Part shown: piece by piece, positions 1 to 64,000 of the stretch
Layout of the letters: every line of letters starts with the position of its first letter
Position numbering within the stretch: the stretch's first letter is position 1
DNA from: Cyanophora paradoxa CCMP329
Lineage: Eukaryota; Plantae; Glaucophyta
NCBI GenBank assembly: GCA_004431415.1
Contig: QPMI01000658.1
Span: 62,001-126,000 of the forward strand
Direction: 5' to 3'
Length of the DNA: 64,000 nt
The notes under the pieces: generated by a model
The model's input: the letters and a program-made list of their open reading frames with translations, nothing else
Told to the model about the DNA's origin: nothing
The model's database searches: none
Made by a program: the position numbers and the translations under genes

Positions 1-380
1 GTATGATAGTACTACCGTACTACTACGGTACTCGCGATCGGATCGGAGGCTCGGATCCAGAGGCTGCGCATGCGGACCCGTGAGCTCGAGGCTGTTAACG
101 TTCCGAAGTTCCAAACTTCAGGCCGGGCTTCCAGTCTCCCGGGGCCCAGACTCTGAGACTCCCGCCGTCTCCCGGATCCGGACTCCGGACCGGAGTCCCC
201 GGGCCCAGCGCTAGCCGGCTCAGAGCCTCGCCGAGTTGGCTCGGCCCTAGCTATAGCCTATAGGCCTTAGCTGCAGCCTGGCAGGCCGCTCCAGTCTCCC
301 AGATCGTCCCAGACTCCCAGGCTCCGGATCATGGTCCATTGATAATTAACAGGTTATAAAATCCGGCCCTCCCTTAGGCG

Positions 381-575
381 AAATAACAGAGTCCCAAATT
401 AACAGACTGTGAAAATTCGGGCTTGTATGGGGCGGTAATATTGGGGGGTAGGTTGTATGGGTCGACTGAACGGCAGCGAATTAGCAGTCCCAAATTAACA
501 GACTATGTCAAAATTTCGGTCTGTTAATTTGAGACTCTGTTATTTAAGTGAGCCCAGTAATTATGTGTTCTACGG
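381..575. repeat. Host MITE-like repeat copy 1 (end of a probable TA-targeting DNA transposon)
   Basis: 423-580 is the diverged reverse complement of about 30788-30947. It ends ...GTGTTCTACGG|TA and carries the internal motif AACAGAGTCCCAAATTAACAGAC in both orientations. Confidence 0.6.
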
Positions 576-920
576 TACGTAAGCACTACGTAGTTAAAAC
601 ATGATGGTGATGTCACGCTTTGCATGATGTCAGGTTAATTTCGAAGTAATTTCGAGTCTCTACGTAGCTATATAGCGCGGGCGCTAATTCTTTACGATTA
701 GCGCCCGTCATCGGAAGCTACGTTCTTACGATTTCTAGTGAAACAGCCAATGGGATGCCAGTGCCGGATGGGTACGCAAAGTATCAGCACACTACGAGCT
801 CGGAGGCTAGTCGGAGCAAGCGACACCCAGACGGCACTTACATCATGATGGCATCACACTTTTTTCCCCACAGTTAATTTTCACTACGTATACGTAGCTA
901 TAGTGGGCGACAGCGAAACA

Positions 921-997
921 CAGCCTATGTCAAAATCTCGGTCTGTTAATTTGGGACTCTGTTAATAAAGTGCGAACAGTATTTAGGTGTTACACGG
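921..997. repeat. Host MITE-like repeat copy 2 (terminal fragment)
   Basis: Similar to about 499-575; ends ...GTGTTACACGG|TA. Confidence 0.55.
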
Positions 998-999
998 TA

Positions 1000-1370
1000 T
1001 TTATAATATATTAACGTACGGTGCTGGTAAGCGTGCGCACGGTACTGGCGAGCCAGGGATTTGCACCCATTGGTCGATTTCCATGTGGTATATCATTCGT
1101 CGGAGTGCTTTAATTGTTTTTACAAAAAACGATTTTTTGAACACAGGTTCTGAATGTGTGTAGTAAGTGTTGCATGCTGGCCGGGAGCCTGGCCCATTAA
1201 TATTAATATTGCTGGGCCATTGCTGGCCCCCATTGCATATTGCTGGGGCTTCCGGGACTCGGGAGGACCGGGCCCGGACTCCGGGAATCCGGATCATCGG
1301 ATCTGGGATCTGGATTCTGGATCCCACGGATATATCTCGATTCCGGGATTTTCTTTCAAGTGCTAGTACT
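1000..1370. repeat. Host interspersed repeat, left half (interrupted by the virus)
   Basis: Aligns with about 37598-37993 (e.g. CACCCATTGGTCGATTTCCATGTGGTATATCATTCGTCGGAGTGCTTTAATTG). Similarity stops at AGTACT 1365-1370 and resumes at AGTACT 30577-30582. Confidence 0.85.
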
Positions 1371-1382
1371 GACTCAGTGATC

Positions 1383-1629
1383 GGTCGGTTTGCAGTGAAC
1401 CTCACAGTTAAAACCCCGCATCGCATTAATAGACCTCATCGATAATCAAAGCAATTTACGATCGATTCCTTACCAATGCCCGATAGGAATCGTAAATTGC
1501 TCACTTTTCATCAACCCTCGATCAAAAACCATGACCCCCTACCTATGCCTCTCATATATATCTATCGACTTTATTGATAAATCACATTTTCTCTCTTTAC
1601 CCATGACCCCCTCCCTGTGGTTTTACTGT
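1383..1629 (+). repeat. Left terminal inverted repeat (247 bp)
   Basis: Reverse complement of 30254-30500 with one mismatch seen (1564). Starts GGTCGGTTTGCAGTGAAC. Confidence 0.97.
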
Positions 1630-1663
1630 GAAAATGAATGAAATCAATTATATTTGAATTCAA

Positions 1664-2784
1664 TTACAACTGGTGACGCGGATCCGGACCCTCAGAAAGG
1701 GGAGAGTGGTCATAAACGTAAGGGATAATGTAATTCTCCGCATCTTCTTCAGTAATCGATAGAGCTTTGAAACGGTCACCATCGATTTCAACCTTGATGA
1801 AGAAAGAAGGATACGGGAAGGTCTTCTGCTTTGCCCAGCTCACCTCGTAGATCGCCACACCTCTTTTCTGTGTATTGCTCAGTCGTAAATCGCGTTAAAA
1901 CTGAATATGAAGCTTACCATATTATCCTCACGCTCGAAGATGGGCAGAGGCTTGAGAAGGAGATGGCAGTTCTTCTTGAAATTCTTGAATGCCTCGACAC
2001 ACTGCAAACGATCAGATTGGGCTATCACAGTGAAATGACAGCTTACCGATGTCACACTTGACCAGTTGATTGCGTCCTTCAACCCTTGATCCGTGCTTCG
2101 GAAGATGGTCATGAGAAAATTGATGACCACGAGCTGTTCCAGCTTCGCCCAGATCGTGATCTGCAGATCACGTCAATCGCTAGCATCGCGATTGCAGTGA
2201 GAGACTCACCTTATCGCCCTTTAACCCCTTCGGCTTCGGCTCCGTTTTCGGCTCCGTTTTCGGCTTCGCAGGCGCCGGCTGCGATCGAAAACGTTAATTA
2301 CATCGATTTGCGCATGCGCAGCAACGTGCCTCGGAAGGCCCAGCCTGGGGCTGCGGGGGATCGGGAACCGCAGGGGCAGCGGGGGCAGCGCCATCACTCC
2401 CGCGGTTGCTCGCGCGCTTCGCCTTCCGCTTCTCGGCCTTCTTCATATTCTGCTTCACCTTCTTGATCGTCTGTTCGAAACGCAATCGTGAGTAAATTTT
2501 CGACGCGCAATAAATCAAGCGCAACGAACCAGCTGATCCAGCCGGTCAATTACATCTTCGAGCTGACTCTCCGTCATTTCGAGCCGCTGCTGCTGCTCCG
2601 TGATCTGCTCTCTCTGCCGCTCGATCTGCTGCTGCTGCTCGCGATAACGACGGCGGAGTTCGGCGACATCGAGATCCTCAGCCGTCTGCTCCATAGGTGA
2701 GTCCTCGGACTCCTGGCTATCCGCTGGAGGCGCGGGGGCCTTCGGGGGCGCCTTCGTGGGCGCCTTCCCCTTGCGGTCGCTCAT
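1664..2784 (-). CDS. Spliced 6-exon gene, 288-aa hypothetical protein (N-terminal coiled coil, K/P-rich linker, globular C-terminus)
   Basis: Exons 2784-2530, 2470-2330, 2278-2210, 2160-2047, 2001-1918 and 1867-1664. All five introns are phase 0, 45-59 nt long, with donors GTTCGT, GCACGT, GTGAGT, GTAAGC, GTAAGC and CAG acceptors. Splicing joins the four small ORF-track fragments into one uninterrupted ORF. Confidence 0.85.
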
Positions 2785-3423
2785 CTTTGAGTGCGTGCAG
2801 CTAGGCGATCGAAGGCAGTTAGATACTAGTATCGAGCGCTAGAGCTAATTCGCGATCGCGTTAACGACTAAGAGCCATGCGCCGTCTCTGCCTAAGAGCC
2901 ATCGCCGTCTCGAATTTTTTCATGCTGCAGAACTCATTTTAAATTTGATTGGTCGCCAGTGACGAAATTAAAAGTTGTGATAGTTTAATCAATGTGAGGT
3001 TATAACTTTGACATGTATATATGCATGTAGTAAATTAATTTAACATAGAGTAACCTTTTTCAGTTGAATTCTTTGGAAGAATTAATTATGACTCACCAGT
3101 GGCTCATCGATGATGATTTCTTCATAAATAATCATCAATGACTCACCGACGGCTCACCGGTGAATCATCGATAGATAGCGCTGTACCCAGCAAAGGCTGT
3201 CGTACCCAACCGCGCAGCAGCCCTGCCGCCGAAGAAGCATTTCACGCCCGAGGAGAAGCGCCGGGCAAACACAGAGGCTGCTGCTCGATACCGGCAGCGA
3301 TTGCGCGAGCAAGCTGAACTTGGGCGCCTGTTTCTCTCGGGGGCGCTGACCTCGGACCCACCATCGCCGGCCGCAGCCCAGCCCGTTCAGTTCAGCTCTC
3401 CAGTAGCTACGCAATCGCGCAAC
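2785..3423. promoter_or_regulatory. Divergent promoter region between the two spliced genes
   Basis: AT-rich core. Duplicated ATGACTCACC..GGCTCA units contain TGACTCA at 3089-3095 and 3139-3145; ATTGG (CCAAT) near 2948; duplicated CTAAGAGCCAT(G)CGCCGTCTC at 2868-2911. Confidence 0.5.
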
Positions 3424-4301
3424 ATGGCCGCCCGCGCCCCAGCCCCGCAGTCAGACGTCGACATGGCGACGGCGTCGCTCGCTGGTGTCCAGCTCTCGCC
3501 CGCAGCGGCGGCCTCTTCTGCGCAGCGGAACAGGTGCAATTAACGATTTCCTACACGCCTATGCAGAGCGCGCCCCGAGATTCCCAGCCTGCGTCGACTT
3601 AGCTAACTTCGCGCCCGCGCAGTGCTGCGGACCTGACCACCAAGGAGCAGCTCGTCGTGGCTTACGAAGCGTGCGCCCTGCATCCTCTCTGCGCTCTCTC
3701 TGCGCCCGCGCCGCGCCCCCCGACCCCGCAGAGCAGCCAGATCGCGGAAATGCAGGCCAAGTTTTTCAGCATGGAGGCGAAGCTGCAGGCTAAGGATGAG
3801 GAACTCGCCGCCGTCGGCTCGCAGCTCAACCGTGCCAAGAGCAACAAGGAGAGCTACGAAGCGCTGGCCAAGCAAACCACGATGATGGTGAGCCTCCGCC
3901 CTTTTCCCAAGCTGCCCCCTGAGCTTTGTGCAGAATTTGGGCATCAAGGAGGCGGTGGCGGAGCTGGCGAAGCGCATCCCCGACATCGTCGACAAGCAGG
4001 ACGCGGTGCGCGCTGGCTCTCGCCCCCCTTTAAGCCCCTCAAGGCCTGCTGCAGCTGCTGACCCCCTCCCTTGCCTTAGACCAATGCTACTGCTGCTGGG
4101 GAGGGGGAGACCAACGTCTACCCCCCGATCACCGAGTTGATCGTGCTGACGGAGTTCTGCAAGCTGAAGGGCCTGGACGCCCTCAAGAAGGCAGTGGGGC
4201 TTAACAAGCCCGAGAATTGGGCAGTTGTGATCGCGAAGCTCAAGGAAGCTCGCGAGAAAGCTAGGCTCTGGTACCGCCAGTACAGCGATAAGACCATCTA
4301 A
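3424..4301 (+). CDS. Spliced 5-exon gene, 200-aa coiled-coil hypothetical protein
   Basis: Exons 3424-3533, 3623-3670, 3737-3887, 3934-4005 and 4080-4301 (603 nt). GT-AG introns of 89, 66, 46 and 74 nt with branch-like GCTAAC/GCTGAC. The spliced ORF is continuous (...DLTTKEQLVVAYEA|QIAEMQAK...TTMM|NLGIK...KQDA|TNATAAG...YSDKTI*). Confidence 0.8.
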
Positions 4302-4345
4302 ATATATAAAAATGCATACCCAGTTCGTTTTTTTTGACTTTTCGT

Positions 4346-4933
4346 TTAGATCTCGATAGCTAGCAGTTCAAGACTTGTCATGTTTTCGAGTATCTCATAA
4401 TAAAGTTTAGCCTGATTCTCACTCAATTCGTCCTCGCATTCAAGATCTGCAAACACTTCGCTCTCGGTTCCAATCATACCGGACTCGTCCTCTAGCCTGA
4501 ATCGCTCGAGCTTGAAGCTGGCCTCATCGAATACATACTGATCCCCATCTTCGAGTTGAACTACGATCCTATTCTGCATGTGTTTGGGGAACATATCGCC
4601 GCGAGTCCACACGTATATATTCTCGATTCGTTTAGCGAACCCCTGTTTGCAGATCGCTTCGACGATCCACTGCAATTCATCCTCAGAGAGTTCAAACTCC
4701 CGTGTCTCATCTTCTAGATCAATCACATCCCCCCACGATTCAATATCGAGTGTCCGCAGCCTCTCGTAATCGATGGTCGAAGCATCGACCTTGAATACAT
4801 CCTCCGTGCAACACCATACGTCACTCTCGCATCGCCAGCAGCCGAAAGAGCAGACCGAGCAGCCGATCGAGTTCTCGGACCCGCAGTCCGAGCCACACTC
4901 AGAGCCAGAGTAGTCAGAGTCGTCCGAAGCCAT
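4346..4933 (-). CDS. Hypothetical acidic protein with Cys-rich N-terminus (195 aa)
   Basis: Intact ATG ORF with a CSVC..CWRC..CC cluster; no family recognised. Confidence 0.7.
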   Translation of the reverse strand: MASDDSDYSGSECGSDCGSENSIGCSVCSFGCWRCESDVWCCTEDVFKVDASTIDYERLRTLDIESWGDVIDLEDETREFELSEDELQWIVEAICKQGFAKRIENIYVWTRGDMFPKHMQNRIVVQLEDGDQYVFDEASFKLERFRLEDESGMIGTESEVFADLECEDELSENQAKLYYEILENMTSLELLAIEI

Positions 4934-5330
4934 TGCGTTCCGATCCGATTGAGTGGCCGAGAGAGTTTGACTCGAATCAAATTTTCGCCCCCCTGTATGG
5001 CGCGGCTCTACGAAAATTATCGAGGCGGTCGTTTACTTGGCGTTTACCCGGTCGGTACGTACCCGGATCCCGGTTCCGGCCCGAATCAAATTTTTGACCC
5101 CCACTATGGGGTGGGTCTACAAATATTTTCTAGCGGGCTTGCCATACGGCTTGACACGCGGCTTGAACAGCGGCTAGGCCAAGCCGTCAAAAAGCTTTGT
5201 CACAAAATTATCGAAATTATCTCAGGCCCGGCCTGGCCCGGGCCGGCTGGCAGTCGGTGCCAGAGCTTGGTTTTGGCCCGGTGGTTTTCAATTGGCTACA
5301 TGTCGCCAATCAGAATTAACCGAGTCTCCA

Positions 5331-5452
5331 ACCGTCAACCGTAAAAAAAGTCAAAACGCGGACCGTCAACCGTTTAAAAAAAGTCAAGTCGTGGACCGTC
5401 AACATTCGACTTCGAGTTGAACGACATGAACGTTTCGACTTCGAGCTAAACG
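5331..5452. repeat. Short tandem repeats in the viral non-coding region
   Basis: ACCGTCAACCGT(T)AAAAAAAGTCAA..CG.GG about 2.3 times, then TTCGACTTCGAG twice. Confidence 0.75.
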
Positions 5453-5503
5453 AAATGAATAAAAAACGAAAAACAAAAAAATAAAAAATAAAAATGAAAA
5501 TTT

Positions 5504-5836
5504 TCACTCCTTTTTCCTAGCGCCGGCCCCCACTTGTACTTTATCGTAGGTCAGTGTTAATGGGTTATCAATACCCGATACGAACCATAGCTTATGATCA
5601 GGATCCCACTTGGCTCCACCCTTCTTAGCCTCCTCGCGATCCTCGAACGGGATTTTCAAATAAATTTTTTTATTTTTGCGCATTAATTCCGAAACGGCCA
5701 CGGTACTATAGGTAGATAGAAGCTTATGTTCCGGCTCAGTTACATACCAGCATTTATGCTTCATATCCCATTTAGCCCCAAGGGCTTTAGCTTCATCTTT
5801 TTGTTCAAAAGGGACCTCAATATAGATTTTCTCCAT
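5504..5836 (-). CDS. Tandem DUF5710-like domain protein (110 aa)
   Basis: Two copies of the motif: IYIEVPFEQKDEAKALGAKWD...WYV and IYLKIPFEDREEAKKGGAKWD...WFV. Confidence 0.8.
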   Translation of the reverse strand: MEKIYIEVPFEQKDEAKALGAKWDMKHKCWYVTEPEHKLLSTYSTVAVSELMRKNKKIYLKIPFEDREEAKKGGAKWDPDHKLWFVSGIDNPLTLTYDKVQVGAGARKKE

Positions 5837-5862
5837 TTCCTACTATACGAATATATAAAATT

Positions 5863-7230
5863 TTACCTGGTTCGGATCCTAGTACTAGCCCTTATAGCTG
5901 GAGCCTTATCATAGGATGCTACAGCCTCTGCCCCACCGGCTAATTTCTCGGTTCCGGCTACTCTTAGATTCGCTAGCTCCCTTGAAACCCTCTTTGTTCT
6001 CTGGACCCTATCCTCGATCAAGCTGCCCTTTGGGACTGATTCGGCCGGATCTATGCCCTCTCTGTGGATCTGTCTAATTGCTGCGGCCTCCTGCCTCACT
6101 GTATCCACTGTACTTGCGGAAGGCTCAACGATTGCTTCAACTTCCGATATGATCTGCAGCTCATGAGGCTTGAAGATTCGATTCAAAGGTACACCCTGGG
6201 CATCTACGACCTGGATTCCATTCCCGGCCCTTCCTGCAATCTTGTAGACCTCTCGACTGTATCTCTGAGTGGCCCCCTTGTCAAACTTAGACCTAGGCAG
6301 CAAGACTCGAACGAACAGGCCGGGCTTGAATTTCTCGAAGATATCATCAACAATTGCTTTCTTTTTCGATAAAATGAAACTGCGAATGCGAGCCATATCC
6401 TCTAACCTAACATCTATTGGTCGCATACCTATAGTCCTATTAACACTGGAATTATAATTCAGAACAAAGTCCTCTAGCTTATCCATAAACTTGACTGTGT
6501 TGAAAGCGATGCAGTAGTTATTGATCATCGTTTTGAGGGTCAAATGGAATCGATTCATGATGCCTAAACTCGTGTGATCCCCAGCCTGTTTAAACCTATG
6601 CTCGATTCCAAACTCCTGGATCACTGCCTGGAACTCTTTCGCTTTAAACTCGGAACCCAAATCAGTCTCTAACACCCTCATTGGAGCGGGAAGCTCACCC
6701 AATACCTCTCTAAATGCAGTCGCAACACTGACTCCCTCTTTATTCTTTAATTTCTTAGCGTAAGCCCTCCTGCTCGTGATCTCAATAAGAGTGAGTACCG
6801 CAATGTACCCCGCATTGTACTTTCCGTAAGATAAATAGAATATCAGATCGGCCTGGTAGGTCCAGGGTGGAGCTGTGATTGGAATGAATGTGGACTGCGA
6901 TGCTGGGGGTGGCTTCTTGTTAATCTGCATAAACTCTTGCTTTTCTGCAACCTCTTTGACCTCGTTATAAGTAACACTCGGATCCTCTTTCTTCAGCTCC
7001 TGATAGATCGTATGGGGATGCTTGTAACCTGTTTTAGGATCGTACATTCGCCTAACTATTTTATTCGAAGCCGGACTCACGGTTTTAAAAGGGACATCCC
7101 CTACTACATTTACCTTTGCTTCTCTTTTACTAATTCTGCCTTCTACTCTCTCTGTATCTGGGATCGGAATGGGGAGCAGGGTCGTTTCGGTCTCATCCCC
7201 AGCCCCTCGCCTCACTATTTTCGATGCCAT
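5863..7230 (-). CDS. Retroviral-type (rve) integrase of the Polinton/virophage kind
   Basis: YQADL, ITSRRAY, LETDLGSEF, GIMNRFHLTLK, NYNSSVNRTIGMRP and an SH3-like tail (FKPGLFVR...YSREVYKI). First ATG at 7230; the ORF-track start at 7245 is TTG. Confidence 0.92.
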   Translation of the reverse strand: MASKIVRRGAGDETETTLLPIPIPDTERVEGRISKREAKVNVVGDVPFKTVSPASNKIVRRMYDPKTGYKHPHTIYQELKKEDPSVTYNEVKEVAEKQEFMQINKKPPPASQSTFIPITAPPWTYQADLIFYLSYGKYNAGYIAVLTLIEITSRRAYAKKLKNKEGVSVATAFREVLGELPAPMRVLETDLGSEFKAKEFQAVIQEFGIEHRFKQAGDHTSLGIMNRFHLTLKTMINNYCIAFNTVKFMDKLEDFVLNYNSSVNRTIGMRPIDVRLEDMARIRSFILSKKKAIVDDIFEKFKPGLFVRVLLPRSKFDKGATQRYSREVYKIAGRAGNGIQVVDAQGVPLNRIFKPHELQIISEVEAIVEPSASTVDTVRQEAAAIRQIHREGIDPAESVPKGSLIEDRVQRTKRVSRELANLRVAGTEKLAGGAEAVASYDKAPAIRASTRIRTR

Positions 7231-7248
7231 CCTATAACTATACAAATT

Positions 7249-10200
7249 CTATTTTTTGCTGCTGTTGCATCCTTGATGAGCCAGCTTGCAGTTCGACTTG
7301 ATGTGAGCCTCTTTATTATTAATCCTATCAACAGTAAGCCTGTACCTTAGATCCTTTGCCTGAAGGGAAAGGGGTTCGGTACACAGAGAGCAGATTCGCT
7401 TCTGCTCCTTGAGCTGCTCAATGATCCACTCGGGTGTAATATAATCATCATCATTATAATCTCGACCCGCTTTCTGATCCTGGCACTTGTAAGCCCGAAC
7501 CTTGGCCTTCAGATGCTCGAAGATCTCGGATTTAGCCTCGAACTTGTGGAGCTTGGTGTAAATGAGAATCTCGCTCAAATCTCGGTTGCGAGTCAGAGCA
7601 GTCCAGAACCACTCAGGAGTAACATGGCAGAACGAGGCCTCACAAACGACAATGCCCGAATCGTAGGTGAGTCCTTGAACACTGTGGCATGTTCCAGCAT
7701 AGGGTAGGTTGAACTTTTCCAACAGAGCAGTGGGGAGAGAGAACTGGGTCCCATCAAACACATCCTCCAAAGTGACCTGGTTCCGATTGATATCGACTAT
7801 GGTATAACTGTAATTAGTGAAAGCCGCTACTTTCTCATCTTTTTTACCTCGGGTCACACAGATATATTCACGACAAACGATTTCGATTCCTTTGAAAAAA
7901 TTGATTCCGTTCACAAGGATCCCCTCGGTTTCGGGGTATATACGTTTATGCATGGTTCGGTTGTACAGGTAAGCCATCTCGTTTCTATAGCATATAGCCC
8001 TGTAGGAATCAGGAATTTCGTTTAGATCAGTTGCAGTTCTGAATCCGTATTTATTTACTATTTCTGTAGGAGCAAGTCCGTTCTCAAAGAGATCGACCTT
8101 GATTGCTTTCAGCTTCTCTCGATCCTCAGGCTTGCGATGCCTCTTGTTGATCATCAGCTGCAGTGTGTTGGGGAAGATGCTTGAGATAGCATCGCTGTAA
8201 TATTGTTTGGGGTCAGCCACAGCAAGAGCATCATTTATGGGAGCGTTTTGGTGGGGGTCTCCATTGCAGTAGAATTTCTTATCCGAATACTTGTTTATGA
8301 ATTTTTTGATCTTTGCAAGGTCCTTTACTTTATAGGCATAGACCTCATCGAATACTACATGGGAAAAGCCTTCCATAAACTCATTGACCTGTGAAGCCGA
8401 TAGGGCCTCTTCACAGGTTTGCTCATTTGAGACTCGCAGACCCAGAACACTGTACAGGGTGGCCACCTCAATGCGGCTTGCAGCTTCGGGCTTCCCCAAT
8501 CTGATGCCCATTTCTTTCAGAGAGCATCGGAACTCGGCCGCTTGTTTGTTGTAGGGGCAAACTATGAGTCCGTTGATGTCATTTTTTAGCAGGTAGACCA
8601 TCAATCCGGTCGACTTTCCGGCTCCTGGAAGCATTCCAAGGGTATTGACATGATTGAACTCATTGTAAACCTTGGTATAAGCGTCCGAATCAAATTCGTT
8701 TCGAAGGCAGAAGGAATTGATATTCGAAAGGGGATCCTCAATTTTAATAGGCTTCGGGAGGGTCCGAATGCGAATGGGGTTCATTGGGGCTTCTTGTTCG
8801 GAATATAGGAGAAGCGACCAATGTTGGCAAAGCTATTACGATCAAAGGGCTTTGAGCTATACCTTCCTTTGATATACAGGCAATCAGTGTGGATTCCCAC
8901 GACCTCGTAACCTTTGCTTTTGAGTTCCTTGTACTTGTCATACATTTCGCTGCGAACTCGATCGTACATTGCGAACTGGATCGGAAGGAACCCGTTAATG
9001 AGATCCTTTTGAGAATCAGTTCTCACATAATAGATGTGGCCATCGAAATCCGAAAGGTTCTTGACCAGAGTATCAGTTTTCGCACCAAAGGTGAATACTT
9101 CCACCATTCCGCCCACCTGCTGGGCATAGATATCAGCCTCGGACTTTTTGCAGAACAACCTGGTCTTGGATCGCTTATCGAGTCGCTTTCCTAGCAGACC
9201 AATCACTTCTACGAGAGTAGCCTTTTTCTCGCGAGGATTCAGGTCGCTTGACATTATTTTCTGGATCAGCCTTTTTGAGGGGTTGCTTACGAAAAATGAT
9301 GGGCGGTTGTAGCCTGTAATAGTCACGAGATCCTTGATGTCCTCCCAGTGACGCTTCAGAGTGTACCCTGTGATCAAGTTCGAGTAGGATGCAGCCTTAT
9401 AACGATCGAGCAGGATCTGAATTCCTGGATCGCAGATGCGGGATTTGTATCCTACTGGCTCATCATCAATATCCTCTTCGTATGTATCCACTCCTTGCAT
9501 GTAGGTTCCAGTATCGAACTGCTGCACATCAATCACATAGAAGGTATCCTCCTCGATTGGGTGACCATCATAGGGGCGGATACCATCGAAAATATTGAAT
9601 ACTGGAAGCTTCTCGATCTTGCTAATAACAGCTGGGTAGCATTTGCACATATCCACTGCAGTGTATTTAGTTCCTGGCTTCGGCTTAATGAAATAGCCAT
9701 TCAGAGCAGAGCGATTGTAATTAATAAGGGCTGTTCGGAAGCCCTCCTCGTACTGTGAAATTGTGTCGGTGTTAATCAGGGCTTCCTTGAATTCTTGACG
9801 AATGGATTGGACCTTTTTGTAGTAAGCCTCAGTCTCGAACTCACACTGTACCATGTGATCAGAAACCGAGGGATTAAATACGGAAAAGAATATTCCACTC
9901 GCTTTGAAGATCAGGGTTTTGATCTGTCCCCTTTCATTCCGAGCTTTGGTTCGTATTGAAGGCGATCCAAGAAAGTGAACAGAAGCTCATCCATGGACCC
10001 AGTGTAAACGATTCGGACTGTAGCTTTCTCCTTATCAGCTTTCAATCCCATGGTCGCAATCTTGAGCAGATCAGCAGGTGTGTGGGCGAACATATCGTAT
10101 TGTTTGGTCTCTGTGATTTGATAGGATGAGTTCAGCGAAGCTTCGGTTGGGTTTTCGGTTTCCAGGTCCATTTTCTTGAAATTCTTCTCGAGGGCTTTGA

Positions 10201-11389
10201 TGTTATCGTTGTAGCAGTAAACGTGGTTATTGTGTACCATGAAATTCATGCATTGCGGATGCAGATCCTTATTAACGGGCATCTCTCCCTGTGGGTATCT
10301 GTACTTGAGCTTGTTATCCTCCGAATAAACACGGAATCCCAGCCTGCAACGATCCGCGAATTTTCGGAGCTGCCTCAGAGTGAGGGACATAGAGGCTCCC
10401 TCAGTATATTCCTTTCCGTGGAAAAATCGATACAGACCCTCGTAGGTCATCTCAATGTCCTTGTACTTCCTGTTTCTGTGACAAGCTTCCATTGAACGAG
10501 AGTACAATGAGATCAGCATATCGTAGACACAGGCATTCGATTTTCCGGAAGCAGGCTTGATGATTAATTCCTCGATCGATTTCGCCTCGGGATTGAGATC
10601 GTAATTAATGTACTGGCTCACAGCTGCGGTACATCGCATCGATTCTTCGAGTTCCTCATCGAGAAATTCTTCTTGAACGGCTTCCTGGGCTTCCTCCTCA
10701 GCCTGAGCCTCCACCAGAACGATTTCGTGAATTTCCGCAAAATAATCGTACCAATGCTGAATTTCGCTTGCAAGTCGATCAGCCCTAAATACGGTCTCAA
10801 CAACATACAGGAAATCAGCGACCATATAGTGTCTCTGGTTCAGCACGAACCTTGTAACGAAACCATCACGGGCAATTTGTCGCAGCATCCTTACCGGAAT
10901 TGTGATCGAAGCCCTTTTTAGGGGTCGGTACATGCGACCTTCAAAGCGGAGTGGCTGATCCCTCGCACGACCAGTGGGTTCAGCATTAATTTCGGCCCAG
11001 AGCTTGAAAGTGACCCGGACAACAGCATCGTCGGGAAACTGGGCAATCTGCCGGAAAAATTGATTCAGCTGCCTGTTCTCTCGGGGTCTCGGAGGTTCAG
11101 CCTCAATGGCCCCAATGCGACCGACCTCTCGATCAAATGCAGCCTGGCGAACCCCCAGCAGCGATTGCAGGGTATATCCCTTTGCAGGTCGCTCTGTATC
11201 GAAAATTGACTGAATGTTCTTGAGGTACAGCTCGAGCATGGTTTCGGGAACCTTGGAAGTTCCTGAGAATTTGCGCAATAATGCATCAGCGGTTCTCTTG
11301 GTGAGCAGGCTCCGCTGGATACCGAGGTTAATCAATTCGACCGCTTTCGCTTTCAAGGTTTTTCTTCTCTTGTAACTTGCGCGAGGCAT
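7249..11389 (-). CDS. polB: Fused replicase: N-terminal (terminal-protein/vOTU-like) region + family B DNA polymerase + SF1 helicase + HNH-like Zn nuclease, about 1380 aa, split into 3 ORFs by two 1-nt homopolymer frameshifts
   Basis: PolB motifs VDMCKCYP, KATLVEVIGLLGK, GIHTDCLY. SF1 motifs GMLPGAGKST, VVFDE, GDPHQ, YAGTCHSVQGLT, TALTR. C-terminal CSLC..VDRINNKEAH..N..CN. Adding one G near 9930 and one C near 8788 gives a single 4143-nt ORF. Confidence 0.88.
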
Positions 11390-11467
11390 TGTTTACTTTA
11401 TGCCAAGAAAATATTTTTGCCAGATAGGGTAAATTCCCCCTTTCGTTAATTAACCTATGTGGCTTTT

Positions 11468-11484
11468 CCTTAAGTCATTTTTTG
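11468..11484 (-). promoter_or_regulatory. 17-bp motif CAAAAAATGACTTAAGG upstream of polB
   Basis: Identical copy at 12031-12047 upstream of the AT-hook gene. Confidence 0.6.
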
Positions 11485-11581
11485 GTCCCCACGGGACAAA
11501 TCAAATTTTCTCCCCACGATACAAAACCGATTAATCGGTCCTGTACATAAAAAATATACATATCGGTCTGTCTCTCACGAT

Positions 11582-11977
11582 TCATTGCGATTCCTTGTTG
11601 TACTTGCGGGGTCTTCCGGTTTTCGAAGGGATTGCCGGCTCTGCTTTCTCAGGAGCTACTCCCGCTGCAATAGCGGCCAACTTCTCTGCATGCTTTCTGT
11701 GGTAGTATGCCAGCGATTGGGCCTTCTTTTTCTCTCTGAACTCCGCATCGATTTCGTATTTTTGCTGTTTCTGGACCGCCATTTTCTCGAGGTATTTATC
11801 CTTTGATCTCTCGTATCTTGCTCTGCGATCCGCCAGCTCTTTGGCTCTGAACTCGGGATCACTGTGGTACCGCTCGCGGTATTTCTGGTTTCTCGCTTCT
11901 TTCTGCTCTGGGGTCAATTGGTAGCGCTTCTTGGGCTTAACTTCAGCGGTCGCTGGGGCTTTCTCTGAATCCGACAT
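11582..11977 (-). CDS. Basic helical protein with C-terminal AT-hook (131 aa), probable DNA-binding protein
   Basis: K/R-rich repeats (KYRERYHSDPEFRAK / KYEIDAEFREK) and the AT-hook KTGRPRKY. Confidence 0.75.
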   Translation of the reverse strand: MSDSEKAPATAEVKPKKRYQLTPEQKEARNQKYRERYHSDPEFRAKELADRRARYERSKDKYLEKMAVQKQQKYEIDAEFREKKKAQSLAYYHRKHAEKLAAIAAGVAPEKAEPAIPSKTGRPRKYNKESQ

Positions 11978-12030
11978 TCTCTACTTAAGGGCTTAGAAAA
12001 TTATTTTCTCTAATTTAAGTAGCGGATTAT

Positions 12031-12047
12031 CCTTAAGTCATTTTTTG
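12031..12047 (-). promoter_or_regulatory. Second copy of the 17-bp motif
   Basis: Identical to 11468-11484. Confidence 0.6.
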
Positions 12048-12049
12048 TG

Positions 12050-12559
12050 ATGGATCGACCGGCAATCAAGACTGCTTTAGAGCGCTACTACAAGGTCCCT
12101 ATAGAGGATCTAGATTTATTTCAGTACTACCAGCTAAATGCACCGCAAAAAGGCATATTCTTTAAACTCTACTCAATGAAAAAGGCATTCAGCGAGGAAA
12201 TAACACTTTCACTACCTGGAAACTACCTAAAGAGGGATTGGGGAATTAGGGAGGAGGGGCTTAGGGTGGTTCACGTATTTTGCTTTGCTGATTGCCTGGT
12301 AATCTACAAGTTCTCGCCAGTTGTGAATTTAGTAAAATCAATCATCGTGAAAGACCAGGTTCGGTTTGTTGTTCCAAAGGAATTGACCAAGCGGATTCCC
12401 CTTCAAACTGAGACCGGACCTGCTCCAGATCTCCTTCAATCGACCTCCGCCTCACAGGCTCCAGAGAGTTCCTGCGAGAATTCGGTTCGCTGTTCACACC
12501 AACACTCACTTCAACATCACAGCAGCCCTGCTGGCAGTGACCCCGCAGATGAAACGTAA
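12050..12559 (+). CDS. Hypothetical protein (about 169 aa)
   Basis: ATG ORF filling an intergenic gap; no motif recognised. Confidence 0.55.
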   Translation: MDRPAIKTALERYYKVPIEDLDLFQYYQLNAPQKGIFFKLYSMKKAFSEEITLSLPGNYLKRDWGIREEGLRVVHVFCFADCLVIYKFSPVVNLVKSIIVKDQVRFVVPKELTKRIPLQTETGPAPDLLQSTSASQAPESSCENSVRCSHQHSLQHHSSPAGSDPADET

Positions 12560-12632
12560 ACATCTCTATTATTCCAGAGATGCAATCCATTTGCTAACGT
12601 ATGCATATAAATTATTTAGTCATGTAGAGTAA

Positions 12633-12791
12633 ATGAGACTGCTGCTGGCTCGTTTGTTCCCATACGAGCTGGTGGATCTCATCATACTTTTCACAGAGCC
12701 AACCTGCCCATTCTGCAAAGGTGTCCACATTAAAACTCGATCGAAATACGGACCGGTTAAATTATGCCTTGCTGACATTCACAGGCATTAG
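12633..12791 (+). CDS. Small 52-aa hypothetical protein with CPFC..LC..H
   Basis: MRLLLARLFPYELVDLIILFTEPTCPFCKG...; AT-rich upstream ending AGTAA-ATG like other core genes; stop overlaps the convergent gene. Below the ORF-track cut-off. Confidence 0.45.
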   Translation: MRLLLARLFPYELVDLIILFTEPTCPFCKGVHIKTRSKYGPVKLCLADIHRH

Positions 12792-13470
12792 CGAACAATT
12801 CGCTTTCCACCAAGCATCGATGCATAATTGGGTGGGGCTGTCGGAACGATGTGGGTGTACTGCGGGGCAACATTTTGCTGGCGAGTTGCAGCCTGTGTAT
12901 CTGTCTTATCCTCCTTTTTAATTTCTTCAACATCGACCTTTGATTTCAATCCGAGTTTCGAAATTTCCTTTTAACCAAATTTTTCATAGATTTTCGCTCC
13001 TCGTAGTTTTGAACCCACTTTTCGTAGTTTGCTACTTTCATTTCAAGGTTTCGTACTTTTTCCTCAAAATTCATAACAACCTCCGAAGGTACTGTGTGTT
13101 TTTGATAGGGACCTCGTTTCTTGAGTTCCGATTCAGCAACCTGGGGGACATCTTTGGTTTTCTGCTGGGTGGCAGTGACCTGGGCTTTGATGACCTTGTC
13201 TGTGTTTGCATCAGGGGTTCCACCGGCAATCTGGGATTTGGCTTCGGTCATATCTTCCACCTGTCGTTTACCACTGTCTGTGTTTCCTTTGTTGGAAACT
13301 GCGTCAGCAATAATGGCCTCTTCCTTGGCTACAACATCTGGGTTGGTATCGATAAGGTACTCGGGCATCTCATTGCCACCACCAGAGGTGAGACCGGATT
13401 CTTGCTGGGCTTGATTGGGATTGCCAGAGGCGAAAGCTTGAACGGGTTTGGGCTTTTTGCGATAAACCAT
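12788..13470 (-). CDS. Hypothetical coiled-coil protein, about 227 aa after a 1-nt frameshift correction; C-terminus contains PTAPPNY
   Basis: ORF 12946-13470 continues in the shifted frame (KLGLKSKVDVEE...IVPTAPPNYASMLGGKRIVR*) if one A is added to the A-run near 12970. Confidence 0.7.
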
Positions 13471-13472
13471 CT

Positions 13473-14330
13473 TTACCTTCGTTTAACTTTTAGCAACATT
13501 TTCTTTTTGTTTGGCGAAATTTGGGAAAGATTCGGAATACCTTCAAGCTCTTGTTCAAATTTCGACAAAGTTTTGCAAATTGTTTTTGAATCCTTGCAAG
13601 TTGGTTCTTTTTGGGCTTCACCCTCTTTTGCCTTGCGTTTCTTTTCCTCATACAATTGCACCCCCTTGTGGAACCTCGGGAAATTGAAGTCCCTCACCAG
13701 TGTTGCTTTATCTACATACATGGATGTATCATACCCAGCGGAAGAAACCACAAGGTACTGATAAGAATGCACATACTCCTTGAAAAGCTTGAAGAAATCA
13801 TCTTTGGGACCTGTGTTATATTCTTCCTCGATTGCGAGCAGCTCTAAGCGATTGCTGGCATTGAGAATGCAAGTGTACTCAGTGTTCACTCGAATTGTAC
13901 TGGAAAGCTTTCGCATTTTTTGGGTAATAACCATGATGCTTATATGGGAATGGCGACCCCTCGTGTACAGGGATGCAATCATTTTATCTTTATGGAGATC
14001 CACATGCTCATTGTCGATTAAATCATCCAAAACAATTAATAACTCATTCACTTTTCCGCCTGCAGCAATCTTTTGCTGCCTTGCATCCAGCAGCTTGCCT
14101 ATGAAAACGGGATCCCAGCCATCGAGTACCATTGGGGTGACTGGATTCCAGAAATTATTGAACTTTGTACCAGTCACCACAATTACGGCATCGATCTTTT
14201 TTGCATCGTGAAGCTGTTTAATCCAGTACAGACAAGCTTCTGATTTACCAGTGTTGGAGCGCCCAATGAAGATTGCCCTGAAAGGGGGTTCTATCATGGA
14301 GAAGGCATCAAACTCTTCTAGTTCGGACAT
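13473..14330 (-). CDS. A32/FtsK-like DNA packaging ATPase
   Basis: Walker A GRSNTGKS, Walker B LIVLDD, TRGRH, TQ..LSSTIRVN. Confidence 0.93.
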   Translation of the reverse strand: MSELEEFDAFSMIEPPFRAIFIGRSNTGKSEACLYWIKQLHDAKKIDAVIVVTGTKFNNFWNPVTPMVLDGWDPVFIGKLLDARQQKIAAGGKVNELLIVLDDLIDNEHVDLHKDKMIASLYTRGRHSHISIMVITQKMRKLSSTIRVNTEYTCILNASNRLELLAIEEEYNTGPKDDFFKLFKEYVHSYQYLVVSSAGYDTSMYVDKATLVRDFNFPRFHKGVQLYEEKKRKAKEGEAQKEPTCKDSKTICKTLSKFEQELEGIPNLSQISPNKKKMLLKVKRR

Positions 14331-14380
14331 GTTTTCACTATAAAAACGAGAGAAAAATAAGACTGACTCTGGTCATCAGT

Positions 14381-15706
14381 TTAAGCACTGACGCGACGAA
14401 TACCATCGGCTCCAACAATGAGGATATTGTGAGCGAGAGCCATGCATTGGAGGTACATTTTTTGATAGCTTCCGCCTGCGTACCATTCGGTGTTACCAGG
14501 ATCACCTGCGGCAGTAATTGCATTGAATCCAAACACAATATCAAAGGCTGATGTTCCTGTGGCATCAACATAGCCTGTTTGCTCCTGGTTAAGGAGGGCA
14601 GCTTTGCCATTGCCAGCACCGAAGAAGATACCTGAAAGAGCAGGAAAAGCCAAGTCATCAGCAGAGAGAGCAGCGCCATATTTATCTTGGAGTTCCGATG
14701 AAGCGACCAAAAGAGGTAGTTCAGTGTTGGAGTAGAGGCGATTGTTGTTCAGCTCAACATAGAAATTGACAGCATTGGTACGAAGCGCAGTTGGACGAAG
14801 GACTGATGCAGATCCATTATTAGTTCGCACTTTAGCGAGTTGTCGAACTGAGAATGCAAGAGTGTGGATTAAACCAGCGCCTGTAAGCTGAGAAAGGTTG
14901 ACACGAGCGCCAGAGGCAGTAGGGGTGAAATCAGTGTGAAGGAAGCCAATCTCATTATAGGGGATGGCAATGCCAGTGGATTTGACTCTGGCAATTGTTT
15001 CAGATACAACCGCTTCATCAGCATTGACAACCTTGCAGACAAGTCTGGGCTTGAGGACTTTGAGAGAGCTTCCAGCAATTGCAATGTCTGTTTTGCCATC
15101 TGTGTCTTCAATAATACCATCAGTTACATTCTTGAACTCAATTTCAACAACTATCTCAGAGTTCATAGCGCAAAGTGGGAACATAGCCTTCTCAAAGGGT
15201 GAAGGCAGATCGATCTCATAGGTTCCACCGTTTGTATTGCCATGATAGTTAGTTCCTACTACTCCACCAACATAACGAAGGCGTCTGTCTAAATCACCGG
15301 TCTCGGTTGTGAGAAGGAAATATTGGGTGACGAAATCCTCTGGGACAACATAGCGGAAAGCACCATGGGAAATCTCCATGCGCTTGATGAGCGAACCGAT
15401 TACACGGAGGTAACCAGTAGAGGCAGCAGCATTGCCTCCTGAAAGGTTGCTTTCACCGAACACCATTGGGTTCAGATCGAGTTGAAGGGCTATGCCATTG
15501 AGGAAATGGTAGCGAGGGATCTTGAAAACGACTCGGTTGCCAAGGGCATTGGAAGGCTCGGTATCTGGAGCAACCTGGACTCGAAGGGGCTTGGTTCCTG
15601 AAGAGGTACCGATGACAAGGGATTTGTTTAGGAAGAAATCCTTGTAATCATCGGTTGTAAGCATAGACTTGAGGGTTGGGCGCTGGAATTGCGAATTTGT
15701 TTCCAT
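14381..15706 (-). CDS. Major capsid protein, double jelly-roll, nucleocytovirus-like (441 aa)
   Basis: LGNRVVFKIPR..FLNGIALQLDL, SLIKRMEISHG, YEIDLPSPF..MFPLCAM..EIVVEIEF and terminal MALAHNILIV.ADG resemble NCLDV MCP signatures. Lies between the ATPase and the pentons. Confidence 0.85.
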   Translation of the reverse strand: METNSQFQRPTLKSMLTTDDYKDFFLNKSLVIGTSSGTKPLRVQVAPDTEPSNALGNRVVFKIPRYHFLNGIALQLDLNPMVFGESNLSGGNAAASTGYLRVIGSLIKRMEISHGAFRYVVPEDFVTQYFLLTTETGDLDRRLRYVGGVVGTNYHGNTNGGTYEIDLPSPFEKAMFPLCAMNSEIVVEIEFKNVTDGIIEDTDGKTDIAIAGSSLKVLKPRLVCKVVNADEAVVSETIARVKSTGIAIPYNEIGFLHTDFTPTASGARVNLSQLTGAGLIHTLAFSVRQLAKVRTNNGSASVLRPTALRTNAVNFYVELNNNRLYSNTELPLLVASSELQDKYGAALSADDLAFPALSGIFFGAGNGKAALLNQEQTGYVDATGTSAFDIVFGFNAITAAGDPGNTEWYAGGSYQKMYLQCMALAHNILIVGADGIRRVSA

Positions 15707-15761
15707 GGTGGAAGTGAGCGGGTTAGTCTCTACTTTTCGCAGTAGAAAATAATTTAGCGAA

Positions 15762-16675
15762 TCAATAGAAATTCATTTGCGGAGGGGCATCGTAGGTTTC
15801 GATTTCGAAGGTGAAATAATGCTGCCAGGCTCCAAAATCGAGAAGCTTCCCATCGTGATCAATAAGTTTGATTGTCAAGCGATCAAACGACTTTAATTCT
15901 CTAAATTCTCGGACAAGGGGACAGTAACTGATGTATCGAAATGGTAAATTGATCCATGCTCAAGCTCTTGAGGGATCGGGATTCTCATGAAGTAGCCATC
16001 CACATATTTATTAACTGACCGGATAAATGGAGCAAATTCATCGATGTAGAGCCAGAGCATGGATTCTGGTGTTTCATCTCCACTGGTGAAGCCTCGAATG
16101 CGTCTATTCAGTGTGATGCCACCAGAGACTAAGAATGTATCCGAGGCAGGAGGAGTAAACAGTTCACCGGAATAGGCAATGATCGATTTAAAACCAAAGA
16201 ACTGGAGTTTTCGATTTACAGTGGACCTGAATCGGGATTGCTTGAGAGAATCAGCTGAAGCAAGTGTGAATCGGAACCAGAAATTAGCATTACTGAAAAA
16301 TTCATAGCATTTTACAGTATGATTGTACCGGCATTTTATATAGATGCCTCCAAAACTTGAGACACGAGCGGCCTCGAGTAGTTCTGTTATCTTCTCCGCC
16401 ACAGAATCTTTTGTGTAGTGGGCTTTGGGAATTGTTATGGTAATAAAGCCTGAATCAGCGGATGTGACCGAAAAATAGATGTCCATTCGATTCACATCTG
16501 CTCCAGTTTTATCAATATCTTTGGACACATTGGAAATGACATTGGGAACTGTTGCCTGAACGAGCCGAACCGATTTTACATTATCGTAACGCCTGGGTAA
16601 GGTAATTACATAGCTGTTCGGTTCTGTGTAATCGGGGTCTCGCTCATCGCTAGAGAAGCTTAGATATTCTTTCAT
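15762..16675 (-). CDS. Minor capsid protein/penton 1 (DUF5901-like); 1-nt frameshift near 15918
   Basis: True start MKEYLSFSSDERD..PNSYVITLPRRYDNVKSVRLVQATVPN. The conserved C-terminus FDRLTIKLIDHDGKLLDFG..HYFTFEIET lies in the shifted frame after a C4 run. Confidence 0.85.
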
Positions 16676-16691
16676 CTTACTATTATAAAGT

Positions 16692-17540
16692 ATGAAAAGA
16701 ATCACGATAAATTGCGACAGCAGGGATCTCGAAGATGGGGTTCTGCATCTCAAAAATCGCATCAGCAATATAAGGAAATTCCGAATCCTCTCAGCGGAAA
16801 TCCCCAACAGCTGCTATGTTGTTCCACCGGACCAGAAACTCACAATCACTGCCCTTGGCAGCGATCAACCCCTGAGCATTCCAGCCTTTCATTTTCTGGA
16901 TCCTGTCCCAAGTATCAACGATTATTATACTCTTAATTCTGAAGGGAGAAGGATTCCACTAGATATTTCGTTGGGAACAGATTCTATTCTGGGATTTAAT
17001 GGGGGCAGCTTTAACCCATTAGGAATTCAGGCATATAAAGTTCTCTTAGATGTAGGGATGAGTCGTCTTGTATTCACATCGCCCAGCAATCAATTCACAA
17101 TTCAAAGCTCAGATCGGGAACTCTGTGACTGTATTGGCATTGAACCAGATACTATCTACCAAAGCACAACCGAAGCAAGACCAATACATGTACCAGGGAT
17201 TGAAGACCGCTACCAACTGGTTTGCCCCAAAATGATCGACTTCAATGCACTGGCTTACATTTACTTAGATGTAGAGGAGCTTAGACCATTTATGAAATTT
17301 AATGCAGCAACTAGCAGGCAAAACCCTGCGGATGATTCCTATTTATTAAGGATCCAAATGAATTCCGATTTTGGTAAATATTCGTTTTACAGTGAGCCTA
17401 GCTCGAGTGTTCCCTTTGTGAATGTCACAACCCCTTTGGACCTAGATAAGCTCACAATCTCGCTCAGAAAATGGAGAGGGGACATTGCGGATCTAAATGG
17501 ACTCTCTTACTCATTCCAGCTGGAGCTGCTCATTGATTAG
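16692..17540 (+). CDS. Minor capsid protein/penton 2 (282 aa)
   Basis: ITINCDSRD..L..RISNIRKFRILSAEIPNS, YIYLDVEEL, LDKLTISLRKWRGDIADLNGLSYSFQLEL. Confidence 0.85.
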   Translation: MKRITINCDSRDLEDGVLHLKNRISNIRKFRILSAEIPNSCYVVPPDQKLTITALGSDQPLSIPAFHFLDPVPSINDYYTLNSEGRRIPLDISLGTDSILGFNGGSFNPLGIQAYKVLLDVGMSRLVFTSPSNQFTIQSSDRELCDCIGIEPDTIYQSTTEARPIHVPGIEDRYQLVCPKMIDFNALAYIYLDVEELRPFMKFNAATSRQNPADDSYLLRIQMNSDFGKYSFYSEPSSSVPFVNVTTPLDLDKLTISLRKWRGDIADLNGLSYSFQLELLID

Positions 17541-19012
17541 GCATAATAGCCCTCGAAATCAATTCTGCATGCAGAGGCTCCCTCTGTACTGAGGGGCCAA
17601 ACAAGCAGGGTTCGAATGGCCTTGGGATTCGCGAGAACATGCTCGTTTTCACCAGCAGTATTTGTAAACACTCTCGTTGAGCCACCTTCAGTGTAGGGAG
17701 ATAAAGATGATACACCAGGAGTGGCTTGATAATCGATCTCAAACGTTTTAATATAGTTGCCATTGGCAGCAGGTTTCATTTTTATAGAGGAAAGCAAGAA
17801 TAATCGAGGGAAATCGATTCGAAGGAAATTCCCTCCCGATCTTGTTCCCTGTGGGGGATTTGGGAATCCCACCCAGCCAGTAGCATTGGACCAACGAGCA
17901 TTGGAAGCAGTTCCAAAATCAGCGGAAAAAGCACTGTTCTCCAAAGGAACCCAATTGGACTCCGGAGGGGCTGCCAGATCGGTACAGCCACTGAGATTCT
18001 GAATGGGAACGTCCCCTTCTGTCATGTTCATGGTCAGAATGGAATACATAGCATTGAAGTAAGTCTGCTGGGCCGAAACAAAGCCGAGAGCTTCATTTTC
18101 GAGGAATTGAAGGTGGCTCGTGGTAATATTATCGAGGACCATCTTGCTTTGGGGCAGAGGAACACTCAGCTTATAATAGCGATCGTAGTTCTGATCATCG
18201 TTTCTGGGTAATAATTCGAGCAGCTTTTCGTGGGCATTCAGATCGCTCGATTCCAGCAGCATGCTCAAAATGGGAGATCCACTCGCACCTAGGATCCACT
18301 GAACAACCCCCCAGGTCTTCATAGTATCATAGGAATAACCGGCAGAGGCTTTGTCCAAGTCCTGAATGTGACCAGCAGTCACAGAGACAACTATGAATTC
18401 CTCCTCACACGAATTCCCATACAGTTTCCTTGCAAATGTGTAGCCACAGACACCGGGAGAATTATTTCCGCTCATGCAGCCATCGATTAAACAGTATGTT
18501 CTCCCAGCGACTGTGACCTGTTTGGGTTCGAAATAGGTTGGGGCAGCCGAAGTAGCCCTTGCAGCATCTCGAACCAGCATTCCATTGATCCCCTCATCGT
18601 TGCTGGTAATAAATACGGGAGACATCAGAACTGTATCAAATGCAGTCACCACAGTCGGTTTGTATAAATCAGCCATTGTTGCGGATCCGCAAAGTTCCAG
18701 GGCAACAGCCTCCAGATTGGTGGCTTCGTATTTGGGTCGCTGCACAATCGATGAGAGAACTCTGGGGTTTGCGAATATCTGCGGAAGCTTCGATTTATAG
18801 AGAGCCAGAATATCGGTGGCAGTGTATTTCGGACTGCCATCAGGGGCTTTGATATTCAATAGGAGCGCAATTAATCCACCTGTGGATGTTCCCGCAAAAA
18901 CATCGAACAGCTGCTGGATTCGTTTTCCTGTTTGAGCTTCAATCTGGGCCAGTATGGCAGCCTCAATAATTCCTCGAGAACCCCCACCACTCAATGCCAG
19001 GATGCTTTTCAT
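17537..19012 (-). CDS. Patatin-like phospholipase with C-terminal F5/8-type C (discoidin-like) domain
   Basis: LSGGGSRG oxyanion motif, GTSTG nucleophile, ATSAAPTYF, IDG. C-terminal FLRIDF..LSSIK..YIKTFEIDY..CRIDFEG. Confidence 0.93.
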   Translation of the reverse strand: MKSILALSGGGSRGIIEAAILAQIEAQTGKRIQQLFDVFAGTSTGGLIALLLNIKAPDGSPKYTATDILALYKSKLPQIFANPRVLSSIVQRPKYEATNLEAVALELCGSATMADLYKPTVVTAFDTVLMSPVFITSNDEGINGMLVRDAARATSAAPTYFEPKQVTVAGRTYCLIDGCMSGNNSPGVCGYTFARKLYGNSCEEEFIVVSVTAGHIQDLDKASAGYSYDTMKTWGVVQWILGASGSPILSMLLESSDLNAHEKLLELLPRNDDQNYDRYYKLSVPLPQSKMVLDNITTSHLQFLENEALGFVSAQQTYFNAMYSILTMNMTEGDVPIQNLSGCTDLAAPPESNWVPLENSAFSADFGTASNARWSNATGWVGFPNPPQGTRSGGNFLRIDFPRLFLLSSIKMKPAANGNYIKTFEIDYQATPGVSSLSPYTEGGSTRVFTNTAGENEHVLANPKAIRTLLVWPLSTEGASACRIDFEGYYA

Positions 19013-19052
19013 TTACCATACATTACAAAAATTTTCCCTGGTCATTATAATA

Positions 19053-19469
19053 ATGGATCTGAATTGCTTGAAATATCAAGGCTACCACGTTTTTCTGGAT
19101 TATATCACCGACCCAGTCACAGAGACCCCAGAGGAGTTTGCTGAATGGGTCACCCTTGCATTGGATCTTGCCATTAAGACGAATGGGATTCGTATAGTCC
19201 ATCAGAAATCCTGTGTTTTCGATGGGTCGGTCAGCCCCCCAGGATTTGCGATTGGGTTCCTGCTGGACGAATCGCATGTCACCGCTCACTCATACAGTGA
19301 TCGGGGTCTGCTGGCTCTGGACATATTTACCTGTGGAAAGGACGCCCAGCTGAAAACAATGGGAATAGCTCACGATATTGATGCCATTCTCAAAGAAAAA
19401 TTAAACGTTCAAAAGTGGGATATGCAAGTAATGCAAAGATTCCCCTACAAAGCTCCTTACAATAAATAA
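19053..19469 (+). CDS. speD: S-adenosylmethionine decarboxylase proenzyme (prokaryotic SpeD/SpeH type), 138 aa
   Basis: G.HVFLD, PPGF..FLLDESHVTAHSY...LALDIFTCG with the E|S self-cleavage site. Likely start is the ATG at 19053. Confidence 0.9.
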   Translation: MDLNCLKYQGYHVFLDYITDPVTETPEEFAEWVTLALDLAIKTNGIRIVHQKSCVFDGSVSPPGFAIGFLLDESHVTAHSYSDRGLLALDIFTCGKDAQLKTMGIAHDIDAILKEKLNVQKWDMQVMQRFPYKAPYNK

Positions 19470-19486
19470 ACATAATATTATTAGAT

Positions 19487-22400
19487 ATGTCGTTTTTGAA
19501 TCCACGACCGGATATTCCGCAGGCTAAAGTTTCAGTCCCTGAGAAAGAGCCGATTGATCTGGTAAACCCAGAGATCAGAGGGTCGTTGAGAATTGAATTC
19601 AATGGGGATCGGGAGGATCCCATTAGTGGAACACCCAGCAGACCGGCCGCATTGCAGCTGGTAAATGTTGAGCCAGGAGATAATAAATTGGGAATCGATT
19701 TTCTGCTCGATGATAACGAGCGGAATAGGGTTGCAAGCATCCAAGCAACTCGCCAGATACCCAAAACAGTTAAATACAATCGAAGGAACATACCCAAATC
19801 CTTTGATAGGGGTCGATTGAATTTCTTTGTCCAGGATGAAACGGGTCACCAGAATGCAGCCCTTCGAATTTCGGATAATAGCACCCTAATTGCTGGTGTA
19901 TCAAATCGAAAGACAAAGGTTGAAATAGCCCACGATCTTTCAGCGAGCAATGTTTTTACGAGCAACCTGGAAGTGAACACAATCAAGGCAGGAACATTAT
20001 CGACAAGCAACCTTTTGACTTCTAATATTTCAGTAAATAGATTCGTAATCAAGGATGGCAGCTATGTTCCACCAATTGCAGAGGGGACCTTCACTGCAGA
20101 TTCAACAAAGCCCATGCTGGAGATTTACCAGGATGGAGAATTGGTGGGAGCGATTGGCTCAAATGCTCCAGTGGTTCGATCGATCGCCCTGGATAAAACC
20201 ACCATATCGATGGCAGAGGAGATCCCAGTATTCAACACAGAAAAGCAAGCGCTTCGAACTGGGCATTTGCATATCACAAGGGAGAACATAAACAATCTGC
20301 TGGGAGAGGATATTGTGAAAGAGTTTTTGAACTTCAAGCTAGCCAAAAATACGAAAGATACGAGCCAGGACACCACCCTCACTGCCCACAGCACCGAGAT
20401 TGCAGCCCTGCAATCCGAGATCAATACTTTATTCGCTGCAGATGGAGTTCTTGCGATCACATTGGCAAGCATTTTGGCAAAGAGGAACATTTACCCAGCA
20501 ACCGATAATAAGTATAGAATTGGTCTTTCCAATCTCAGGTGGATGGAAGTAAATGCAAACAAAGCAAATTTTAATAGCCTGACTCTCATCAACAATGCAG
20601 ATTCAAAAGCTACAATTACTTTCGATGGGAAGATTGGAACCCAAACCTATACGAACACAAAGAGTTTTACGAAGACTGAAACTGCCACCACTCAAATCCT
20701 CGGTATCTACATGGTAGCTTACCTTCCCCTCCAACCTATTCCTTTACATGGGCTGAATTTGGTATTACGGATCCAGCCGAGCTTCCAACTGCCACGATAT
20801 TCGATTTGACAGATTACTTTGATCAAACAAACACTGTTATCAACGATCAGGCATACATAACGAATGTTACAATGACAGGATTTGATGTGACTTTCAACAT
20901 GCCCATGCCTGAAATGGTAACCCCAATCACTAAAGTAGCAAATTCTGCCACATTCAAATTTAATGTAACTGCTGTACATAATGTTCCAATATACGGAGAA
21001 CCCTACATCAAAATAAATAGCAATATCCGGGCAGCAAGTATCTTCCCCCAAGATCAGAGCCGCACTCTAGGATCAGCATCCAGCAACTGGCAGAGTGTGT
21101 ACTCCAGCAATGTGAACACAAACAAAATCCTTATGACCAAAACCAACCTATCCACTATCAGCTCTGTAAACAGTTTTTTGGCGGATACAACTCCAAGCAT
21201 CTCATACCACAATCTGAAAGGTTCAAGCAATTTATCCCAAACAGGATCGAAGCAATTTGGTTATGCTGATCTACAGAGCTATAATATGAACAATCAATAC
21301 AGAGTGAATGGCACCCCTCCCCATGTGTATAATATTACTTTTGCCACCCCATTCCTATCAGCCCCCACAGTGACTTTACAGGATACAAATACATACTTCA
21401 AAGCAACAATTGTGAATGGAATAACCTATCCTGCTACAACAACCACATCCCCTTTCAGTGTGACTAATGTGACAAATACAGGATTCACATTGGTTGGCAC
21501 AACCACACTTCACCAAGACATAAATTTGTACCCTGCAGGTTTGTATTTCAATCAAGGCACCCCTCCTTACACAATCGGCTGGACAGCAGTGGGCAATGTA
21601 GCTCAATACACTCCAGAGGATCGCCTTCGGATCACTTATCCAGTTGACACAGATGCTCTCTTTGTCAAAACAATCAATGGGGCAGTCTTTGGGCAATCCG
21701 GTGGAAACACAGTGTTCACCACAAATATCACCAACACCAGCAATTATTTGACCTTTAATCCTGATAATCTCCGCACCCAGAACCTTGTGGTGGGCAGTAC
21801 TTTTGCTCAGAGAGAACAGACAATTACCGTAAAAGTTCCTTACCACTACAAATTAGAGAATCCAGTGAAGTATGGCTACCTTTATGACAAGAAATGGGCT
21901 GCGTTTGTACCTTACCAATCAGAGAGTGTTAACATGTCGTACCCAAGGGTGGACATTGATGCCAATCAATTTATGAATGTGAACTGGAAGGACTTTTTCA
22001 CCCTCCAGTCCTCCACAGATGGCCTGATGATTTATTACGATTACAAAAACAACACATTTGACAGCTTCTTTAATTCTTTCACGTTTAATGGATCCACAGG
22101 AACATTAGCAACCAAAAATCAAAATAGGTATATCCAAACAGACTTTGAATGGACACTGACATTTACATTGCGAGATAGGTACACACCCAATACCACTCTG
22201 CCCCTGGGAATGTGGAGCAGCTGCAATATTTATGTACAGAACACATTATCCGCCAATAAATTCTACGAGGGTGGATTCGCAAATGAAGGAACAAGACTGC
22301 TGTCTCGAAATGGTCTCCTACAGAGCTTTTCAGCAACCCCACTGCCCAGCTTGGTGAACAACAGCACATATGACACCACTTGCAATGTTTGGGTATGCCA

Positions 22401-22995
22401 TGGGATTGCCCATCCACCTGTGTCTACAGCCCTTTTCAATTACCTGCAGTCCAAGTATGGCACAATATCAGGAAGCGCAACCAGAGGGGCAGCAGATGCA
22501 CCTATTGTCTTTAAAAGCGGTTACACCCAGCCGTTCACTGCTGAAGGTGGCACAGGTGGACCCACTGACCCAACCAACCCAAAAGATGAACCCGATCCAA
22601 CAGACACCCCAACCAATCCAGATAATCCACCCTCAAAAGAAACACCTAAAACGACTGACCAACCAACCGGGGGTCCAGATATAGGTCGCATAGTTGGTAT
22701 CGTTATAGGCTCGCTAGCTGGTGGGGCTGGAGCTTTGTATGCGGTCTATATATTTTTGAGATTCGTGATTGCTGCAGGGTCAGCATTTGCAACAACCTCG
22801 GCAACTGTCACTGAAACAGCAGCTGGGGCTGTTGCTGTCCAAGCTACTGGGGCTGAGGGTACCACAGGCTCAATTATACGAAATGGCAGAGGACCCAAAA
22901 ACAAGGCACCATCAGGGGATGCACAGTTCATGAAAGAGATTGCGAGAAGAGAAGGTAGAGCAAGTAAGGATGAAACAATTCCAAATAATTTATAG
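19487..22995 (+). CDS. Fibre-like structural protein, about 1169 aa after a 1-nt frameshift correction near 20695, with C-terminal P/T-rich stalk and hydrophobic helix
   Basis: Phage-fibre motifs IYPATDNKYRIGLSNLRW and IFPQDQSRTLGSASSNWQSVY; gp53/H-lectin-like ITFATPFLSAPTV..VTNTGFTL..WTAVG; TM-like IVGIVIGSLAGGAGALYAVYIFL at 22690-22758. Adding one A joins the two ORFs into 3510 nt. Confidence 0.75.
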
Positions 22996-23010
22996 AAGCT
23001 TAATTATAAA

Positions 23011-26000
23011 ATGACCTCCATTACAACTCCGATTGCCATTGACACATATTTAGTAGAGGATCCTGCTATTCCATCCCACAATAACCAGCTGCTGCTCAAG
23101 TATGTTCCCCATATAGGAGGTCACTCAAATCTCTGGAATGATGCTTATCATGAGTTTGGGCATTTATATGACATTGATCAAGGGACAGGCTACATAGATG
23201 CTCTGGATGGTACAGTCTTTCGAACCTTGAACTCTAACGCAGAGGGTGGCTTTGCATTCCAATTCTGCTCGAATGTGTATATTCACCCAACTGATTACAT
23301 GCAGAATGTGTATGCTGGAAAAACAGCTGCCTATATATCCTCTGAAGCAGCAGAGTTCGATGTTCCTTTGGTTGCCAATACAATTGGAGCCTCAAGTATT
23401 TATTTGAGAAAGGAAGCTGTAGCAACGGAGCCTTGGACCTCAAATGTTATTAGAGGGCTGACCAATTCATTTGCTGACTCAAATGTTGCATTAGGCTGGC
23501 TGGCAGATTTTACCACTTCCAATGTCACAAAGGGTTGGCTGGCAGGCTACCTGCCATTGACAGGAGGAACTATAAGCGGAAACCTTAATATTACAGAGAA
23601 ACTAATGATGGGTTCCACATATCTTATGACAGAACCCATTGACTTCAATGTGTTTGACCCACTGAGCATTAGCGAATGCCTTCTTTACTTTAATGCCAGT
23701 AAGGAAACAAGGACAAAAACCAATAATGCCACCATTTGGCTTATGGACAACTTTGCGAAAGGGAACTATGTGGGTGGTTATAACAATTTCATTAATTACC
23801 TTATTGGAATTTCATCGTCTTTCAAATATTTAGCAACTGTGAACGAAATCAACAGCAAACCTGCATATGGATTTGAGCCAAATGGTGGTTGGCCGCATCA
23901 GTATATGGTACGTCCCGTTACTGGTTCATATGCGACCATAGATTTCACACAAGGAGTTACCATGTTATTTGTGGCAACAGGCTCTGGCGCCATTCCAAGT
24001 GGAACACATGAAGGCATCCTTCGATTCACTTCTCTTGACAATAATGAAACATGGACAGTCAGCAGACTGTATAGTATCTCCCCTACACCGAGCTATTACC
24101 TATATGTCACTAAGAATGATGGTACCTATGCCAGCATCAGCTCAGACTCAACAGTAAAGGTACGAATAACATTAGAGGAATGGACCAAATATACTCTATA
24201 TGATATCACCATCACTTCTACAACAGTCTCTGTTGGTGTTAATGGTGTCACAAGGGGAACTTTCACTGTCGCAGCAAATTCAAGGCTACCAAGTAATCAA
24301 GTAGAGTACATAGATGTGGGAACTGGTGATTCATCTTACTTTGCTTTCAGTCAAATGCTTTTCTATGCAAAAGCTTTGAGCCAGACAGACCTACAGAATT
24401 TAAGGTGGTACCTTCAGCTCTTCTACGGATTTCCTGTGAATATTCAAACACTTCCTAAAGACAATAGTAAACTTGTATTAAATGCATCGCGATTGAGAGT
24501 GACAGGATCCATTCAAGCAGCAAGTGTATCAGTTCCAACAGTAGGGGCAAAGACTGAGAAGACATTGGATCAAATAATTTCGCCAACCTACGAGGAATAT
24601 TACCAAGTAACAGGAGAAACAGATATTCCATCCCAGATCCCGAATTGTTTCTGGAAATGGAAGCCTCCCACCAACTTGGCAACAACAGGCACAACCATAT
24701 ACAATCAAGTTTCTTCTACACTGAGCAGCCTCTCGTCACCTGATTTATCCATTAATACAACCGTGGATATTCTTGGGGAAGCTTATGTTAGTGGCACTAA
24801 TATTTCCTACACAACTCCATTAACTACTGTGGAAGTTTCAGCAGGATTGACAGTGTTTGTTGTAGCGAGACCCACGTTCCACTTTGGATTTTGGGGAATC
24901 AAAGACGCAGACCCCATTACTCCAACAAGCTACAAGATTGGGATTCTGGCATATGATTCAGAGAGCCAAATGATGGATATTGGATTACATGAAAATCTTT
25001 TCAATGGAAATACACGTGGCTCTGGTACTGCTATTTTAACAGTCTCCACAGGATTACAGGCATGGAGCTACTATGATGTTACTGTTTCCAGCACTAATTT
25101 GGTTATAGGCATTCATGGGACAGATGTGGGAAGTTTTGAAGGCGACTACCTTCCTCCCAGTGGGAACCTTAGGTACGTCACCCCACCCTATTGGGGACAT
25201 CATGCAGAAACAATTGTTTTCAAAAGGGCATTATCAGCAGAAGAGAAGCAGACAGTCAGGTATCACATTCAGCAAAAGTATGGATTTCTTATCACTCAGC
25301 CACCCTTGGTGAGAGAGTACCTTTACCTTCCTTCATCCAATGTTGTCATTGAAAATCTCACTGTGAACTCAAACGTTTCGCTTCCCAATATTCCCACAAG
25401 CAATATAGTACTGGACTGGCTGGCTCCCAAGGCCGATTTAATTAGTGTTGAAGGTCTAATTGCCCCTCTCACATCATCAAACATAGTTCAGGGATGGCTT
25501 GCTCCCAAGGCTGATTTAAGTACTGTTGAAGGTCTTATTGCCCCTCTTACATCATCAAACACAGTTCAGGGGTGGCTTGTTCCGAAGGCAGATACAGCTA
25601 CTGTCAACACTTTGATAGCTCCACTCACATCATCAAACACAGTTCAGGGATGGCTTGCTCCCAAGGCTGATTTAAGTACTGTTGAAGGTCTTATTGCCCC
25701 TCTTACATCATCAAACACAGTTCAGGGGTGGCTTGCTCCCAAGGCTGATACAGCTACTGTGAATACTTTAATAGCTCCACTCACATCATCAAATGTAGTT
25801 CAGGGGTGGATTGCTCCCAAGGCTGATACAGCAACTGTCAATACTTTAATAGCTCCACTGACATCATCTAATGTGGTACAAGGCTGGTTGTCTGGCAAAG
25901 CAAACACCACAACTGTAAATACTCAAATAGCCCCTCTTACAGCTTCCAATGTTGTTCAAGGCTGGTTGGCTCCAAAGGCAGATACAACAACTGTCCAGAC

Positions 26001-29000
26001 TTGGTTAGCTTCCAAAGCTAACACATCTGCTCTTTCATCATATTTACCTCTAACAGGGGGCAGCATATCTGGCAACCTAATACTTTCAAGTAACATTTCA
26101 ACCCCTCTTATCACAATGGAAAAGGCAAAATTGCAGTGGATATATAAAACACTCTCACAAAAAACGCCTGACCCAATTGCAATTTCCGGGTGTATTTTCC
26201 ATTGGTATCCTGAGGAAACGGTAAATAGTCGTGTCTATACTCTCACAAACAGAGCAACAGGAGTTGATAGCATTGGAAATCTTACATGTGATGGAAGTAG
26301 GCCACACTATGTTGGAGAGAGCAGCTCCCAAATCCAAGGGAAGAAGTATATTTATTCAACAGGATGGGGAGGAACAGATAGGACATTACAAGCCCAAGTG
26401 AACAAAACCCTTTCTCCAACTTTCTTCCAAAACGGATTGAGTGTATTTATAGTCATGCGGATTGCCAATACTGGCGCAGATACAAACTATGCCCATCGCC
26501 ATTTCTATGCTACTAATGGTTTCTATGAAGATTTCCAGATTGGTCAGAATACTCCTACAAAAATTGGTGTAATCTGGAATTACGCGATAAATGGTTCTGT
26601 TTTGACATCCTGTTCATCTACATACAATACTTGGTGTATCATTGACCATGTGGCTACTGCTTCTGGAATAGTCTCGGCCATCAATGGACAAGAATATTCA
26701 CAAAGTAGTGGCAGTTGCCTTCCACTTTATAATATTACGAAACTCAGTGTACACCTTTTAGCTGCTGGATATACTGTGGATGCTTCGCATTATGTCGCAG
26801 AGGTAGCATGGTATAATAGGGCGCTCACAATTGATGAGAAAAAAGCAATAAGGCAAACTTTGACCCAAAAGTATGGTATCGCTATCACCAATCCAGCTCC
26901 AGTTTACAATGTTCAAGAATACTTATCAGTAGGTGGTGTTGATGTTCAAATTGACAATTTACAGGTCAACTCAAATGCAGTTATTCCAAACCACACAACC
27001 TCAAATGTAGTTCAAGGCTGGTTAGCCCCAAAGGCAGATTTAGCAGCAGTGAATACTTTAATTGCTCCTTTGACAGCCTCTAATGTAGTTCAAGGCTGGT
27101 TGGCCCCAAAGGCAGATTTAGCAGCAGTGAATACTTTGATAGCTCCTTTGACAGCCTCTAATGTAGTTCAAGGCTGGTTGGCTCCCAAGGCAGATACAGT
27201 AGCAGTTAATGATTTAATAGCTCCTTTGACAACCTCTAATGTAGTTCAAGGCTGGTTGGCTCCCAAGGCCGATATGTCTACTGTTCAAACTCTAATTGAG
27301 CCTTTGCCCAGTAGTAATGTAGTCCAAAGCTGGATAGCAGCAGTAGACACCACAGGCAGTATTCAGAATCTTACATCTTCTAATGTTGTTCAAGGGTGGC
27401 TGGGAGGAACTATAAATGCTTCTAATCTTCAAATAGGTGGGACAACAATACCAAAAGGTTATGATTTTGACCAATTAGATGTTGTATCAACAGATCGAAG
27501 CGCTAATAATTGGACTGTTACAGGATGGACAGGAAGAACAGGACAAACAGGATGCTACACAACACCACAAAATGATGAAGATTGCAGTGGTTGTTGGATG
27601 AGATGGGCTGTTCCCGCAGGTATGAAGTCGTTTTATATTCAACACATGCCATGGTATAATTGTAGATACTTTGATATCTATGGTCAGACAGTCAATAACA
27701 AACAGCACTTTCTAAAACGTGTGAACGCCTATCAAGGAATCCAGTCTGTGAATGAGGATGGAACACATAACAGTATATTATTCATCTCAATCAATTGTGA
27801 ATTCTACAAGTATATTTACGTCCAAGGAAAGAAAGGTCGCATTCATCTTACAGGTGTTTTCGGTTGGAGTAGACAGAGAGCAACAGATAATGAGATTGGA
27901 ATGGTAAGTTGGGACAATGTGTTTAGCAAACCGGATTTTGCAGCAACTTATGCAACAAAAGCAGAAGCGACCTATACATTAGGTAGTTTATTGACAGTGA
28001 ATTCTGTGGACTGGCACAAATCCACAGATAATATTCCAAGGTTTTGGCTTGGCAGTGGTAATACGACATACATACGGGGTTATGGAAATGGTGACGGTGT
28101 TTCTATTGAATTTAGAAACTCATCAGATACAGCCATTTTAAAATCCTATAATAATGGGAACCTTTGGGTAAATAATACTTTGTCTGTCCCTACTGTGAGC
28201 GCAACCACTGTAAGTGGAACAACTGTTACTGGAACAACAATTAATGCTACCACAAATCTTCAAATAAATGGAAACGCTGTTCCAAAGCTACACTCAAATG
28301 ATGCATATGTGGCGGGTAACTCGCCATATAATTATTCAGGAAGTTGGACTTTTGGAACAGGATCGGCTTGGGAACCCTATTTTAATTATGGTGGTTATGC
28401 TCATAACAGCGAAATTGATGACCAAACATCTACAGCTTGGATTGAATACAATATCCCTGATGGACTACATACAGGCACAGCATTTTTGACTCATCTACCT
28501 TGGAGTGGAACACGGATATTCGAAATTTGGGGGATCAATCGACAAGGAAACGCAATCTTCATTACAACCGTTAACAACTGGTTCCCATATGCCGGATCAG
28601 CAGATGGGAACCATAGTGGTGTGAATAATGTCCCCATTTTTCTTGGAAATCGATTTGTCAGAATTCGGATTCAGGCAAAAATCGGAAGAATTCACATTAT
28701 GGGTATAAGTTTCATGAAAATTTGGGTTGGGCATAGTTATGGTGGCCACACTGGATACATTGCTTGGGATAATATCTACCGAAAGCCAGACTTTGGGAAT
28801 TATACGAGCTTTGATGTGGTCTCAGGTTGGAATAGCGCAACTGTTTATTTGGTCGGAAGTTGGGGAACAGCTTGGAAGCCCACAAGTGACAACCCTGTGG
28901 AAGGGTGTTACAGCAATAATGTAGATGATGAAACTTCTGGCAACTACTTCCAAATGGAAGTTCCAAGTGGAATGCGAACCTGCCATGTTCAGTATATGTC

Positions 29001-29799
29001 TTGGACTAATGGAAGATACTTTGATATTGGAGGATACCGAAATGGACGTTGGCATCATATTATGCGTGTGAACTGTTACCAAAACGTTTCTAACAGTTAC
29101 GACAGCAACTGGCACGATGGCTTGGCTTGGACATCGTTCTTCTGCACAAACTTCTCACATGTAAGGTTTGTTGCCACAAAAGGTCGTTGTCACATTGGTA
29201 TGCTTGGCTGGACAAAAGAAGCTGGGAGAACAGCACCAGCAAACGGTATGATTAGTTGGGACAATGTATTTAGCAAACCAAACATCATAACAAGTCTACC
29301 AGCAACAGCTACATGGACAGAGGATATGTGGTTAATATCAGGAAGTAGTCAACGAGGTCGTTTCTATTTTCAAAGTACTGGAACAACTTACATGAGAGGA
29401 CATGGTGATACACCGATTGTGTTTAGAAATGAATACGATACCACAATAGCTTATTTCTATCACAGTGGGTGGGCGCAGATTACGGGTTATCTGTCAGAAG
29501 GAAGTGATAGAAGATACAAAACAGATATTAAGAAGATAACAGGCGCTCTTCCAGCATTAGAAAGATTAGACGGAGTTTCATTTAAAAGAATTGCTGATGA
29601 CAAAAAGAAGGTATGTTTAGGATTAATAGCACAAGATGTTCAGAAAGTATTCCCAGAATTGGTTTCAGAAGGGGTAGATGGTTATTTAGGTGTTCAGTAC
29701 ACAGGATTGGTCCCTGTATTAATTGAAGCTGTTAAAGAATTATCCCAGAAATGCAAGAGTTTGCAAGATCAAATCGATCAATTAAAAAATGTGACATGA
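23011..29799 (+). CDS. Giant fibre protein (2262 aa) with LamG/ConA-like domains, 26-aa repeats and a C-terminal peptidase S74 intramolecular chaperone
   Basis: YLPLTGG.ISGNL twice; SDRRYKTDI..GLIAQDVQKVFPELV..YTGLVPVLIEAVKEL from 29503; three domains ending ..ALS/T..; three domains ending WDN(V/I)(F/Y).KP. Confidence 0.9.
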   Translation: MTSITTPIAIDTYLVEDPAIPSHNNQLLLKYVPHIGGHSNLWNDAYHEFGHLYDIDQGTGYIDALDGTVFRTLNSNAEGGFAFQFCSNVYIHPTDYMQNVYAGKTAAYISSEAAEFDVPLVANTIGASSIYLRKEAVATEPWTSNVIRGLTNSFADSNVALGWLADFTTSNVTKGWLAGYLPLTGGTISGNLNITEKLMMGSTYLMTEPIDFNVFDPLSISECLLYFNASKETRTKTNNATIWLMDNFAKGNYVGGYNNFINYLIGISSSFKYLATVNEINSKPAYGFEPNGGWPHQYMVRPVTGSYATIDFTQGVTMLFVATGSGAIPSGTHEGILRFTSLDNNETWTVSRLYSISPTPSYYLYVTKNDGTYASISSDSTVKVRITLEEWTKYTLYDITITSTTVSVGVNGVTRGTFTVAANSRLPSNQVEYIDVGTGDSSYFAFSQMLFYAKALSQTDLQNLRWYLQLFYGFPVNIQTLPKDNSKLVLNASRLRVTGSIQAASVSVPTVGAKTEKTLDQIISPTYEEYYQVTGETDIPSQIPNCFWKWKPPTNLATTGTTIYNQVSSTLSSLSSPDLSINTTVDILGEAYVSGTNISYTTPLTTVEVSAGLTVFVVARPTFHFGFWGIKDADPITPTSYKIGILAYDSESQMMDIGLHENLFNGNTRGSGTAILTVSTGLQAWSYYDVTVSSTNLVIGIHGTDVGSFEGDYLPPSGNLRYVTPPYWGHHAETIVFKRALSAEEKQTVRYHIQQKYGFLITQPPLVREYLYLPSSNVVIENLTVNSNVSLPNIPTSNIVLDWLAPKADLISVEGLIAPLTSSNIVQGWLAPKADLSTVEGLIAPLTSSNTVQGWLVPKADTATVNTLIAPLTSSNTVQGWLAPKADLSTVEGLIAPLTSSNTVQGWLAPKADTATVNTLIAPLTSSNVVQGWIAPKADTATVNTLIAPLTSSNVVQGWLSGKANTTTVNTQIAPLTASNVVQGWLAPKADTTTVQTWLASKANTSALSSYLPLTGGSISGNLILSSNISTPLITMEKAKLQWIYKTLSQKTPDPIAISGCIFHWYPEETVNSRVYTLTNRATGVDSIGNLTCDGSRPHYVGESSSQIQGKKYIYSTGWGGTDRTLQAQVNKTLSPTFFQNGLSVFIVMRIANTGADTNYAHRHFYATNGFYEDFQIGQNTPTKIGVIWNYAINGSVLTSCSSTYNTWCIIDHVATASGIVSAINGQEYSQSSGSCLPLYNITKLSVHLLAAGYTVDASHYVAEVAWYNRALTIDEKKAIRQTLTQKYGIAITNPAPVYNVQEYLSVGGVDVQIDNLQVNSNAVIPNHTTSNVVQGWLAPKADLAAVNTLIAPLTASNVVQGWLAPKADLAAVNTLIAPLTASNVVQGWLAPKADTVAVNDLIAPLTTSNVVQGWLAPKADMSTVQTLIEPLPSSNVVQSWIAAVDTTGSIQNLTSSNVVQGWLGGTINASNLQIGGTTIPKGYDFDQLDVVSTDRSANNWTVTGWTGRTGQTGCYTTPQNDEDCSGCWMRWAVPAGMKSFYIQHMPWYNCRYFDIYGQTVNNKQHFLKRVNAYQGIQSVNEDGTHNSILFISINCEFYKYIYVQGKKGRIHLTGVFGWSRQRATDNEIGMVSWDNVFSKPDFAATYATKAEATYTLGSLLTVNSVDWHKSTDNIPRFWLGSGNTTYIRGYGNGDGVSIEFRNSSDTAILKSYNNGNLWVNNTLSVPTVSATTVSGTTVTGTTINATTNLQINGNAVPKLHSNDAYVAGNSPYNYSGSWTFGTGSAWEPYFNYGGYAHNSEIDDQTSTAWIEYNIPDGLHTGTAFLTHLPWSGTRIFEIWGINRQGNAIFITTVNNWFPYAGSADGNHSGVNNVPIFLGNRFVRIRIQAKIGRIHIMGISFMKIWVGHSYGGHTGYIAWDNIYRKPDFGNYTSFDVVSGWNSATVYLVGSWGTAWKPTSDNPVEGCYSNNVDDETSGNYFQMEVPSGMRTCHVQYMSWTNGRYFDIGGYRNGRWHHIMRVNCYQNVSNSYDSNWHDGLAWTSFFCTNFSHVRFVATKGRCHIGMLGWTKEAGRTAPANGMISWDNVFSKPNIITSLPATATWTEDMWLISGSSQRGRFYFQSTGTTYMRGHGDTPIVFRNEYDTTIAYFYHSGWAQITGYLSEGSDRRYKTDIKKITGALPALERLDGVSFKRIADDKKKVCLGLIAQDVQKVFPELVSEGVDGYLGVQYTGLVPVLIEAVKELSQKCKSLQDQIDQLKNVT
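25396..26020 (+). repeat. Coding tandem array 1, 78-bp units (TSSNxVQGWLAPKADxxxVxxLIAPL)
   Basis: About 8 units visible in DNA and protein. Confidence 0.9.
26998..27405 (+). repeat. Coding tandem array 2, 78-bp units
   Basis: About 5 units of the same family. Confidence 0.9.
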
Positions 29800-29805
29800 T
29801 AGTAA

Positions 29806-30117
29806 ATGGCGACCTATCCACTTGGTGGAACCCCAATGACAGGTGAACCTGTTTCACTGGCATTCGACTCAGCTACACTTGTAACTGCTTTGCAAACTAT
29901 TGAGAAATCCGTTCAGCAATTAAATAAGCTGAACTCAGTAGTTCATGATTATAAATACCTATTAATTAATGCAATTTCCCAATCTGCAACAGGTGATCCA
30001 GTTACAAAATATGAAGATCTTGATACCAAATACAAAAGTATGACATCGAATCTGTATGGATTAATGGAGGTTTACCAAGGATTGGGATCTAATCTAATTA
30101 CAGTGGCTAATGTATGA
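29806..30117 (+). CDS. Hypothetical helical protein (103 aa)
   Basis: ATG ORF 6 bp after the fibre gene. Confidence 0.7.
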   Translation: MATYPLGGTPMTGEPVSLAFDSATLVTALQTIEKSVQQLNKLNSVVHDYKYLLINAISQSATGDPVTKYEDLDTKYKSMTSNLYGLMEVYQGLGSNLITVANV

Positions 30118-30119
30118 AT

Positions 30120-30230
30120 AAAGGGAATTCCCCTTTTTTCTTACGATAGATCTACCGTAAGAATATCGAATACTGTTCGATATCCCCAAGGTAGATCTAT
30201 CGTTAAAAAAAGATATAGTATATCTTTTTT
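30120..30230 (+). terminator. Cluster of palindromes/hairpins after the last viral gene
   Basis: GGGAATTCCC; TTCTTACG..CGTAAGAA; ATATCGAA..TTCGATAT; AAAAAAGATATA-G-TATATCTTTTTT; 14-bp inverted pair 30143-30156/30190-30203. Confidence 0.55.
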
Positions 30231-30253
30231 CCGTATAGATACAATAGAATCTT

Positions 30254-30500
30254 ACAGTAAAACCACAGGGAGGGGGTCATGGGTAAAGAGAGAAAATGTG
30301 ATTTATCAATAAAGTCGAAAGATATATATGAGAGGCATAGGTAGGGGGTCATGGTTTTTGATCGAGGGTTGATGAAAAGTGAGCAATTTACGATTCCTAT
30401 CGGGCATTGGTAAGGAATCGATCGTAAATTGCTTTGATTATCGATGAGGTCTATTAATGCGATGCGGGGTTTTAACTGTGAGGTTCACTGCAAACCGACC
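30254..30500 (-). repeat. Right terminal inverted repeat (247 bp)
   Basis: Reverse complement of 1383-1629. Confidence 0.97.
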
Positions 30501-30576
30501 CAGGCTGACAGCCTACTTTGCTAGTGCTACAGCCTGGCAGAAACGCTGGCGGATATTCGTACCGTAGTACGTTTAC

Positions 30577-30770
30577 AGTACTAGTTCACGTTTCAATTCA
30601 AGTTTGGCCGCCCGCGGCCAACACTGGCAAGCGGGCCACGTGCCACGGTGCACGGCCCACGGGCCACGCCGCCGGGCCGTGACGGGCCCACGGCCCCACG
30701 CGTAGACTGGCGGCCCGCGGCCCCGCCGGGCCGGCACGGCTAGCGCCGGCGCCGCCGGGGTTACTTACCC
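30577..30770. repeat. Host interspersed repeat, right half
   Basis: AGTACTAGTTCACGTTTCAA..CAAGTTTGGCCGCC plus GGCCCACG microrepeats match 37988-38165. Confidence 0.75.
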
Positions 30771-30791
30771 CGGCGTATACGCCGTGACGTA

Positions 30792-30947
30792 CCGTGTAAC
30801 ACATAAATACTGGACTGATTTAATTAACAGAGTCCCAAATCAACAGGCCGAAATTCTGACATAGTCTGTTAATTTGGGACTCTGCTAATTCGCTGCCGTG
30901 CAGTCGTCCCATACAATCTACCCCCCAACATTACCGCCCCATACAAG
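30792..30947. repeat. Host MITE-like repeat copy 3 (inverted)
   Basis: Starts TA|CCGTGTAAC; reverse complement of about 423-575. Confidence 0.65.
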
Positions 30948-32364
30948 ACCAGCATTACATTACATTACCGCCCTGCAGCTGGAAGCGGAAAGTACTTTAA
31001 GTGTCAAGTCCCGCAGTCCGCCGCCCTCCCTCGCCGCGCGCCGCTCCACCGGTACCACCGGTACCCCTCCGCCTGCCTCCTCCTCCTCCGGATCCTGCCT
31101 CGAGCTCCTCCTCACCTGCGCCCCAGGACACCGATATCGATATCCCGCGGCCGTCATGTCGAGGTGAAGAAGTTAATTATAAGGTGGTGGGAGGAATTTT
31201 TCGAAGAGATGAATATGAAGAAAGAGAGGGAGTGGGCAGAGACGGCAGTACGTAGGGGGCGGGCAGCGGATCGCCGAGTCGGATGCGGGGCAGGGCGGGG
31301 AGGGGTGCGGGGACGGCGGAGTGAAGCGAGCGCGGACACAGGCAGGCGGCGCAGAGGGCTGGGAGCATGGCTAGCATGGAGGCGAGGCGGGTCGCATGCG
31401 CAAGGAGTCGGGCGGGGTCGGCCGGAGCCGGGGGGGGGGGGGGAGCTGAAGCCGGGGGAGTACTAGCTATAGTGGCCGAAGCCATGGGGTTGGCCGAAGC
31501 CAAGGGAGAGGCGCCGACTCCGGCGAAGGGGATTGAGCCGAAGGGGGAGGAGCCGAAGGGGATTGAGGGTCGACGGTATGCAAAGCCTGCGGGCCGGGGA
31601 GCCGGCTGGGTCGAGGGGAGGGGGGCGGTGTCACGAGAGGTTTGTACTCGCCGGGTGCGAAAAGAGAGGTGATGGTGGCCGGGCCTGGGCTGGCCCGTGA
31701 TCATGAGGACTGGCGCCGTTCGCACTTTTTGGTAACGCGCTTGGACAGCTTGCGACCGGTTGCCTTTCGTTTAGCCGTAGGTATAGACACCTTCCAGTTC
31801 CTCGTGTATTCCATTCCTTCCGAGTTCCCTGTACCTTTGATTCCGTTCCCTTTGTCGTTGGCTCTGCCTCTTCCTCCTCCATCTCTCACTGTTAGCCCTC
31901 AGGCAGTTCCGCCTCTTTATCTTCATCAACCGTCAGACCGTATAGTTTTTGGCAGCGAGTATTTTGTGTATGGTGACGTTCCTCGTGTGTACCCTTCTCT
32001 CTCTTCTACTTCGCTATTTTTGCCTCTCCCGCCTGGTTCAGCCCCATCGTCTGCCTTCCCTGTCACTACTGGCTTGCGTTTCGCCCCTCCTCTTATACTG
32101 CCGATTCCGAGTCTGAATCCGAGTTCTGCGCATGCCCCTTTCCTCGTGTCGTCCCCAGTTCCTCAGATTAGTCTTCAGCCGTCCATTGTTTTACCAACGT
32201 TTAACTCTACAATCTCGATTCCGTTTAGACACTCCGCCAGCGCTAGCTTCGACTCTCCCCTCTAGTGGTGTCCTACGTTTCGCCTCTCCTATAGCTACTG
32301 TTCTGCCGCCTCTGCCTCCTGCGACTACGTCTTCTAGTTCTGCTGTTAGCTCTATCTTGTCGTC

Positions 32365-35300
32365 AAAAAATTTGCTCGGATAGGTCCGGCCAGGCAGGGA
32401 GGGGGTTGCCCCCCGCCCCACGCGCCGCTGTTTCCAGCGGCTCGGCCGGACCCTAGGCGCTTTATTTACGATACCTTAGGCAGTCGTCCCATGTCTCCGT
32501 ACCTCAGGTAGTTCTTGAAAGCTCGTACCGCGAGCGTTTCCACTACTGCTGTCTCGTGGCACGCTGTCCCCGGGGCGTGGTATTCTTGGCAGTGGTCGCA
32601 GTGGCCCTCTCCGCGTATCCGATCGAGTTCCCGCGCCGCGATACGGTGCGATTCGAGTTCGCGTTTTCGCTTTCGATTCCGGGTCGGGTCGGGCGGGTTC
32701 GAATCCGGCCGGTCCTCATTCTCCGCTTCTTGCATCGCTGTCGCTCCCCCGACCTCTGCCGCGCTCGGCGTCCCAGCAGCGTCCTCGGGATGTCCTCCTG
32801 CAGCATCTGGGTCGGCCTCGCTGCCAACCGTCGGTGCTCGGTTCCCCTTCGGTGCGCGCTTGCTTCCCTGCGTGATCCCCCACACTCGGGACTCATGCTT
32901 GCTCGTTGTTTTGCTTCTCGGCTTCCAGATCTCGCTGTGTACTTCCGTGAGCACCGTCTCCGCCAGCTGCCGGCAGACCGGTATGGTCTCTGCTTCGGCG
33001 AATCCCAGGTCGACTAAGACTCTGTCCATGTCGTTCGGCAGCAGGCCCTGGAGTACCCGCATGTGATCCAGGTCGTGCGCGCTGCGCCACCCCTTGTGCT
33101 CGCCTTGCATGTCGTGCCATGCGCCCGGATAGCTATTGCCCGCCTCCGGCGCGTGCGCGTACCTCCGGCTGAAGTCGTAGCACCGCATTCTCGCCGACAG
33201 GCTCTTCTCGGCTACCGGGCGCGCCTCGTAGACGCGTTCTAGGTCGAGGCTCGCCTGCTCCACCGATTTGGTTGGCTGCTCGAGGTGCGCCGCCTTGCGC
33301 TTTCGGGCCCGGGCGTTCGGGGCCTGCTCGGAGCCCTCTGACCGTTCTGCCCGCTCCTTCGCCTCCTCAGCTGCGTCGAGCGCTCTGCGCGCCGCCCCCA
33401 CGACCTTCTTGTCGTACAGTTTCAGGAACTCCTCGTCAACTGCTTTCTGGATGCGGGCGTGAGCGGTGGGCAGGCTGGGCATTCGATCAGGTAGTGGCGC
33501 AGCGTCTCCTTGGGTTTGGCCTCGCTCGCGGCGCACCGCAGGCACTCCCCTTCTGACTTCCCCTCGTATAGGTCCGGGCGGTCGCGCAGGCGTTCGGGCA
33601 TCAGTGGCAGCCCGTCGATCAGCGCCTTCACGCCGTGCGCCCGCCACTTGTGCCTGTAACCGCTTAACTTGCGGTGCCAGTACTTGACGCTCAGCAGCTC
33701 GAGCGCTTGCTTGGGCTTCCGAGCGCGTCCCGCAGGGCTTCGCCCGTCCGTCTCAGTTGAGTCCACTTGACGAAGCTCCGCACCGCGTGTTGCATTCTGA
33801 TGTATCTGCAGGGGTCGATCTCAACCCGCTCGCCCTGGTGGATGAGCTCGAAGCCCGTGGACTCGGGGGGTACGAGTACGTCGGCCCGGTACGTCATGTG
33901 CTCGCCGGTGGTGGGGTTGATGAGGGGCATGTTCGCTGCTGCCTTCGCGCGCAGGTCGACTTCCTTGTGGATCTCGTCGTTGGGGTCGTGGCCCGGCACC
34001 CACACTACTTCCACTCCTGCGTCCTCCCGCCTTCCTGCCCCGCGGAGCTCCATCACCGCGCGCCACAGCCGGTACTCTGCTTCGTAGCTATCCCGTGTGT
34101 CTTTGCGCGCTGACTTCCGCCTGTAGTATCGCACCCGGGTGGCGAAGTTCCGTACGACGGAGAGGTTGTCGCAGTGTACCCTCACCATCTTGTTGAGCGT
34201 GCGATCAGCGTCGCGAGTATGGCCCCGTGTAGCTCGGCTTTATAATTGGACAGCTGCCCTCGCAGCCTCCCACCGTACTGCATGTGCGGTTCCTGGGGTC
34301 GTATACGGCGTACCCCGCTCTCGCCTTACCGGCCTTGCCCAGGTCGAAGGTGGATCCGTCGGAGTCGATCCGGTACTCCTCCTGTCCTTCGCGTTCGGCG
34401 ATCCGGGTCTGCATCCCTTCTGTACCCGCTTCCAGGATGGCTTCCTTACGCATCTCGTAGATCTGCCATATCGTCGCTCCCAGCAGCGCTTCGGGGCCCG
34501 CTTCCTCCTCTTCGTCTCCGGCCTCGGCGGGATCCTCCGGCTCGGGGGCGGCCGCTGTCTGCTCCCGAGTGTCGTTCTCTTCCGTCCCTCTCTCTCGCTT
34601 GGCGGTCGGCTGTACCCGTCTCCGTTTGCTTTGCTTCTGCACCCGTTTCCCTTCCTTGGCTGGGGCTGCGCGGGCTCGCAGTTGGTACCGGCTTCTCCCT
34701 GCAGCCTGCACCTGCGGCGGGTCTACGTCGTCGGGCCTTGGTGGGCCTCCGGGGTCCTCGCTCATGTCCGATTCGCGATCTGATTCTACCGCCTCCATCC
34801 CGCCCGTCCTCCAGGCGTTCAGCTCCTCGGTCTCGGGGGGCAGGCGCACCCGCGGCGGCCGCTCCTCGTCTCTGTCGGTTTCCGTCTGACGTTCGTACCG
34901 GACGCCCCACAGTGGGAAGAGCGCCTTTACTCTCTCATCGTACTCGCAGTTCTCGGGGTCAAAGTTCATGCTGCGTACTTCGGGGTCCGCCGGGTCCGCT
35001 TCCCTCGCCCAGCAGCACGTTCCGTCGCACTTTTCCCAGATCGTGTTTGCCTGACTGTTCTTGTCGCGGGGTACGTAGTGCGCGATGCGCGCAACTTGCG
35101 TTCCGTTCGAGTCCATCCTCGTGCTCATTACTAGCGCGAGTTCTTCGTTTCCTGGTATGTCGTTGGCTACCAGGGCGAAGGTGCCAGGTCGGATGTCATG
35201 TCCCTTAGCGAAGACTGACTGCGTAGCGGCCGCTCGCAGGCTTTGTTTGAGTTCCGTGCCCCCCTCCTTGCAGAGGTGCGTTCGGAGGAGCCTGTACCAT

Positions 35301-37266
35301 TCTGGTTCGCTCCACGCTCGTGATCTTGCCTTTTCCCAGGTCTTCCAGGGCAGGAGGTGGGTCCCATTCGGCGCCCTCACCTGCGCTACTTGGAGGAGTC
35401 CCCGCTCCATTAAGTGGGGAGCCATCTTCGCGTAGTCGCGCGACGGGACGTGGCTCTGAATCGTGTCCGCCGGTGCGGCCGGGGCGAGATCCGGGTGGGT
35501 GGTCTTGATCGTGTACCCCGCGCGCCCCGCCACGTGTATCGTGTGCGCCATCAGGTGCTCTTTCTGAAGGTACCGGGCCAGCTCCGTCTGCTCCAGCGGA
35601 TTCAGGTTGGTTCCCATTGCCTCTTTGAGGGCCAGTAGCCGCTCCATGCGTACCTTCCCCACTAAGCTGTTTGTGTCGCGCAGCTGCGCCAGCAGCGTCG
35701 TCAGCTGTTCTTCGAGCTGCAGCGCGCGAAGGTTGAACAGGCCGTAGGGCGCCGGCGACGTCATCATATCGTTTGGTACGCTTTTGCTCAGCTCCGCGTG
35801 GTGTTTAACTACCGACCGCCAGGTGCGCTCCAGCTCGTCGACGTCTGCATCGCTGAGCTTCGCCATCTTCACCGCGTAGCGTAGGAATCCCTGCACCAGC
35901 GTGTTCACCAGGTACACGCTCTCCTCCTCGTACACTGTCTTTGTTCTGAGCACGGCCGCGGTCGCTCGCAGCTTCTCCTTCATGTAGTCGATCTGGGGTC
36001 GGCTGTCGAGGTCGACTGTCATGAACACGCCGAGAACCTTGAGCGGGTCGTTCTCGCTCATTGTTCGTTTGATCTGCTTCCCTTCCTTGCCGATCTCCGG
36101 TGCGTTCATCGTGGGCCCGTATTTCGGGCTCGACTTCGAGTTGCGTGTCACGTATCGCGTTTTCTCGGCGCTGATCTCGATATCGTGCATATCGCAGAAA
36201 TCGCTGGCGAGGCGGGCCCTCTCCGCGATTCCCTCGCGGCTCTTGGCAATCCAGTGCGTGTCGTCCGCGAAGGCCGTGTGCGTCACCTTCGCGATTCCTC
36301 GGTTCATTTCACCTTCGCGATTCCTCGGCCCTTGAGCGCGCCTTGCTTCACGAGCATGTCCTGGAGGCGGTCCGCCAGTATCCCCTTCATGAGCTTGTCC
36401 CCCACCTCAAGCAACGTGATGGGCCGTACGTTCGTCAGTTTTCCGTCCCACGTTGGGATCTTGCTGATTCCGACCGTTGTCGCCTTGTTCCACGAGTCGG
36501 GCGTCCTCCTCAGGCGGACTGCGTCGCAGATGATGAGGTAGAGCAGCTCGTTAGGGGCGCTCTCCTCCGGCCAGCTCTTGATCTGCGAGTTCTGCAGGTT
36601 CGAGTCTCCGGGGGCCGTCGGCTTCAGCGTTCGCCTTTTCTCGTTGTACTCTGCCCATCGCGGCGCGTCCATCGCTCCCTCGTATTTCAGGTGGGTCTTG
36701 GTCTTGTACATGTGCTTCCATAGTCGCTTCTCTTTGAGGGTTTGGTCGATCTTCGGATCCCGCTTTCCCCAGTACTCTTCGAAGTACTCTTTTAGGCGTC
36801 CGCGCACTGACGGGGCATCTGCTAGGACTTGTGGCCTTTTATGGTCGGGTACTTCTTCGACAAGCGTTTCGAAGGGCACGATCCCCGTGCTTTTGCCCAT
36901 CGTCGCCTGCCAGTACCTGCCAGGGTCCGTCTTGAACCACTCCCTCGTCTTGTCCCGGTACTCCGCGCGCTTCTTCGTCTTCAGCTTTTTGTACTCCTTC
37001 GGGATTTCCCGGCGCAGTCGGTTGATGGCCGCCCCGAGCGCTTCGTGCCAGTACTGCCATTCTGCCGTCGGTGCGCGGGGTTGGGGGAGGGGGCCGGCCG
37101 GGAGGCTTGTGCTGACCGCTTGCAGGCGCGCGAGTCGGACCTCTGGCTGCAGCCGGTGCCAGGCCCGTCTCAGCTTTCGCATCTTTAGGCTCATGTTGTG
37201 CCGTCGCGCGATCGTGGGGGGCTTGTCCGGGTCGCGCGCGCTGAAGATTTCCGCGCAGCCTACTTC
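32365..37266 (-). mobile_element. 5'-truncated non-LTR retrotransposon (LINE) with RNase H
   Basis: Flanked by a perfect 16-bp TSD GCTCTATCTTGTCGTC (32349-32364, 37267-37282); begins mid-ORF. Confidence 0.9.
32466..37194 (-). pseudogene. Disrupted LINE ORF2: RT (internal deletion) - RNase H - CCHC finger
   Basis: RT motifs TAPGDS, PDSWNKA, NVRPITLLE, AFADD, ISAEKT, KVLGV. RNase H motifs DSDGS, HCDNLSVV, WVPGH..EVDLRAK. Zinc finger CLRC..ETLRHYLIEC. Several frameshifts. Confidence 0.88.
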
Positions 37267-37597
37267 GCTCTATCTTGTCGTCTTCGTCTAGATCTTCGTC
37301 TTCGACTGTAGTTCCTCGTGCGCGTTCTCCTTATTCGCTGCGTCCCCGTGCTCCTCGTCGTTCTAGTGTGACTAGTATTTCTGCGTCGACGTCCTTGAGC
37401 TCTTCTACTCCTTCTCCTCGTGCTCATTCTCCTTATCTTTTGCGTTCTTCTAGATCTGATCGTGTCCCTTCTCGTGATCCCTCTTGATTCTGTATTTTGT
37501 GCTACTTCACTGTATCTTTGATTTGTGATTGCTTTGTTGTCCTTAATATCACTACCTACGGGGGGTTCGCCCCACCGTAGTCTCTCAAAAAACAATT

Positions 37598-38170
37598 ATT
37601 TATAATTTTATATTAACGTACGTATGCAATGGTATACCGTATACGTAGTAGCCTGGTACGCGCGCGCACGGTACTGGCGAGTCAGGGATTTCCACCCATT
37701 GGTCGATTTCCATGTGGTATATCATTCGTCGGAGTGCTTTAATTGTTTTTACCGTAGTACAAAAAACGATTTTTTGAACACAGGTTCTGAATGTGTGTAG
37801 TAAGTGTTGCATGCTGGCCCCAGCCTGGCCGGGAGCCTGGCCAGTGGCCATGGCCCACTAATATTGCTGGGCCATTGCTGGCCCCCATGGCCATTGCATA
37901 TTAATATTGCTGGGGCTTCCGGGAATCCGGATCCGGGATCCGGATCCCACGGATATATATCGATTCCGGGATTTTCTTTGAAGTGCTAGTACTAGTTAAC
38001 GTTTCAACTTTCACTGAGTTCAAGTTTGGCCGCCAAGTCGGCGCCAACGTCACGGCGTTATAATTAACAAGCGGCCCGGCGGGCCACGGCCCACGGGCCA
38101 CGGCCCACGGGCCACGGCCCACGGGCCACGGCCCACGCGGGCCGGGGCCGCGGCTAGGGTTACCGTCTGA
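37598..38170. repeat. Uninterrupted copy of the host repeat that the virus interrupts
   Basis: Matches 1000-1370 joined to 30577-30770 across a single AGTACT at 37988-37993. Confidence 0.8.
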
Positions 38171-38483
38171 CGGTAATGTCGGGCCCCCAGCCTCCGACAT
38201 CGACAATGTCGAATGTCAGGTGGATTTCGGTTGCAAGTCGGTTGCCGGTATATATAACAAGCAGGGGGGCAAGCCCCCCCGCACTCCCCCCATTGCAATT
38301 TTGCAAGGGGGGGAAAGAAGACCGAAGGTCTTCCCCCCTTGCTTCCCGTTCCCTCGCTAGCGCTTCAGCCAAAAGTTTTCTATGAGGCCGTTTTCGAGGT
38401 TCAGTATGCAACGAAATTGTATTCTATTCTTTTTCCGATTGGCTCGGTGGACCGGTCAGCCCTCGACTTTGGAGCGTCAAACT

Positions 38484-38921
38484 CGAGGGGAAAAAGTGGT
38501 TTTCGAGAGCTCTCTCGAACTCGGGAAAAGTGGTTTTCGAGGGAACAACCAACTTCTGTCTCACTCCTCTAGGCTCTAGCTATACATCTGGGCTCGGGGA
38601 AAACCAACTTCTGTCCCACTCCTCTAGGCTCGATCTAGCTATAAATTTAAATATGGGCTCTCCGGGCCTCTCCCTCGCGCGGCGCTGCAGCTGCGGTGTC
38701 ACGCGGCAGTTTTGTATGGGAACCAGTTCTCCCAGTTAGCGCTGTCTTAATTAAATTTTGCGCGGCCGTCCAGACTGTAGTCTTTTGCTGCGCCGGCCGA
38801 GGTCGCACCTGTCCAGCAGACCAGTTCGCGTGCTGCGCACGACGTGCCGCTTGTCTGCTGCGTTCGGCACCTGGCCAGCAGACCAGTTCGCGTGCTGCGC
38901 ACGACGTGCCGCTTGTCTGCT
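38484..38921. repeat. Short local tandem duplications
   Basis: AAAAGTGGTTTTCGAG twice; AACCAACTTCTGTC.CACTCCTCTAGGCTC twice; 47-bp CCAGCAGACCAG...TGTCTGCT at 38813-38859 and 38875-38921. Confidence 0.75.
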
Positions 38922-40905
38922 CAGTCCGACGCGTACGGTCGGCGCCTCGCGTACGCCTCGCGTTGCGCCGCGTGCCTGCGCCCTTGCCGCCTGCTACCCG
39001 GCCAACAGCCCAGCACGCTTGCTGGGCACGGCGCGCCGCTGCACACCGCTTGCCGCTTGTTACGGATCAGGCTTCGGTTAGCGTTGTCGCTCCGGATCCG
39101 AGCCTTGCCGGGCCCGGCGGCCGCTACGGCCGCTGGCTGCACTGCAGCTTAAGCTGTAGCAGTCCCTGAGTGTTTGCAACAGCCGCCAGTTACCTTATTC
39201 AGCAGCAGCTCGCTGAAGCCCTTCCGCTGGCGGGTTTCAGACGAGATGGGACGGATATTGGGCCTCGTTTCCGGGCGAGATTTCCTGCTGTCGGACGCCC
39301 GATGCATGTTCTCTTCACTGAGTCATCGTGCACCGGCGGAATTTGCTTACATTGTCCGGACGGAGCCCGTCAACACTTCTGCTGGCGCACGAGCTTGTTT
39401 CGTCATGTTCGGCAGCACGGTCGCAGCGCTCGAGTTCGTGCAGTTTCGATCGAGTCGTGCGCTGGGAAAAACGCAGCTGCTAACGCACGTATTCACCGCC
39501 ACGCAGGGGACTCCCAATTCAGCAGTGCGTGCGCAGTCTGCAGTTGGCGTTCAGCTTTCTGAGGTTATATTGCATACACAGGTCGCTGCAGCTGAAGACC
39601 AGAGAAGTCCTCCCACAGGCTTATCGTCGCCTCTTCTTCTGGCGGTACCCTCTCGTTGGCCCAGTGGTTGACATGCATCTTCTGGCGCTGGCTGCCGCTC
39701 ACCCCCATGGGCGACTTCCGCCCCGACCCCCTCCAGAAGGCCTGGATCGCCTATGTTTACGGCGAGCCCTCTGCAGACAACACCATCATCGATATCTTTT
39801 AGCCATTCAACCTGCCGCGCGCGCTGGGCCGGGGTCGATCTACATCTGCCCCGTGCATGTTCGTGCCACTACTACTCTTTCATTAGATCCAGATTCCCCC
39901 CTTGCACCCCCGGCGCGCCAAAACGCGGCCGGGCCCCTAGTATCGCCACGGCAATCCCGGTTTTGGTCGAATTCGGCTGCTCTTGATCCGCCTGCTCCGC
40001 CTCCTGTGTCCTCCGAGGCTCCTCGACCTCGTGCCGTAGCTCTGCCCTTTCGCATCGTTCTGCTTCGCCTCCGCCTCCACGTCGTCTTGTTGTTCCTCTT
40101 ACTTGTCTGCTTCCTGTTATTTATCTTTCTCAATTTTGTCCTCCGCTTCTTAGTGATGTAATTTCTTCCGATATTGATGGTATCTCTAGCTTTGGCTCTT
40201 CTTCGTGTCAGTCATCCGGATCCTCTGTCCCTCGATCTGCTCGATTTATCGTCTCTTCTCGATCTGCTTTAACTGCTCGAGCTCATACTAGCAGACCGCG
40301 CAGGAGGTGCAAGCTTAAGGGGGGGTATTTGTACACTTTGCAGGGTACTTCGGGGGGGCGGGGGGGGGGGCCTAGGGAGGCGAGACCTATATATAGCTAT
40401 GCACGCGCAGGCGGCCGGGATAGGCGGGCGGGGTGTCGAGGCAGGCGGGTGGGGTGGCGAGCTCGAGGCGGGTGGGGTGGCGAGCTCGAGGCGGGCGGCG
40501 GCATGCGCACCAGGCTGGCGGGCAGGCGAGGCTAGGCCAGGGCGGCGGCGGGAGGGGGCGGGGGAGGAGCGGCAGGTGGCGCCGGGCACTGTGCATAATT
40601 ATATAGCCTGCGCAGGGCCGAGGCGAACGCATCAGCTCGCCCCAGACAGCGGCTCCATTCCCCCCTGCTCGAGTCTCGATGCGCCACAAACTCTCAGGAG
40701 CGCACATGTACAGGTGCAACAACGTAACAGCTGCAGGTACGTATACTGGAAGCAGCCTATATAGCTAGGTATATATAGCGCGCCACGCGCCGCGGCGCCG
40801 CTCCCCGAGTCCAAGCATGTATGACATTCAGAAGCACTTGGTTTAATTTGGCCAGTGGCGCATATAGCAATACTATGATAGCAGGTGAGGAGCGACCTCG
40901 ACATG

Positions 40906-41188
40906 TGTCGCATCCGACATTATAGCGGATGCTCGTTTGTGAGCCGCTAGGGTTCTAGATGATGTGCGCAGCCTTCGTGCTGCTAGATCGACGGCGCCTA
41001 GGCTAGTTAGAGCGCCGCGGTCACTTGTATGCGTGTGTCGGGGTACGCCGTAGCTGGACGGGTACACCCTCAGTCTACCATCCCGGTGGCTAACAGCAGC
41101 AGCACTCGCCAAACCCCGCCCTGCCGAGCTTGCACTCCGCACGGGCTTCCCGCGCGCACGATTAGACACACTAATCTCGCACGCGACA
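40906..41188 (+). repeat. 5' LTR (283 bp)
   Basis: TGTCGC...GCGACA; no difference seen from 57277-57559. Confidence 0.97.
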
Positions 41189-41213
41189 GGCGCCATTCTG
41201 CCGGAATCGAACC
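41189..41213 (+). other. Primer-binding site (tRNA 3'-end complement extending through the T-loop)
   Basis: GGCGCCATTCTGCCGGAATCGAACC is the complement of GG-TTCGATT-CCGGCAGAATGGC-G-CC(A). Confidence 0.85.
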
Positions 41214-41664
41214 TTCAAGGGTCGCTGGACTTCCAGGCTCTGCCCGCGCCGCGCGCCTCGCCGCGCCGCCTCGCATAAGCTTAAAGAGATCTGGGACGAG
41301 CTTTCCGGGCGACCGCCACTTGTGGCGTGCTACGCTGCACACTTCGGCCGCGTCGCCTCTGGGCGGGCTGATTGTGCTTCGGAAGTGACTCTAGTGTCCC
41401 TCGCGGGCTTCGGTGCATCCCCAGACCGAAGCGCACGCACGAGCTCTCGCGAGAGTCTCAATCATTGTCTGTGTCCCTTCGCCGGTTGCACGCTTCGCGT
41501 CGCACACTGTGCCCCGGAGTCTGCCAGCGGCAGTTCTCTGAGTGTCCCTGAGTCGGTTCTCGCACGCCACGAGAAGACCGTGTCCCGGATCTGCAGTGCG
41601 CTGCAGATCAAATCTTGTGCCCTGGCATTCTGTTCTCGTGGCTATACGCTGCAAAGAGAGCAAT

Positions 41665-44515
41665 ATGTCGAACACTTCTGAACTGATCAGTTCTGAAGTC
41701 CGTAGCCAGCTGTCCGCACTTGCGCACGTTGAGCCTGCGAAGGCCGAACTTGCTGTGCAGCTCGCTGGCACCGCCGCTGCGGCGGAGGATGATCCCGCGC
41801 GGATCGCCTTCCTCCCCGCGAAGCCGCGCCTCGCCGACGGTGACCGGTTCCGGAAGGATGTCCGGAACTTCCAGTCGGCTCAGCCGACGAAGTATCTCTT
41901 TGGCCCGGACACTGCCGGCGGCCAGGAGTATACTAAGTCTGAGGCGCTTGCCGGAGTGATCGTCGGGCGCATCCGCCCCGGCGCCTCCGCGCCGAGATTG
42001 AGCGTAAGCGCGACCTCTATGAGGCCTCTATTGCTGGCCTGGAGCGTGACCGCGCCCTGCTCGCTCGTCTCGAACTTGTCCCGGCTGATCTGCGGACTGC
42101 CGAGGATGAGGCTGCAATCTTGGCGCTGCAGCAGAGCTGCGCGCGCGATCATGCCACTATCGTGGCCGTGCGTGACTCGTACTTGCGTGCCCCCGGGCTC
42201 CTCGCGACGATCACGGCATGGATTCATGAGACGCGCCCGCACGCGGCCCGCCGGGCTCTCACTGAGCCCTACACGGGCGAGGACCCGCGCTCATGGCATG
42301 ACTGGTTCATGCCCCTAGTGCAGCACACGCTGCCCCAGGGCCAGCGCCTCGCCGTGTACTATGCGGAGTGTCTGCGCACTGCGCTCGAGGCCCGCTCGAC
42401 GAGCGAGGACCCGGAATATCAGAACCTCGATGTTCGGATGGCCGGGTTCGCCCAGGCGAACGAGCGCACTCTGCGCGCGTTCCTCGCCGCGCTGCAGCAG
42501 CGCATCCTTGCACAGGACGGCGCCCTGTCGCCGCTCCAGCTCGACGAAATCTTCGTCGCAGCGTGCAAGACGCACGGCTGCCGCACCGTGCTGCCCCCCA
42601 CGGCCACGGCCGCGCTCGAGGCGCCGGAGGCTAAGAAGCCCCGCGTGCGCAAGCTGGCGCCGGTAGCGGCCGCCGCCAGCGACGACGACGGCGACGAGCC
42701 CATCGAGGCCGTGCCCGTCAAGTCCGTCAATGCGGCCCCGGGCACGAAGGCTCCGCAGGGCGCGCCCGTCGCGGGTCGCCGGCACCCCGACGAGGAGCGC
42801 CTGGGGTACCCGAGCACGACCACGTCCCCATGCCCCTGTGCATGCACGTGGAGATGCCGGCCCTCGACCGCTGCCACTTTACGTGGAACTGCGTGTGGGG
42901 CACGGCCCCCTTCCCCAATATCCCATACTCCGAGTGGGTGAAAGGGATTGCGGATAAGCGCGCGCGGCGCCGCGATCGGCCGGCGCGCGAGGAGGATGCC
43001 GCCGATGAGCGCAGCGAGCCCGGCCCGACCCGCGGCGGGTTCTCGCACCGCGGCGGGCACCGCCAGGAGCCGTACGCCCGCGGCGGCTACCGCAACGACC
43101 GCGGCGGCTTCGGCCGGGACCGCGGCGGCGGCTACAGCCGGGGCGGCGCCACCCGCGCCCCTGCCTCCGGCCCGAACCAGCGCCCGCTGGGGAAGGGCAA
43201 GGAGAAGAGCGCCCAGGACGACCGTGAGCCGGGCTGCTGGACCTGCGGGTCTCTGGACCACATCCGCCGGGACTGCCCGGACGCTGAGTCACAGGGCCGC
43301 GGCGGACGCGGCCGGGGCTACGGCCAGGACATGAACCGCGGGCAGCGGCCCCGGTTCAACCAAGTTCGCGCCGAGAACGAGCCCCGCTCTGACTCGCCGA
43401 ACTCGGCCGCCATGGCTGCATTCTTCCAGCACCTGCAGGTGATGCAGCAGCAGGCCGCCCTGCACGAGAGCGCGCGTGGCGCCAGCTCCTCGTCTGCAGG
43501 CGGCAACCCGAACGCCGGCGCCCCTCCGGGCGGCCCGTCCATTCGGTCGCTGTCTGTGATGCCCGTGGGCACGGATTCCGACTCGGACGAGGCTGCGGCC
43601 GTTGCAGCGGTCCGCCAGCCGTCCGACGCCCTCGCCATGGCCGCCAAGGCGCGCGACCAGGCCGCCTTCGATGCCGCTGCGGCGGACATCTCGGCTGGCG
43701 CCCTCGACGATGCCACTCGCGAGGCTGCGTTCGAGCGGGACCTCCGCTGCGCCAACCCGGCCAGCGAGGACGGCTCCGGGGAGTCCGAGCTTGGGGAGAG
43801 CGACGCCGAGCGGCTCGACACGGACTCCGAGTCCGCCCCGAGCTCCGACCCTGGCCAGGGCTCCGCGCCCTACGCCAGCGACACCTCGAAGCCCGCCTAT
43901 TTCGGGCCGTTCGGTTCTCCGGACCGCGACGTGCCCCAGGCACCACCCCGGTGCTCCACGAAGTCGTGGGCACTGGATTACATGCCGTATGACCACGTGC
44001 CTGCCACGGACGTGGAGAAAGAGGGCGAGCGCGAGGGCGGGCCCTACTTGCCCCGCTACGCGAGCCCGGTGCTCATGCCGCTCACAAAGTGGTACGCCCA
44101 CTTGACGGCCAAGCCCCGTGACCTAGAGCGCGCCATTGGGCTGCTCTTCACGAACGGCCTCGACGACGCGAAGCAGACGCTGCTCGTTCGCGAACTCGCC
44201 CAGGAGGGCCCGAAAGGCATAGTCCTTGACCGGTTCCTGGGGGCCTGCGGCCTGCGGCGCCCCGAGCGCCTGCTGCTGGGTCGCCTGGCTCACCGCACCG
44301 AGGCTCACTCCCTCGCCTGCGTGATCGAGGCTGCGGCGACGATCGCCAAGCTCGATTACCGCCTCCAGGAGGGCCCCGATTCGAGCATTGCGATGCTCGC
44401 AATCCGCGGTGCCCAACTCAGCCACCCCGTCACAAGTGCTCGGGTATTGGCTCGGCCCCTGATCCTGAGGATCTTTGGCCCGACGACCCCAATGAGCTCG
44501 ACGTCGCCTCGCTGA
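41665..44515 (+). CDS. gag: Gag-like region (frameshifted) with RGG-rich segment and CCHC zinc knuckle
   Basis: CWTCGSLDHIRRDC at 43235-43276; first ATG after the PBS is at 41665; pieces lie in three frames. Confidence 0.75.
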
Positions 44516-44519
44516 AAGC

Positions 44520-47500
44520 TTGGGACGACATGCTCTTGTCGTGGGAGCGGCACGCGCCCGCCTCGAACGTCTGGGCCTCGCCTCAGACTCGAGCGCACTG
44601 CCGGACAGCGAGCGTTTACCGCTGCTATCCCTGCTCATTTCGTCGGCGTACCTGCTCGCTCAGCCGGGCCTGAAATGGCCGGGGATCCAGCACCTGCAGG
44701 TCGAACCGAACGGCGACCCGCGGTTCGACATTACGCCCGACGGGAACGTCTCCCGTACCGTGACGGGCTACCACGCCATGCGCACAGCGCTCGCTGCGGC
44801 TCGCGAACTCCTCGACGAGGATTCCGACTTCCACGCTTACTGCGTGCAGCTTGTGCTTGCCATAATCCGTTTCCGGACCCTTACGGTGCTGCCGGGCGCA
44901 CTCGGATTCGAGAAGGGCAGCCTTTTCGCGTGGATTAGCCCTAAGGACGTGGCCCCGCCACTGTCGCTGTTCCAAACATACACGGAGCGGCTGACTGAGG
45001 TTGCCGGAGCCACGTGCTTCGACACGCGCGCCAAGGGCACCGTCCCCGAGCGCGTTATCGCCATGCAAAACAGCCGCCGCGCTCGCTGCATGGCCGGGGA
45101 GCCGCCGCTCGTGAACCTGTCCGAGCTGGTGCAGCACGGCTCAGACCTTGAGGGGTTCCGGGCCATCAAGTTGCTCCCCGCGTCGCCGTGCGCCGCCTGG
45201 CCAGGATCCTCGACCTGCGCCGCCCCACGGAGTTCAGCAGCTTGCTGTTCTCCGACTGGCTCATGGGCCTGGGGACCTATCACGCCGCCCCACGGTCGTG
45301 GTAGACAGCCCCGTCGGCCCCGGCGAAGGGCTCCGGTTCCGGGAATTCCCGAATGCCGACCCCCTCATGCTTGGACCGAGTGTTGAAGCGTTCTACGATC
45401 GCTCCTACCCGATCACTCGCCGCGGGCGGTGCTGTGACTACGATGTCATTGAGCTGCTGGCATCCCGCACTGTCCCCGTGAGGGCCGTGGCCCGCTCCCT
45501 GGCGGCGTCCGTGACTCGAGCGAGTACTCATGGCTCGTGAACGCCCTCCACGGCGAGTTCTCTGCCGCGAACCGCTGGGGTGAAATGCACCGTAGCATTT
45601 TCACCTGGGTTTGCTACTGCATCTCGCAGTCCGGCGTCCGCGCCGTTGCTCTGCTCGAAAAGCCGCGCGACCGCGTGCGCTTGATGCTGGGCGAGGTACG
45701 CCGCCGCTTCACGGCCAAGCGCTCGTACCGTCCGGTCTGGGATGAGTTCGATGACGACCTCCAGACCAGCGACCGCATGGCTCGCGAGGTCGCCGAGCGT
45801 GAGGCCGCCGCCGGCCGCCGTGGCCGCGGCAAGGGCAAGGTCGACGAAACGACCTCTGCCGCCAAGCCCGCTCGCACCCGCGGCACCAGCCGCCGGCCCG
45901 CCCCCGCCAAGCCGGCAAATGCCGAGGCCGAGGGCGAAGGGAAGCGGAAGAGGGCCCCGGCACGCCCTCTCCTGACCCCATGGAGTCCGATGAGAGCGCT
46001 GGCGTCGACAACGACACGCGCGAGAGGATGCGGCACGCGCTCTTTGTCCGTGCGGGCATTGACGCCCACCTCTTCGAGCTCATCGGCTGCCCCAGCCCCT
46101 CTAGCCGTTGGCCGACTCAGGTCGAGCACATGTGGCTCGCCAACAGCGGCCTGCAGCCGGCTCAAAACCCGGTCACGCTGCACATCGCTCCCGACCCGGA
46201 GCTCGCCGCCTGGCTCGAAGCTGAAGCGGCCCAGCCGCCCTGGCGCCGCTTCGCCTGGTTCCATGAGAACCCCGACCGCCCCCAGTGGGAGCGGCTGGAA
46301 ATCGTCATGCCGAACCGCCACCCGGCGAACATTCGCATGCTGAAGCGCGCTGTCGCTTCCTTCGAGCTCGCCGCCTCCAGCGCCGGCTTGCTCGTGCCGC
46401 TGCCGACCTGCCGGCCGACACCACGCAGTGGAATGCCCTTCACTGGGACGCGTTCTTCATCGATCGCTTTGAGCTGCATGTGTCGCACCTGCCCCGTACT
46501 ATGTCGAGGGACGCTGGCGCTCTTCCGCCAACACGGGCCCGACCCTCTCTGAGGTTGTCGCCCCAGTCCCCAGCCATGCGCGCTGGATGCTGTCCTGCCT
46601 AGACAGCGGTCGCACCGGACCGGGCATCACGCCCTTCGTCCGCGCGAGCAGCAGAAGCTGCCGGACGACGTTAGCTATTTCTATGACATGGTTAACGCCT
46701 CGCACCCGGGTGCGAGGAGCTCGTCCGTACGCTCGCCCCGGCGTACCCGGCAAACCTCGAAATTCCCGAGGTCGTCCAGCGCGAGGCCGCAAAGGACGAC
46801 TCGGATTCGTGGCTGGCCACCAGTTACCGCTGCTACGACACCGTCGTCGAAGGCGCTAATTGGCTGCTGGGCGAGATCCACGAGGCCCGAATTGGCGGCA
46901 ACGCCCCAATTCGCTCCCTTCCCTTTGTGCAGTGGCTCGACAACTGGGAAGGCGAGGCCCGCCGTAGCGAAGCCGATCGCGACGCTGAGGGCGACGTGCC
47001 CATGGCCAGCTCCTCAGCTGCGCCTGTCGCCGGACCGTCCGGGTCTCCACTGCTACGGCCACGCCGGCGGCACCTGCTGCTGGGCCCGCACGTGGTACGA
47101 CGGCACGCCCGAGCGCGTCCGGTACTGCGACAAGTACTGCGTGCTGCTGCCCGACCCGCTCGGCGGTAGCCCGGCCCGCAATCCGACGGCCGAGCAGTAC
47201 CCGTGGGCTGCTATTCCGCGGCTCGTGCCGCTCACCCTCGGCGAGAACGGGCCGCCCGACGCGCCCTGCGTGAATGCGACTGCCCCAGTCGTCACGCGTT
47301 TCCACCCGAACGCGCTCGACGCTGATGCAGCCATGCACTGCCTTGCCTCCACGCTCATCGCAAACGTCGAGGGCCATAACCGCGGCATCCCCGCCGCGGT
47401 AATGTTGTATGGCCCGCCCGTGCCACCGGCACCGACGTCCATGCAAGGCACCGACGTTCAGGGCTTGCCCTACGTCGCGGCGATGATGGGGCTCGACGAG

Positions 47501-50500
47501 TCCATCATGCAGTGGGTCGCGTCGGAGCCCACTCCCGCAAACCGCCTCGATGGGCCGATCACGCGCGCCTACTCGGTGCTGAACACCGCCCTGCACCACA
47601 CGTGCCGCCAGGCGTTTGCGTACCTCGCTCGCCCGCACACGTTCGAGGCGCCCATCGGGGTCAACCGCGCCAAGCGTGGGCAGCGCTTGGTCGTGTTCCA
47701 CGAGCCCCGCTTCGGCAGGGGCTTCGGCATCCGTGGCGTCGCCCAGCCCGATGCCCGGGTCCGCGGCCTCCTGCCAGGCACCCCGATCCAGACGGGCGAG
47801 AAGCACGTGAGCACTGAGCTCGACGTGAACAACGTCGATGTCATGGGCGATCCCGTCGGCACGAATGCCACGCGCTGCTCGCTTGGTCCTGCCCACGTGG
47901 CCATGCAGCACGCCCCGCCCTCCGAGGCGCGTCGCCAGTACGACCGCCTCCCTCGGCGCGTGTTCGTGCTCGGATTCGAGCGGCCCCGCCCGCTCGTCGA
48001 TCCGAAGGACCGCGGGCACCGGAAGTACCCGGTTGTCTGCCCGGGCGTGCAGAAGCACGGACCCACGTGGTCCCCGTTGCCGCCCCGGGAGTTCGTCGCA
48101 TCCCTGCTTGCGGGGTATGTGAACAGCATGGCTGCCTGGGTGCTGGGGCACGAGCTGCCCGACCAGCCCCGGCCCGCGCCGACCACGGGATTCAACCCCC
48201 AAATGCACATTGTGGGGCCGACGGCCATATACGAGTTCATGTGGTCCACCTGCTACCGCGCCGACCCGGCCACTCGTTCCGCGGCCGAGGCAGCAGCTGG
48301 GGCCCATGCACGTTCCGCTGACGGCGACGAGCTTTACGCCGTCCTGCAGCACCTCAAGAGCGGCCAGCTCGGCGAGTCGATTGACGAGACCGCAGCTCTC
48401 GTCATCGCCTCTCAGCTCCCGCTGACAACGGCGTTCTGGCTCTCGATGCCAGATCTGCCGCGCCCCAACGCCACGCATACGTCCTGGCTGGACAACGCGG
48501 CAGACGCCAGCAAGCGCCTCTCGGACGCCCTGCTGCAGATCTGGGGCCTGCCGGCGACGAAGCAGCTGCGCGCTGTTCTCGCCAAGTACGAGCAGGAGGA
48601 CGAGCCCCTCCTCTCCGTCCGCCGCCTTGAGCGCATCCTGCCCGCTCGGGTAGCGGCGCACGGCATGCGCCCGTACTGCCACGTCGAGCGCGATACGTGG
48701 GCCGCCAGGCACCTCGTTGCTGGCGCGACGCTCGCGGGCCAGGAGCCCATCGCCTCGGCTCTCCTGAACTGGGTTCAGAAGATCCATGACGTCCTCTGGC
48801 CCATCTTCACGGGCGTGAAGGCGAAGCGGATTATGGTCTCCGACCTCTATCCCGCCCCTGCCCTGGACACTGTCGCCCAGCAAGGCGCGGCGCCGTTCCC
48901 TGCGCCCCCCGAGGCCAGCGACCTCGGCGACACGGTGGCGGCAATCACGCCGTTCCACTACCGGCTGCGCGCCGAGCTGCTCCAGAACTGGAACGGGTAC
49001 ACGGCAGAGGATCTGCCCCCGAGCTTGCGCGCCCAGCAGCAGGCCGACCACGCCGTGGCAGCGGCCGCCCCGGCGAAGCCTGCGGCATCGTCCTCTGCCT
49101 CGGGCACCACGGGCTCTGGCTCCCGCGAGCCCAGCCCTGCCCCCAAGCGCTCGGCCACGCCCTCGCCCTCGAGGAAGAAGAGCGAGCCAAAGCGCGAGCG
49201 CTCCCGCGACCGCCGCGGGCGCCGCCAGAGCCGCGAGGCCGCCGCTTCCCGCGAGCGCACCGAGTCGCCCCGGCAGGAGTCGTCGAGCTCGCCTGCCCCG
49301 ACGCGCACGCAGCCGCCGGGCGCCACCGGCCAGCGCCGCGAGCGGCCGCGTATCCTGCAGGGCAGTCGCGTGACCGTTCGCGGCACCGTGCCCAGCGCCT
49401 CGTCTACGGGACCTGAGTCCCTCGACCTGGCCGACATGGACGACGCCGAATTCACTGCCTATGCCCGCCAGCATGGCCTTGAGTTCGAGCCGGACCCGGC
49501 CGAGGACACGCGCCAGCGCCTCCTCGCCGAGGCTGAGCGCCGCAGCAAGCGCGCCCGCGTTGCTGCCCAGTCCACCGCGGAATTGGCCCCCGCGCCGTTC
49601 CCGTACCCGTACCCGGCGTCGATGGGCCCGCCCCCGCCGCGCGTACCCGGCTGGGGGTTGCCGCCGCCCCCACTCTTGCCGCAAATCGCCGGCCCGCACG
49701 GCTATTACTGGCCGCACGGCCTCATGTACCCGCCTGCGGGTCCCGCGGCCAGCCCGAGCTCCGGCCAGGCCCCGCCGGCCACGGACGAGAATGTGGGCAG
49801 TGCCCACTACCAGGCCGCCAAGAACTGGCGCGCGCGGCTGCGGCTCCTGCTCGAGCGCAATGCCCAGCCGGCCGTCTTGTCTGAAATGCTCGATGAGATT
49901 GCCACGGCCGCGGGCCATGATCTCACCGGCACCACCTTGCCGAGCGGCGCCTCTTGGGCGGCACGGAACGCCGCTGCGACGGTGTGGGCCGCAAATTACC
50001 CGGGCATGGAGCAGTTCGACCGCATTGAAGCTGAACTGCTGCGCCTCATTGGCCTCGCCCAGGAGGCCAAAGCCGAGGGCCGCTGCCGCCCCGCCCACCG
50101 CGCCATTCTCCGTATCTACGGCGATGGTGACGATGAGGATGACTTCGCGACGCGCGCTGCACTGCAGCCGCGGGCCATCGCCGAGCGCGCCTTGGCCTCC
50201 GCCGCTGCCAGCAGCGAGCCGACGCCAGTCGTCGACGGAGCGGATCGCAAGTCCTCCGCCGCTCCGACGAGCCGCTCCGAGGGGCTCCACGCCCGCTCCA
50301 GCAAGCAGCGCGCCGCGCTGCACTTCCAGGCTCCTGAGCCTGACGAACTCGTGGGCTACGGCCCCGACCGCCCCACGGACCTCGCGGTCCCGGAGTCCCC
50401 GGATGGCGCGCCCGACGGCCGCCTGAACGCCCCGGTCCCGATCGCGAAAGTTATCGACGGGATCAACGGTCTCCCGCACGATTTCCGGCGCCTGCTCCTG

Positions 50501-50812
50501 CAGTGCCCGGGCTTCGTCTATGCCTTGCATGCCGACGGCACGCTCGGCGAGAGCACGCGCGTCAAATTCATTTTTGACACTGGCGCAATGGGAGACGTTG
50601 GCGAGAAAAAGCACATGCCGCCCGGCACGCGCTACACGGGTGTGAAGGTCCTCCGGGCCTTCCTTCACCACGCCACGATCACGGCTGAGATTGCTCATGT
50701 CGTGCTGCGCTTCGGCGACGTGTACGTCTCGCGAGCGGTGTACGTCGTCCCTGACGGCTCGCTTGGCCCGAGCGGACCAGGCCCCGACGCTCGCCGTCGG
50801 GCCGGCGCCTGA
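44520..50812 (+). CDS. Large unassigned polyprotein segment ending in an aspartic protease (frameshifted; includes the 1374-codon ORF 46688-50812)
   Basis: Sense-strand GC3-rich coding pattern; protease motif KFIFDTGA near 50564-50587. Confidence 0.65.
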
Positions 50813-51856
50813 CTCCCTGTCAGCGCTCGGGGTACTCGCGCCCCACCAGTTGCACCGCCGGCCTGCCGAGGGCGGCAGCCTGCACGTGCGACTAGTAAAT
50901 CCCGCCAATGAGCCCGTCCTGCTTCCCGCCGGGGCCATTGTAGCGGTGGCGGAGGCTAATAACCTGCCGCCCGGCGACTTTGGGTTCGACCCGCCGCCCG
51001 ACGACGCGTCGGCGCGCACCGTCGCCGACTCTTTCATTCGCACGCTGCGAGCCTTCTACCCTAAGCGAGGGCAAGGCTTCCGCGCGATGCGCCGCCGAGC
51101 CAATCAAACGGCTGCGGCTTACACGGCAGCTGAGGGCACCACGCCGCCCCAGCACCCTGCTCCAGGGCCTATTTTCGCGGCACCCGCCGCCCGGCAGTCC
51201 GAAGCGACTGTAGCCACCGAGCAGGAGCCTGCGCCGAGCGCGCCTCCCTTGTTCGTCCGCATGCTGCGCGACGACGGCGGTGAGGGCGAAGACGTCCCCA
51301 TTGTCACAATGGAGGGCCTCGCGCTTTGTGACGAGCCCGTGTCCTCGGACACCGACTCTGAGCGCGAGCGCGAGGACGGGTACCTTGGCTGGACCTCGCC
51401 AGAGGAGCGCGAGCGCACCAGGCCCGCCCGCCGCGCTGAACGCGCCGCACGCCGCCGCGCCCACGCGGCTCGCGCTGCACGCCAGGGGCTAACGCAGTCC
51501 CCACCAATCCCTCCGGGAATCAAATAAATCTCGCTGCCGAGGCAGCTGAGCCGCCGGCGCCCTCGCCGAGCGGGGCCGCTCGCCCGCCTGCACCGGCGCC
51601 AGCACCGCTGGAAGGCCCTGGCTGCTCTGTCCGGACAACGGAAGCGCCCGCGCCCTCCGTAGCCGAGTCCTCCGCCGCGCGCGGCAAGGACAAGGGCAAG
51701 GCGCCGCTGCGAGCCGCCCCTCCGGGCCCCGCGCCTGGCCCCTCCCACGGTGGCGCCCCGCGGGCACCGCCGGAAGCGACGGGGACGTCGTCTTCCGAAG
51801 AGGAGGAGTGGAACCGTGCACGCGCGAAGATCCCGGAATGCGGCTCGCATCCGGCG

Positions 51857-53362
51857 ATGAGCGCTACGGAACGCGCCGAGCTAGAGGCTCTGCTGAAGCG
51901 CTACTCGTGCGCGTTCGCCGACTCGGTCGCGGCCACTGAGGGCACGGCCAATCTCCTCCATTACGAGCACGTGATCCGATTGACCTCACGGCTGCCCGTC
52001 TTCACGCCCCCGCGGCGTGTAAGCCCGCACGCCGAGGCCTTCGCCCGTGACGAAATAAAGCGGCTCCTTGAGCTGGGCCTGATCCAGCCCTCGCAAGCCG
52101 CCTATGGCTCGCCGGTCGTGCTCGCTCCTAAGAAGGACGGCACCTGGCGGTTCTGCGTCGATTACCGACGCTTAAATGCGATCACCGAGCGCGACGTCTT
52201 TCCCTTGCCACGGATTGACGATCAGCTGGACCGCCTGCGGGGGTCCATGATCTTCTCGACCGTCGACGCGACGGCGGGATTCTGGCAGCTGCCGCTGGAC
52301 CCCGCGTCCCGGCAGTACACGGCCTTCGTGGTGCCCTGGGGCCACTACGAGTGGCGCGTGACCCCGTTCGGCGTGACCAACGGGCCGGCCGCCTTCTCGC
52401 GCGCCGTGACGGCCATCCTCGGCCCCCTGCTCACGACTTGCGTCACCGCGTATATCGACGATATCACGGTGTTCTCGCCAAGCGTGCCCCAGCACCTGCT
52501 GGACCTCGAGGCCCTGTTCCGCGCTATCATGCCGGCGAACTTGCGCCTGAAGCCCTCCAAGTGCCGCTTCGGGGTGGCGGAGGTGGCCTTGCTCGGGCAC
52601 CTCGTCTCGGCCGAAGGGATCCGCCAGGACCCCGCGAAGCTGGCGTTCATTCGCCAGTACCCGCCGCCTGCGAACGCTGACCAATTGAGGTCGTTCCTGG
52701 GCTTGGCTGGGTACTACCGGCGTTTCGTGAACGGGTTCGCCCGTGTCACCCACCCGCTGCAGCGCCTGCTGCTTCGGGACGCCGCGTGGCAATGGACCGA
52801 GGTCCACCAAGCCGCCTTCGAGGCGCTGAAGGCCGCCCTGCTCGAGGATCTGGTACTTGGGTACCCGGATTTCGAGCGGCCCTTCATCCTGTCGACCGAC
52901 GCGTCGACGTACGCCATCGGCGCGATCCTGTCGCAATCCGATGGCGGCTCGCCCGTCCGTGAGCGGCCCATCGCGTTCATCAGTCGAACGCTGGCGCCCG
53001 CTGAGCGGAATTACACCGCCACCGAGCTCGAGTGCCTAGCGGTTGTATGGGCAATAAAGTACTGGCGGCACTTCCTCCTGGGAGGGCCCCAGTTCCTGGT
53101 CCGGACGGACCACCATGCGCTCCAGTGGTTGCGCTCGCGCGAGGCGACCTCGGGAAGGCTGGGACGCTGGTCCCTCCTCCTGCAGTCCTACGACTTTGTC
53201 GTAGAGTACCGCGCGGGGCGCAACAACGGAGGGCCCGACGCCTGCTCGCGGCCCCCACTGAACCACCCGGTTCTCGCGCCCGGCGGCGCCGACGGCAGCT
53301 CGGCCGCGCCCGACGCGCTGGCCGGCGCCACGGGCACGGCGTGCCCAGCCCGGCGACCTTGA
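51857..53362 (+). CDS. pol: Ty3/Gypsy reverse transcriptase + RNase H
   Basis: SPVVLAPKKDG..RFCVDYRRLN, FPLPRIDD, GFWQ, PFGVTNGP, YIDD, FLGLAGYYRRF, TDAS, ELECLAV, TDHHAL. Confidence 0.97.
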   Translation: MSATERAELEALLKRYSCAFADSVAATEGTANLLHYEHVIRLTSRLPVFTPPRRVSPHAEAFARDEIKRLLELGLIQPSQAAYGSPVVLAPKKDGTWRFCVDYRRLNAITERDVFPLPRIDDQLDRLRGSMIFSTVDATAGFWQLPLDPASRQYTAFVVPWGHYEWRVTPFGVTNGPAAFSRAVTAILGPLLTTCVTAYIDDITVFSPSVPQHLLDLEALFRAIMPANLRLKPSKCRFGVAEVALLGHLVSAEGIRQDPAKLAFIRQYPPPANADQLRSFLGLAGYYRRFVNGFARVTHPLQRLLLRDAAWQWTEVHQAAFEALKAALLEDLVLGYPDFERPFILSTDASTYAIGAILSQSDGGSPVRERPIAFISRTLAPAERNYTATELECLAVVWAIKYWRHFLLGGPQFLVRTDHHALQWLRSREATSGRLGRWSLLLQSYDFVVEYRAGRNNGGPDACSRPPLNHPVLAPGGADGSSAAPDALAGATGTACPARRP

Positions 53363-54520
53363 CGAGCCTCTGCCGCTGTTTGCAGTCGCTCACGCCGCCG
53401 AAGGCGCTGCGGAGGCCCGGGTAGCGGTGGAGGCCCCGCCGGGCCCCCGCCTGACCGAGCTCGCCGACGAGCCGGCCGAGGCCGCGCCGCCGGCCCCCGC
53501 GTCAGCGTCCGAGCCCGCCGAGGCCGCGGCGCCCGCGGCTCCGCCCAGCCGGGCGGAGATCCTCGTCGCGCGGCGACAGGCCCGCCTCCGGCGCCAGCTC
53601 GCCTTCGAGGGCGCTCCCGCCGCAAGGCGGGACGTCCAGCCCGCCCAGGGGCCGCGTCCGCGTCGGACGCGCGCGCCGCCTGAGGCTTTCCAGGAGGGCT
53701 CTGACGACGAGCCCGTCCCCCTGCCCGCGCGCGCGCCCGAGCCGCGTCGGCGCGCGCCGAGGCTGAGCCCGCGGGGGCCCGGCGCCGCCCGAGCCCCGAG
53801 CTCCTGCCGCGGGGCAGGAAGCGCCCCTGCCAGCGGCGCCGGCGCTGCCGCAGGCCGGTCCGCCCACTCGGCGCGGCCAGAAGCCCACCACCTGGGCTGA
53901 GGTGCGCCAAGGGGTGGACGAGTGGCACCGCCTCGCCGTCGCGCAAGGCCTGCCCCCGGCCCCGCGCTCTCCGAGCCCGCCGCCGGCGCCCGAGTCCGAC
54001 CCGATGGAGCTGGGCTCCGATGGCGAGGCTGCGCCGCCTGTGCCCGAGCCTGAGGCCCCGCGCCAGGCGCAGGAGCCCGAGCTCGACGAGGACGGGTTCC
54101 CCGTGGCCCTCCTCGAGCACGTACGTCGTCGGTTCCCTCTAGGGCCGCGGCGCTACGAGGGGCCCGTCGCGCCCTGCCGCGCGACCTGCGACCGCCTGAG
54201 GCCCCGCGCCCGGGCAAGACGCCCCGCAAGGCGGACAACCCGCGCCACTGGCGCTGCGGCCCGCCGCTGTACCCTCACCAGGACGACCCTGATGAGGGGC
54301 CCGAGGGCGGCGCCCCGGCGGCGTCGTCCTCCGCGGCCGCGTCGACCGCCGCCGCGACGGCCGGCTCCTCTGAGCCGCCGGCCGCCTCCGAGGCGCCCTC
54401 AAGCGGCGACGCCGGCTCGAGTGGCGGCCCGGCCGCAGGCCTCGAGCGAGAGGTCCTCTCGTCCAGCGCTATCGCCCCGGCCCTGAGCTGGGCGAGGTCC
54501 GAGACCGCCGCAAGCCGCGC

Positions 54521-56134
54521 TTGCTCGAGCTGGTCCAGGACACTTGGGATTGCGCTCCGCCGCCTTCCCTCGACGGGCCCTTGCCCGAGACCCTGCGGCA
54601 CATGTTCCCTGCCCGGCGAGTCAGGCTGCTCGCCGCGCAGAAGGCGGACCCGCTGTGCCGCAAGCTGTTCTCCTGGCTAGAGAATGGCGTGAACGAGGCC
54701 CGCTGCACGCGCGCCTCTTGCCACACGGGCGACTGCTACCTCTGCAGTCAGGCCAAGGCGGCCTTCGTCGGATTCGCTGGGAAATTCGACGTGGACACCG
54801 ACGGCGTGCTTGTCCGCCGCCCGGTCGCGCCTCACGGCCGCTTCGTGCCCGTCCTGCCTGAGTCCTGGCAGGACCGCGTCCTGTACGCGTACCACGATGG
54901 GTGGGGCCACCGCGGCGCCTCGGTCGTCGCCCGCCGGATCCTGCTGAGGTTCTGGTGGCCGGGCATGCTCGCGGCCGTAGCCCGCTACGTGCGGAGCTGC
55001 CCCTGCTGCCAGTTCGCCAAGGCTGTGAAGCCGCGGCGAACTGCGATCGCAGTCATCGAGGCCGAGGGCCGGAATGACTTGTGGCAGGTGGACGTGTTCC
55101 ACCTCGACCCGACGCCGCGCGGCAACCGCTATTTGGTCGCCTGGGTGAACGCGTGGGACAAGTACACGCGGCTGTACCCAAAGGCCGACCTGGACGGCTG
55201 GTCCATGCTCGAGATGGGCCGAGACTTCGTCTCGAATGAGGGCGTGCCGCTGCGCCTCCTCATGGACAACGGGTCCAGCCTGAAGGGCGGCCCGTTCAAC
55301 GAGTACTTCCGGAAGCTCGGGACTCGTTTCATTTACGCCGCGGCGTACCACCATTCGACGAATGGGCTGGTAGAGCGGCTGGGAGGCGTCGTGAAGACGC
55401 TGCTCCACGCGGCGTGCCGCGCCGAGCGCGAGCCGATGCACGAGTGGGACCAGCACGTGCACGAGGTGCAGCTGGCGCTCCGCACGACCGTGCACGCGGC
55501 CACGGGCTACTCGCCCGCGCTCCTGCACCTGGGGCACGAGCTCACGCTGCCCGCGGACGTGCGCTTCGGGGTCGAAATGCTCGACACCCTTAGCTACGCC
55601 GACTACGTCGCGACCGTAGTGCGCGCCGCGAAGAGCCGCGATGACGCGGTCCGCGAGCACCGCCGCTGGTACCGCCGCCAAATGGTGCACCGGACGGGTG
55701 ACCTGCCGGACCGTCGCCGCTTCGAAGTGGGCGACAAAGTCCTGTGCTGGCTGGGCGACCGTGACAAGGGGTTGTTTAACTCCTGGGTCGGCCCGTTCAC
55801 CGTCATGGACGTGCACCCGGGCGGGTACACGTACGTCGTGCGCGGCCTGGCCCGGCCCTACGGCGCCGTGGGCGCTGTCCGCCAGAAGGCCCGCGACACC
55901 CGCGAGACGATCGTGCACATCGATTGCATGATCCCGTTCCGCATGCGCGATGCGAACGCGCCCGCGCGGCCGGCCGAGGGCGGCCGCGGGCGGCGGGTGC
56001 ACCGGGAGCCGCGGCCGCAGCGCCGGCGGCCCCGGCGGGAGCAGCATGAGGAGCTGGCTCCGAGCCGCGTCCCGGCCCCACAGGAGGCGAGGACAGAGAG
56101 CGGCCGCGCCTGCAACTGCGCAGCGCGAGAGTGA
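54521..56134 (+). CDS. Ty3/Gypsy integrase (H2C2 finger, DDE core, GPF motif)
   Basis: YHD..GHRG..CPCC; WQVD; MDNG; TNGLVER; WVGPF. Confidence 0.93.
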   Translation: MLELVQDTWDCAPPPSLDGPLPETLRHMFPARRVRLLAAQKADPLCRKLFSWLENGVNEARCTRASCHTGDCYLCSQAKAAFVGFAGKFDVDTDGVLVRRPVAPHGRFVPVLPESWQDRVLYAYHDGWGHRGASVVARRILLRFWWPGMLAAVARYVRSCPCCQFAKAVKPRRTAIAVIEAEGRNDLWQVDVFHLDPTPRGNRYLVAWVNAWDKYTRLYPKADLDGWSMLEMGRDFVSNEGVPLRLLMDNGSSLKGGPFNEYFRKLGTRFIYAAAYHHSTNGLVERLGGVVKTLLHAACRAEREPMHEWDQHVHEVQLALRTTVHAATGYSPALLHLGHELTLPADVRFGVEMLDTLSYADYVATVVRAAKSRDDAVREHRRWYRRQMVHRTGDLPDRRRFEVGDKVLCWLGDRDKGLFNSWVGPFTVMDVHPGGYTYVVRGLARPYGAVGAVRQKARDTRETIVHIDCMIPFRMRDANAPARPAEGGRGRRVHREPRPQRRRPRREQHEELAPSRVPAPQEARTESGRACNCAARE

Positions 56135-57010
56135 TGAGCTGCCCGCGGAGGGTTGAGCTGGGAAGGGCCTAGCGCCCGCCACAATCACTAAAGTCCCGGG
56201 CTAGGAAGGAGAGCCAACGGGCGGCTGACTGCCTCGAGCTATGCTCGGCTCAGTGACGGGCGGAGGCCCTACGAAGACCTGGCCGAGCTCCGGGCGCGAC
56301 TTGCGCCGGCAGAGGAGTCGGAAGGCGGCTGAGGCGCCGGATTCTGCCCCGGGCCCAGTGACAGGGATGAGCATTCCCCCTCCTTGAGATGCAAGACCTG
56401 GTGGGTACCGGGGTGCGCCGAGCACCAACGGGGTACACACAGGCGGTCGTGACGCCGGGTCCCGCCCCGGGTACGATGACTGGGGATGCACAATTCCCCC
56501 ATACAGGGCTCCACACCGGGGACGCTCGGTGGTGGACCGCCTGGAGGGCCGCGTCCCCTTAATGACGCGCGAGCACGGGTCGGGCAGGGTACCTCCCGCC
56601 GTACGATGGCGACGAGGGCACCTTGTGGGCGGCGTCTAGCCTTGCCCTGGAGTTACTAGCTCCACCGCCGTTGTGGGCTTCTCAGCCCCTAATCCGACGC
56701 CGTGGTGGACCGCGAGAGCGCGGCGCATGCCTGAGCAGTGGCGCTAGACGAGCTGCTTAGCCCTACGTTTTGGGACGGGCATTGCGCTGGGGCTACTGGG
56801 CGCTACCGCGAGCGTCACGCCCCGCGTTGCAATTGCTGTTGCAGCGTGCGCCTCTGCGGTTAACTTGCTGCGCGGCGAGGACAGGGCCTCCTCGGCTTCC
56901 TCCCTTCCGATCCGCTCGCCTCGTGCGAGTTTCCTGGGCCGCCGGCCCGAAGTTGGACCTTGCCCCCTGGCGCTCCACGCTGGAGTCGTGCCGGCACCTG
57001 CCGGGCGACA

Positions 57011-57134
57011 GTCTTTTCGATTCCCGGCAGTTGCCGGACATGGATGGGCTCGGCGTCTTTTCGATTCCCGGCAGTAGCCGGTGACGCCGAGCGTGAGTGG
57101 CTCGGAGCCTTTTTCGATTCCCGGCAGTAGCCGG
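57011..57134 (+). repeat. Three ~26-bp repeats CTTTTCGATTCCCGGCAGTWGCCGG in the retrotransposon 3' UTR
   Basis: Copies at about 57011, 57055 and 57109; each ends in a CCGGC..GCCGG hairpin. Confidence 0.85.
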
Positions 57135-57264
57135 TAGCTCCGAGCATTTGTATATAGCGGCCGGGGTCGCGTTGTATAGAGAGCTTAGGCTCGATCAAAT
57201 TCCCGGCTTCCCCGGCCCTCTTTCTGTTCGCCTTAGGGCGTAGACCCGCGCGGACGCGGGATCC

Positions 57265-57275
57265 GAGAGGAGGAG
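57265..57275 (+). other. Polypurine tract
   Basis: GAGAGGAGGAG, 1 nt before the 3' LTR. Confidence 0.85.
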
Positions 57276-57276
57276 T

Positions 57277-57559
57277 TGTCGCATCCGACATTATAGCGGA
57301 TGCTCGTTTGTGAGCCGCTAGGGTTCTAGATGATGTGCGCAGCCTTCGTGCTGCTAGATCGACGGCGCCTAGGCTAGTTAGAGCGCCGCGGTCACTTGTA
57401 TGCGTGTGTCGGGGTACGCCGTAGCTGGACGGGTACACCCTCAGTCTACCATCCCGGTGGCTAACAGCAGCAGCACTCGCCAAACCCCGCCCTGCCGAGC
57501 TTGCACTCCGCACGGGCTTCCCGCGCGCACGATTAGACACACTAATCTCGCACGCGACA
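57277..57559 (+). repeat. 3' LTR (283 bp)
   Basis: Direct repeat of 40906-41188. Confidence 0.97.
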
Positions 57560-57796
57560 ACATGTTTGATTTGCGGAGCCCCGCCCTTGCATTTATTTCC
57601 GCCGCTCGCAGCGGCTACGATCATCGGATGCGATCACACCTATACGAGAGTGCATGCAAAGAATCGCATTTCAACATAATTGCTAACACAGAAACTTGAA
57701 AGTACGCCGCACGAATTCACCAGGGGGGCAAGGGAGGGGGTACCCCCCTTGCAACTTGCCTCCTTAGTCGGCATCACTCAGTGTGACTGATATCGA

Positions 57797-58748
57797 TATC
57801 ACTTCATAATCACACACATATATATTCGAATGTACGCATACTCAAATGTACACAACAACATATGCCAGCGTATGCATTGGCCTGAAATCAAACTGAATTG
57901 CAATTAATTCAATTAATTCTAGATCTGCCGTACTGTACGTATACTACGGTCGACCATCGATCCCCGCAAATTGTGCACGAATTCGAATAAAAGAGCCGAC
58001 AACTGTCAAGTGGACGTTCTGTTCTTCTAACTGTCAACTGGACGTTCTCGAGTTCTAGATCTAGCTGTAGCTAGCGCTACATGGCAACATGTGCAGTGTC
58101 GACCTCGAGCTCGCTGTCCCTAGACTTCCTACCCCGTCTAATTTCCATCCGGCGGCCGACCCAGTTGACGTCAGAGCCCGAGCACAGGCCGCCGGCGTGC
58201 TAGTAAACCAGTTGTCATGATCATATAGCGGCCCTGATATCGATTAGCGGACCGGAGCTCGCCGAGTCGAGGTACCCGGTGCACGTGCACGTGCACGTGC
58301 ACGTGCACGTGCTCGAATTCGAAGCTCGGAACCTCGCGTCAGGCCTAGGCTGGCGATCGCGATCGCGATCGGTTCACGGTTCCAGTTTATAGTTCGGGCT
58401 CATGATCAGCGGCTGCCCTTGAGCCCTAACTAGACTGTGTAGTACAAACGCAAGTTTTTCGATCAGAGTCGAAATCACTACGTACGTATACGTGCACTAA
58501 GATAATTGCCAAAATTGATATCACTGCTCGAGCTCATAGACGGCACGATGATCACTGATCGATATCATATGCATGATATCACTTCATGGGACGCATACTC
58601 AAATGTACACAATAACATATATATATGCAAGCGTATGCATAGGCCTGAAATTGAACTGAATTGAAATAGAATCTAGATATCGATCTGCCGTACTGTGCTA
58701 CGGTGCGCATTCGATCCCCGCAATTTGCACATAAATAAAAGAGTCGTC
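57797..58748. repeat. Diverged ~190-bp direct duplication (57797-57998 / 58576-58748) with (GTGCAC)5 at 58279-58310 between
   Basis: Shared ACGCATACTCAAATGTACACAA, GGCCTGAAAT..AACTGAATTG, GATCTGCCGTACTGT and AATAAAAGAG. Confidence 0.75.
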
Positions 58749-59021
58749 CATTGGCCATGGACGCTCAAGATCTCGCGATTGAGCTCTAGCTATATGCATG
58801 CGCATGTGGCAACGCCAACTAATACATGTTCTGCTGCTTCTGCAGCGCTAGCTGGACGAGGTGGACGTCGACGCCAAGGAAAAAGCGGAAACTGAACTAA
58901 TCTGTGAAGTGGATCGACGAACACGCGTCGATGTCCAGGAAAATTTTATGCCAGCGTCCAAAAATTTAATACTTTGGATTTCACGCGGGAAATCGCGCCG
59001 GCGCCCCGTGCCCATGCTCAA

Positions 59022-62000
59022 TTAATCGTCGCCGACGGAGTTGGAGAAGTAGGAGTGGAGGTACTCGACTTCGAAGATGAAGCGCTTGGGGATCATCATG
59101 AGCATCTGCGACGTCCGGTTCGCCTCGTCCATCAGGCTCTGCACCATCGGCTTGAACAGCAGCTGCGGGGCGCCCCCACGGCAGTCAGCTTGAGCTTCAG
59201 GAACGGGCGCCCGCGCCCGGGCACGAGCCGCCCCCCGCGCACGAAGTAGAGGCCGGCGAGGAAGACGAAGGCGACGGTCATGATGACGGCCTCGATCATG
59301 AGGATCATCGCGATGTTCCCCTCCGTCTCCTGCGCCCCCGCGTCCGCGCCCCCGCGTCAGCGCTCGTTCGATCTAAACTTTAAGCTATAAGCTCTTTATC
59401 ATTAGTGTCCATTAGTTAGTCCAAGTCTTTATCATAAGTTGAATGCAGGAATTAAATGCGGACGCGCCAGAATGTAGAGGTCGATGGCGGTGCGCATGCC
59501 GCGATCGAGGAAGCGGCGCGAGATCGTCTCGATCTCCTTCAGCGACTGGCTCGTCCCGTACGTGTACTTGGCCTGCGCGGAATAAAGATCGATGAGGTTC
59601 ACTGGGCGAGTTCGACTGACTGGCGACCGACCTGCGAGGAGCAGCCCTCGATCTCGCACAGGTTGTCCTCCAGGATCTGGCGGCAGCCGTCCAGGTACCG
59701 CTCCGTCAGCGAGTTCAGGCCCGCCATGACTGCGATTCGGAGGTCAGAGGCCAAATATTATCATAGTTAGTTAGTTAGTTGGTTGGTTAGGCCGTTCTGT
59801 AATCAGCGGGGGGAGGGGGGTTACGTACACATGGCCTTCTCGCGGGGAGAGAGGTTCGAGCAGTCGCCCCCCTCCGCGAGGCACTGGCCTTCCTCGTAGT
59901 TCAGGCGGTCCTGTGGGCCCGGACGAAGTTAGAGGACGAAGAAGCTTAAGTTAAAGGGCGAGAAAGAAAGAAGGGGGGGCGGACCTGCGGGGCGTAGCGG
60001 TTGTCGCTCCCGGGGAGCCGGAGCGCCGAGTTGCCGAACTTCAGCCCGAGGTCGATCTCGCGGAACAGCTCCATGTTCGTCTGCGAGCGCGAGCGTGCAC
60101 GTCGGGCCGATAGGGTTGGGATCCGCGGCGCGCGGGCCGGGGCCATGGCCGGCGGCGAAAGGATCCGCGGCGCGCGGGGCAACCGCGGCCGGTTAGGATC
60201 TGCTGCGCGCAGCTGCACCTTGAAGCGGTTTATCATCGTCTCGCGCGACATGACGATCGACTGGTTAAGGTACAGCTCGCGCGCGAAGAACATCATCCTG
60301 CAGGCCGCGGTCAGCCCCGGCGGGGCGGGGGCCGGCGACGCGGGGGTGGGGGCGGGGGCGGCATCATCCTGCCGGCCGGGGTCGGCCGCGGCGGGAGAAG
60401 GGCGATGTAGGAGCGGAGAAATAGCCTTAAGTCAACTCTAACCGTCCCGGGCGCCATAAAGGACACCCAGTGCAAGCAAAGCCACGCGTGCCGGGCACAG
60501 CCTAGCCTTAACTCTACGTATATACCGCCACACCTAAGCCACCTTAGGCTATTTCTCCGGCCGGGGTCGGCCCCTGCGGGAGAAGGGCGATCCAGGAGCG
60601 GGGGCGATGCGCTCACTCGCGGGCGAGGGAGCGGCGGACGCCGGCCTGCATGACCTCCTGCGCGAAGGACCGCGACGACTCCTGCGGGGGCGGGGAGTCA
60701 GCCGGGCGGGTCGGGCGCAACATGCTGGGGGGCCATGGCGCGAGGAGACGGCGATTCCGCAGTATATCGCGAGTTTGAGCGAAAGCCCGACACCCTATTG
60801 CGGCCCGACACCCTAGTAGCTTGCACTCGCGTGCAAGTAGCTATAGGTATTTCCCGCCCCGTTCAAGAGAACAGCAGACGATACCACTGCGATGCGATGC
60901 CAGTCAGCCGGTGCGAGCGGCACGGGCGGGGGGAAGGCTCATAGGCGCACTGAAAAAGAAGCAGACGCCTTTGAAGTTGTCAAGGTAAAAGAGGACGCCA
61001 GGCCACGGGACGGGACGGGACGGGGCGAGAGCGGGGCGAGAGAGCGAAAGAGTCAGCAACCGGGCCACACATACGCGCCATAAACCACAGCATGGTAGCT
61101 TGGGGGAGACGGTTCGGGGAGAGCGTCAGGGTTTCGGGGAGAGGGTTCGGGGAGGGGGTACGGGGATCGGAAGGGGGTAGTGTGCTTGGGAGGGGTATCG
61201 GGGAGGGGGAGGGGTATCGCTCTGAGGAGGTGTTCGGGGAGGGGGTATTGGGAGCTTGTGTTCTTGGTATGAGTGGGAGTTAAATGACCGGCGCGTTAAT
61301 TCGATGGAACATAGAGGGTGGTAGACAGGAAAGCCGGAGTCCCACGGGCACTCTGCTGCACAAGTACGAAAGAAAGGGCGCATACCGATATTCGCTCCGC
61401 AGACCTGCGCGCGTGGGGGCCCCATCATGATCAGCCGCCGAACCGAAGCGAAACGTTCCTGATCAGATAATCACATAATCACAGCTTAAGATCAGAAGAA
61501 GAAGAAGAAGCTAAGAGTGCCATAATCAAAGCTTAAGACTAGAAGAAAGGCGAAGCCAAGAGTGCCAGGCCATGGATTCGACGTCTTAGGTTCCTGGGGC
61601 GGAGCTAAGCCAAGCGTCCCACATTCAAAGCTCAAGATCAGGAGAAGAAGAAGCTAAGAGTGTCATAATTAAAGCTTAAGATCAGAAGAAAGGACCTTAA
61701 GAGTCTCGTAAATTGAAGCTTAAGAGTCTCATAAATTAAAGCTTAAGCGATCAGCGCGGCGAAAGTGGCGCACGAGGGTGATCATGGCGAATCCAGCGAC
61801 GTACTTGAAGGTGAGGCGCCGCAGCGTCTTCGCCGCCGCGTCCGTGAATCTGCGCGCGGAGCCGGCCGACTGTGAGCGATCCAAGGCGGCCAAACCCTGC
61901 GGCACGCCCGCCCGGCCCCCCGCTCACTTCTTGTCGATCTCGTCGGCGTCGACGACGGGCGCGGCGGCGGCGGAGCCGCCCTGCTCGCTGCTCGGCGCCT

Positions 62001-64000
62001 GCTCGTCCGTGCTCGCCGCGTCCGCCCCACCCTTCTCCTCGCCGCTGGCCGAGTCGGCCGGTGCTTCCGCGCCCTTCTCGTTCTTGGCTGCGCCCCAGGC
62101 GCTCCGCTCCGCGGGGCCGCCCGAGAGGATGCGCTCGAGGATGCCGCGTTCCAGCGGCTTGAGGTCCTCCCGCGACTCGGCCCGCACCAGTTCGATGCCC
62201 TCGCCCAGCGCCGGGGAGGCGGACGGGCGGCCGGAGCGCGCATACTTGCCGGCGCGGCTGCTCGAGGTCCACGAGATGGTCGAGTCGACGTCGAAGGAGC
62301 CGGAGACGGCCGGCGCCCGCAGGCTCGAGCGCCGCGGCCGATGCGTCGGCTCGGCATCGCCGCCGAACGCGGTGACGTGCGAGGCGGCCGGGCCCCGGGC
62401 TGACGTGCCCAGGTCCATCGCCGACGGCTCCGCCTTGCGCCCGCCCAACGCGGACTCTGCCGCGGGCGGCGGTCAGGCGCGCGGCGCGCTTGGCAGCGCT
62501 CACGAAGCCGGGCGCGCGCGCGCACTCAGGGGCGGCGGCGGCGAGGAAAGGCCGAGGACGTCGAGGGGGCTGTGTGGGCTGTTCGAGCCGGCCCCGAGCT
62601 CGAGTCGACAGGCTGCTCCATCTCCTCCCGCTCGTCGTCGCTCCGGCTAAACGCGAGGACGTCGCTGACGACGTGGGGCGGCGTCGGCACATGCGTCCCC
62701 GAGTTCGAGCGGCTCGTCCCGGCGGCCACCACCGCCGCGACGTCCTCCATCGAGGCGGGCCGCAGCCGCGCCGTGAGCTTGGGCGACGCCGCGGGGGCGT
62801 CCCCACGACCGCGCCGGCGCCGGCGCCCGCCTCGCCCGCCTCGACCGCCAGGGGCGCCTTGAGCTTCATGCTGGCCGAGCGCGGGGCGACGGCGCCGCGC
62901 TTGATGCTCGCCGACTTCTGCACGCCGGCGCCGGCGCCGGCCGGCTCGCTCTCGCTGGCCGACTCGTTGCCCTTGCCGCCGCCCCCGCGCTTGCCGTGCG
63001 CGTGCTTCGGGCGCCGCTGCTCCGCCTTGTCGTGCCGCTTCTTCTCGTCGTGCGCGACGTGCGCCGCGTGCTTCGCCTCCTTCCGCTCCGCCCGCTCCTG
63101 CTTCTTCTCCGCCTTGCGCTCCTTGCGCATGCGCTTCTTCTCGGTCTCGCTGTCCTCCGTACCGTCCGTGCGCTGCGTGTGGGCCCCCTCCTCGCCCTCG
63201 GCCCCGGCCCCGGCCTCGCCCTCCCCGCCCTTGGCCGGCTGCGCATCCGCGAAATTCTCGATGCTCTTCGCGCTCCGGAACTTGACCGCCTGCGCAGGCG
63301 AAAACGGTCACCAAGTCAGTTCAGCCGGGGAACGTTAACGGTCGGTTCAGCTCAGGTGAACATGAACGCGCCTTGTCGTCCTCAGCGTCGTCGTCGGAGC
63401 TGGACTCGTCGGACTCGTCGGCGGCGCCGCCGAGCTTCTTGCGCGAGTAGTGCTTCGAGATGGCGCGGATCACGGGGCGCGGCACGTTCATCAGGATCTG
63501 CGAACTCGGCCGCGGCGCCGTCAGACGCGGCCGGCGCGAGATCGAAGAAGCGTAGCGGCGGAGGGCGGCGCAGGCGCGGGCGCAGGCGCGCACCTCGACG
63601 ATGCCCTTCTGCATCGAGTTGACCTTCTTGAACGCCGGCTGCGAGCGCGCGTGGGCATTCGCGAGGCGCCGGTCAGAGAAACGAAGGCGCAGATCGATGC
63701 AGAAATACGCACGCGGAAGACTCCGAAGATCAGGACCATGATGGCCGTGCAGAAGATCCCGAGCATGCCGCCCAGCAGGCCACCGGAGCGCTGGATGGCT
63801 AGGGGGCGAGGGGTTAGCAGGTTAGCTGGGCATAAGAACCAGCGCGCAGACCATTCGTAATCTAATCGCGCGGATGCGAGCGAAAGCGGGAAATAGCGGG
63901 AAAGGAAGCGCAAAAATGCCCCCCAGTCAGCACAAATCTCACCCGGGAATTCCGAAAATCACGATCAAGCATAAGACGGCCGCCAGAGAGATGCCGGACT
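59022..64000 (-). CDS. 3' part of a multi-exon host gene, TmcB/TmcC (tiny macrocysts)-like multipass membrane protein
   Basis: Exon peptides ILMNVPRPVIRAISKHY, AQEVMQAGVRRSLA, LKFGNSALRLPGSDNRYAPQ, MAGLNSLTERY and terminal TM + LLFKPMVQSLMDEANRTSQMLMMIPKRFIFEVEYLHSYF..* match the recalled family pattern. GT..GCAG introns; exact exon boundaries only partly resolved. Confidence 0.6.

Follow-up and report, generated by a model that had tools for sequence, protein, structure and literature searches.

Anatomy of an integrated PLV in Cyanophora paradoxa, assigned by its genes to a family already catalogued in this alga

Cyanophora paradoxa is already known to harbour endogenous PLVs. The MCP types of this glaucophyte occupy rows 23, 24, 100, 102, 106 and 107 in the part of Table S2 of Bellas 2023 (PMC10120064) considered here, and Table S4 of that study holds 366 C. 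paradoxa MCPs in two clusters labelled 'new'. In Table S6 of Bulzu 2025 (PMC12220804), 156 glaucophyte PLVs are recorded with A32 (139), rve (85), SF1 (34), HNH (40), S74 (37), lipases (89) and AdoMet_dc (66), and all nine protease columns stand at 0 for the same 156 viruses. Within the parts of the two papers considered here, the group is tabulated in the supplements and is neither named nor placed.

The window analysed in this study, a stretch of 64,000 nucleotides of C. paradoxa DNA, contains at 1383..30500 an element whose genes identify it as a member of this catalogued family. It has in common with the endogenous PLVs of Bellas 2023 and Bulzu 2025 a near-identical MCP, rve, A32, SF1, HNH, S74, a lipase, AdoMet_dc and the lack of a protease, and no family-level difference was found. 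Its MCP is identical to that of Table S2 row 100 (PMC10120064) at 75 of the first 80 residues, compared by eye. Only six MCP homologues were retrieved from 1.84 billion representatives, the one named being a C. paradoxa protein (P0003, row 106 of the same table) that is 37% identical, above the 25% identity by which the C. paradoxa EVE family is clustered. A word-index search gave one homologue of the MCP (7,995 candidates scored), one of the ATPase (676) and two with a 7-sequence profile. Scans of IMG/VR found no relative; of the JGI metagenome scans, one was without a relative and the other gave a 1.3-kb contig (L001). No match was obtained for the ATPase and helicase by tblastn against a phage collection, and sequence searches of the PDB gave nothing significant. 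A sequence-only reading had envisaged an endogenous PLV with a divergent capsid and no maturation protease, which our results support, from a poorly described lineage whose MCP would fall outside any described family with the same gene set. The last part was largely contradicted (PMC10120064, PMC12220804), capsid type and gene set being already catalogued for C. paradoxa; what stands is that the group lacks a name and a placement in the parts of those sources considered. The window copy may itself be among the published Cyanophora copies. We regard the element as a well-preserved member of a catalogued, unplaced PLV family, the anatomy of which is now worked out. To the published record we add a silent-site bias between sister copies, modular variation of the fibre and a hint from depth that the replication module is shared; the parts of PMC10120064 and PMC12220804 considered here yielded no description of the 3.9-kb insertion or of fibre modules differing from copy to copy.

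Profile searches with Pfam covered 20 ORFs, and the matches to rve, A32, patatin, AdoMet_dc, Peptidase_S74 and DUF5710 all exceeded the Pfam cut-off. A DUF5710 protein with two repeats (5504..5836, minus strand; PF18974, 108.4 bits) is followed by the rve (DDE) integrase claimed by the earlier reading (5863..7230, minus strand; PF00665, 40.6 bits; catalytic-type motifs) and by a Tlr1-like replicase spread over three window ORFs (7249..11389, minus strand), recognized by motif scan and by helicase and nuclease matches. The replicase comprises, in order, an N-terminal region, OTU-like Cys/His motifs, palm motifs of PolB, an SF1 helicase and HNH. It matched a Dda-like helicase at E 2e-14 and, at E 1.5e-10, endonuclease VII, and its architecture parallels that in PMC5499653 and 10.1101/2024.03.18.585575. 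Of the pPolB-helicase proposed earlier, the SF1 helicase with endonuclease VII/HNH was recovered by profile, while the polymerase had no profile match (PF03175 included), so that the PolB and OTU labels are putative and come from motifs; a motif scan ahead of the palm revealed no convincing ExoI motif. Next lie a basic 131-aa protein (11582..11977, minus strand; weak PHROG match, E 0.002), possibly DNA-binding to judge by its composition, and a 169-aa protein (12050..12559, plus strand) with no match in Pfam, PHROGs or NCBIfam.

By sequence, this layout of rve, Tlr1-like helicase and no protease is the Tlr1 layout. Both the element and Tlr1 of Tetrahymena or PLVs with Tlr1-like helicases (PMC5499653; 10.1101/2024.03.18.585575) have TIRs, rve, MCP, mCP (in the element, candidates) and ATPase and no protease, and the element's replicase fits in order and motifs (palm and OTU by motif) the vOTU-palm-SF1-nuclease replicase without exonuclease of Tlr1-type PLVs. 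Tlr1 differs in bearing GIY-YIG at the replicase C-terminus, where the element has HNH, as do other PLVs, and Tlr6F had no match in the element. Maverick/Polintons (Polintoviricetes, including Gosseviruses) share TIRs, rve, A32 and a DJR MCP with the element, which unlike them has no cysteine maturation protease and no 5-6-bp target-site duplication, and whose polymerase appears to be exonuclease-less and fused to the helicase.

The capsid protein expected from the earlier reading (14381..15706, minus strand) was confirmed by its predicted fold as a divergent double jelly-roll MCP: the model (pLDDT 68, pTM 0.75) matched the PBCV-1 capsid chain with a VIA Z of 24.5 (rmsd 3.9 over 334) and, in Foldseek, iridovirus and PBCV-1 MCPs with TM 0.61-0.64. 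Its best BFVD match was G8DDE2 (TM 0.65), which could be a PLV protein. The A32-like packaging ATPase (13473..14330, minus strand; PF04665, 37.7 bits) has Walker A/B and RGRH motifs and falls in Atlas clusters with Pox_A32 at 0.98; downstream of it, an ORF for a 174-aa protein (12946..13470, minus strand) gave no informative match in Pfam, PHROGs or NCBIfam. The two pentons of the sequence-only reading remain candidate minor capsid proteins. Candidate 1 (15893..16675, minus strand, in an ORF that opens at 16762) carries what we take to be a penton motif, and candidate 2 (16692..17540, plus strand) is weakly similar to it (E 0.006); the DUF5901 match, in candidate 1, is below threshold (12.3 of 26.4 bits). 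As had been noted before, no adenain-type maturation protease was recognized: adenain/Ulp1 had no Pfam match in the 20 ORFs, and no adenain-like motif occurred in six frames; four small ORFs are without an assignment. Nor did VLTF2/VLTF3 or a RuvC-like resolvase have a Pfam match among these ORFs, a search that divergent forms could escape, and a motif scan of the element found no HUH-like motif of an HUH endonuclease.

The earlier proposal of a chimera, with an NCLDV capsid module on a Polinton replicon, was not borne out. The replicon is of Tlr1/PLV type rather than Polinton type, NCLDV best matches are usual for PLV capsids, and the ATPases of the group fit the PLV profile in far more cases than the NCLDV profile. 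A relationship of the element's unusually divergent capsid to giant viruses might nevertheless exist, and the glaucophyte family may belong to a Nucleocytoviricota-related continuum, having acquired a Tlr1-type replicon; this reading concerns placement, is compatible with the catalogued-family assignment and is held here tentatively, as a possibility that we do not favour. In fold, the MCP resembles those of NCLDVs (Z 18-24.5) more closely than those of virophages (Z 13.3-13.6; mavirus TM 0.43-0.47), no PLV capsid being among the matched solved structures as comparator, and the element is distinct from Virophaviricetes in lacking both a Sputnik/mavirus-type MCP and a protease. The MCP has viral clusters as its Atlas neighbours at 0.98, with Capsid_N in 12-30% of their members, a weak signal whose recognition value is under threshold; against this, neither the MCP nor its six relatives matched Capsid_N or Capsid_NCLDV at E up to 10. 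According to PMC12220804, the PLV profile is matched by 2 of the 156 glaucophyte MCPs, compared with at least 76% in 17 of 18 other host rows; matches to the NCLDV penton profile number 15 among the 156 glaucophyte PLVs and none in those 18 rows, but the ATPases of the same group match the PLV profile in 107 cases and the NCLDV profile in one. The 30 of ~109 rows covered in PMC10120064 include 23 that give a named match for an EVE MCP from outside Cyanophora; in 20 of these the best match is of NCLDV type, and the paper itself reports giant-virus best matches as usual for PLV capsids.

Candidate homes in the continuum are Mriyavirus, Zora VC102, VC218, Zephyr or the Tlr1/OmPLV grade. A published tree gives Tlr1 and OmPLV an intermediate position, with PLVs on one side and NCLDVs on the other. 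The OmPLV of Oxyrrhis marina (PMC12721341) is likewise ~25 kb and endogenous, with a helicase-polymerase fusion and a claimed NCLDV affinity; unlike the element, it encodes a tyrosine recombinase and a resolvase, its helicase lies on the N-terminal side of a full pPolB, and no mCP has been recognised in it. The NCLDV-like PLVs Zora VC102, VC218, VC134 and Zephyr (10.64898/2026.06.19.733378) measure 20-30 kb and have rve in many cases (often in Zora and VC218); some carry polB-SF1, as Zephyr can, and a lipase, both with counterparts in the element (polB by motif), although its lipase is a separate 491-aa ORF and theirs lies inside a 7.5-kb ORF, and the element gives no HUH or VLTF3 signal. Mriyaviricetes (PMC10962738) have HUH, genomes of 35-45 kb and no integrase, in contrast to the 25-29 kb and rve of the element, in which the VLTF2, VLTF3 and RuvC-like resolvase features of Mriyaviricetes and Nucleocytoviricota were not found. 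If trees agree on a position near Nucleocytoviricota, the family would provide a cultured host for that part of the PLV continuum; the main text of 10.64898/2026.06.19.733378 includes neither Cyanophora nor other glaucophytes and gives the hosts of Zephyr viruses as unknown. We also entertain, without leaning towards it, the idea that glaucophyte PLVs form an unnamed deep lineage with capsid and pentons nearer giant viruses than those of any classified PLV, present in hundreds in a cultured alga and shuffling replication modules and receptor-binding fibre cassettes from copy to copy; if true, the alga would serve as a laboratory model in which to study both small relatives of giant viruses and the exchange of modules as it happens.

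The lipase and the metabolic enzyme of the sequence-only reading proved to be a patatin-like phospholipase (17537..19012, minus strand; PF01734, 81.3 bits; GTSTG and DG motifs) and an S-adenosylmethionine decarboxylase (19053..19469, plus strand, in an ORF that opens at 18954; PF02675, 45.3 bits; ESH motif; TIGR03330, E 1e-12). The phospholipase has a C-terminal beta domain, possibly discoidin-like; a discoidin domain was unconfirmed, the C-terminal part giving no F5/8 match. A long, putatively fibre-like structural gene (19487..22995, plus strand) occupies two window ORFs with no family match in Pfam, PHROGs or NCBIfam. It precedes a modular fibre of 2,262 aa (23011..29799, plus strand) with matches to PF13884 (Peptidase_S74, 55.1 bits) and tail-fibre PHROGs, in keeping with the phage-like fibres proposed earlier. 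This protein contains three related LamG-like modules (weak Laminin_G_3 match, E 8e-4), two 26-aa repeat arrays, three related modules of a second type and a C-terminal S74 chaperone. The last ORF encodes a 103-aa protein (29806..30117, plus strand) with no informative match in Pfam or NCBIfam.

Taken together, the locus is very probably an integrated PLV of the Cyanophora family, likely with linear protein-primed replication and rve insertion, and predicted to be packaged in a fibre-bearing icosahedral capsid. The steps of this life cycle are modelled on gene families (Krupovic 2016, 2024; Bulzu 2025), the element being known here from its genes, with motifs as the basis for naming PolB, OTU, penton and discoidin. 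The rve integrase would insert the element into host DNA; the OTU-like domain may free a terminal protein, and the exonuclease-less palm and SF1 helicase would replicate the genome starting at its TIRs. A capsid of MCP and pentons, formed with no maturation protease, would be loaded by the A32 ATPase, fibres that S74 has matured and that bear lectin-like modules may attach to the host surface, the patatin may help entry across the membrane, and the AdoMet decarboxylase may supply polyamine synthesis. No RNA polymerase or transcription factor match was found in the element's ORFs, and host or helper transcription would therefore serve. Two sequencing runs guessed to be RNA placed no contig on 20300-31300, a result that carries no weight for or against expression.

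The element is a genuine integrated DNA virus with matched inverted ends and a capsid gene. Its terminal inverted repeats (left, 1383..1629; right, 30254..30500; 247 bp) are near-identical, as claimed earlier, at 246 of 247 positions with one mismatch, and its GC content is ~44%, against ~65% in the host DNA on the right side. A 416-bp contig of run X13 crosses the right host junction and shows 0 differences; among the contigs listed, none bridged the left junction and no single one spanned the whole element. The left and right flanks match, in order, a single unbroken host repeat at 37600-38200. A joint from 966 to 1383, considered as a second insertion site, was rejected because its length and depth equal those of the right-junction contig, which had been placed via an inverted host repeat. 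No target-site duplication was found at the TIR ends; retention of such duplications in cryptophyte PLVs is 22-34%, absence being common among PLVs too. Next to the left TIR lies an insertion particular to this copy (1636..5501; 3,866 bp) with an A-rich right end, a 7-bp direct repeat at its borders, a host-like composition (GC 53%; CpG o/e 1.17 vs 0.63 in the element core) and no informative Pfam match. Contigs of all four DNA runs (4/4) skip it, joining the left TIR straight to ~5526. Since other copies lack it, the family unit is ~25.2 kb, 93% of it coding, and not the 29 kb first supposed. Recent integration, also proposed then, is favoured by the near-identical TIRs and weakened by the missing duplication and the 3.9-kb insertion.

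The element had further been called intact. As read in the window, three ORFs make up the replicase and two the first fibre-like gene; contigs of the DNA runs show open frames, with one-letter length differences from the window at both replicase junctions, at the fibre-like gene junction (2/2 DNA runs) and at three further places, five of the six falling in runs of four like bases. The three breaks are probably assembly errors in an open-framed family, although run contigs merge copies and a real break in the window copy stays compatible with them. We consider it unlikely that the copies form a transposon family able to dispense with its capsid, or are relics in decay, with virion genes that no longer matter. 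The frame breaks, the insertion adjoining the left TIR, the missing duplication and the CpG depletion of the core might suggest this, methylation and silencing of viral genes having been reported for the host (PMC12344493). Among 75 coding sites, drawn from 80 differences displayed of 365 listed between sister copies, 59 were silent, compared with 23-28% expected, and none created a stop. This bias reaches structural genes (fibre, 22/29; first fibre-like gene, 10/11; penton candidate, 11/16), the 6.8-kb fibre ORF is open, and recent purifying selection on the element's genes is supported at the sequence level. That assembly fused several copies into a chimeric 29-kb unit is very unlikely: it would account for the missing duplication and odd left end and fits the lack of a spanning or left-junction contig among those listed, but the ordered alignment of both flanks to one uninterrupted host repeat, the exact right junction and the presence of the insertion and fibre modules in all DNA runs compared argue against it.

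Contig joints and depth indicate that fibre modules vary from copy to copy, and depth, which is not true copy number, hints that the replication module is common to further elements; through this variation and apparent sharing, the mosaicism model (10.64898/2026.10.13.758929) could be tested inside a single genome. From the same joints and depth, we infer that copies diversified by exchange of fibre modules and re-pairing of replication and capsid modules.

The endogenous Polinton-like virus (PLV) at 1383–30500 is bounded by 247-bp inverted repeats with a single mismatch, which agrees with the near-identical termini noted in the sequence-only reading, and has a GC content of ~44% compared with ~65% in the host. 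No target-site duplication was found next to either end. Both flanks align, in the same order and with some additional bases at the insertion point, with an unbroken host-repeat copy at 37600–38200, and the virus therefore sits within a host repeat. The repeat family, which contains internal inverted repeats, flanks the virus at 378–1370 and 30580–30950 and occurs uninterrupted again at 37600–38200. The right junction was spanned with no differences by a 416-bp contig of X13 (one of the DNA sequencing runs), and no contig bridging the left junction was present among those listed. The final ORF is separated from the right terminal repeat by a 36-bp inverted repeat (5-nt loop; 30135–30211), a possible terminator or replication signal.

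The size of 29 kb originally proposed does not hold for the viral unit. In contigs of all four DNA runs the left terminal repeat is joined directly to the DUF5710 gene, so that 1636–5501, absent from the contigs of other copies, is an insertion particular to this copy, and the family unit is ~25.2 kb with a coding share of 93%. This 3.9 kb segment, just inside the left terminal repeat, resembles the host in composition (GC and CpG), has an A-rich end and a 7-bp repeat at its borders, and may represent cargo that was captured or retroposed. It also contains short, apparently spliced coiled-coil ORFs (2515–2838, minus strand; 3175–4301, plus strand), an acidic 195-aa ORF (4346–4933) and short tandem repeats (5331–5459).

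The element had been described as intact, but in the window the replicase (7249–11389, minus strand) is broken into three ORFs, and two ORFs make up the first fibre-like gene (19487–22995, plus strand). At these ORF junctions and at three other places the window and the run contigs showed one-letter length differences (in 4/4 and 2/2 DNA runs), five of the six sites lying within runs of four like bases; the breaks are likely assembly errors, but the contigs merge copies. Of 75 coding differences that set this copy apart from the majority contigs (drawn from 80 of the 365 listed sites, five of the 80 being left out), 59 were silent, against 23–28% expected, and none created a stop codon; purifying selection was therefore acting as the copies diverged.

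Pfam matches over the cut-off among 20 ORFs were DUF5710, rve, Pox_A32, patatin, AdoMet_dc, Peptidase_S74 and Viral_helicase1, confirming the predicted integrase (rve), lipase (patatin) and metabolic enzyme (AdoMet_dc). PHROGs detected a Dda-like helicase carrying a C-terminal endonuclease VII/HNH domain, and its tail-fibre matches were mostly limited to the S74 end of the fibre. The 169-aa ORF at 12050–12559 matched no profile in Pfam, PHROGs or NCBIfam, and we take it to resemble a degenerate PD-(D/E)XK nuclease. By motif scan, the replicase runs from OTU-like Cys and His motifs through PolB A and C and SF1 to HNH, with the first aspartate of PolB motif C substituted. Judged by sequence, it is assignable to the Tlr1-like helicases as defined in the accessible part of Krupovic 2016 (PMC5499653), for which Krupovic 2024 predicts both polymerase activity and a functional vOTU (10.1101/2024.03.18.585575). 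The element likely resembles Tlr1 in its mode of working. As the Tlr1 gene set is given in the consulted sections as rve, MCP, mCP, ATPase and Tlr1-like helicase, without a protease (PMC5499653; 10.1101/2024.03.18.585575), the 'missing adenain' is the usual PLV condition.

The 441-aa major capsid protein (MCP; 14381–15706, minus strand) had no family match, and only six homologues were found among 1.84 billion representatives. A model built on eight sequences (pLDDT 68, pTM 0.75) adopted a double jelly roll, with TM scores of 0.61–0.64 to the Singapore grouper iridovirus and PBCV-1 capsids versus 0.43–0.47 to mavirus, and Z scores of 24.5 for PBCV-1, 23.6 for faustovirus, 18.2 for PRD1, 13.6 for mavirus and 13.3 for Sputnik. 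Two further ORFs are candidate pentons (minor capsid proteins) on sequence features. We consider a link between the glaucophyte PLV capsid and giant viruses (NCLDV) possible but somewhat improbable. The modelled fold would rank NCLDV capsids above those of virophages, and Atlas neighbours lean the same way, weakly by the tool's own measure; in the Bulzu 2025 table, as far as accessible, glaucophyte MCPs match the PLV profile in just 2 of 156 PLVs, and the NCLDV penton profile is matched by 15 of the 156 and by none in 18 other host rows (PMC12220804). However, the same table gives 107 PLV versus 1 NCLDV profile matches for the glaucophyte ATPase (PMC12220804), and among the remaining EVE capsid rows in which a match is named, 20 of 23 likewise have an NCLDV-type best match (Bellas 2023, PMC10120064; from 30 of ~109 rows, excluding five Cyanophora rows and two without a named match). 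Moreover, Capsid_N did not match the MCP, and VLTF, resolvase and HUH, test features taken from the consulted part of PMC10962738, were not found by Pfam on 20 ORFs or by motif scan. NCLDV-affinity claims have already been made for other endogenous PLVs (OmPLV, PMC12721341), and a 2026 framework preprint defines NCLDV-like PLV groups, glaucophytes being absent from its main text as available, although a placement in its supplements or figures is possible (10.64898/2026.06.19.733378).

The element is genuine: a well-preserved endogenous PLV whose family is already catalogued and whose capsid type is unplaced. The sole named capsid homologue is a Cyanophora paradoxa protein, entered together with closer ones as EVE capsids in the accessible tables of Bellas 2023, where 366 MCPs fall into two clusters (numbers 21 and 29 by column count) tagged 'new' without a group name (PMC10120064). 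The Bulzu 2025 material consulted tabulates 156 glaucophyte PLVs with this element's gene set, lists AdoMet_dc also in three cryptophyte rows, calls S74 fibres ubiquitous and reports patatin–discoidin fusions for glaucophyte PLVs (PMC12220804). Adintovirus-like genes are mentioned in C. paradoxa contigs in the part of Starrett 2021 available. These records make C. paradoxa, or a close relative, the very likely host of the sequence. The lineage, thought to be poorly described, is thus catalogued in capsids and gene set, but no paper naming or placing the glaucophyte group was found in the literature searched, whose coverage stops short of subscription journals.

Contig depth, which is not true copy number, was ~3–4x the single-copy level for structural genes and ~6x for the DUF5710–rve–replicase block (ratio 1.44–1.84 in 4/4 runs, for the longest contig pieces among those listed). 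This hints that other elements share the replication block without this capsid module, as proposed generally in the accessible text of Barth et al., where one C. paradoxa contig is cited as a multi-replicase case (10.64898/2026.10.13.758929). In the 2,262-aa fibre (23011–29799, plus strand), two arrays of 26-aa repeats lie amid three related LamG-like and three related second-type modules. Residues 1–835 have the depth of structural genes, and segments 25926–27054, 27981–28638 and 28609–29529 show single-copy depth with no differences and are bypassed or substituted by contig joints in other copies. These fibre differences are likely cassette exchange; at the joint linking the two arrays, a repeat artefact may contribute. 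Fibre sub-modules at 27273–28006 and the S74 end (29475–29841) reached X13 contig depths of 1,900–3,000 versus ~100 for single-copy pieces and are therefore common to many other elements of the genome. CpG observed/expected was 1.14 in host DNA but 0.63 over 5502–30500, with the fibre genes at 0.41 and the replication block at 0.85; the depletion may be a trace of passage through host methylation and of distinct module histories. Viral genes in C. paradoxa are methylated and mostly silent according to the available part of Sarre 2025 (PMC12344493).

Beyond the virus, 31500–37300 (minus strand) contains ORFs in several frames and a strong AT skew. It is presumably non-LTR retrotransposon-like, the ORFs carrying putative reverse transcriptase and RNase H-like motifs. 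Identical 283-bp direct repeats, spaced 16.4 kb apart, delimit 40906–57559, which also encloses a long extra ORF (46553–50812). The ORFs between them presumably encode, by their motifs, gag-like, RT–RNase H (51440–53362) and integrase (54374–56134) products, and we take the whole to be an unusually long and very young LTR retrotransposon.

What the first reader, a model, noticed from the sequence alone, without database searches (positions are those of the whole stretch)
1664..4301. Two divergent genes with nine spliceosomal introns inside a Polinton-like virus: a possible nuclear/provirus programme separate from the intronless core
Seen: immediately inside the left TIR, a 6-exon minus-strand gene (five phase-0 introns, one with a GC donor, AG|GCACGT) and a 5-exon plus-strand gene splice into clean 288- and 200-aa ORFs. 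The ORF track shows only fragments. Every gene from 5504 to 30117 is intronless and tightly packed. Known: splicing needs nuclear Pol II transcription, whereas virophage-like elements are transcribed by giant-virus machinery and PLV/virophage genes are usually described as intronless. Inference: a two-programme genome, with a host-transcribed cassette active in the integrated state (maintenance, immunity, sensing or anti-giant-virus effectors) and a core switched on separately. The alternative is captured host DNA or a nested transposon, but I see no TIR or TSD around the cassette.
Basis: partly seen in the sequence, partly recalled or inferred. Interest (0 to 1): 0.92.

Follow-up and report, generated by a model that had tools for sequence, protein, structure and literature searches.

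The report
Spliced cargo genes in algal provirus
A Polinton-like virus integrated in an algal genome carries, just inside its left end, two genes predicted to be split by nine host-type introns (one is cut out in a public assembly of a near-identical copy), likely swappable cargo read by the host nucleus, a layout already described in nematode Mavericks but assumed absent in protist viruses of this group.

Summary
A 29-kb TIR-bounded Polinton-like element (rve integrase, A32 ATPase, capsid-like protein) carries gene A (6 exons, 288 aa) and gene B (5 exons, 200 aa). A contig from a probable RNA run skips exactly A's intron 1; B's model equals a public gene model labelled Cyanophora paradoxa. 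Eight introns remain predicted. The region is a GC-rich 4.2-kb slot between left TIR and integrase that also holds an intronless gene C and appears mosaic among sibling copies. Nematode Mavericks have the same intron-bearing cargo slot, and a giant endogenous virus already shows intron-marked latency genes, so neither layout nor idea is categorically new; new is the case in a protist PLV, a group described as intronless. A strict two-programme split is unproven: a 10-nt motif lies upstream of B, C and a core replication ORF, and probable-RNA contigs also cross the intronless right end. The scan noted spliced Polinton genes and cargo on other genomes. New variant of a known kind; interest 0.5.

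The parts
1383..1629 (.). left terminal inverted repeat (extends with mismatches to 1648); holds an AATAAA on the minus strand at 1575-1570, 89 nt past gene A's stop
   Evidence: alignment; motif list
30254..30500 (.). right terminal inverted repeat
1365..1370 (+). AGTACT, repeated at 30577-30582; single copy at the matching place (37988) of a related repeat; candidate 6-bp target duplication, but 12 and 76 nt outside the TIRs
1664..2784 (-). gene A, 6 exons, 288 aa; Pro/Ala-rich N-terminus, coiled coil, C-terminal part of no known family
   Evidence: no relatives
2471..2529 (-). gene A intron 1 (59 nt, GT-AG), skipped in a contig of run X16; a contig of X15 (same study) ends exactly at 2530
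2279..2329 (-). gene A intron 2 (51 nt, GC-AG), predicted
1868..2209 (-). gene A introns 3-5 (2209-2161, 2046-2002, 1917-1868), predicted
2785..3174 (.). shared upstream region of A and B: AAATTTGATT at 2941, CCAAT-like box, TGACTCA at 3089 and 3139, TGAATCA at 3161
3175..3423 (+). 83 stop-free codons in B's frame without ATG; bZIP-like basic region starting at 3256 (KRRANTEAAARYRQR), no leucine zipper
   Evidence: (bZIP_2 E 0.0018; 22.2 bits against cut-off 22.3 for the 40-aa piece)
3424..4301 (+). gene B, 5 exons, 200 aa; long predicted helix (residues 39-132) and small helical C-terminus; four predicted introns
4346..4933 (-). gene C, intronless, 195 aa, acidic with Cys cluster; two 52-nt upstream repeats carrying AAAATTTGATT
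   Evidence: variants
5863..7230 (-). rve integrase
   Evidence: E 3.3e-10
7249..8784 (-). superfamily 1 helicase
8781..11389 (-). two ORFs in overlapping frames, likely one frameshifted replication gene (polymerase-like by position only; no profile hit)
13473..14330 (-). A32-like packaging ATPase
   Evidence: E 2.1e-9
14381..15706 (-). likely double-jelly-roll major capsid protein
   Evidence: Atlas features 0.98 with Capsid_N / Capsid_NCLDV clusters; low recognition value; fold failed
15762..17540 (.). two divergent penton-like ORFs (the minus one frame-broken near its end)
   Evidence: weak
17537..19469 (.). patatin-like lipase (minus) and S-adenosylmethionine decarboxylase (plus)
19487..29799 (+). 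fibre-like module ending in a Peptidase_S74 chaperone domain
30118..30232 (+). strong hairpins after the last gene (z -9.3)

Best explanation
[quoted passage not shown] Mechanism: host RNA polymerase II likely reads them from a shared divergent promoter on the nuclear copy (inferred from splicing); the host spliceosome removes the introns (shown for A intron 1 in a near-identical copy); A likely ends at a poly(A) signal inside the TIR (inferred). The slot is likely reshuffled by recombination among sibling elements, which swap 5' halves, promoters and whole genes (inferred from contig breakpoints). The products are predicted coiled-coil proteins with no known relatives; their most likely role is to act on the host nucleus or on the provirus's own expression, B possibly as a DNA-binding factor if its upstream basic region is translated (untested). 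Their being readable while integrated follows from their host-like build and need not be a dedicated latency programme.
For: Spliced joint at A intron 1, absent from the DNA run. B model identical to an independent public model. All 5 differences of X1's 734-nt contig over B fall in the 74-nt intron 4. Position: 4.2 kb between left TIR and rve. Composition: GC3 0.70/0.82, CpG o/e about 1, against GC3 0.26-0.58 in core ORFs. Belongs to the element family: DNA contig 1600-2122 joins TIR and A's 3' half at about twice the depth of the rest of the slot, with a loose end at 2122; further variants break away at 3350, 4454, 4672, and a 90%-identical B-C junction exists. TIR contig depth 618 against about 40 over most of the slot hints that most siblings lack a close copy (the tool warns depth is no copy number). 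No 9-11-nt inverted or direct repeat at the slot's edges. Same layout described in nematode Mavericks (10.1101/2022.07.12.499685).
Against: No host (or any) homologue of A or B was found, so host origin is not shown; the queries were single exons or exon pairs for A. The 'host-like' comparison is with flanking retrotransposon ORFs, not cellular genes. Only 1 of 9 introns is shown, from one study and from a copy with 3 differences and a different upstream region. The paralogous last exon of B has 12 replacement and 7 silent codon changes among the 19 codons listed (table cut), so constraint on B looks weak. Whether the variant pieces other than A's 3' half lie in TIR-bounded elements could not be seen; no genome is held. 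The shared AAATTTGATT motif ties B and C to the core more than passive cargo would predict.
Confidence: 0.58

Rival explanations
1. Dedicated latency or switch programme (first reader, sharpened): the slot is expressed from the provirus while the core is silent, and B is a bZIP-like regulator that binds TGACTCA sites in the shared promoter and gates reactivation, as spliced bZIP switch genes do in gammaherpesviruses (recalled).
For: Splicing shown for A. bZIP_2 basic region E 0.0018, the only match to the recalled signature in six frames of 64 kb; TGACTCA twice within 60 nt upstream, 7 in the whole window. A 31-nt GT-AG intron (3160-3190, site score 10.6, within the 4.7-16.6 of the nine) would join ATG 3138 to this frame without a stop. 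CpG o/e 1.0-1.3 in the slot, 0.27-0.37 in the fibre module. Precedents: punuivirus latent genes are intron-enriched; one 'sentinel' gene is transcribed in Tetraselmis PLVs.
Against: No zipper; no in-frame ATG; score just under the Pfam cut-off; Atlas best bZIP cluster only 0.77; PDB best bZIP E 3.9; upstream GC3 0.65 against 0.82 in B. TGASTCA is not enriched window-wide (35 of 100 shuffles reach 7) and the two sites look like one duplication. Probable-RNA contigs also cover gene C variants and cross the right TIR. A switch should be conserved across siblings; the slot looks variable.
Confidence: 0.2
2. Early-gene module of a nucleus-replicating virus: all genes are read by host polymerase II, the slot plus the replication genes form the early class, and A and B are old viral genes that gained introns during long residence.
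For: AAATTTGATT occurs 4 times, each upstream of and in the sense of B, C (twice) and the replication ORF; 0 of 300 element-only shuffles reach 4. CpG o/e stays near 1 in parts of the replication block. No homologue outside the species' own copies, as for many viral orphans.
Against: The motif was picked after looking and two copies are one duplication; it also resembles the mimiviral early promoter AAAATTGA used by the PLV PgVV, which points to giant-virus transcription instead; the nine introns share no repeat that would mark recent introner insertion (read); GC3 of A and B is far from the replication genes.
Confidence: 0.14
3. Functionless passenger: host DNA or a decayed nested element that entered this lineage of copies after integration and is transcribed at background level.
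For: Weak constraint on B's paralogue; nest of retrotransposons around the element; three frame breaks in the core suggest decay or assembly error.
Against: Both frames intact over nine junctions; A's stop lies 16-35 nt from the TIR and a second copy shares this junction; 2 of 3 differences in the spliced copy are silent; no bounding repeats.
Confidence: 0.08

Closest known systems
Cargo region of nematode Mavericks (wasp/krma; Widen et al., bioRxiv 10.1101/2022.07.12.499685; passages and section 11 read)
   Same: [quoted passage not shown]
   Different: Here a glaucophyte-labelled PLV without detectable pPolB or protease; cargo are orphan coiled-coil proteins, not proteases or kinases; host origin and horizontal transfer not shown
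Punuivirus latent module (bioRxiv 10.64898/2026.10.09.758095; passages read)
   Same: Intron-bearing, host-like genes beside intronless structural genes in an integrated algal virus; the two-programme idea
   Different: A giant virus with 506 genes and measured expression classes and 6mA; here a 29-kb PLV with no expression classes measured
Tetraselmis PLV 'sentinel' gene TVSG_00024 (PMC9356565; passages read)
   Same: A gene proposed to be read from an otherwise silent integrated PLV
   Different: No introns were considered there (the authors state viral genes have none); discoidin-like protein, unrelated to A or B
Endogenous PLVs and virophages of protists (PMC10120064, PMC8547959, PMC12220804; passages read)
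   Same: TIRs, rve integrase, A32 ATPase, capsid, lipase, S74 fibre chaperone; PLVs of Cyanophora are mentioned in PMC12220804
   Different: Described as intronless and annotated with prokaryotic gene callers; only group I introns are reported in the passages found
Introner insertions in dinoflagellate polintoviruses (PMC12166617; passages read)
   Same: Spliceosomal-type introns inside Polinton-like proviruses
   Different: There repeated intron-making transposons land after integration; here nine dissimilar introns confined to two terminal genes
bZIP transcription factors (Pfam bZIP_2)
   Same: Basic region with Asn and Arg eight residues apart
   Different: No zipper follows; not shown to be translated

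Membership tests
Polinton-like viruses (Polisuviricotina) | double-jelly-roll major capsid protein | tested here: met
   features 0.98 with Capsid_N/Capsid_NCLDV clusters, low recognition value; no Pfam or PDB sequence hit; single-sequence fold failed
Polinton-like viruses (Polisuviricotina) | A32/FtsK-like packaging ATPase | tested here: met
   Pox_A32 E 2.1e-9
Polinton-like viruses (Polisuviricotina) | single-jelly-roll penton | tested here: inconclusive
   two weakly related ORFs beside the capsid gene (E 0.006, DUF5901 E 0.076)
Polinton-like viruses (Polisuviricotina) | 15-40 kb linear genome with TIRs and an integrase | tested here: met
   29.1 kb, 247-nt TIRs, rve
Polinton-like viruses (Polisuviricotina) | 5-6 bp target-site duplication | tested here: inconclusive
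   AGTACT brackets the insert but 12 and 76 nt outside the TIRs
Maverick/Polinton in the strict sense | recognisable protein-primed DNA polymerase B | tested here: not met
   no Pfam, PHROG, NCBIfam or PDB polymerase hit for 8781-11389; SF1 helicase present
Maverick/Polinton in the strict sense | adenovirus-like cysteine protease | tested here: not met
   no such hit among the 19 element ORFs scanned
Maverick-type cargo region | 2-5 kb between left TIR and integrase, high GC, genes with introns | tested here: met
   1630-5862; GC 0.55-0.59 over 2001-4000 against about 0.45 in the core; splicing
Maverick-type cargo region | low conservation among sibling elements | tested here: inconclusive
   contig breakpoints and depth in one DNA run; no sibling elements could be read
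Maverick-type cargo region | genes taken from the host | tested here: inconclusive
   host-like GC3 but no homologue found
Maverick-type cargo region | horizontal exchange between species | not testable with these tools
   no related loci in viral or metagenome collections
bZIP transcription factor | basic region N-x7-R/K | tested here: met
   (signature recalled)
bZIP transcription factor | leucine zipper in register after the basic region | tested here: not met
   read from the translation: two turns of hydrophobic residues, then Pro/Ser/Ala-rich sequence
bZIP transcription factor | region is translated | tested here: inconclusive
   no in-frame ATG; candidate 31-nt intron; public model starts downstream
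Punuivirus-type latent module | intron genes expressed before virus production, with own marks and promoter class | not testable with these tools
   only contigs available; shared motif with the core argues against a clean promoter split

The most novel reading that the evidence does not exclude
The left-end slot is a host-transcribed, spliced control module of a protist Polinton-like virus: B is a zipper-less bZIP-like factor, made through a 31-nt mini-intron or a non-AUG start, that binds TGACTCA sites in its own divergent promoter and sets latency or reactivation, a herpesvirus-like switch missed in PLVs because they are annotated with intron-blind gene callers.
Probability: 0.1. Interest if true: 0.85.

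Novelty: new variant of a known kind. Interest (0 to 1): 0.5.

Why it matters
Three surveys state that endogenous PLVs or virophages of protists have no introns, two of them as the ground for intron-blind gene calling (PMC10120064, PMC9356565, PMC8547959). A spliced gene pair in a glaucophyte-labelled PLV shows that such genes can be missed, and finding them in the same left-TIR-to-integrase slot as in nematode Mavericks suggests a general cargo position across Polinton-type viruses. It gives a concrete handle on an open question, which machinery transcribes PLVs and what an integrated copy makes while latent, in a culturable alga with many public DNA runs. It matters less if the slot is only passive cargo.

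Tried and rejected
No genome held, so siblings could not be read. No listed holder is on record as RNA; 6 of the 10 runs guessed as RNA and 1 of the 14 DNA runs were laid. No contig bridged the other eight introns, and most of 5.2-21 kb had no cover in four probable-RNA runs; contigs show presence only, so this is not evidence for a silent core or against splicing. Homologue searches: A exon 6 none among 11 candidates; A exons 4-5 three hits, all repeat proteins judged spurious; B last exon only its own model; B upstream region none among 2883 candidates. Related loci: none for capsid, ATPase or TIR in viral and metagenome collections. Folds: B pLDDT 53, no viral match under E 0.001; capsid pLDDT 28. 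Full-length A was not searched or folded. Splice-chain score rejected as sole evidence. Sigma-70 scan irrelevant. Nested transposon rejected for lack of bounding repeats. Nine literature searches showed no report of spliced genes in a protist PLV cargo slot or of a PLV bZIP; the Koonin 2024 review was not held, and supplements of the PLV catalogues, which may list this element, were not read.

Full report
The element. Inverted repeats at 1383-1629 and 30254-30500 bound a 29.1-kb block of lower GC than its surroundings. It encodes an rve integrase, a superfamily 1 helicase, an A32 ATPase, a patatin, an AdoMet decarboxylase and a fibre ending in Peptidase_S74 (7 of the 19 element ORFs scanned had a Pfam hit). 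The 441-aa ORF at 14381-15706 groups with NCLDV-type capsid clusters by language-model features (0.98, low recognition value); its single-sequence fold failed. No polymerase B or cysteine protease was detected. It is a Polinton-like virus, not a Maverick in the strict sense. The only database protein matching gene B is labelled Cyanophora paradoxa, a glaucophyte alga. The flanks are retrotransposons and repeats; AGTACT at 1365 and 30577 brackets the insert and occurs once at the matching place of a related repeat, but lies 12 and 76 nt outside the TIRs.

The observation. Gene A splices to 288 aa over five phase-0 introns, one with a GC donor; gene B splices to 200 aa, identical to the public model P0001. 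A contig of run X16, RNA by the tool's guess, skips 2471-2529 with CT..AC ends and 102 letters on the shorter side, while the DNA run X1 reads through; a contig of X15, same study, stops exactly at 2530. The spliced copy differs at three letters (two silent, one Ile to Leu) that X1 lacks, and an X16 contig over A's start has another upstream region, so the transcript comes from another strain or copy. Eight introns stay predicted. A blind splice-chain search recovered four of A's five introns exactly and three of B's four; A beat 1000 of 1000 shuffles and B 987 of 1000, but 2 and 16 of 194 window-strands elsewhere scored as high. All five differences in X1's 734-nt contig over B fall in the 74-nt intron 4, which fits an intron but could be one conversion tract.

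The slot also holds intronless gene C. B's frame is open for 83 codons before its ATG and contains a bZIP-like basic region (Pfam bZIP_2, E 0.0018; 22.2 bits against a cut-off of 22.3 for the short piece), the only match to the recalled signature in the window, with TGACTCA at 3089 and 3139. Against reading much into it: no zipper, no in-frame ATG, Atlas 0.77, PDB E 3.9, no window-wide enrichment of the site. A 31-nt intron from ATG 3138 would supply a start; it is untested and shorter than the other nine. The core has three frame breaks with overlapping open frames of 64-127 nt, most simply single-base shifts; for two a plausible intron also fits.

Is the slot part of the element? In X1 a contig joins the TIR to A's 3' half at depth 76 against about 40 over B and C, with a loose end at 2122; other variants leave the window's sequence at 3350, 4454 and 4672, and a B-C junction 90% identical exists (tables cut). 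The TIR contig has depth 618. The tool warns that depth is no copy number; taken as a hint, most siblings do not carry this slot in close form and its genes are mosaic. No repeat of 9-11 nt bounds the slot. A's stop is 16-35 nt from the TIR, with AATAAA inside the TIR. A and B have GC3 0.70 and 0.82 and CpG o/e near 1; core ORFs have GC3 0.26-0.58; flanking retroelement ORFs 0.75-0.90. No homologue was found for any piece of A or B. B's paralogous last exon keeps its frame but has 12 replacement to 7 silent codons among those listed.

Two programmes? Splicing implies nuclear polymerase II for A (established). That the core needs a giant virus is not shown; the abstract of a 2026 preprint says the replication strategy of most PLVs is unknown. 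For a difference in regime: CpG o/e falls from 1.0-1.3 in the slot to 0.27-0.37 in the fibre module, and a strong hairpin follows the last core gene (z -9.3), as in mimiviral terminators (recalled). Against a clean split: AAATTTGATT lies upstream of B, C (twice) and the replication ORF (0 of 300 element shuffles reach 4; chosen after looking); probable-RNA contigs cover gene C variants, and in three studies (X17, X18, X19) contigs of 1.6-1.7 kb run from the element's intronless right interior across the TIR into another flank. Contigs cannot rank genes or prove silence.

Comparison. Widen et al. describe for nematode Mavericks a 2-5 kb region between left TIR and integrase with high GC, low conservation and intron-bearing genes, read as host-derived cargo (passages and section 11): the same layout. 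A punuivirus preprint shows intron-enriched latency genes beside an intronless virulence programme in a giant endogenous virus (passages). Tetraselmis PLVs transcribe one proposed sentinel gene (passages). Protist PLV and virophage surveys state that these viruses lack introns (passages); a catalogue that mentions Cyanophora PLVs reports only group I introns (passages); introners land in dinoflagellate polintoviruses (passages); intron-keeping, transcribed KDM4-like genes occur in Amoebidium giant-virus inserts (passages). Passages of four more papers added the PgVV early promoter and nothing on spliced PLV genes. Nine searches found no report of this in a protist PLV; supplements were not read. 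Earlier notes of this scan describe spliced Polinton genes and intron-bearing cargo on other genomes; none for this stretch's relatives.

Verdict. Real, partly RNA-backed, and best read as a Maverick-type cargo slot in a protist PLV (0.58). A dedicated latency switch is possible (0.2; the specific bZIP-like version 0.1), an early module of a nuclear virus less so (0.14), a functionless passenger unlikely (0.08). New variant of a known kind; interest 0.5.

Noticed in passing
window 1383-30500: CpG observed/expected falls stepwise along the element: about 1.0-1.3 in the left slot, 0.7-1.0 in the replication block, about 0.7 in the capsid block, 0.27-0.37 in the fibre module, with TpG/CpA excess there; modules may have had different methylation histories.
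   Followed up: partly
window 30254-30500 and inward: Contigs of 1.6-1.7 kb in three probable-RNA runs of three studies cross the right TIR from the element's interior into a flank unlike this window's: some sibling's right end is likely transcribed through its TIR.
   Followed up: partly
window 4336-4454: A 591-nt contig in probable-RNA run X19 shares only the 3' end of gene C and has a stop at 4420: another gene uses the same 3' end in a sibling slot.
   Followed up: partly
window 9854-9911, 15762-15893, 20809-20872: Three reading-frame breaks in core genes; assembly error, decay, programmed frameshift or intron not told apart.
   Followed up: partly
window 11468-11483 and 12031-12046: Exact 16-nt repeat AAAAAATGACTTAAGG upstream of the replication ORF and of the 131-aa ORF; candidate promoter.
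   Followed up: partly
window 11582-11977: 131-aa basic ORF whose N-terminal helix weakly resembles B's upstream basic region (11 of 27 identical, E 0.013).
   Followed up: partly
window 18954-19469: S-adenosylmethionine decarboxylase inside a PLV, between the lipase and the fibre module.
   Followed up: no
window 23011-29799: 2262-aa fibre with 26-aa (78-nt) repeats and a C-terminal S74 chaperone.
   Followed up: no
window 40906-57559: LTR retrotransposon with identical 283-nt LTRs 16.4 kb apart and an unusually long 1374-aa ORF overlapped by a 1393-aa antisense ORF.
   Followed up: no
window 31700-37600: Minus-strand retroelement-like block with strong AT skew and a weak RT match.
   Followed up: no
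window 1438: A DNA contig shares only the outer 55 nt of the TIR and then diverges: a second element family with related ends.
   Followed up: no
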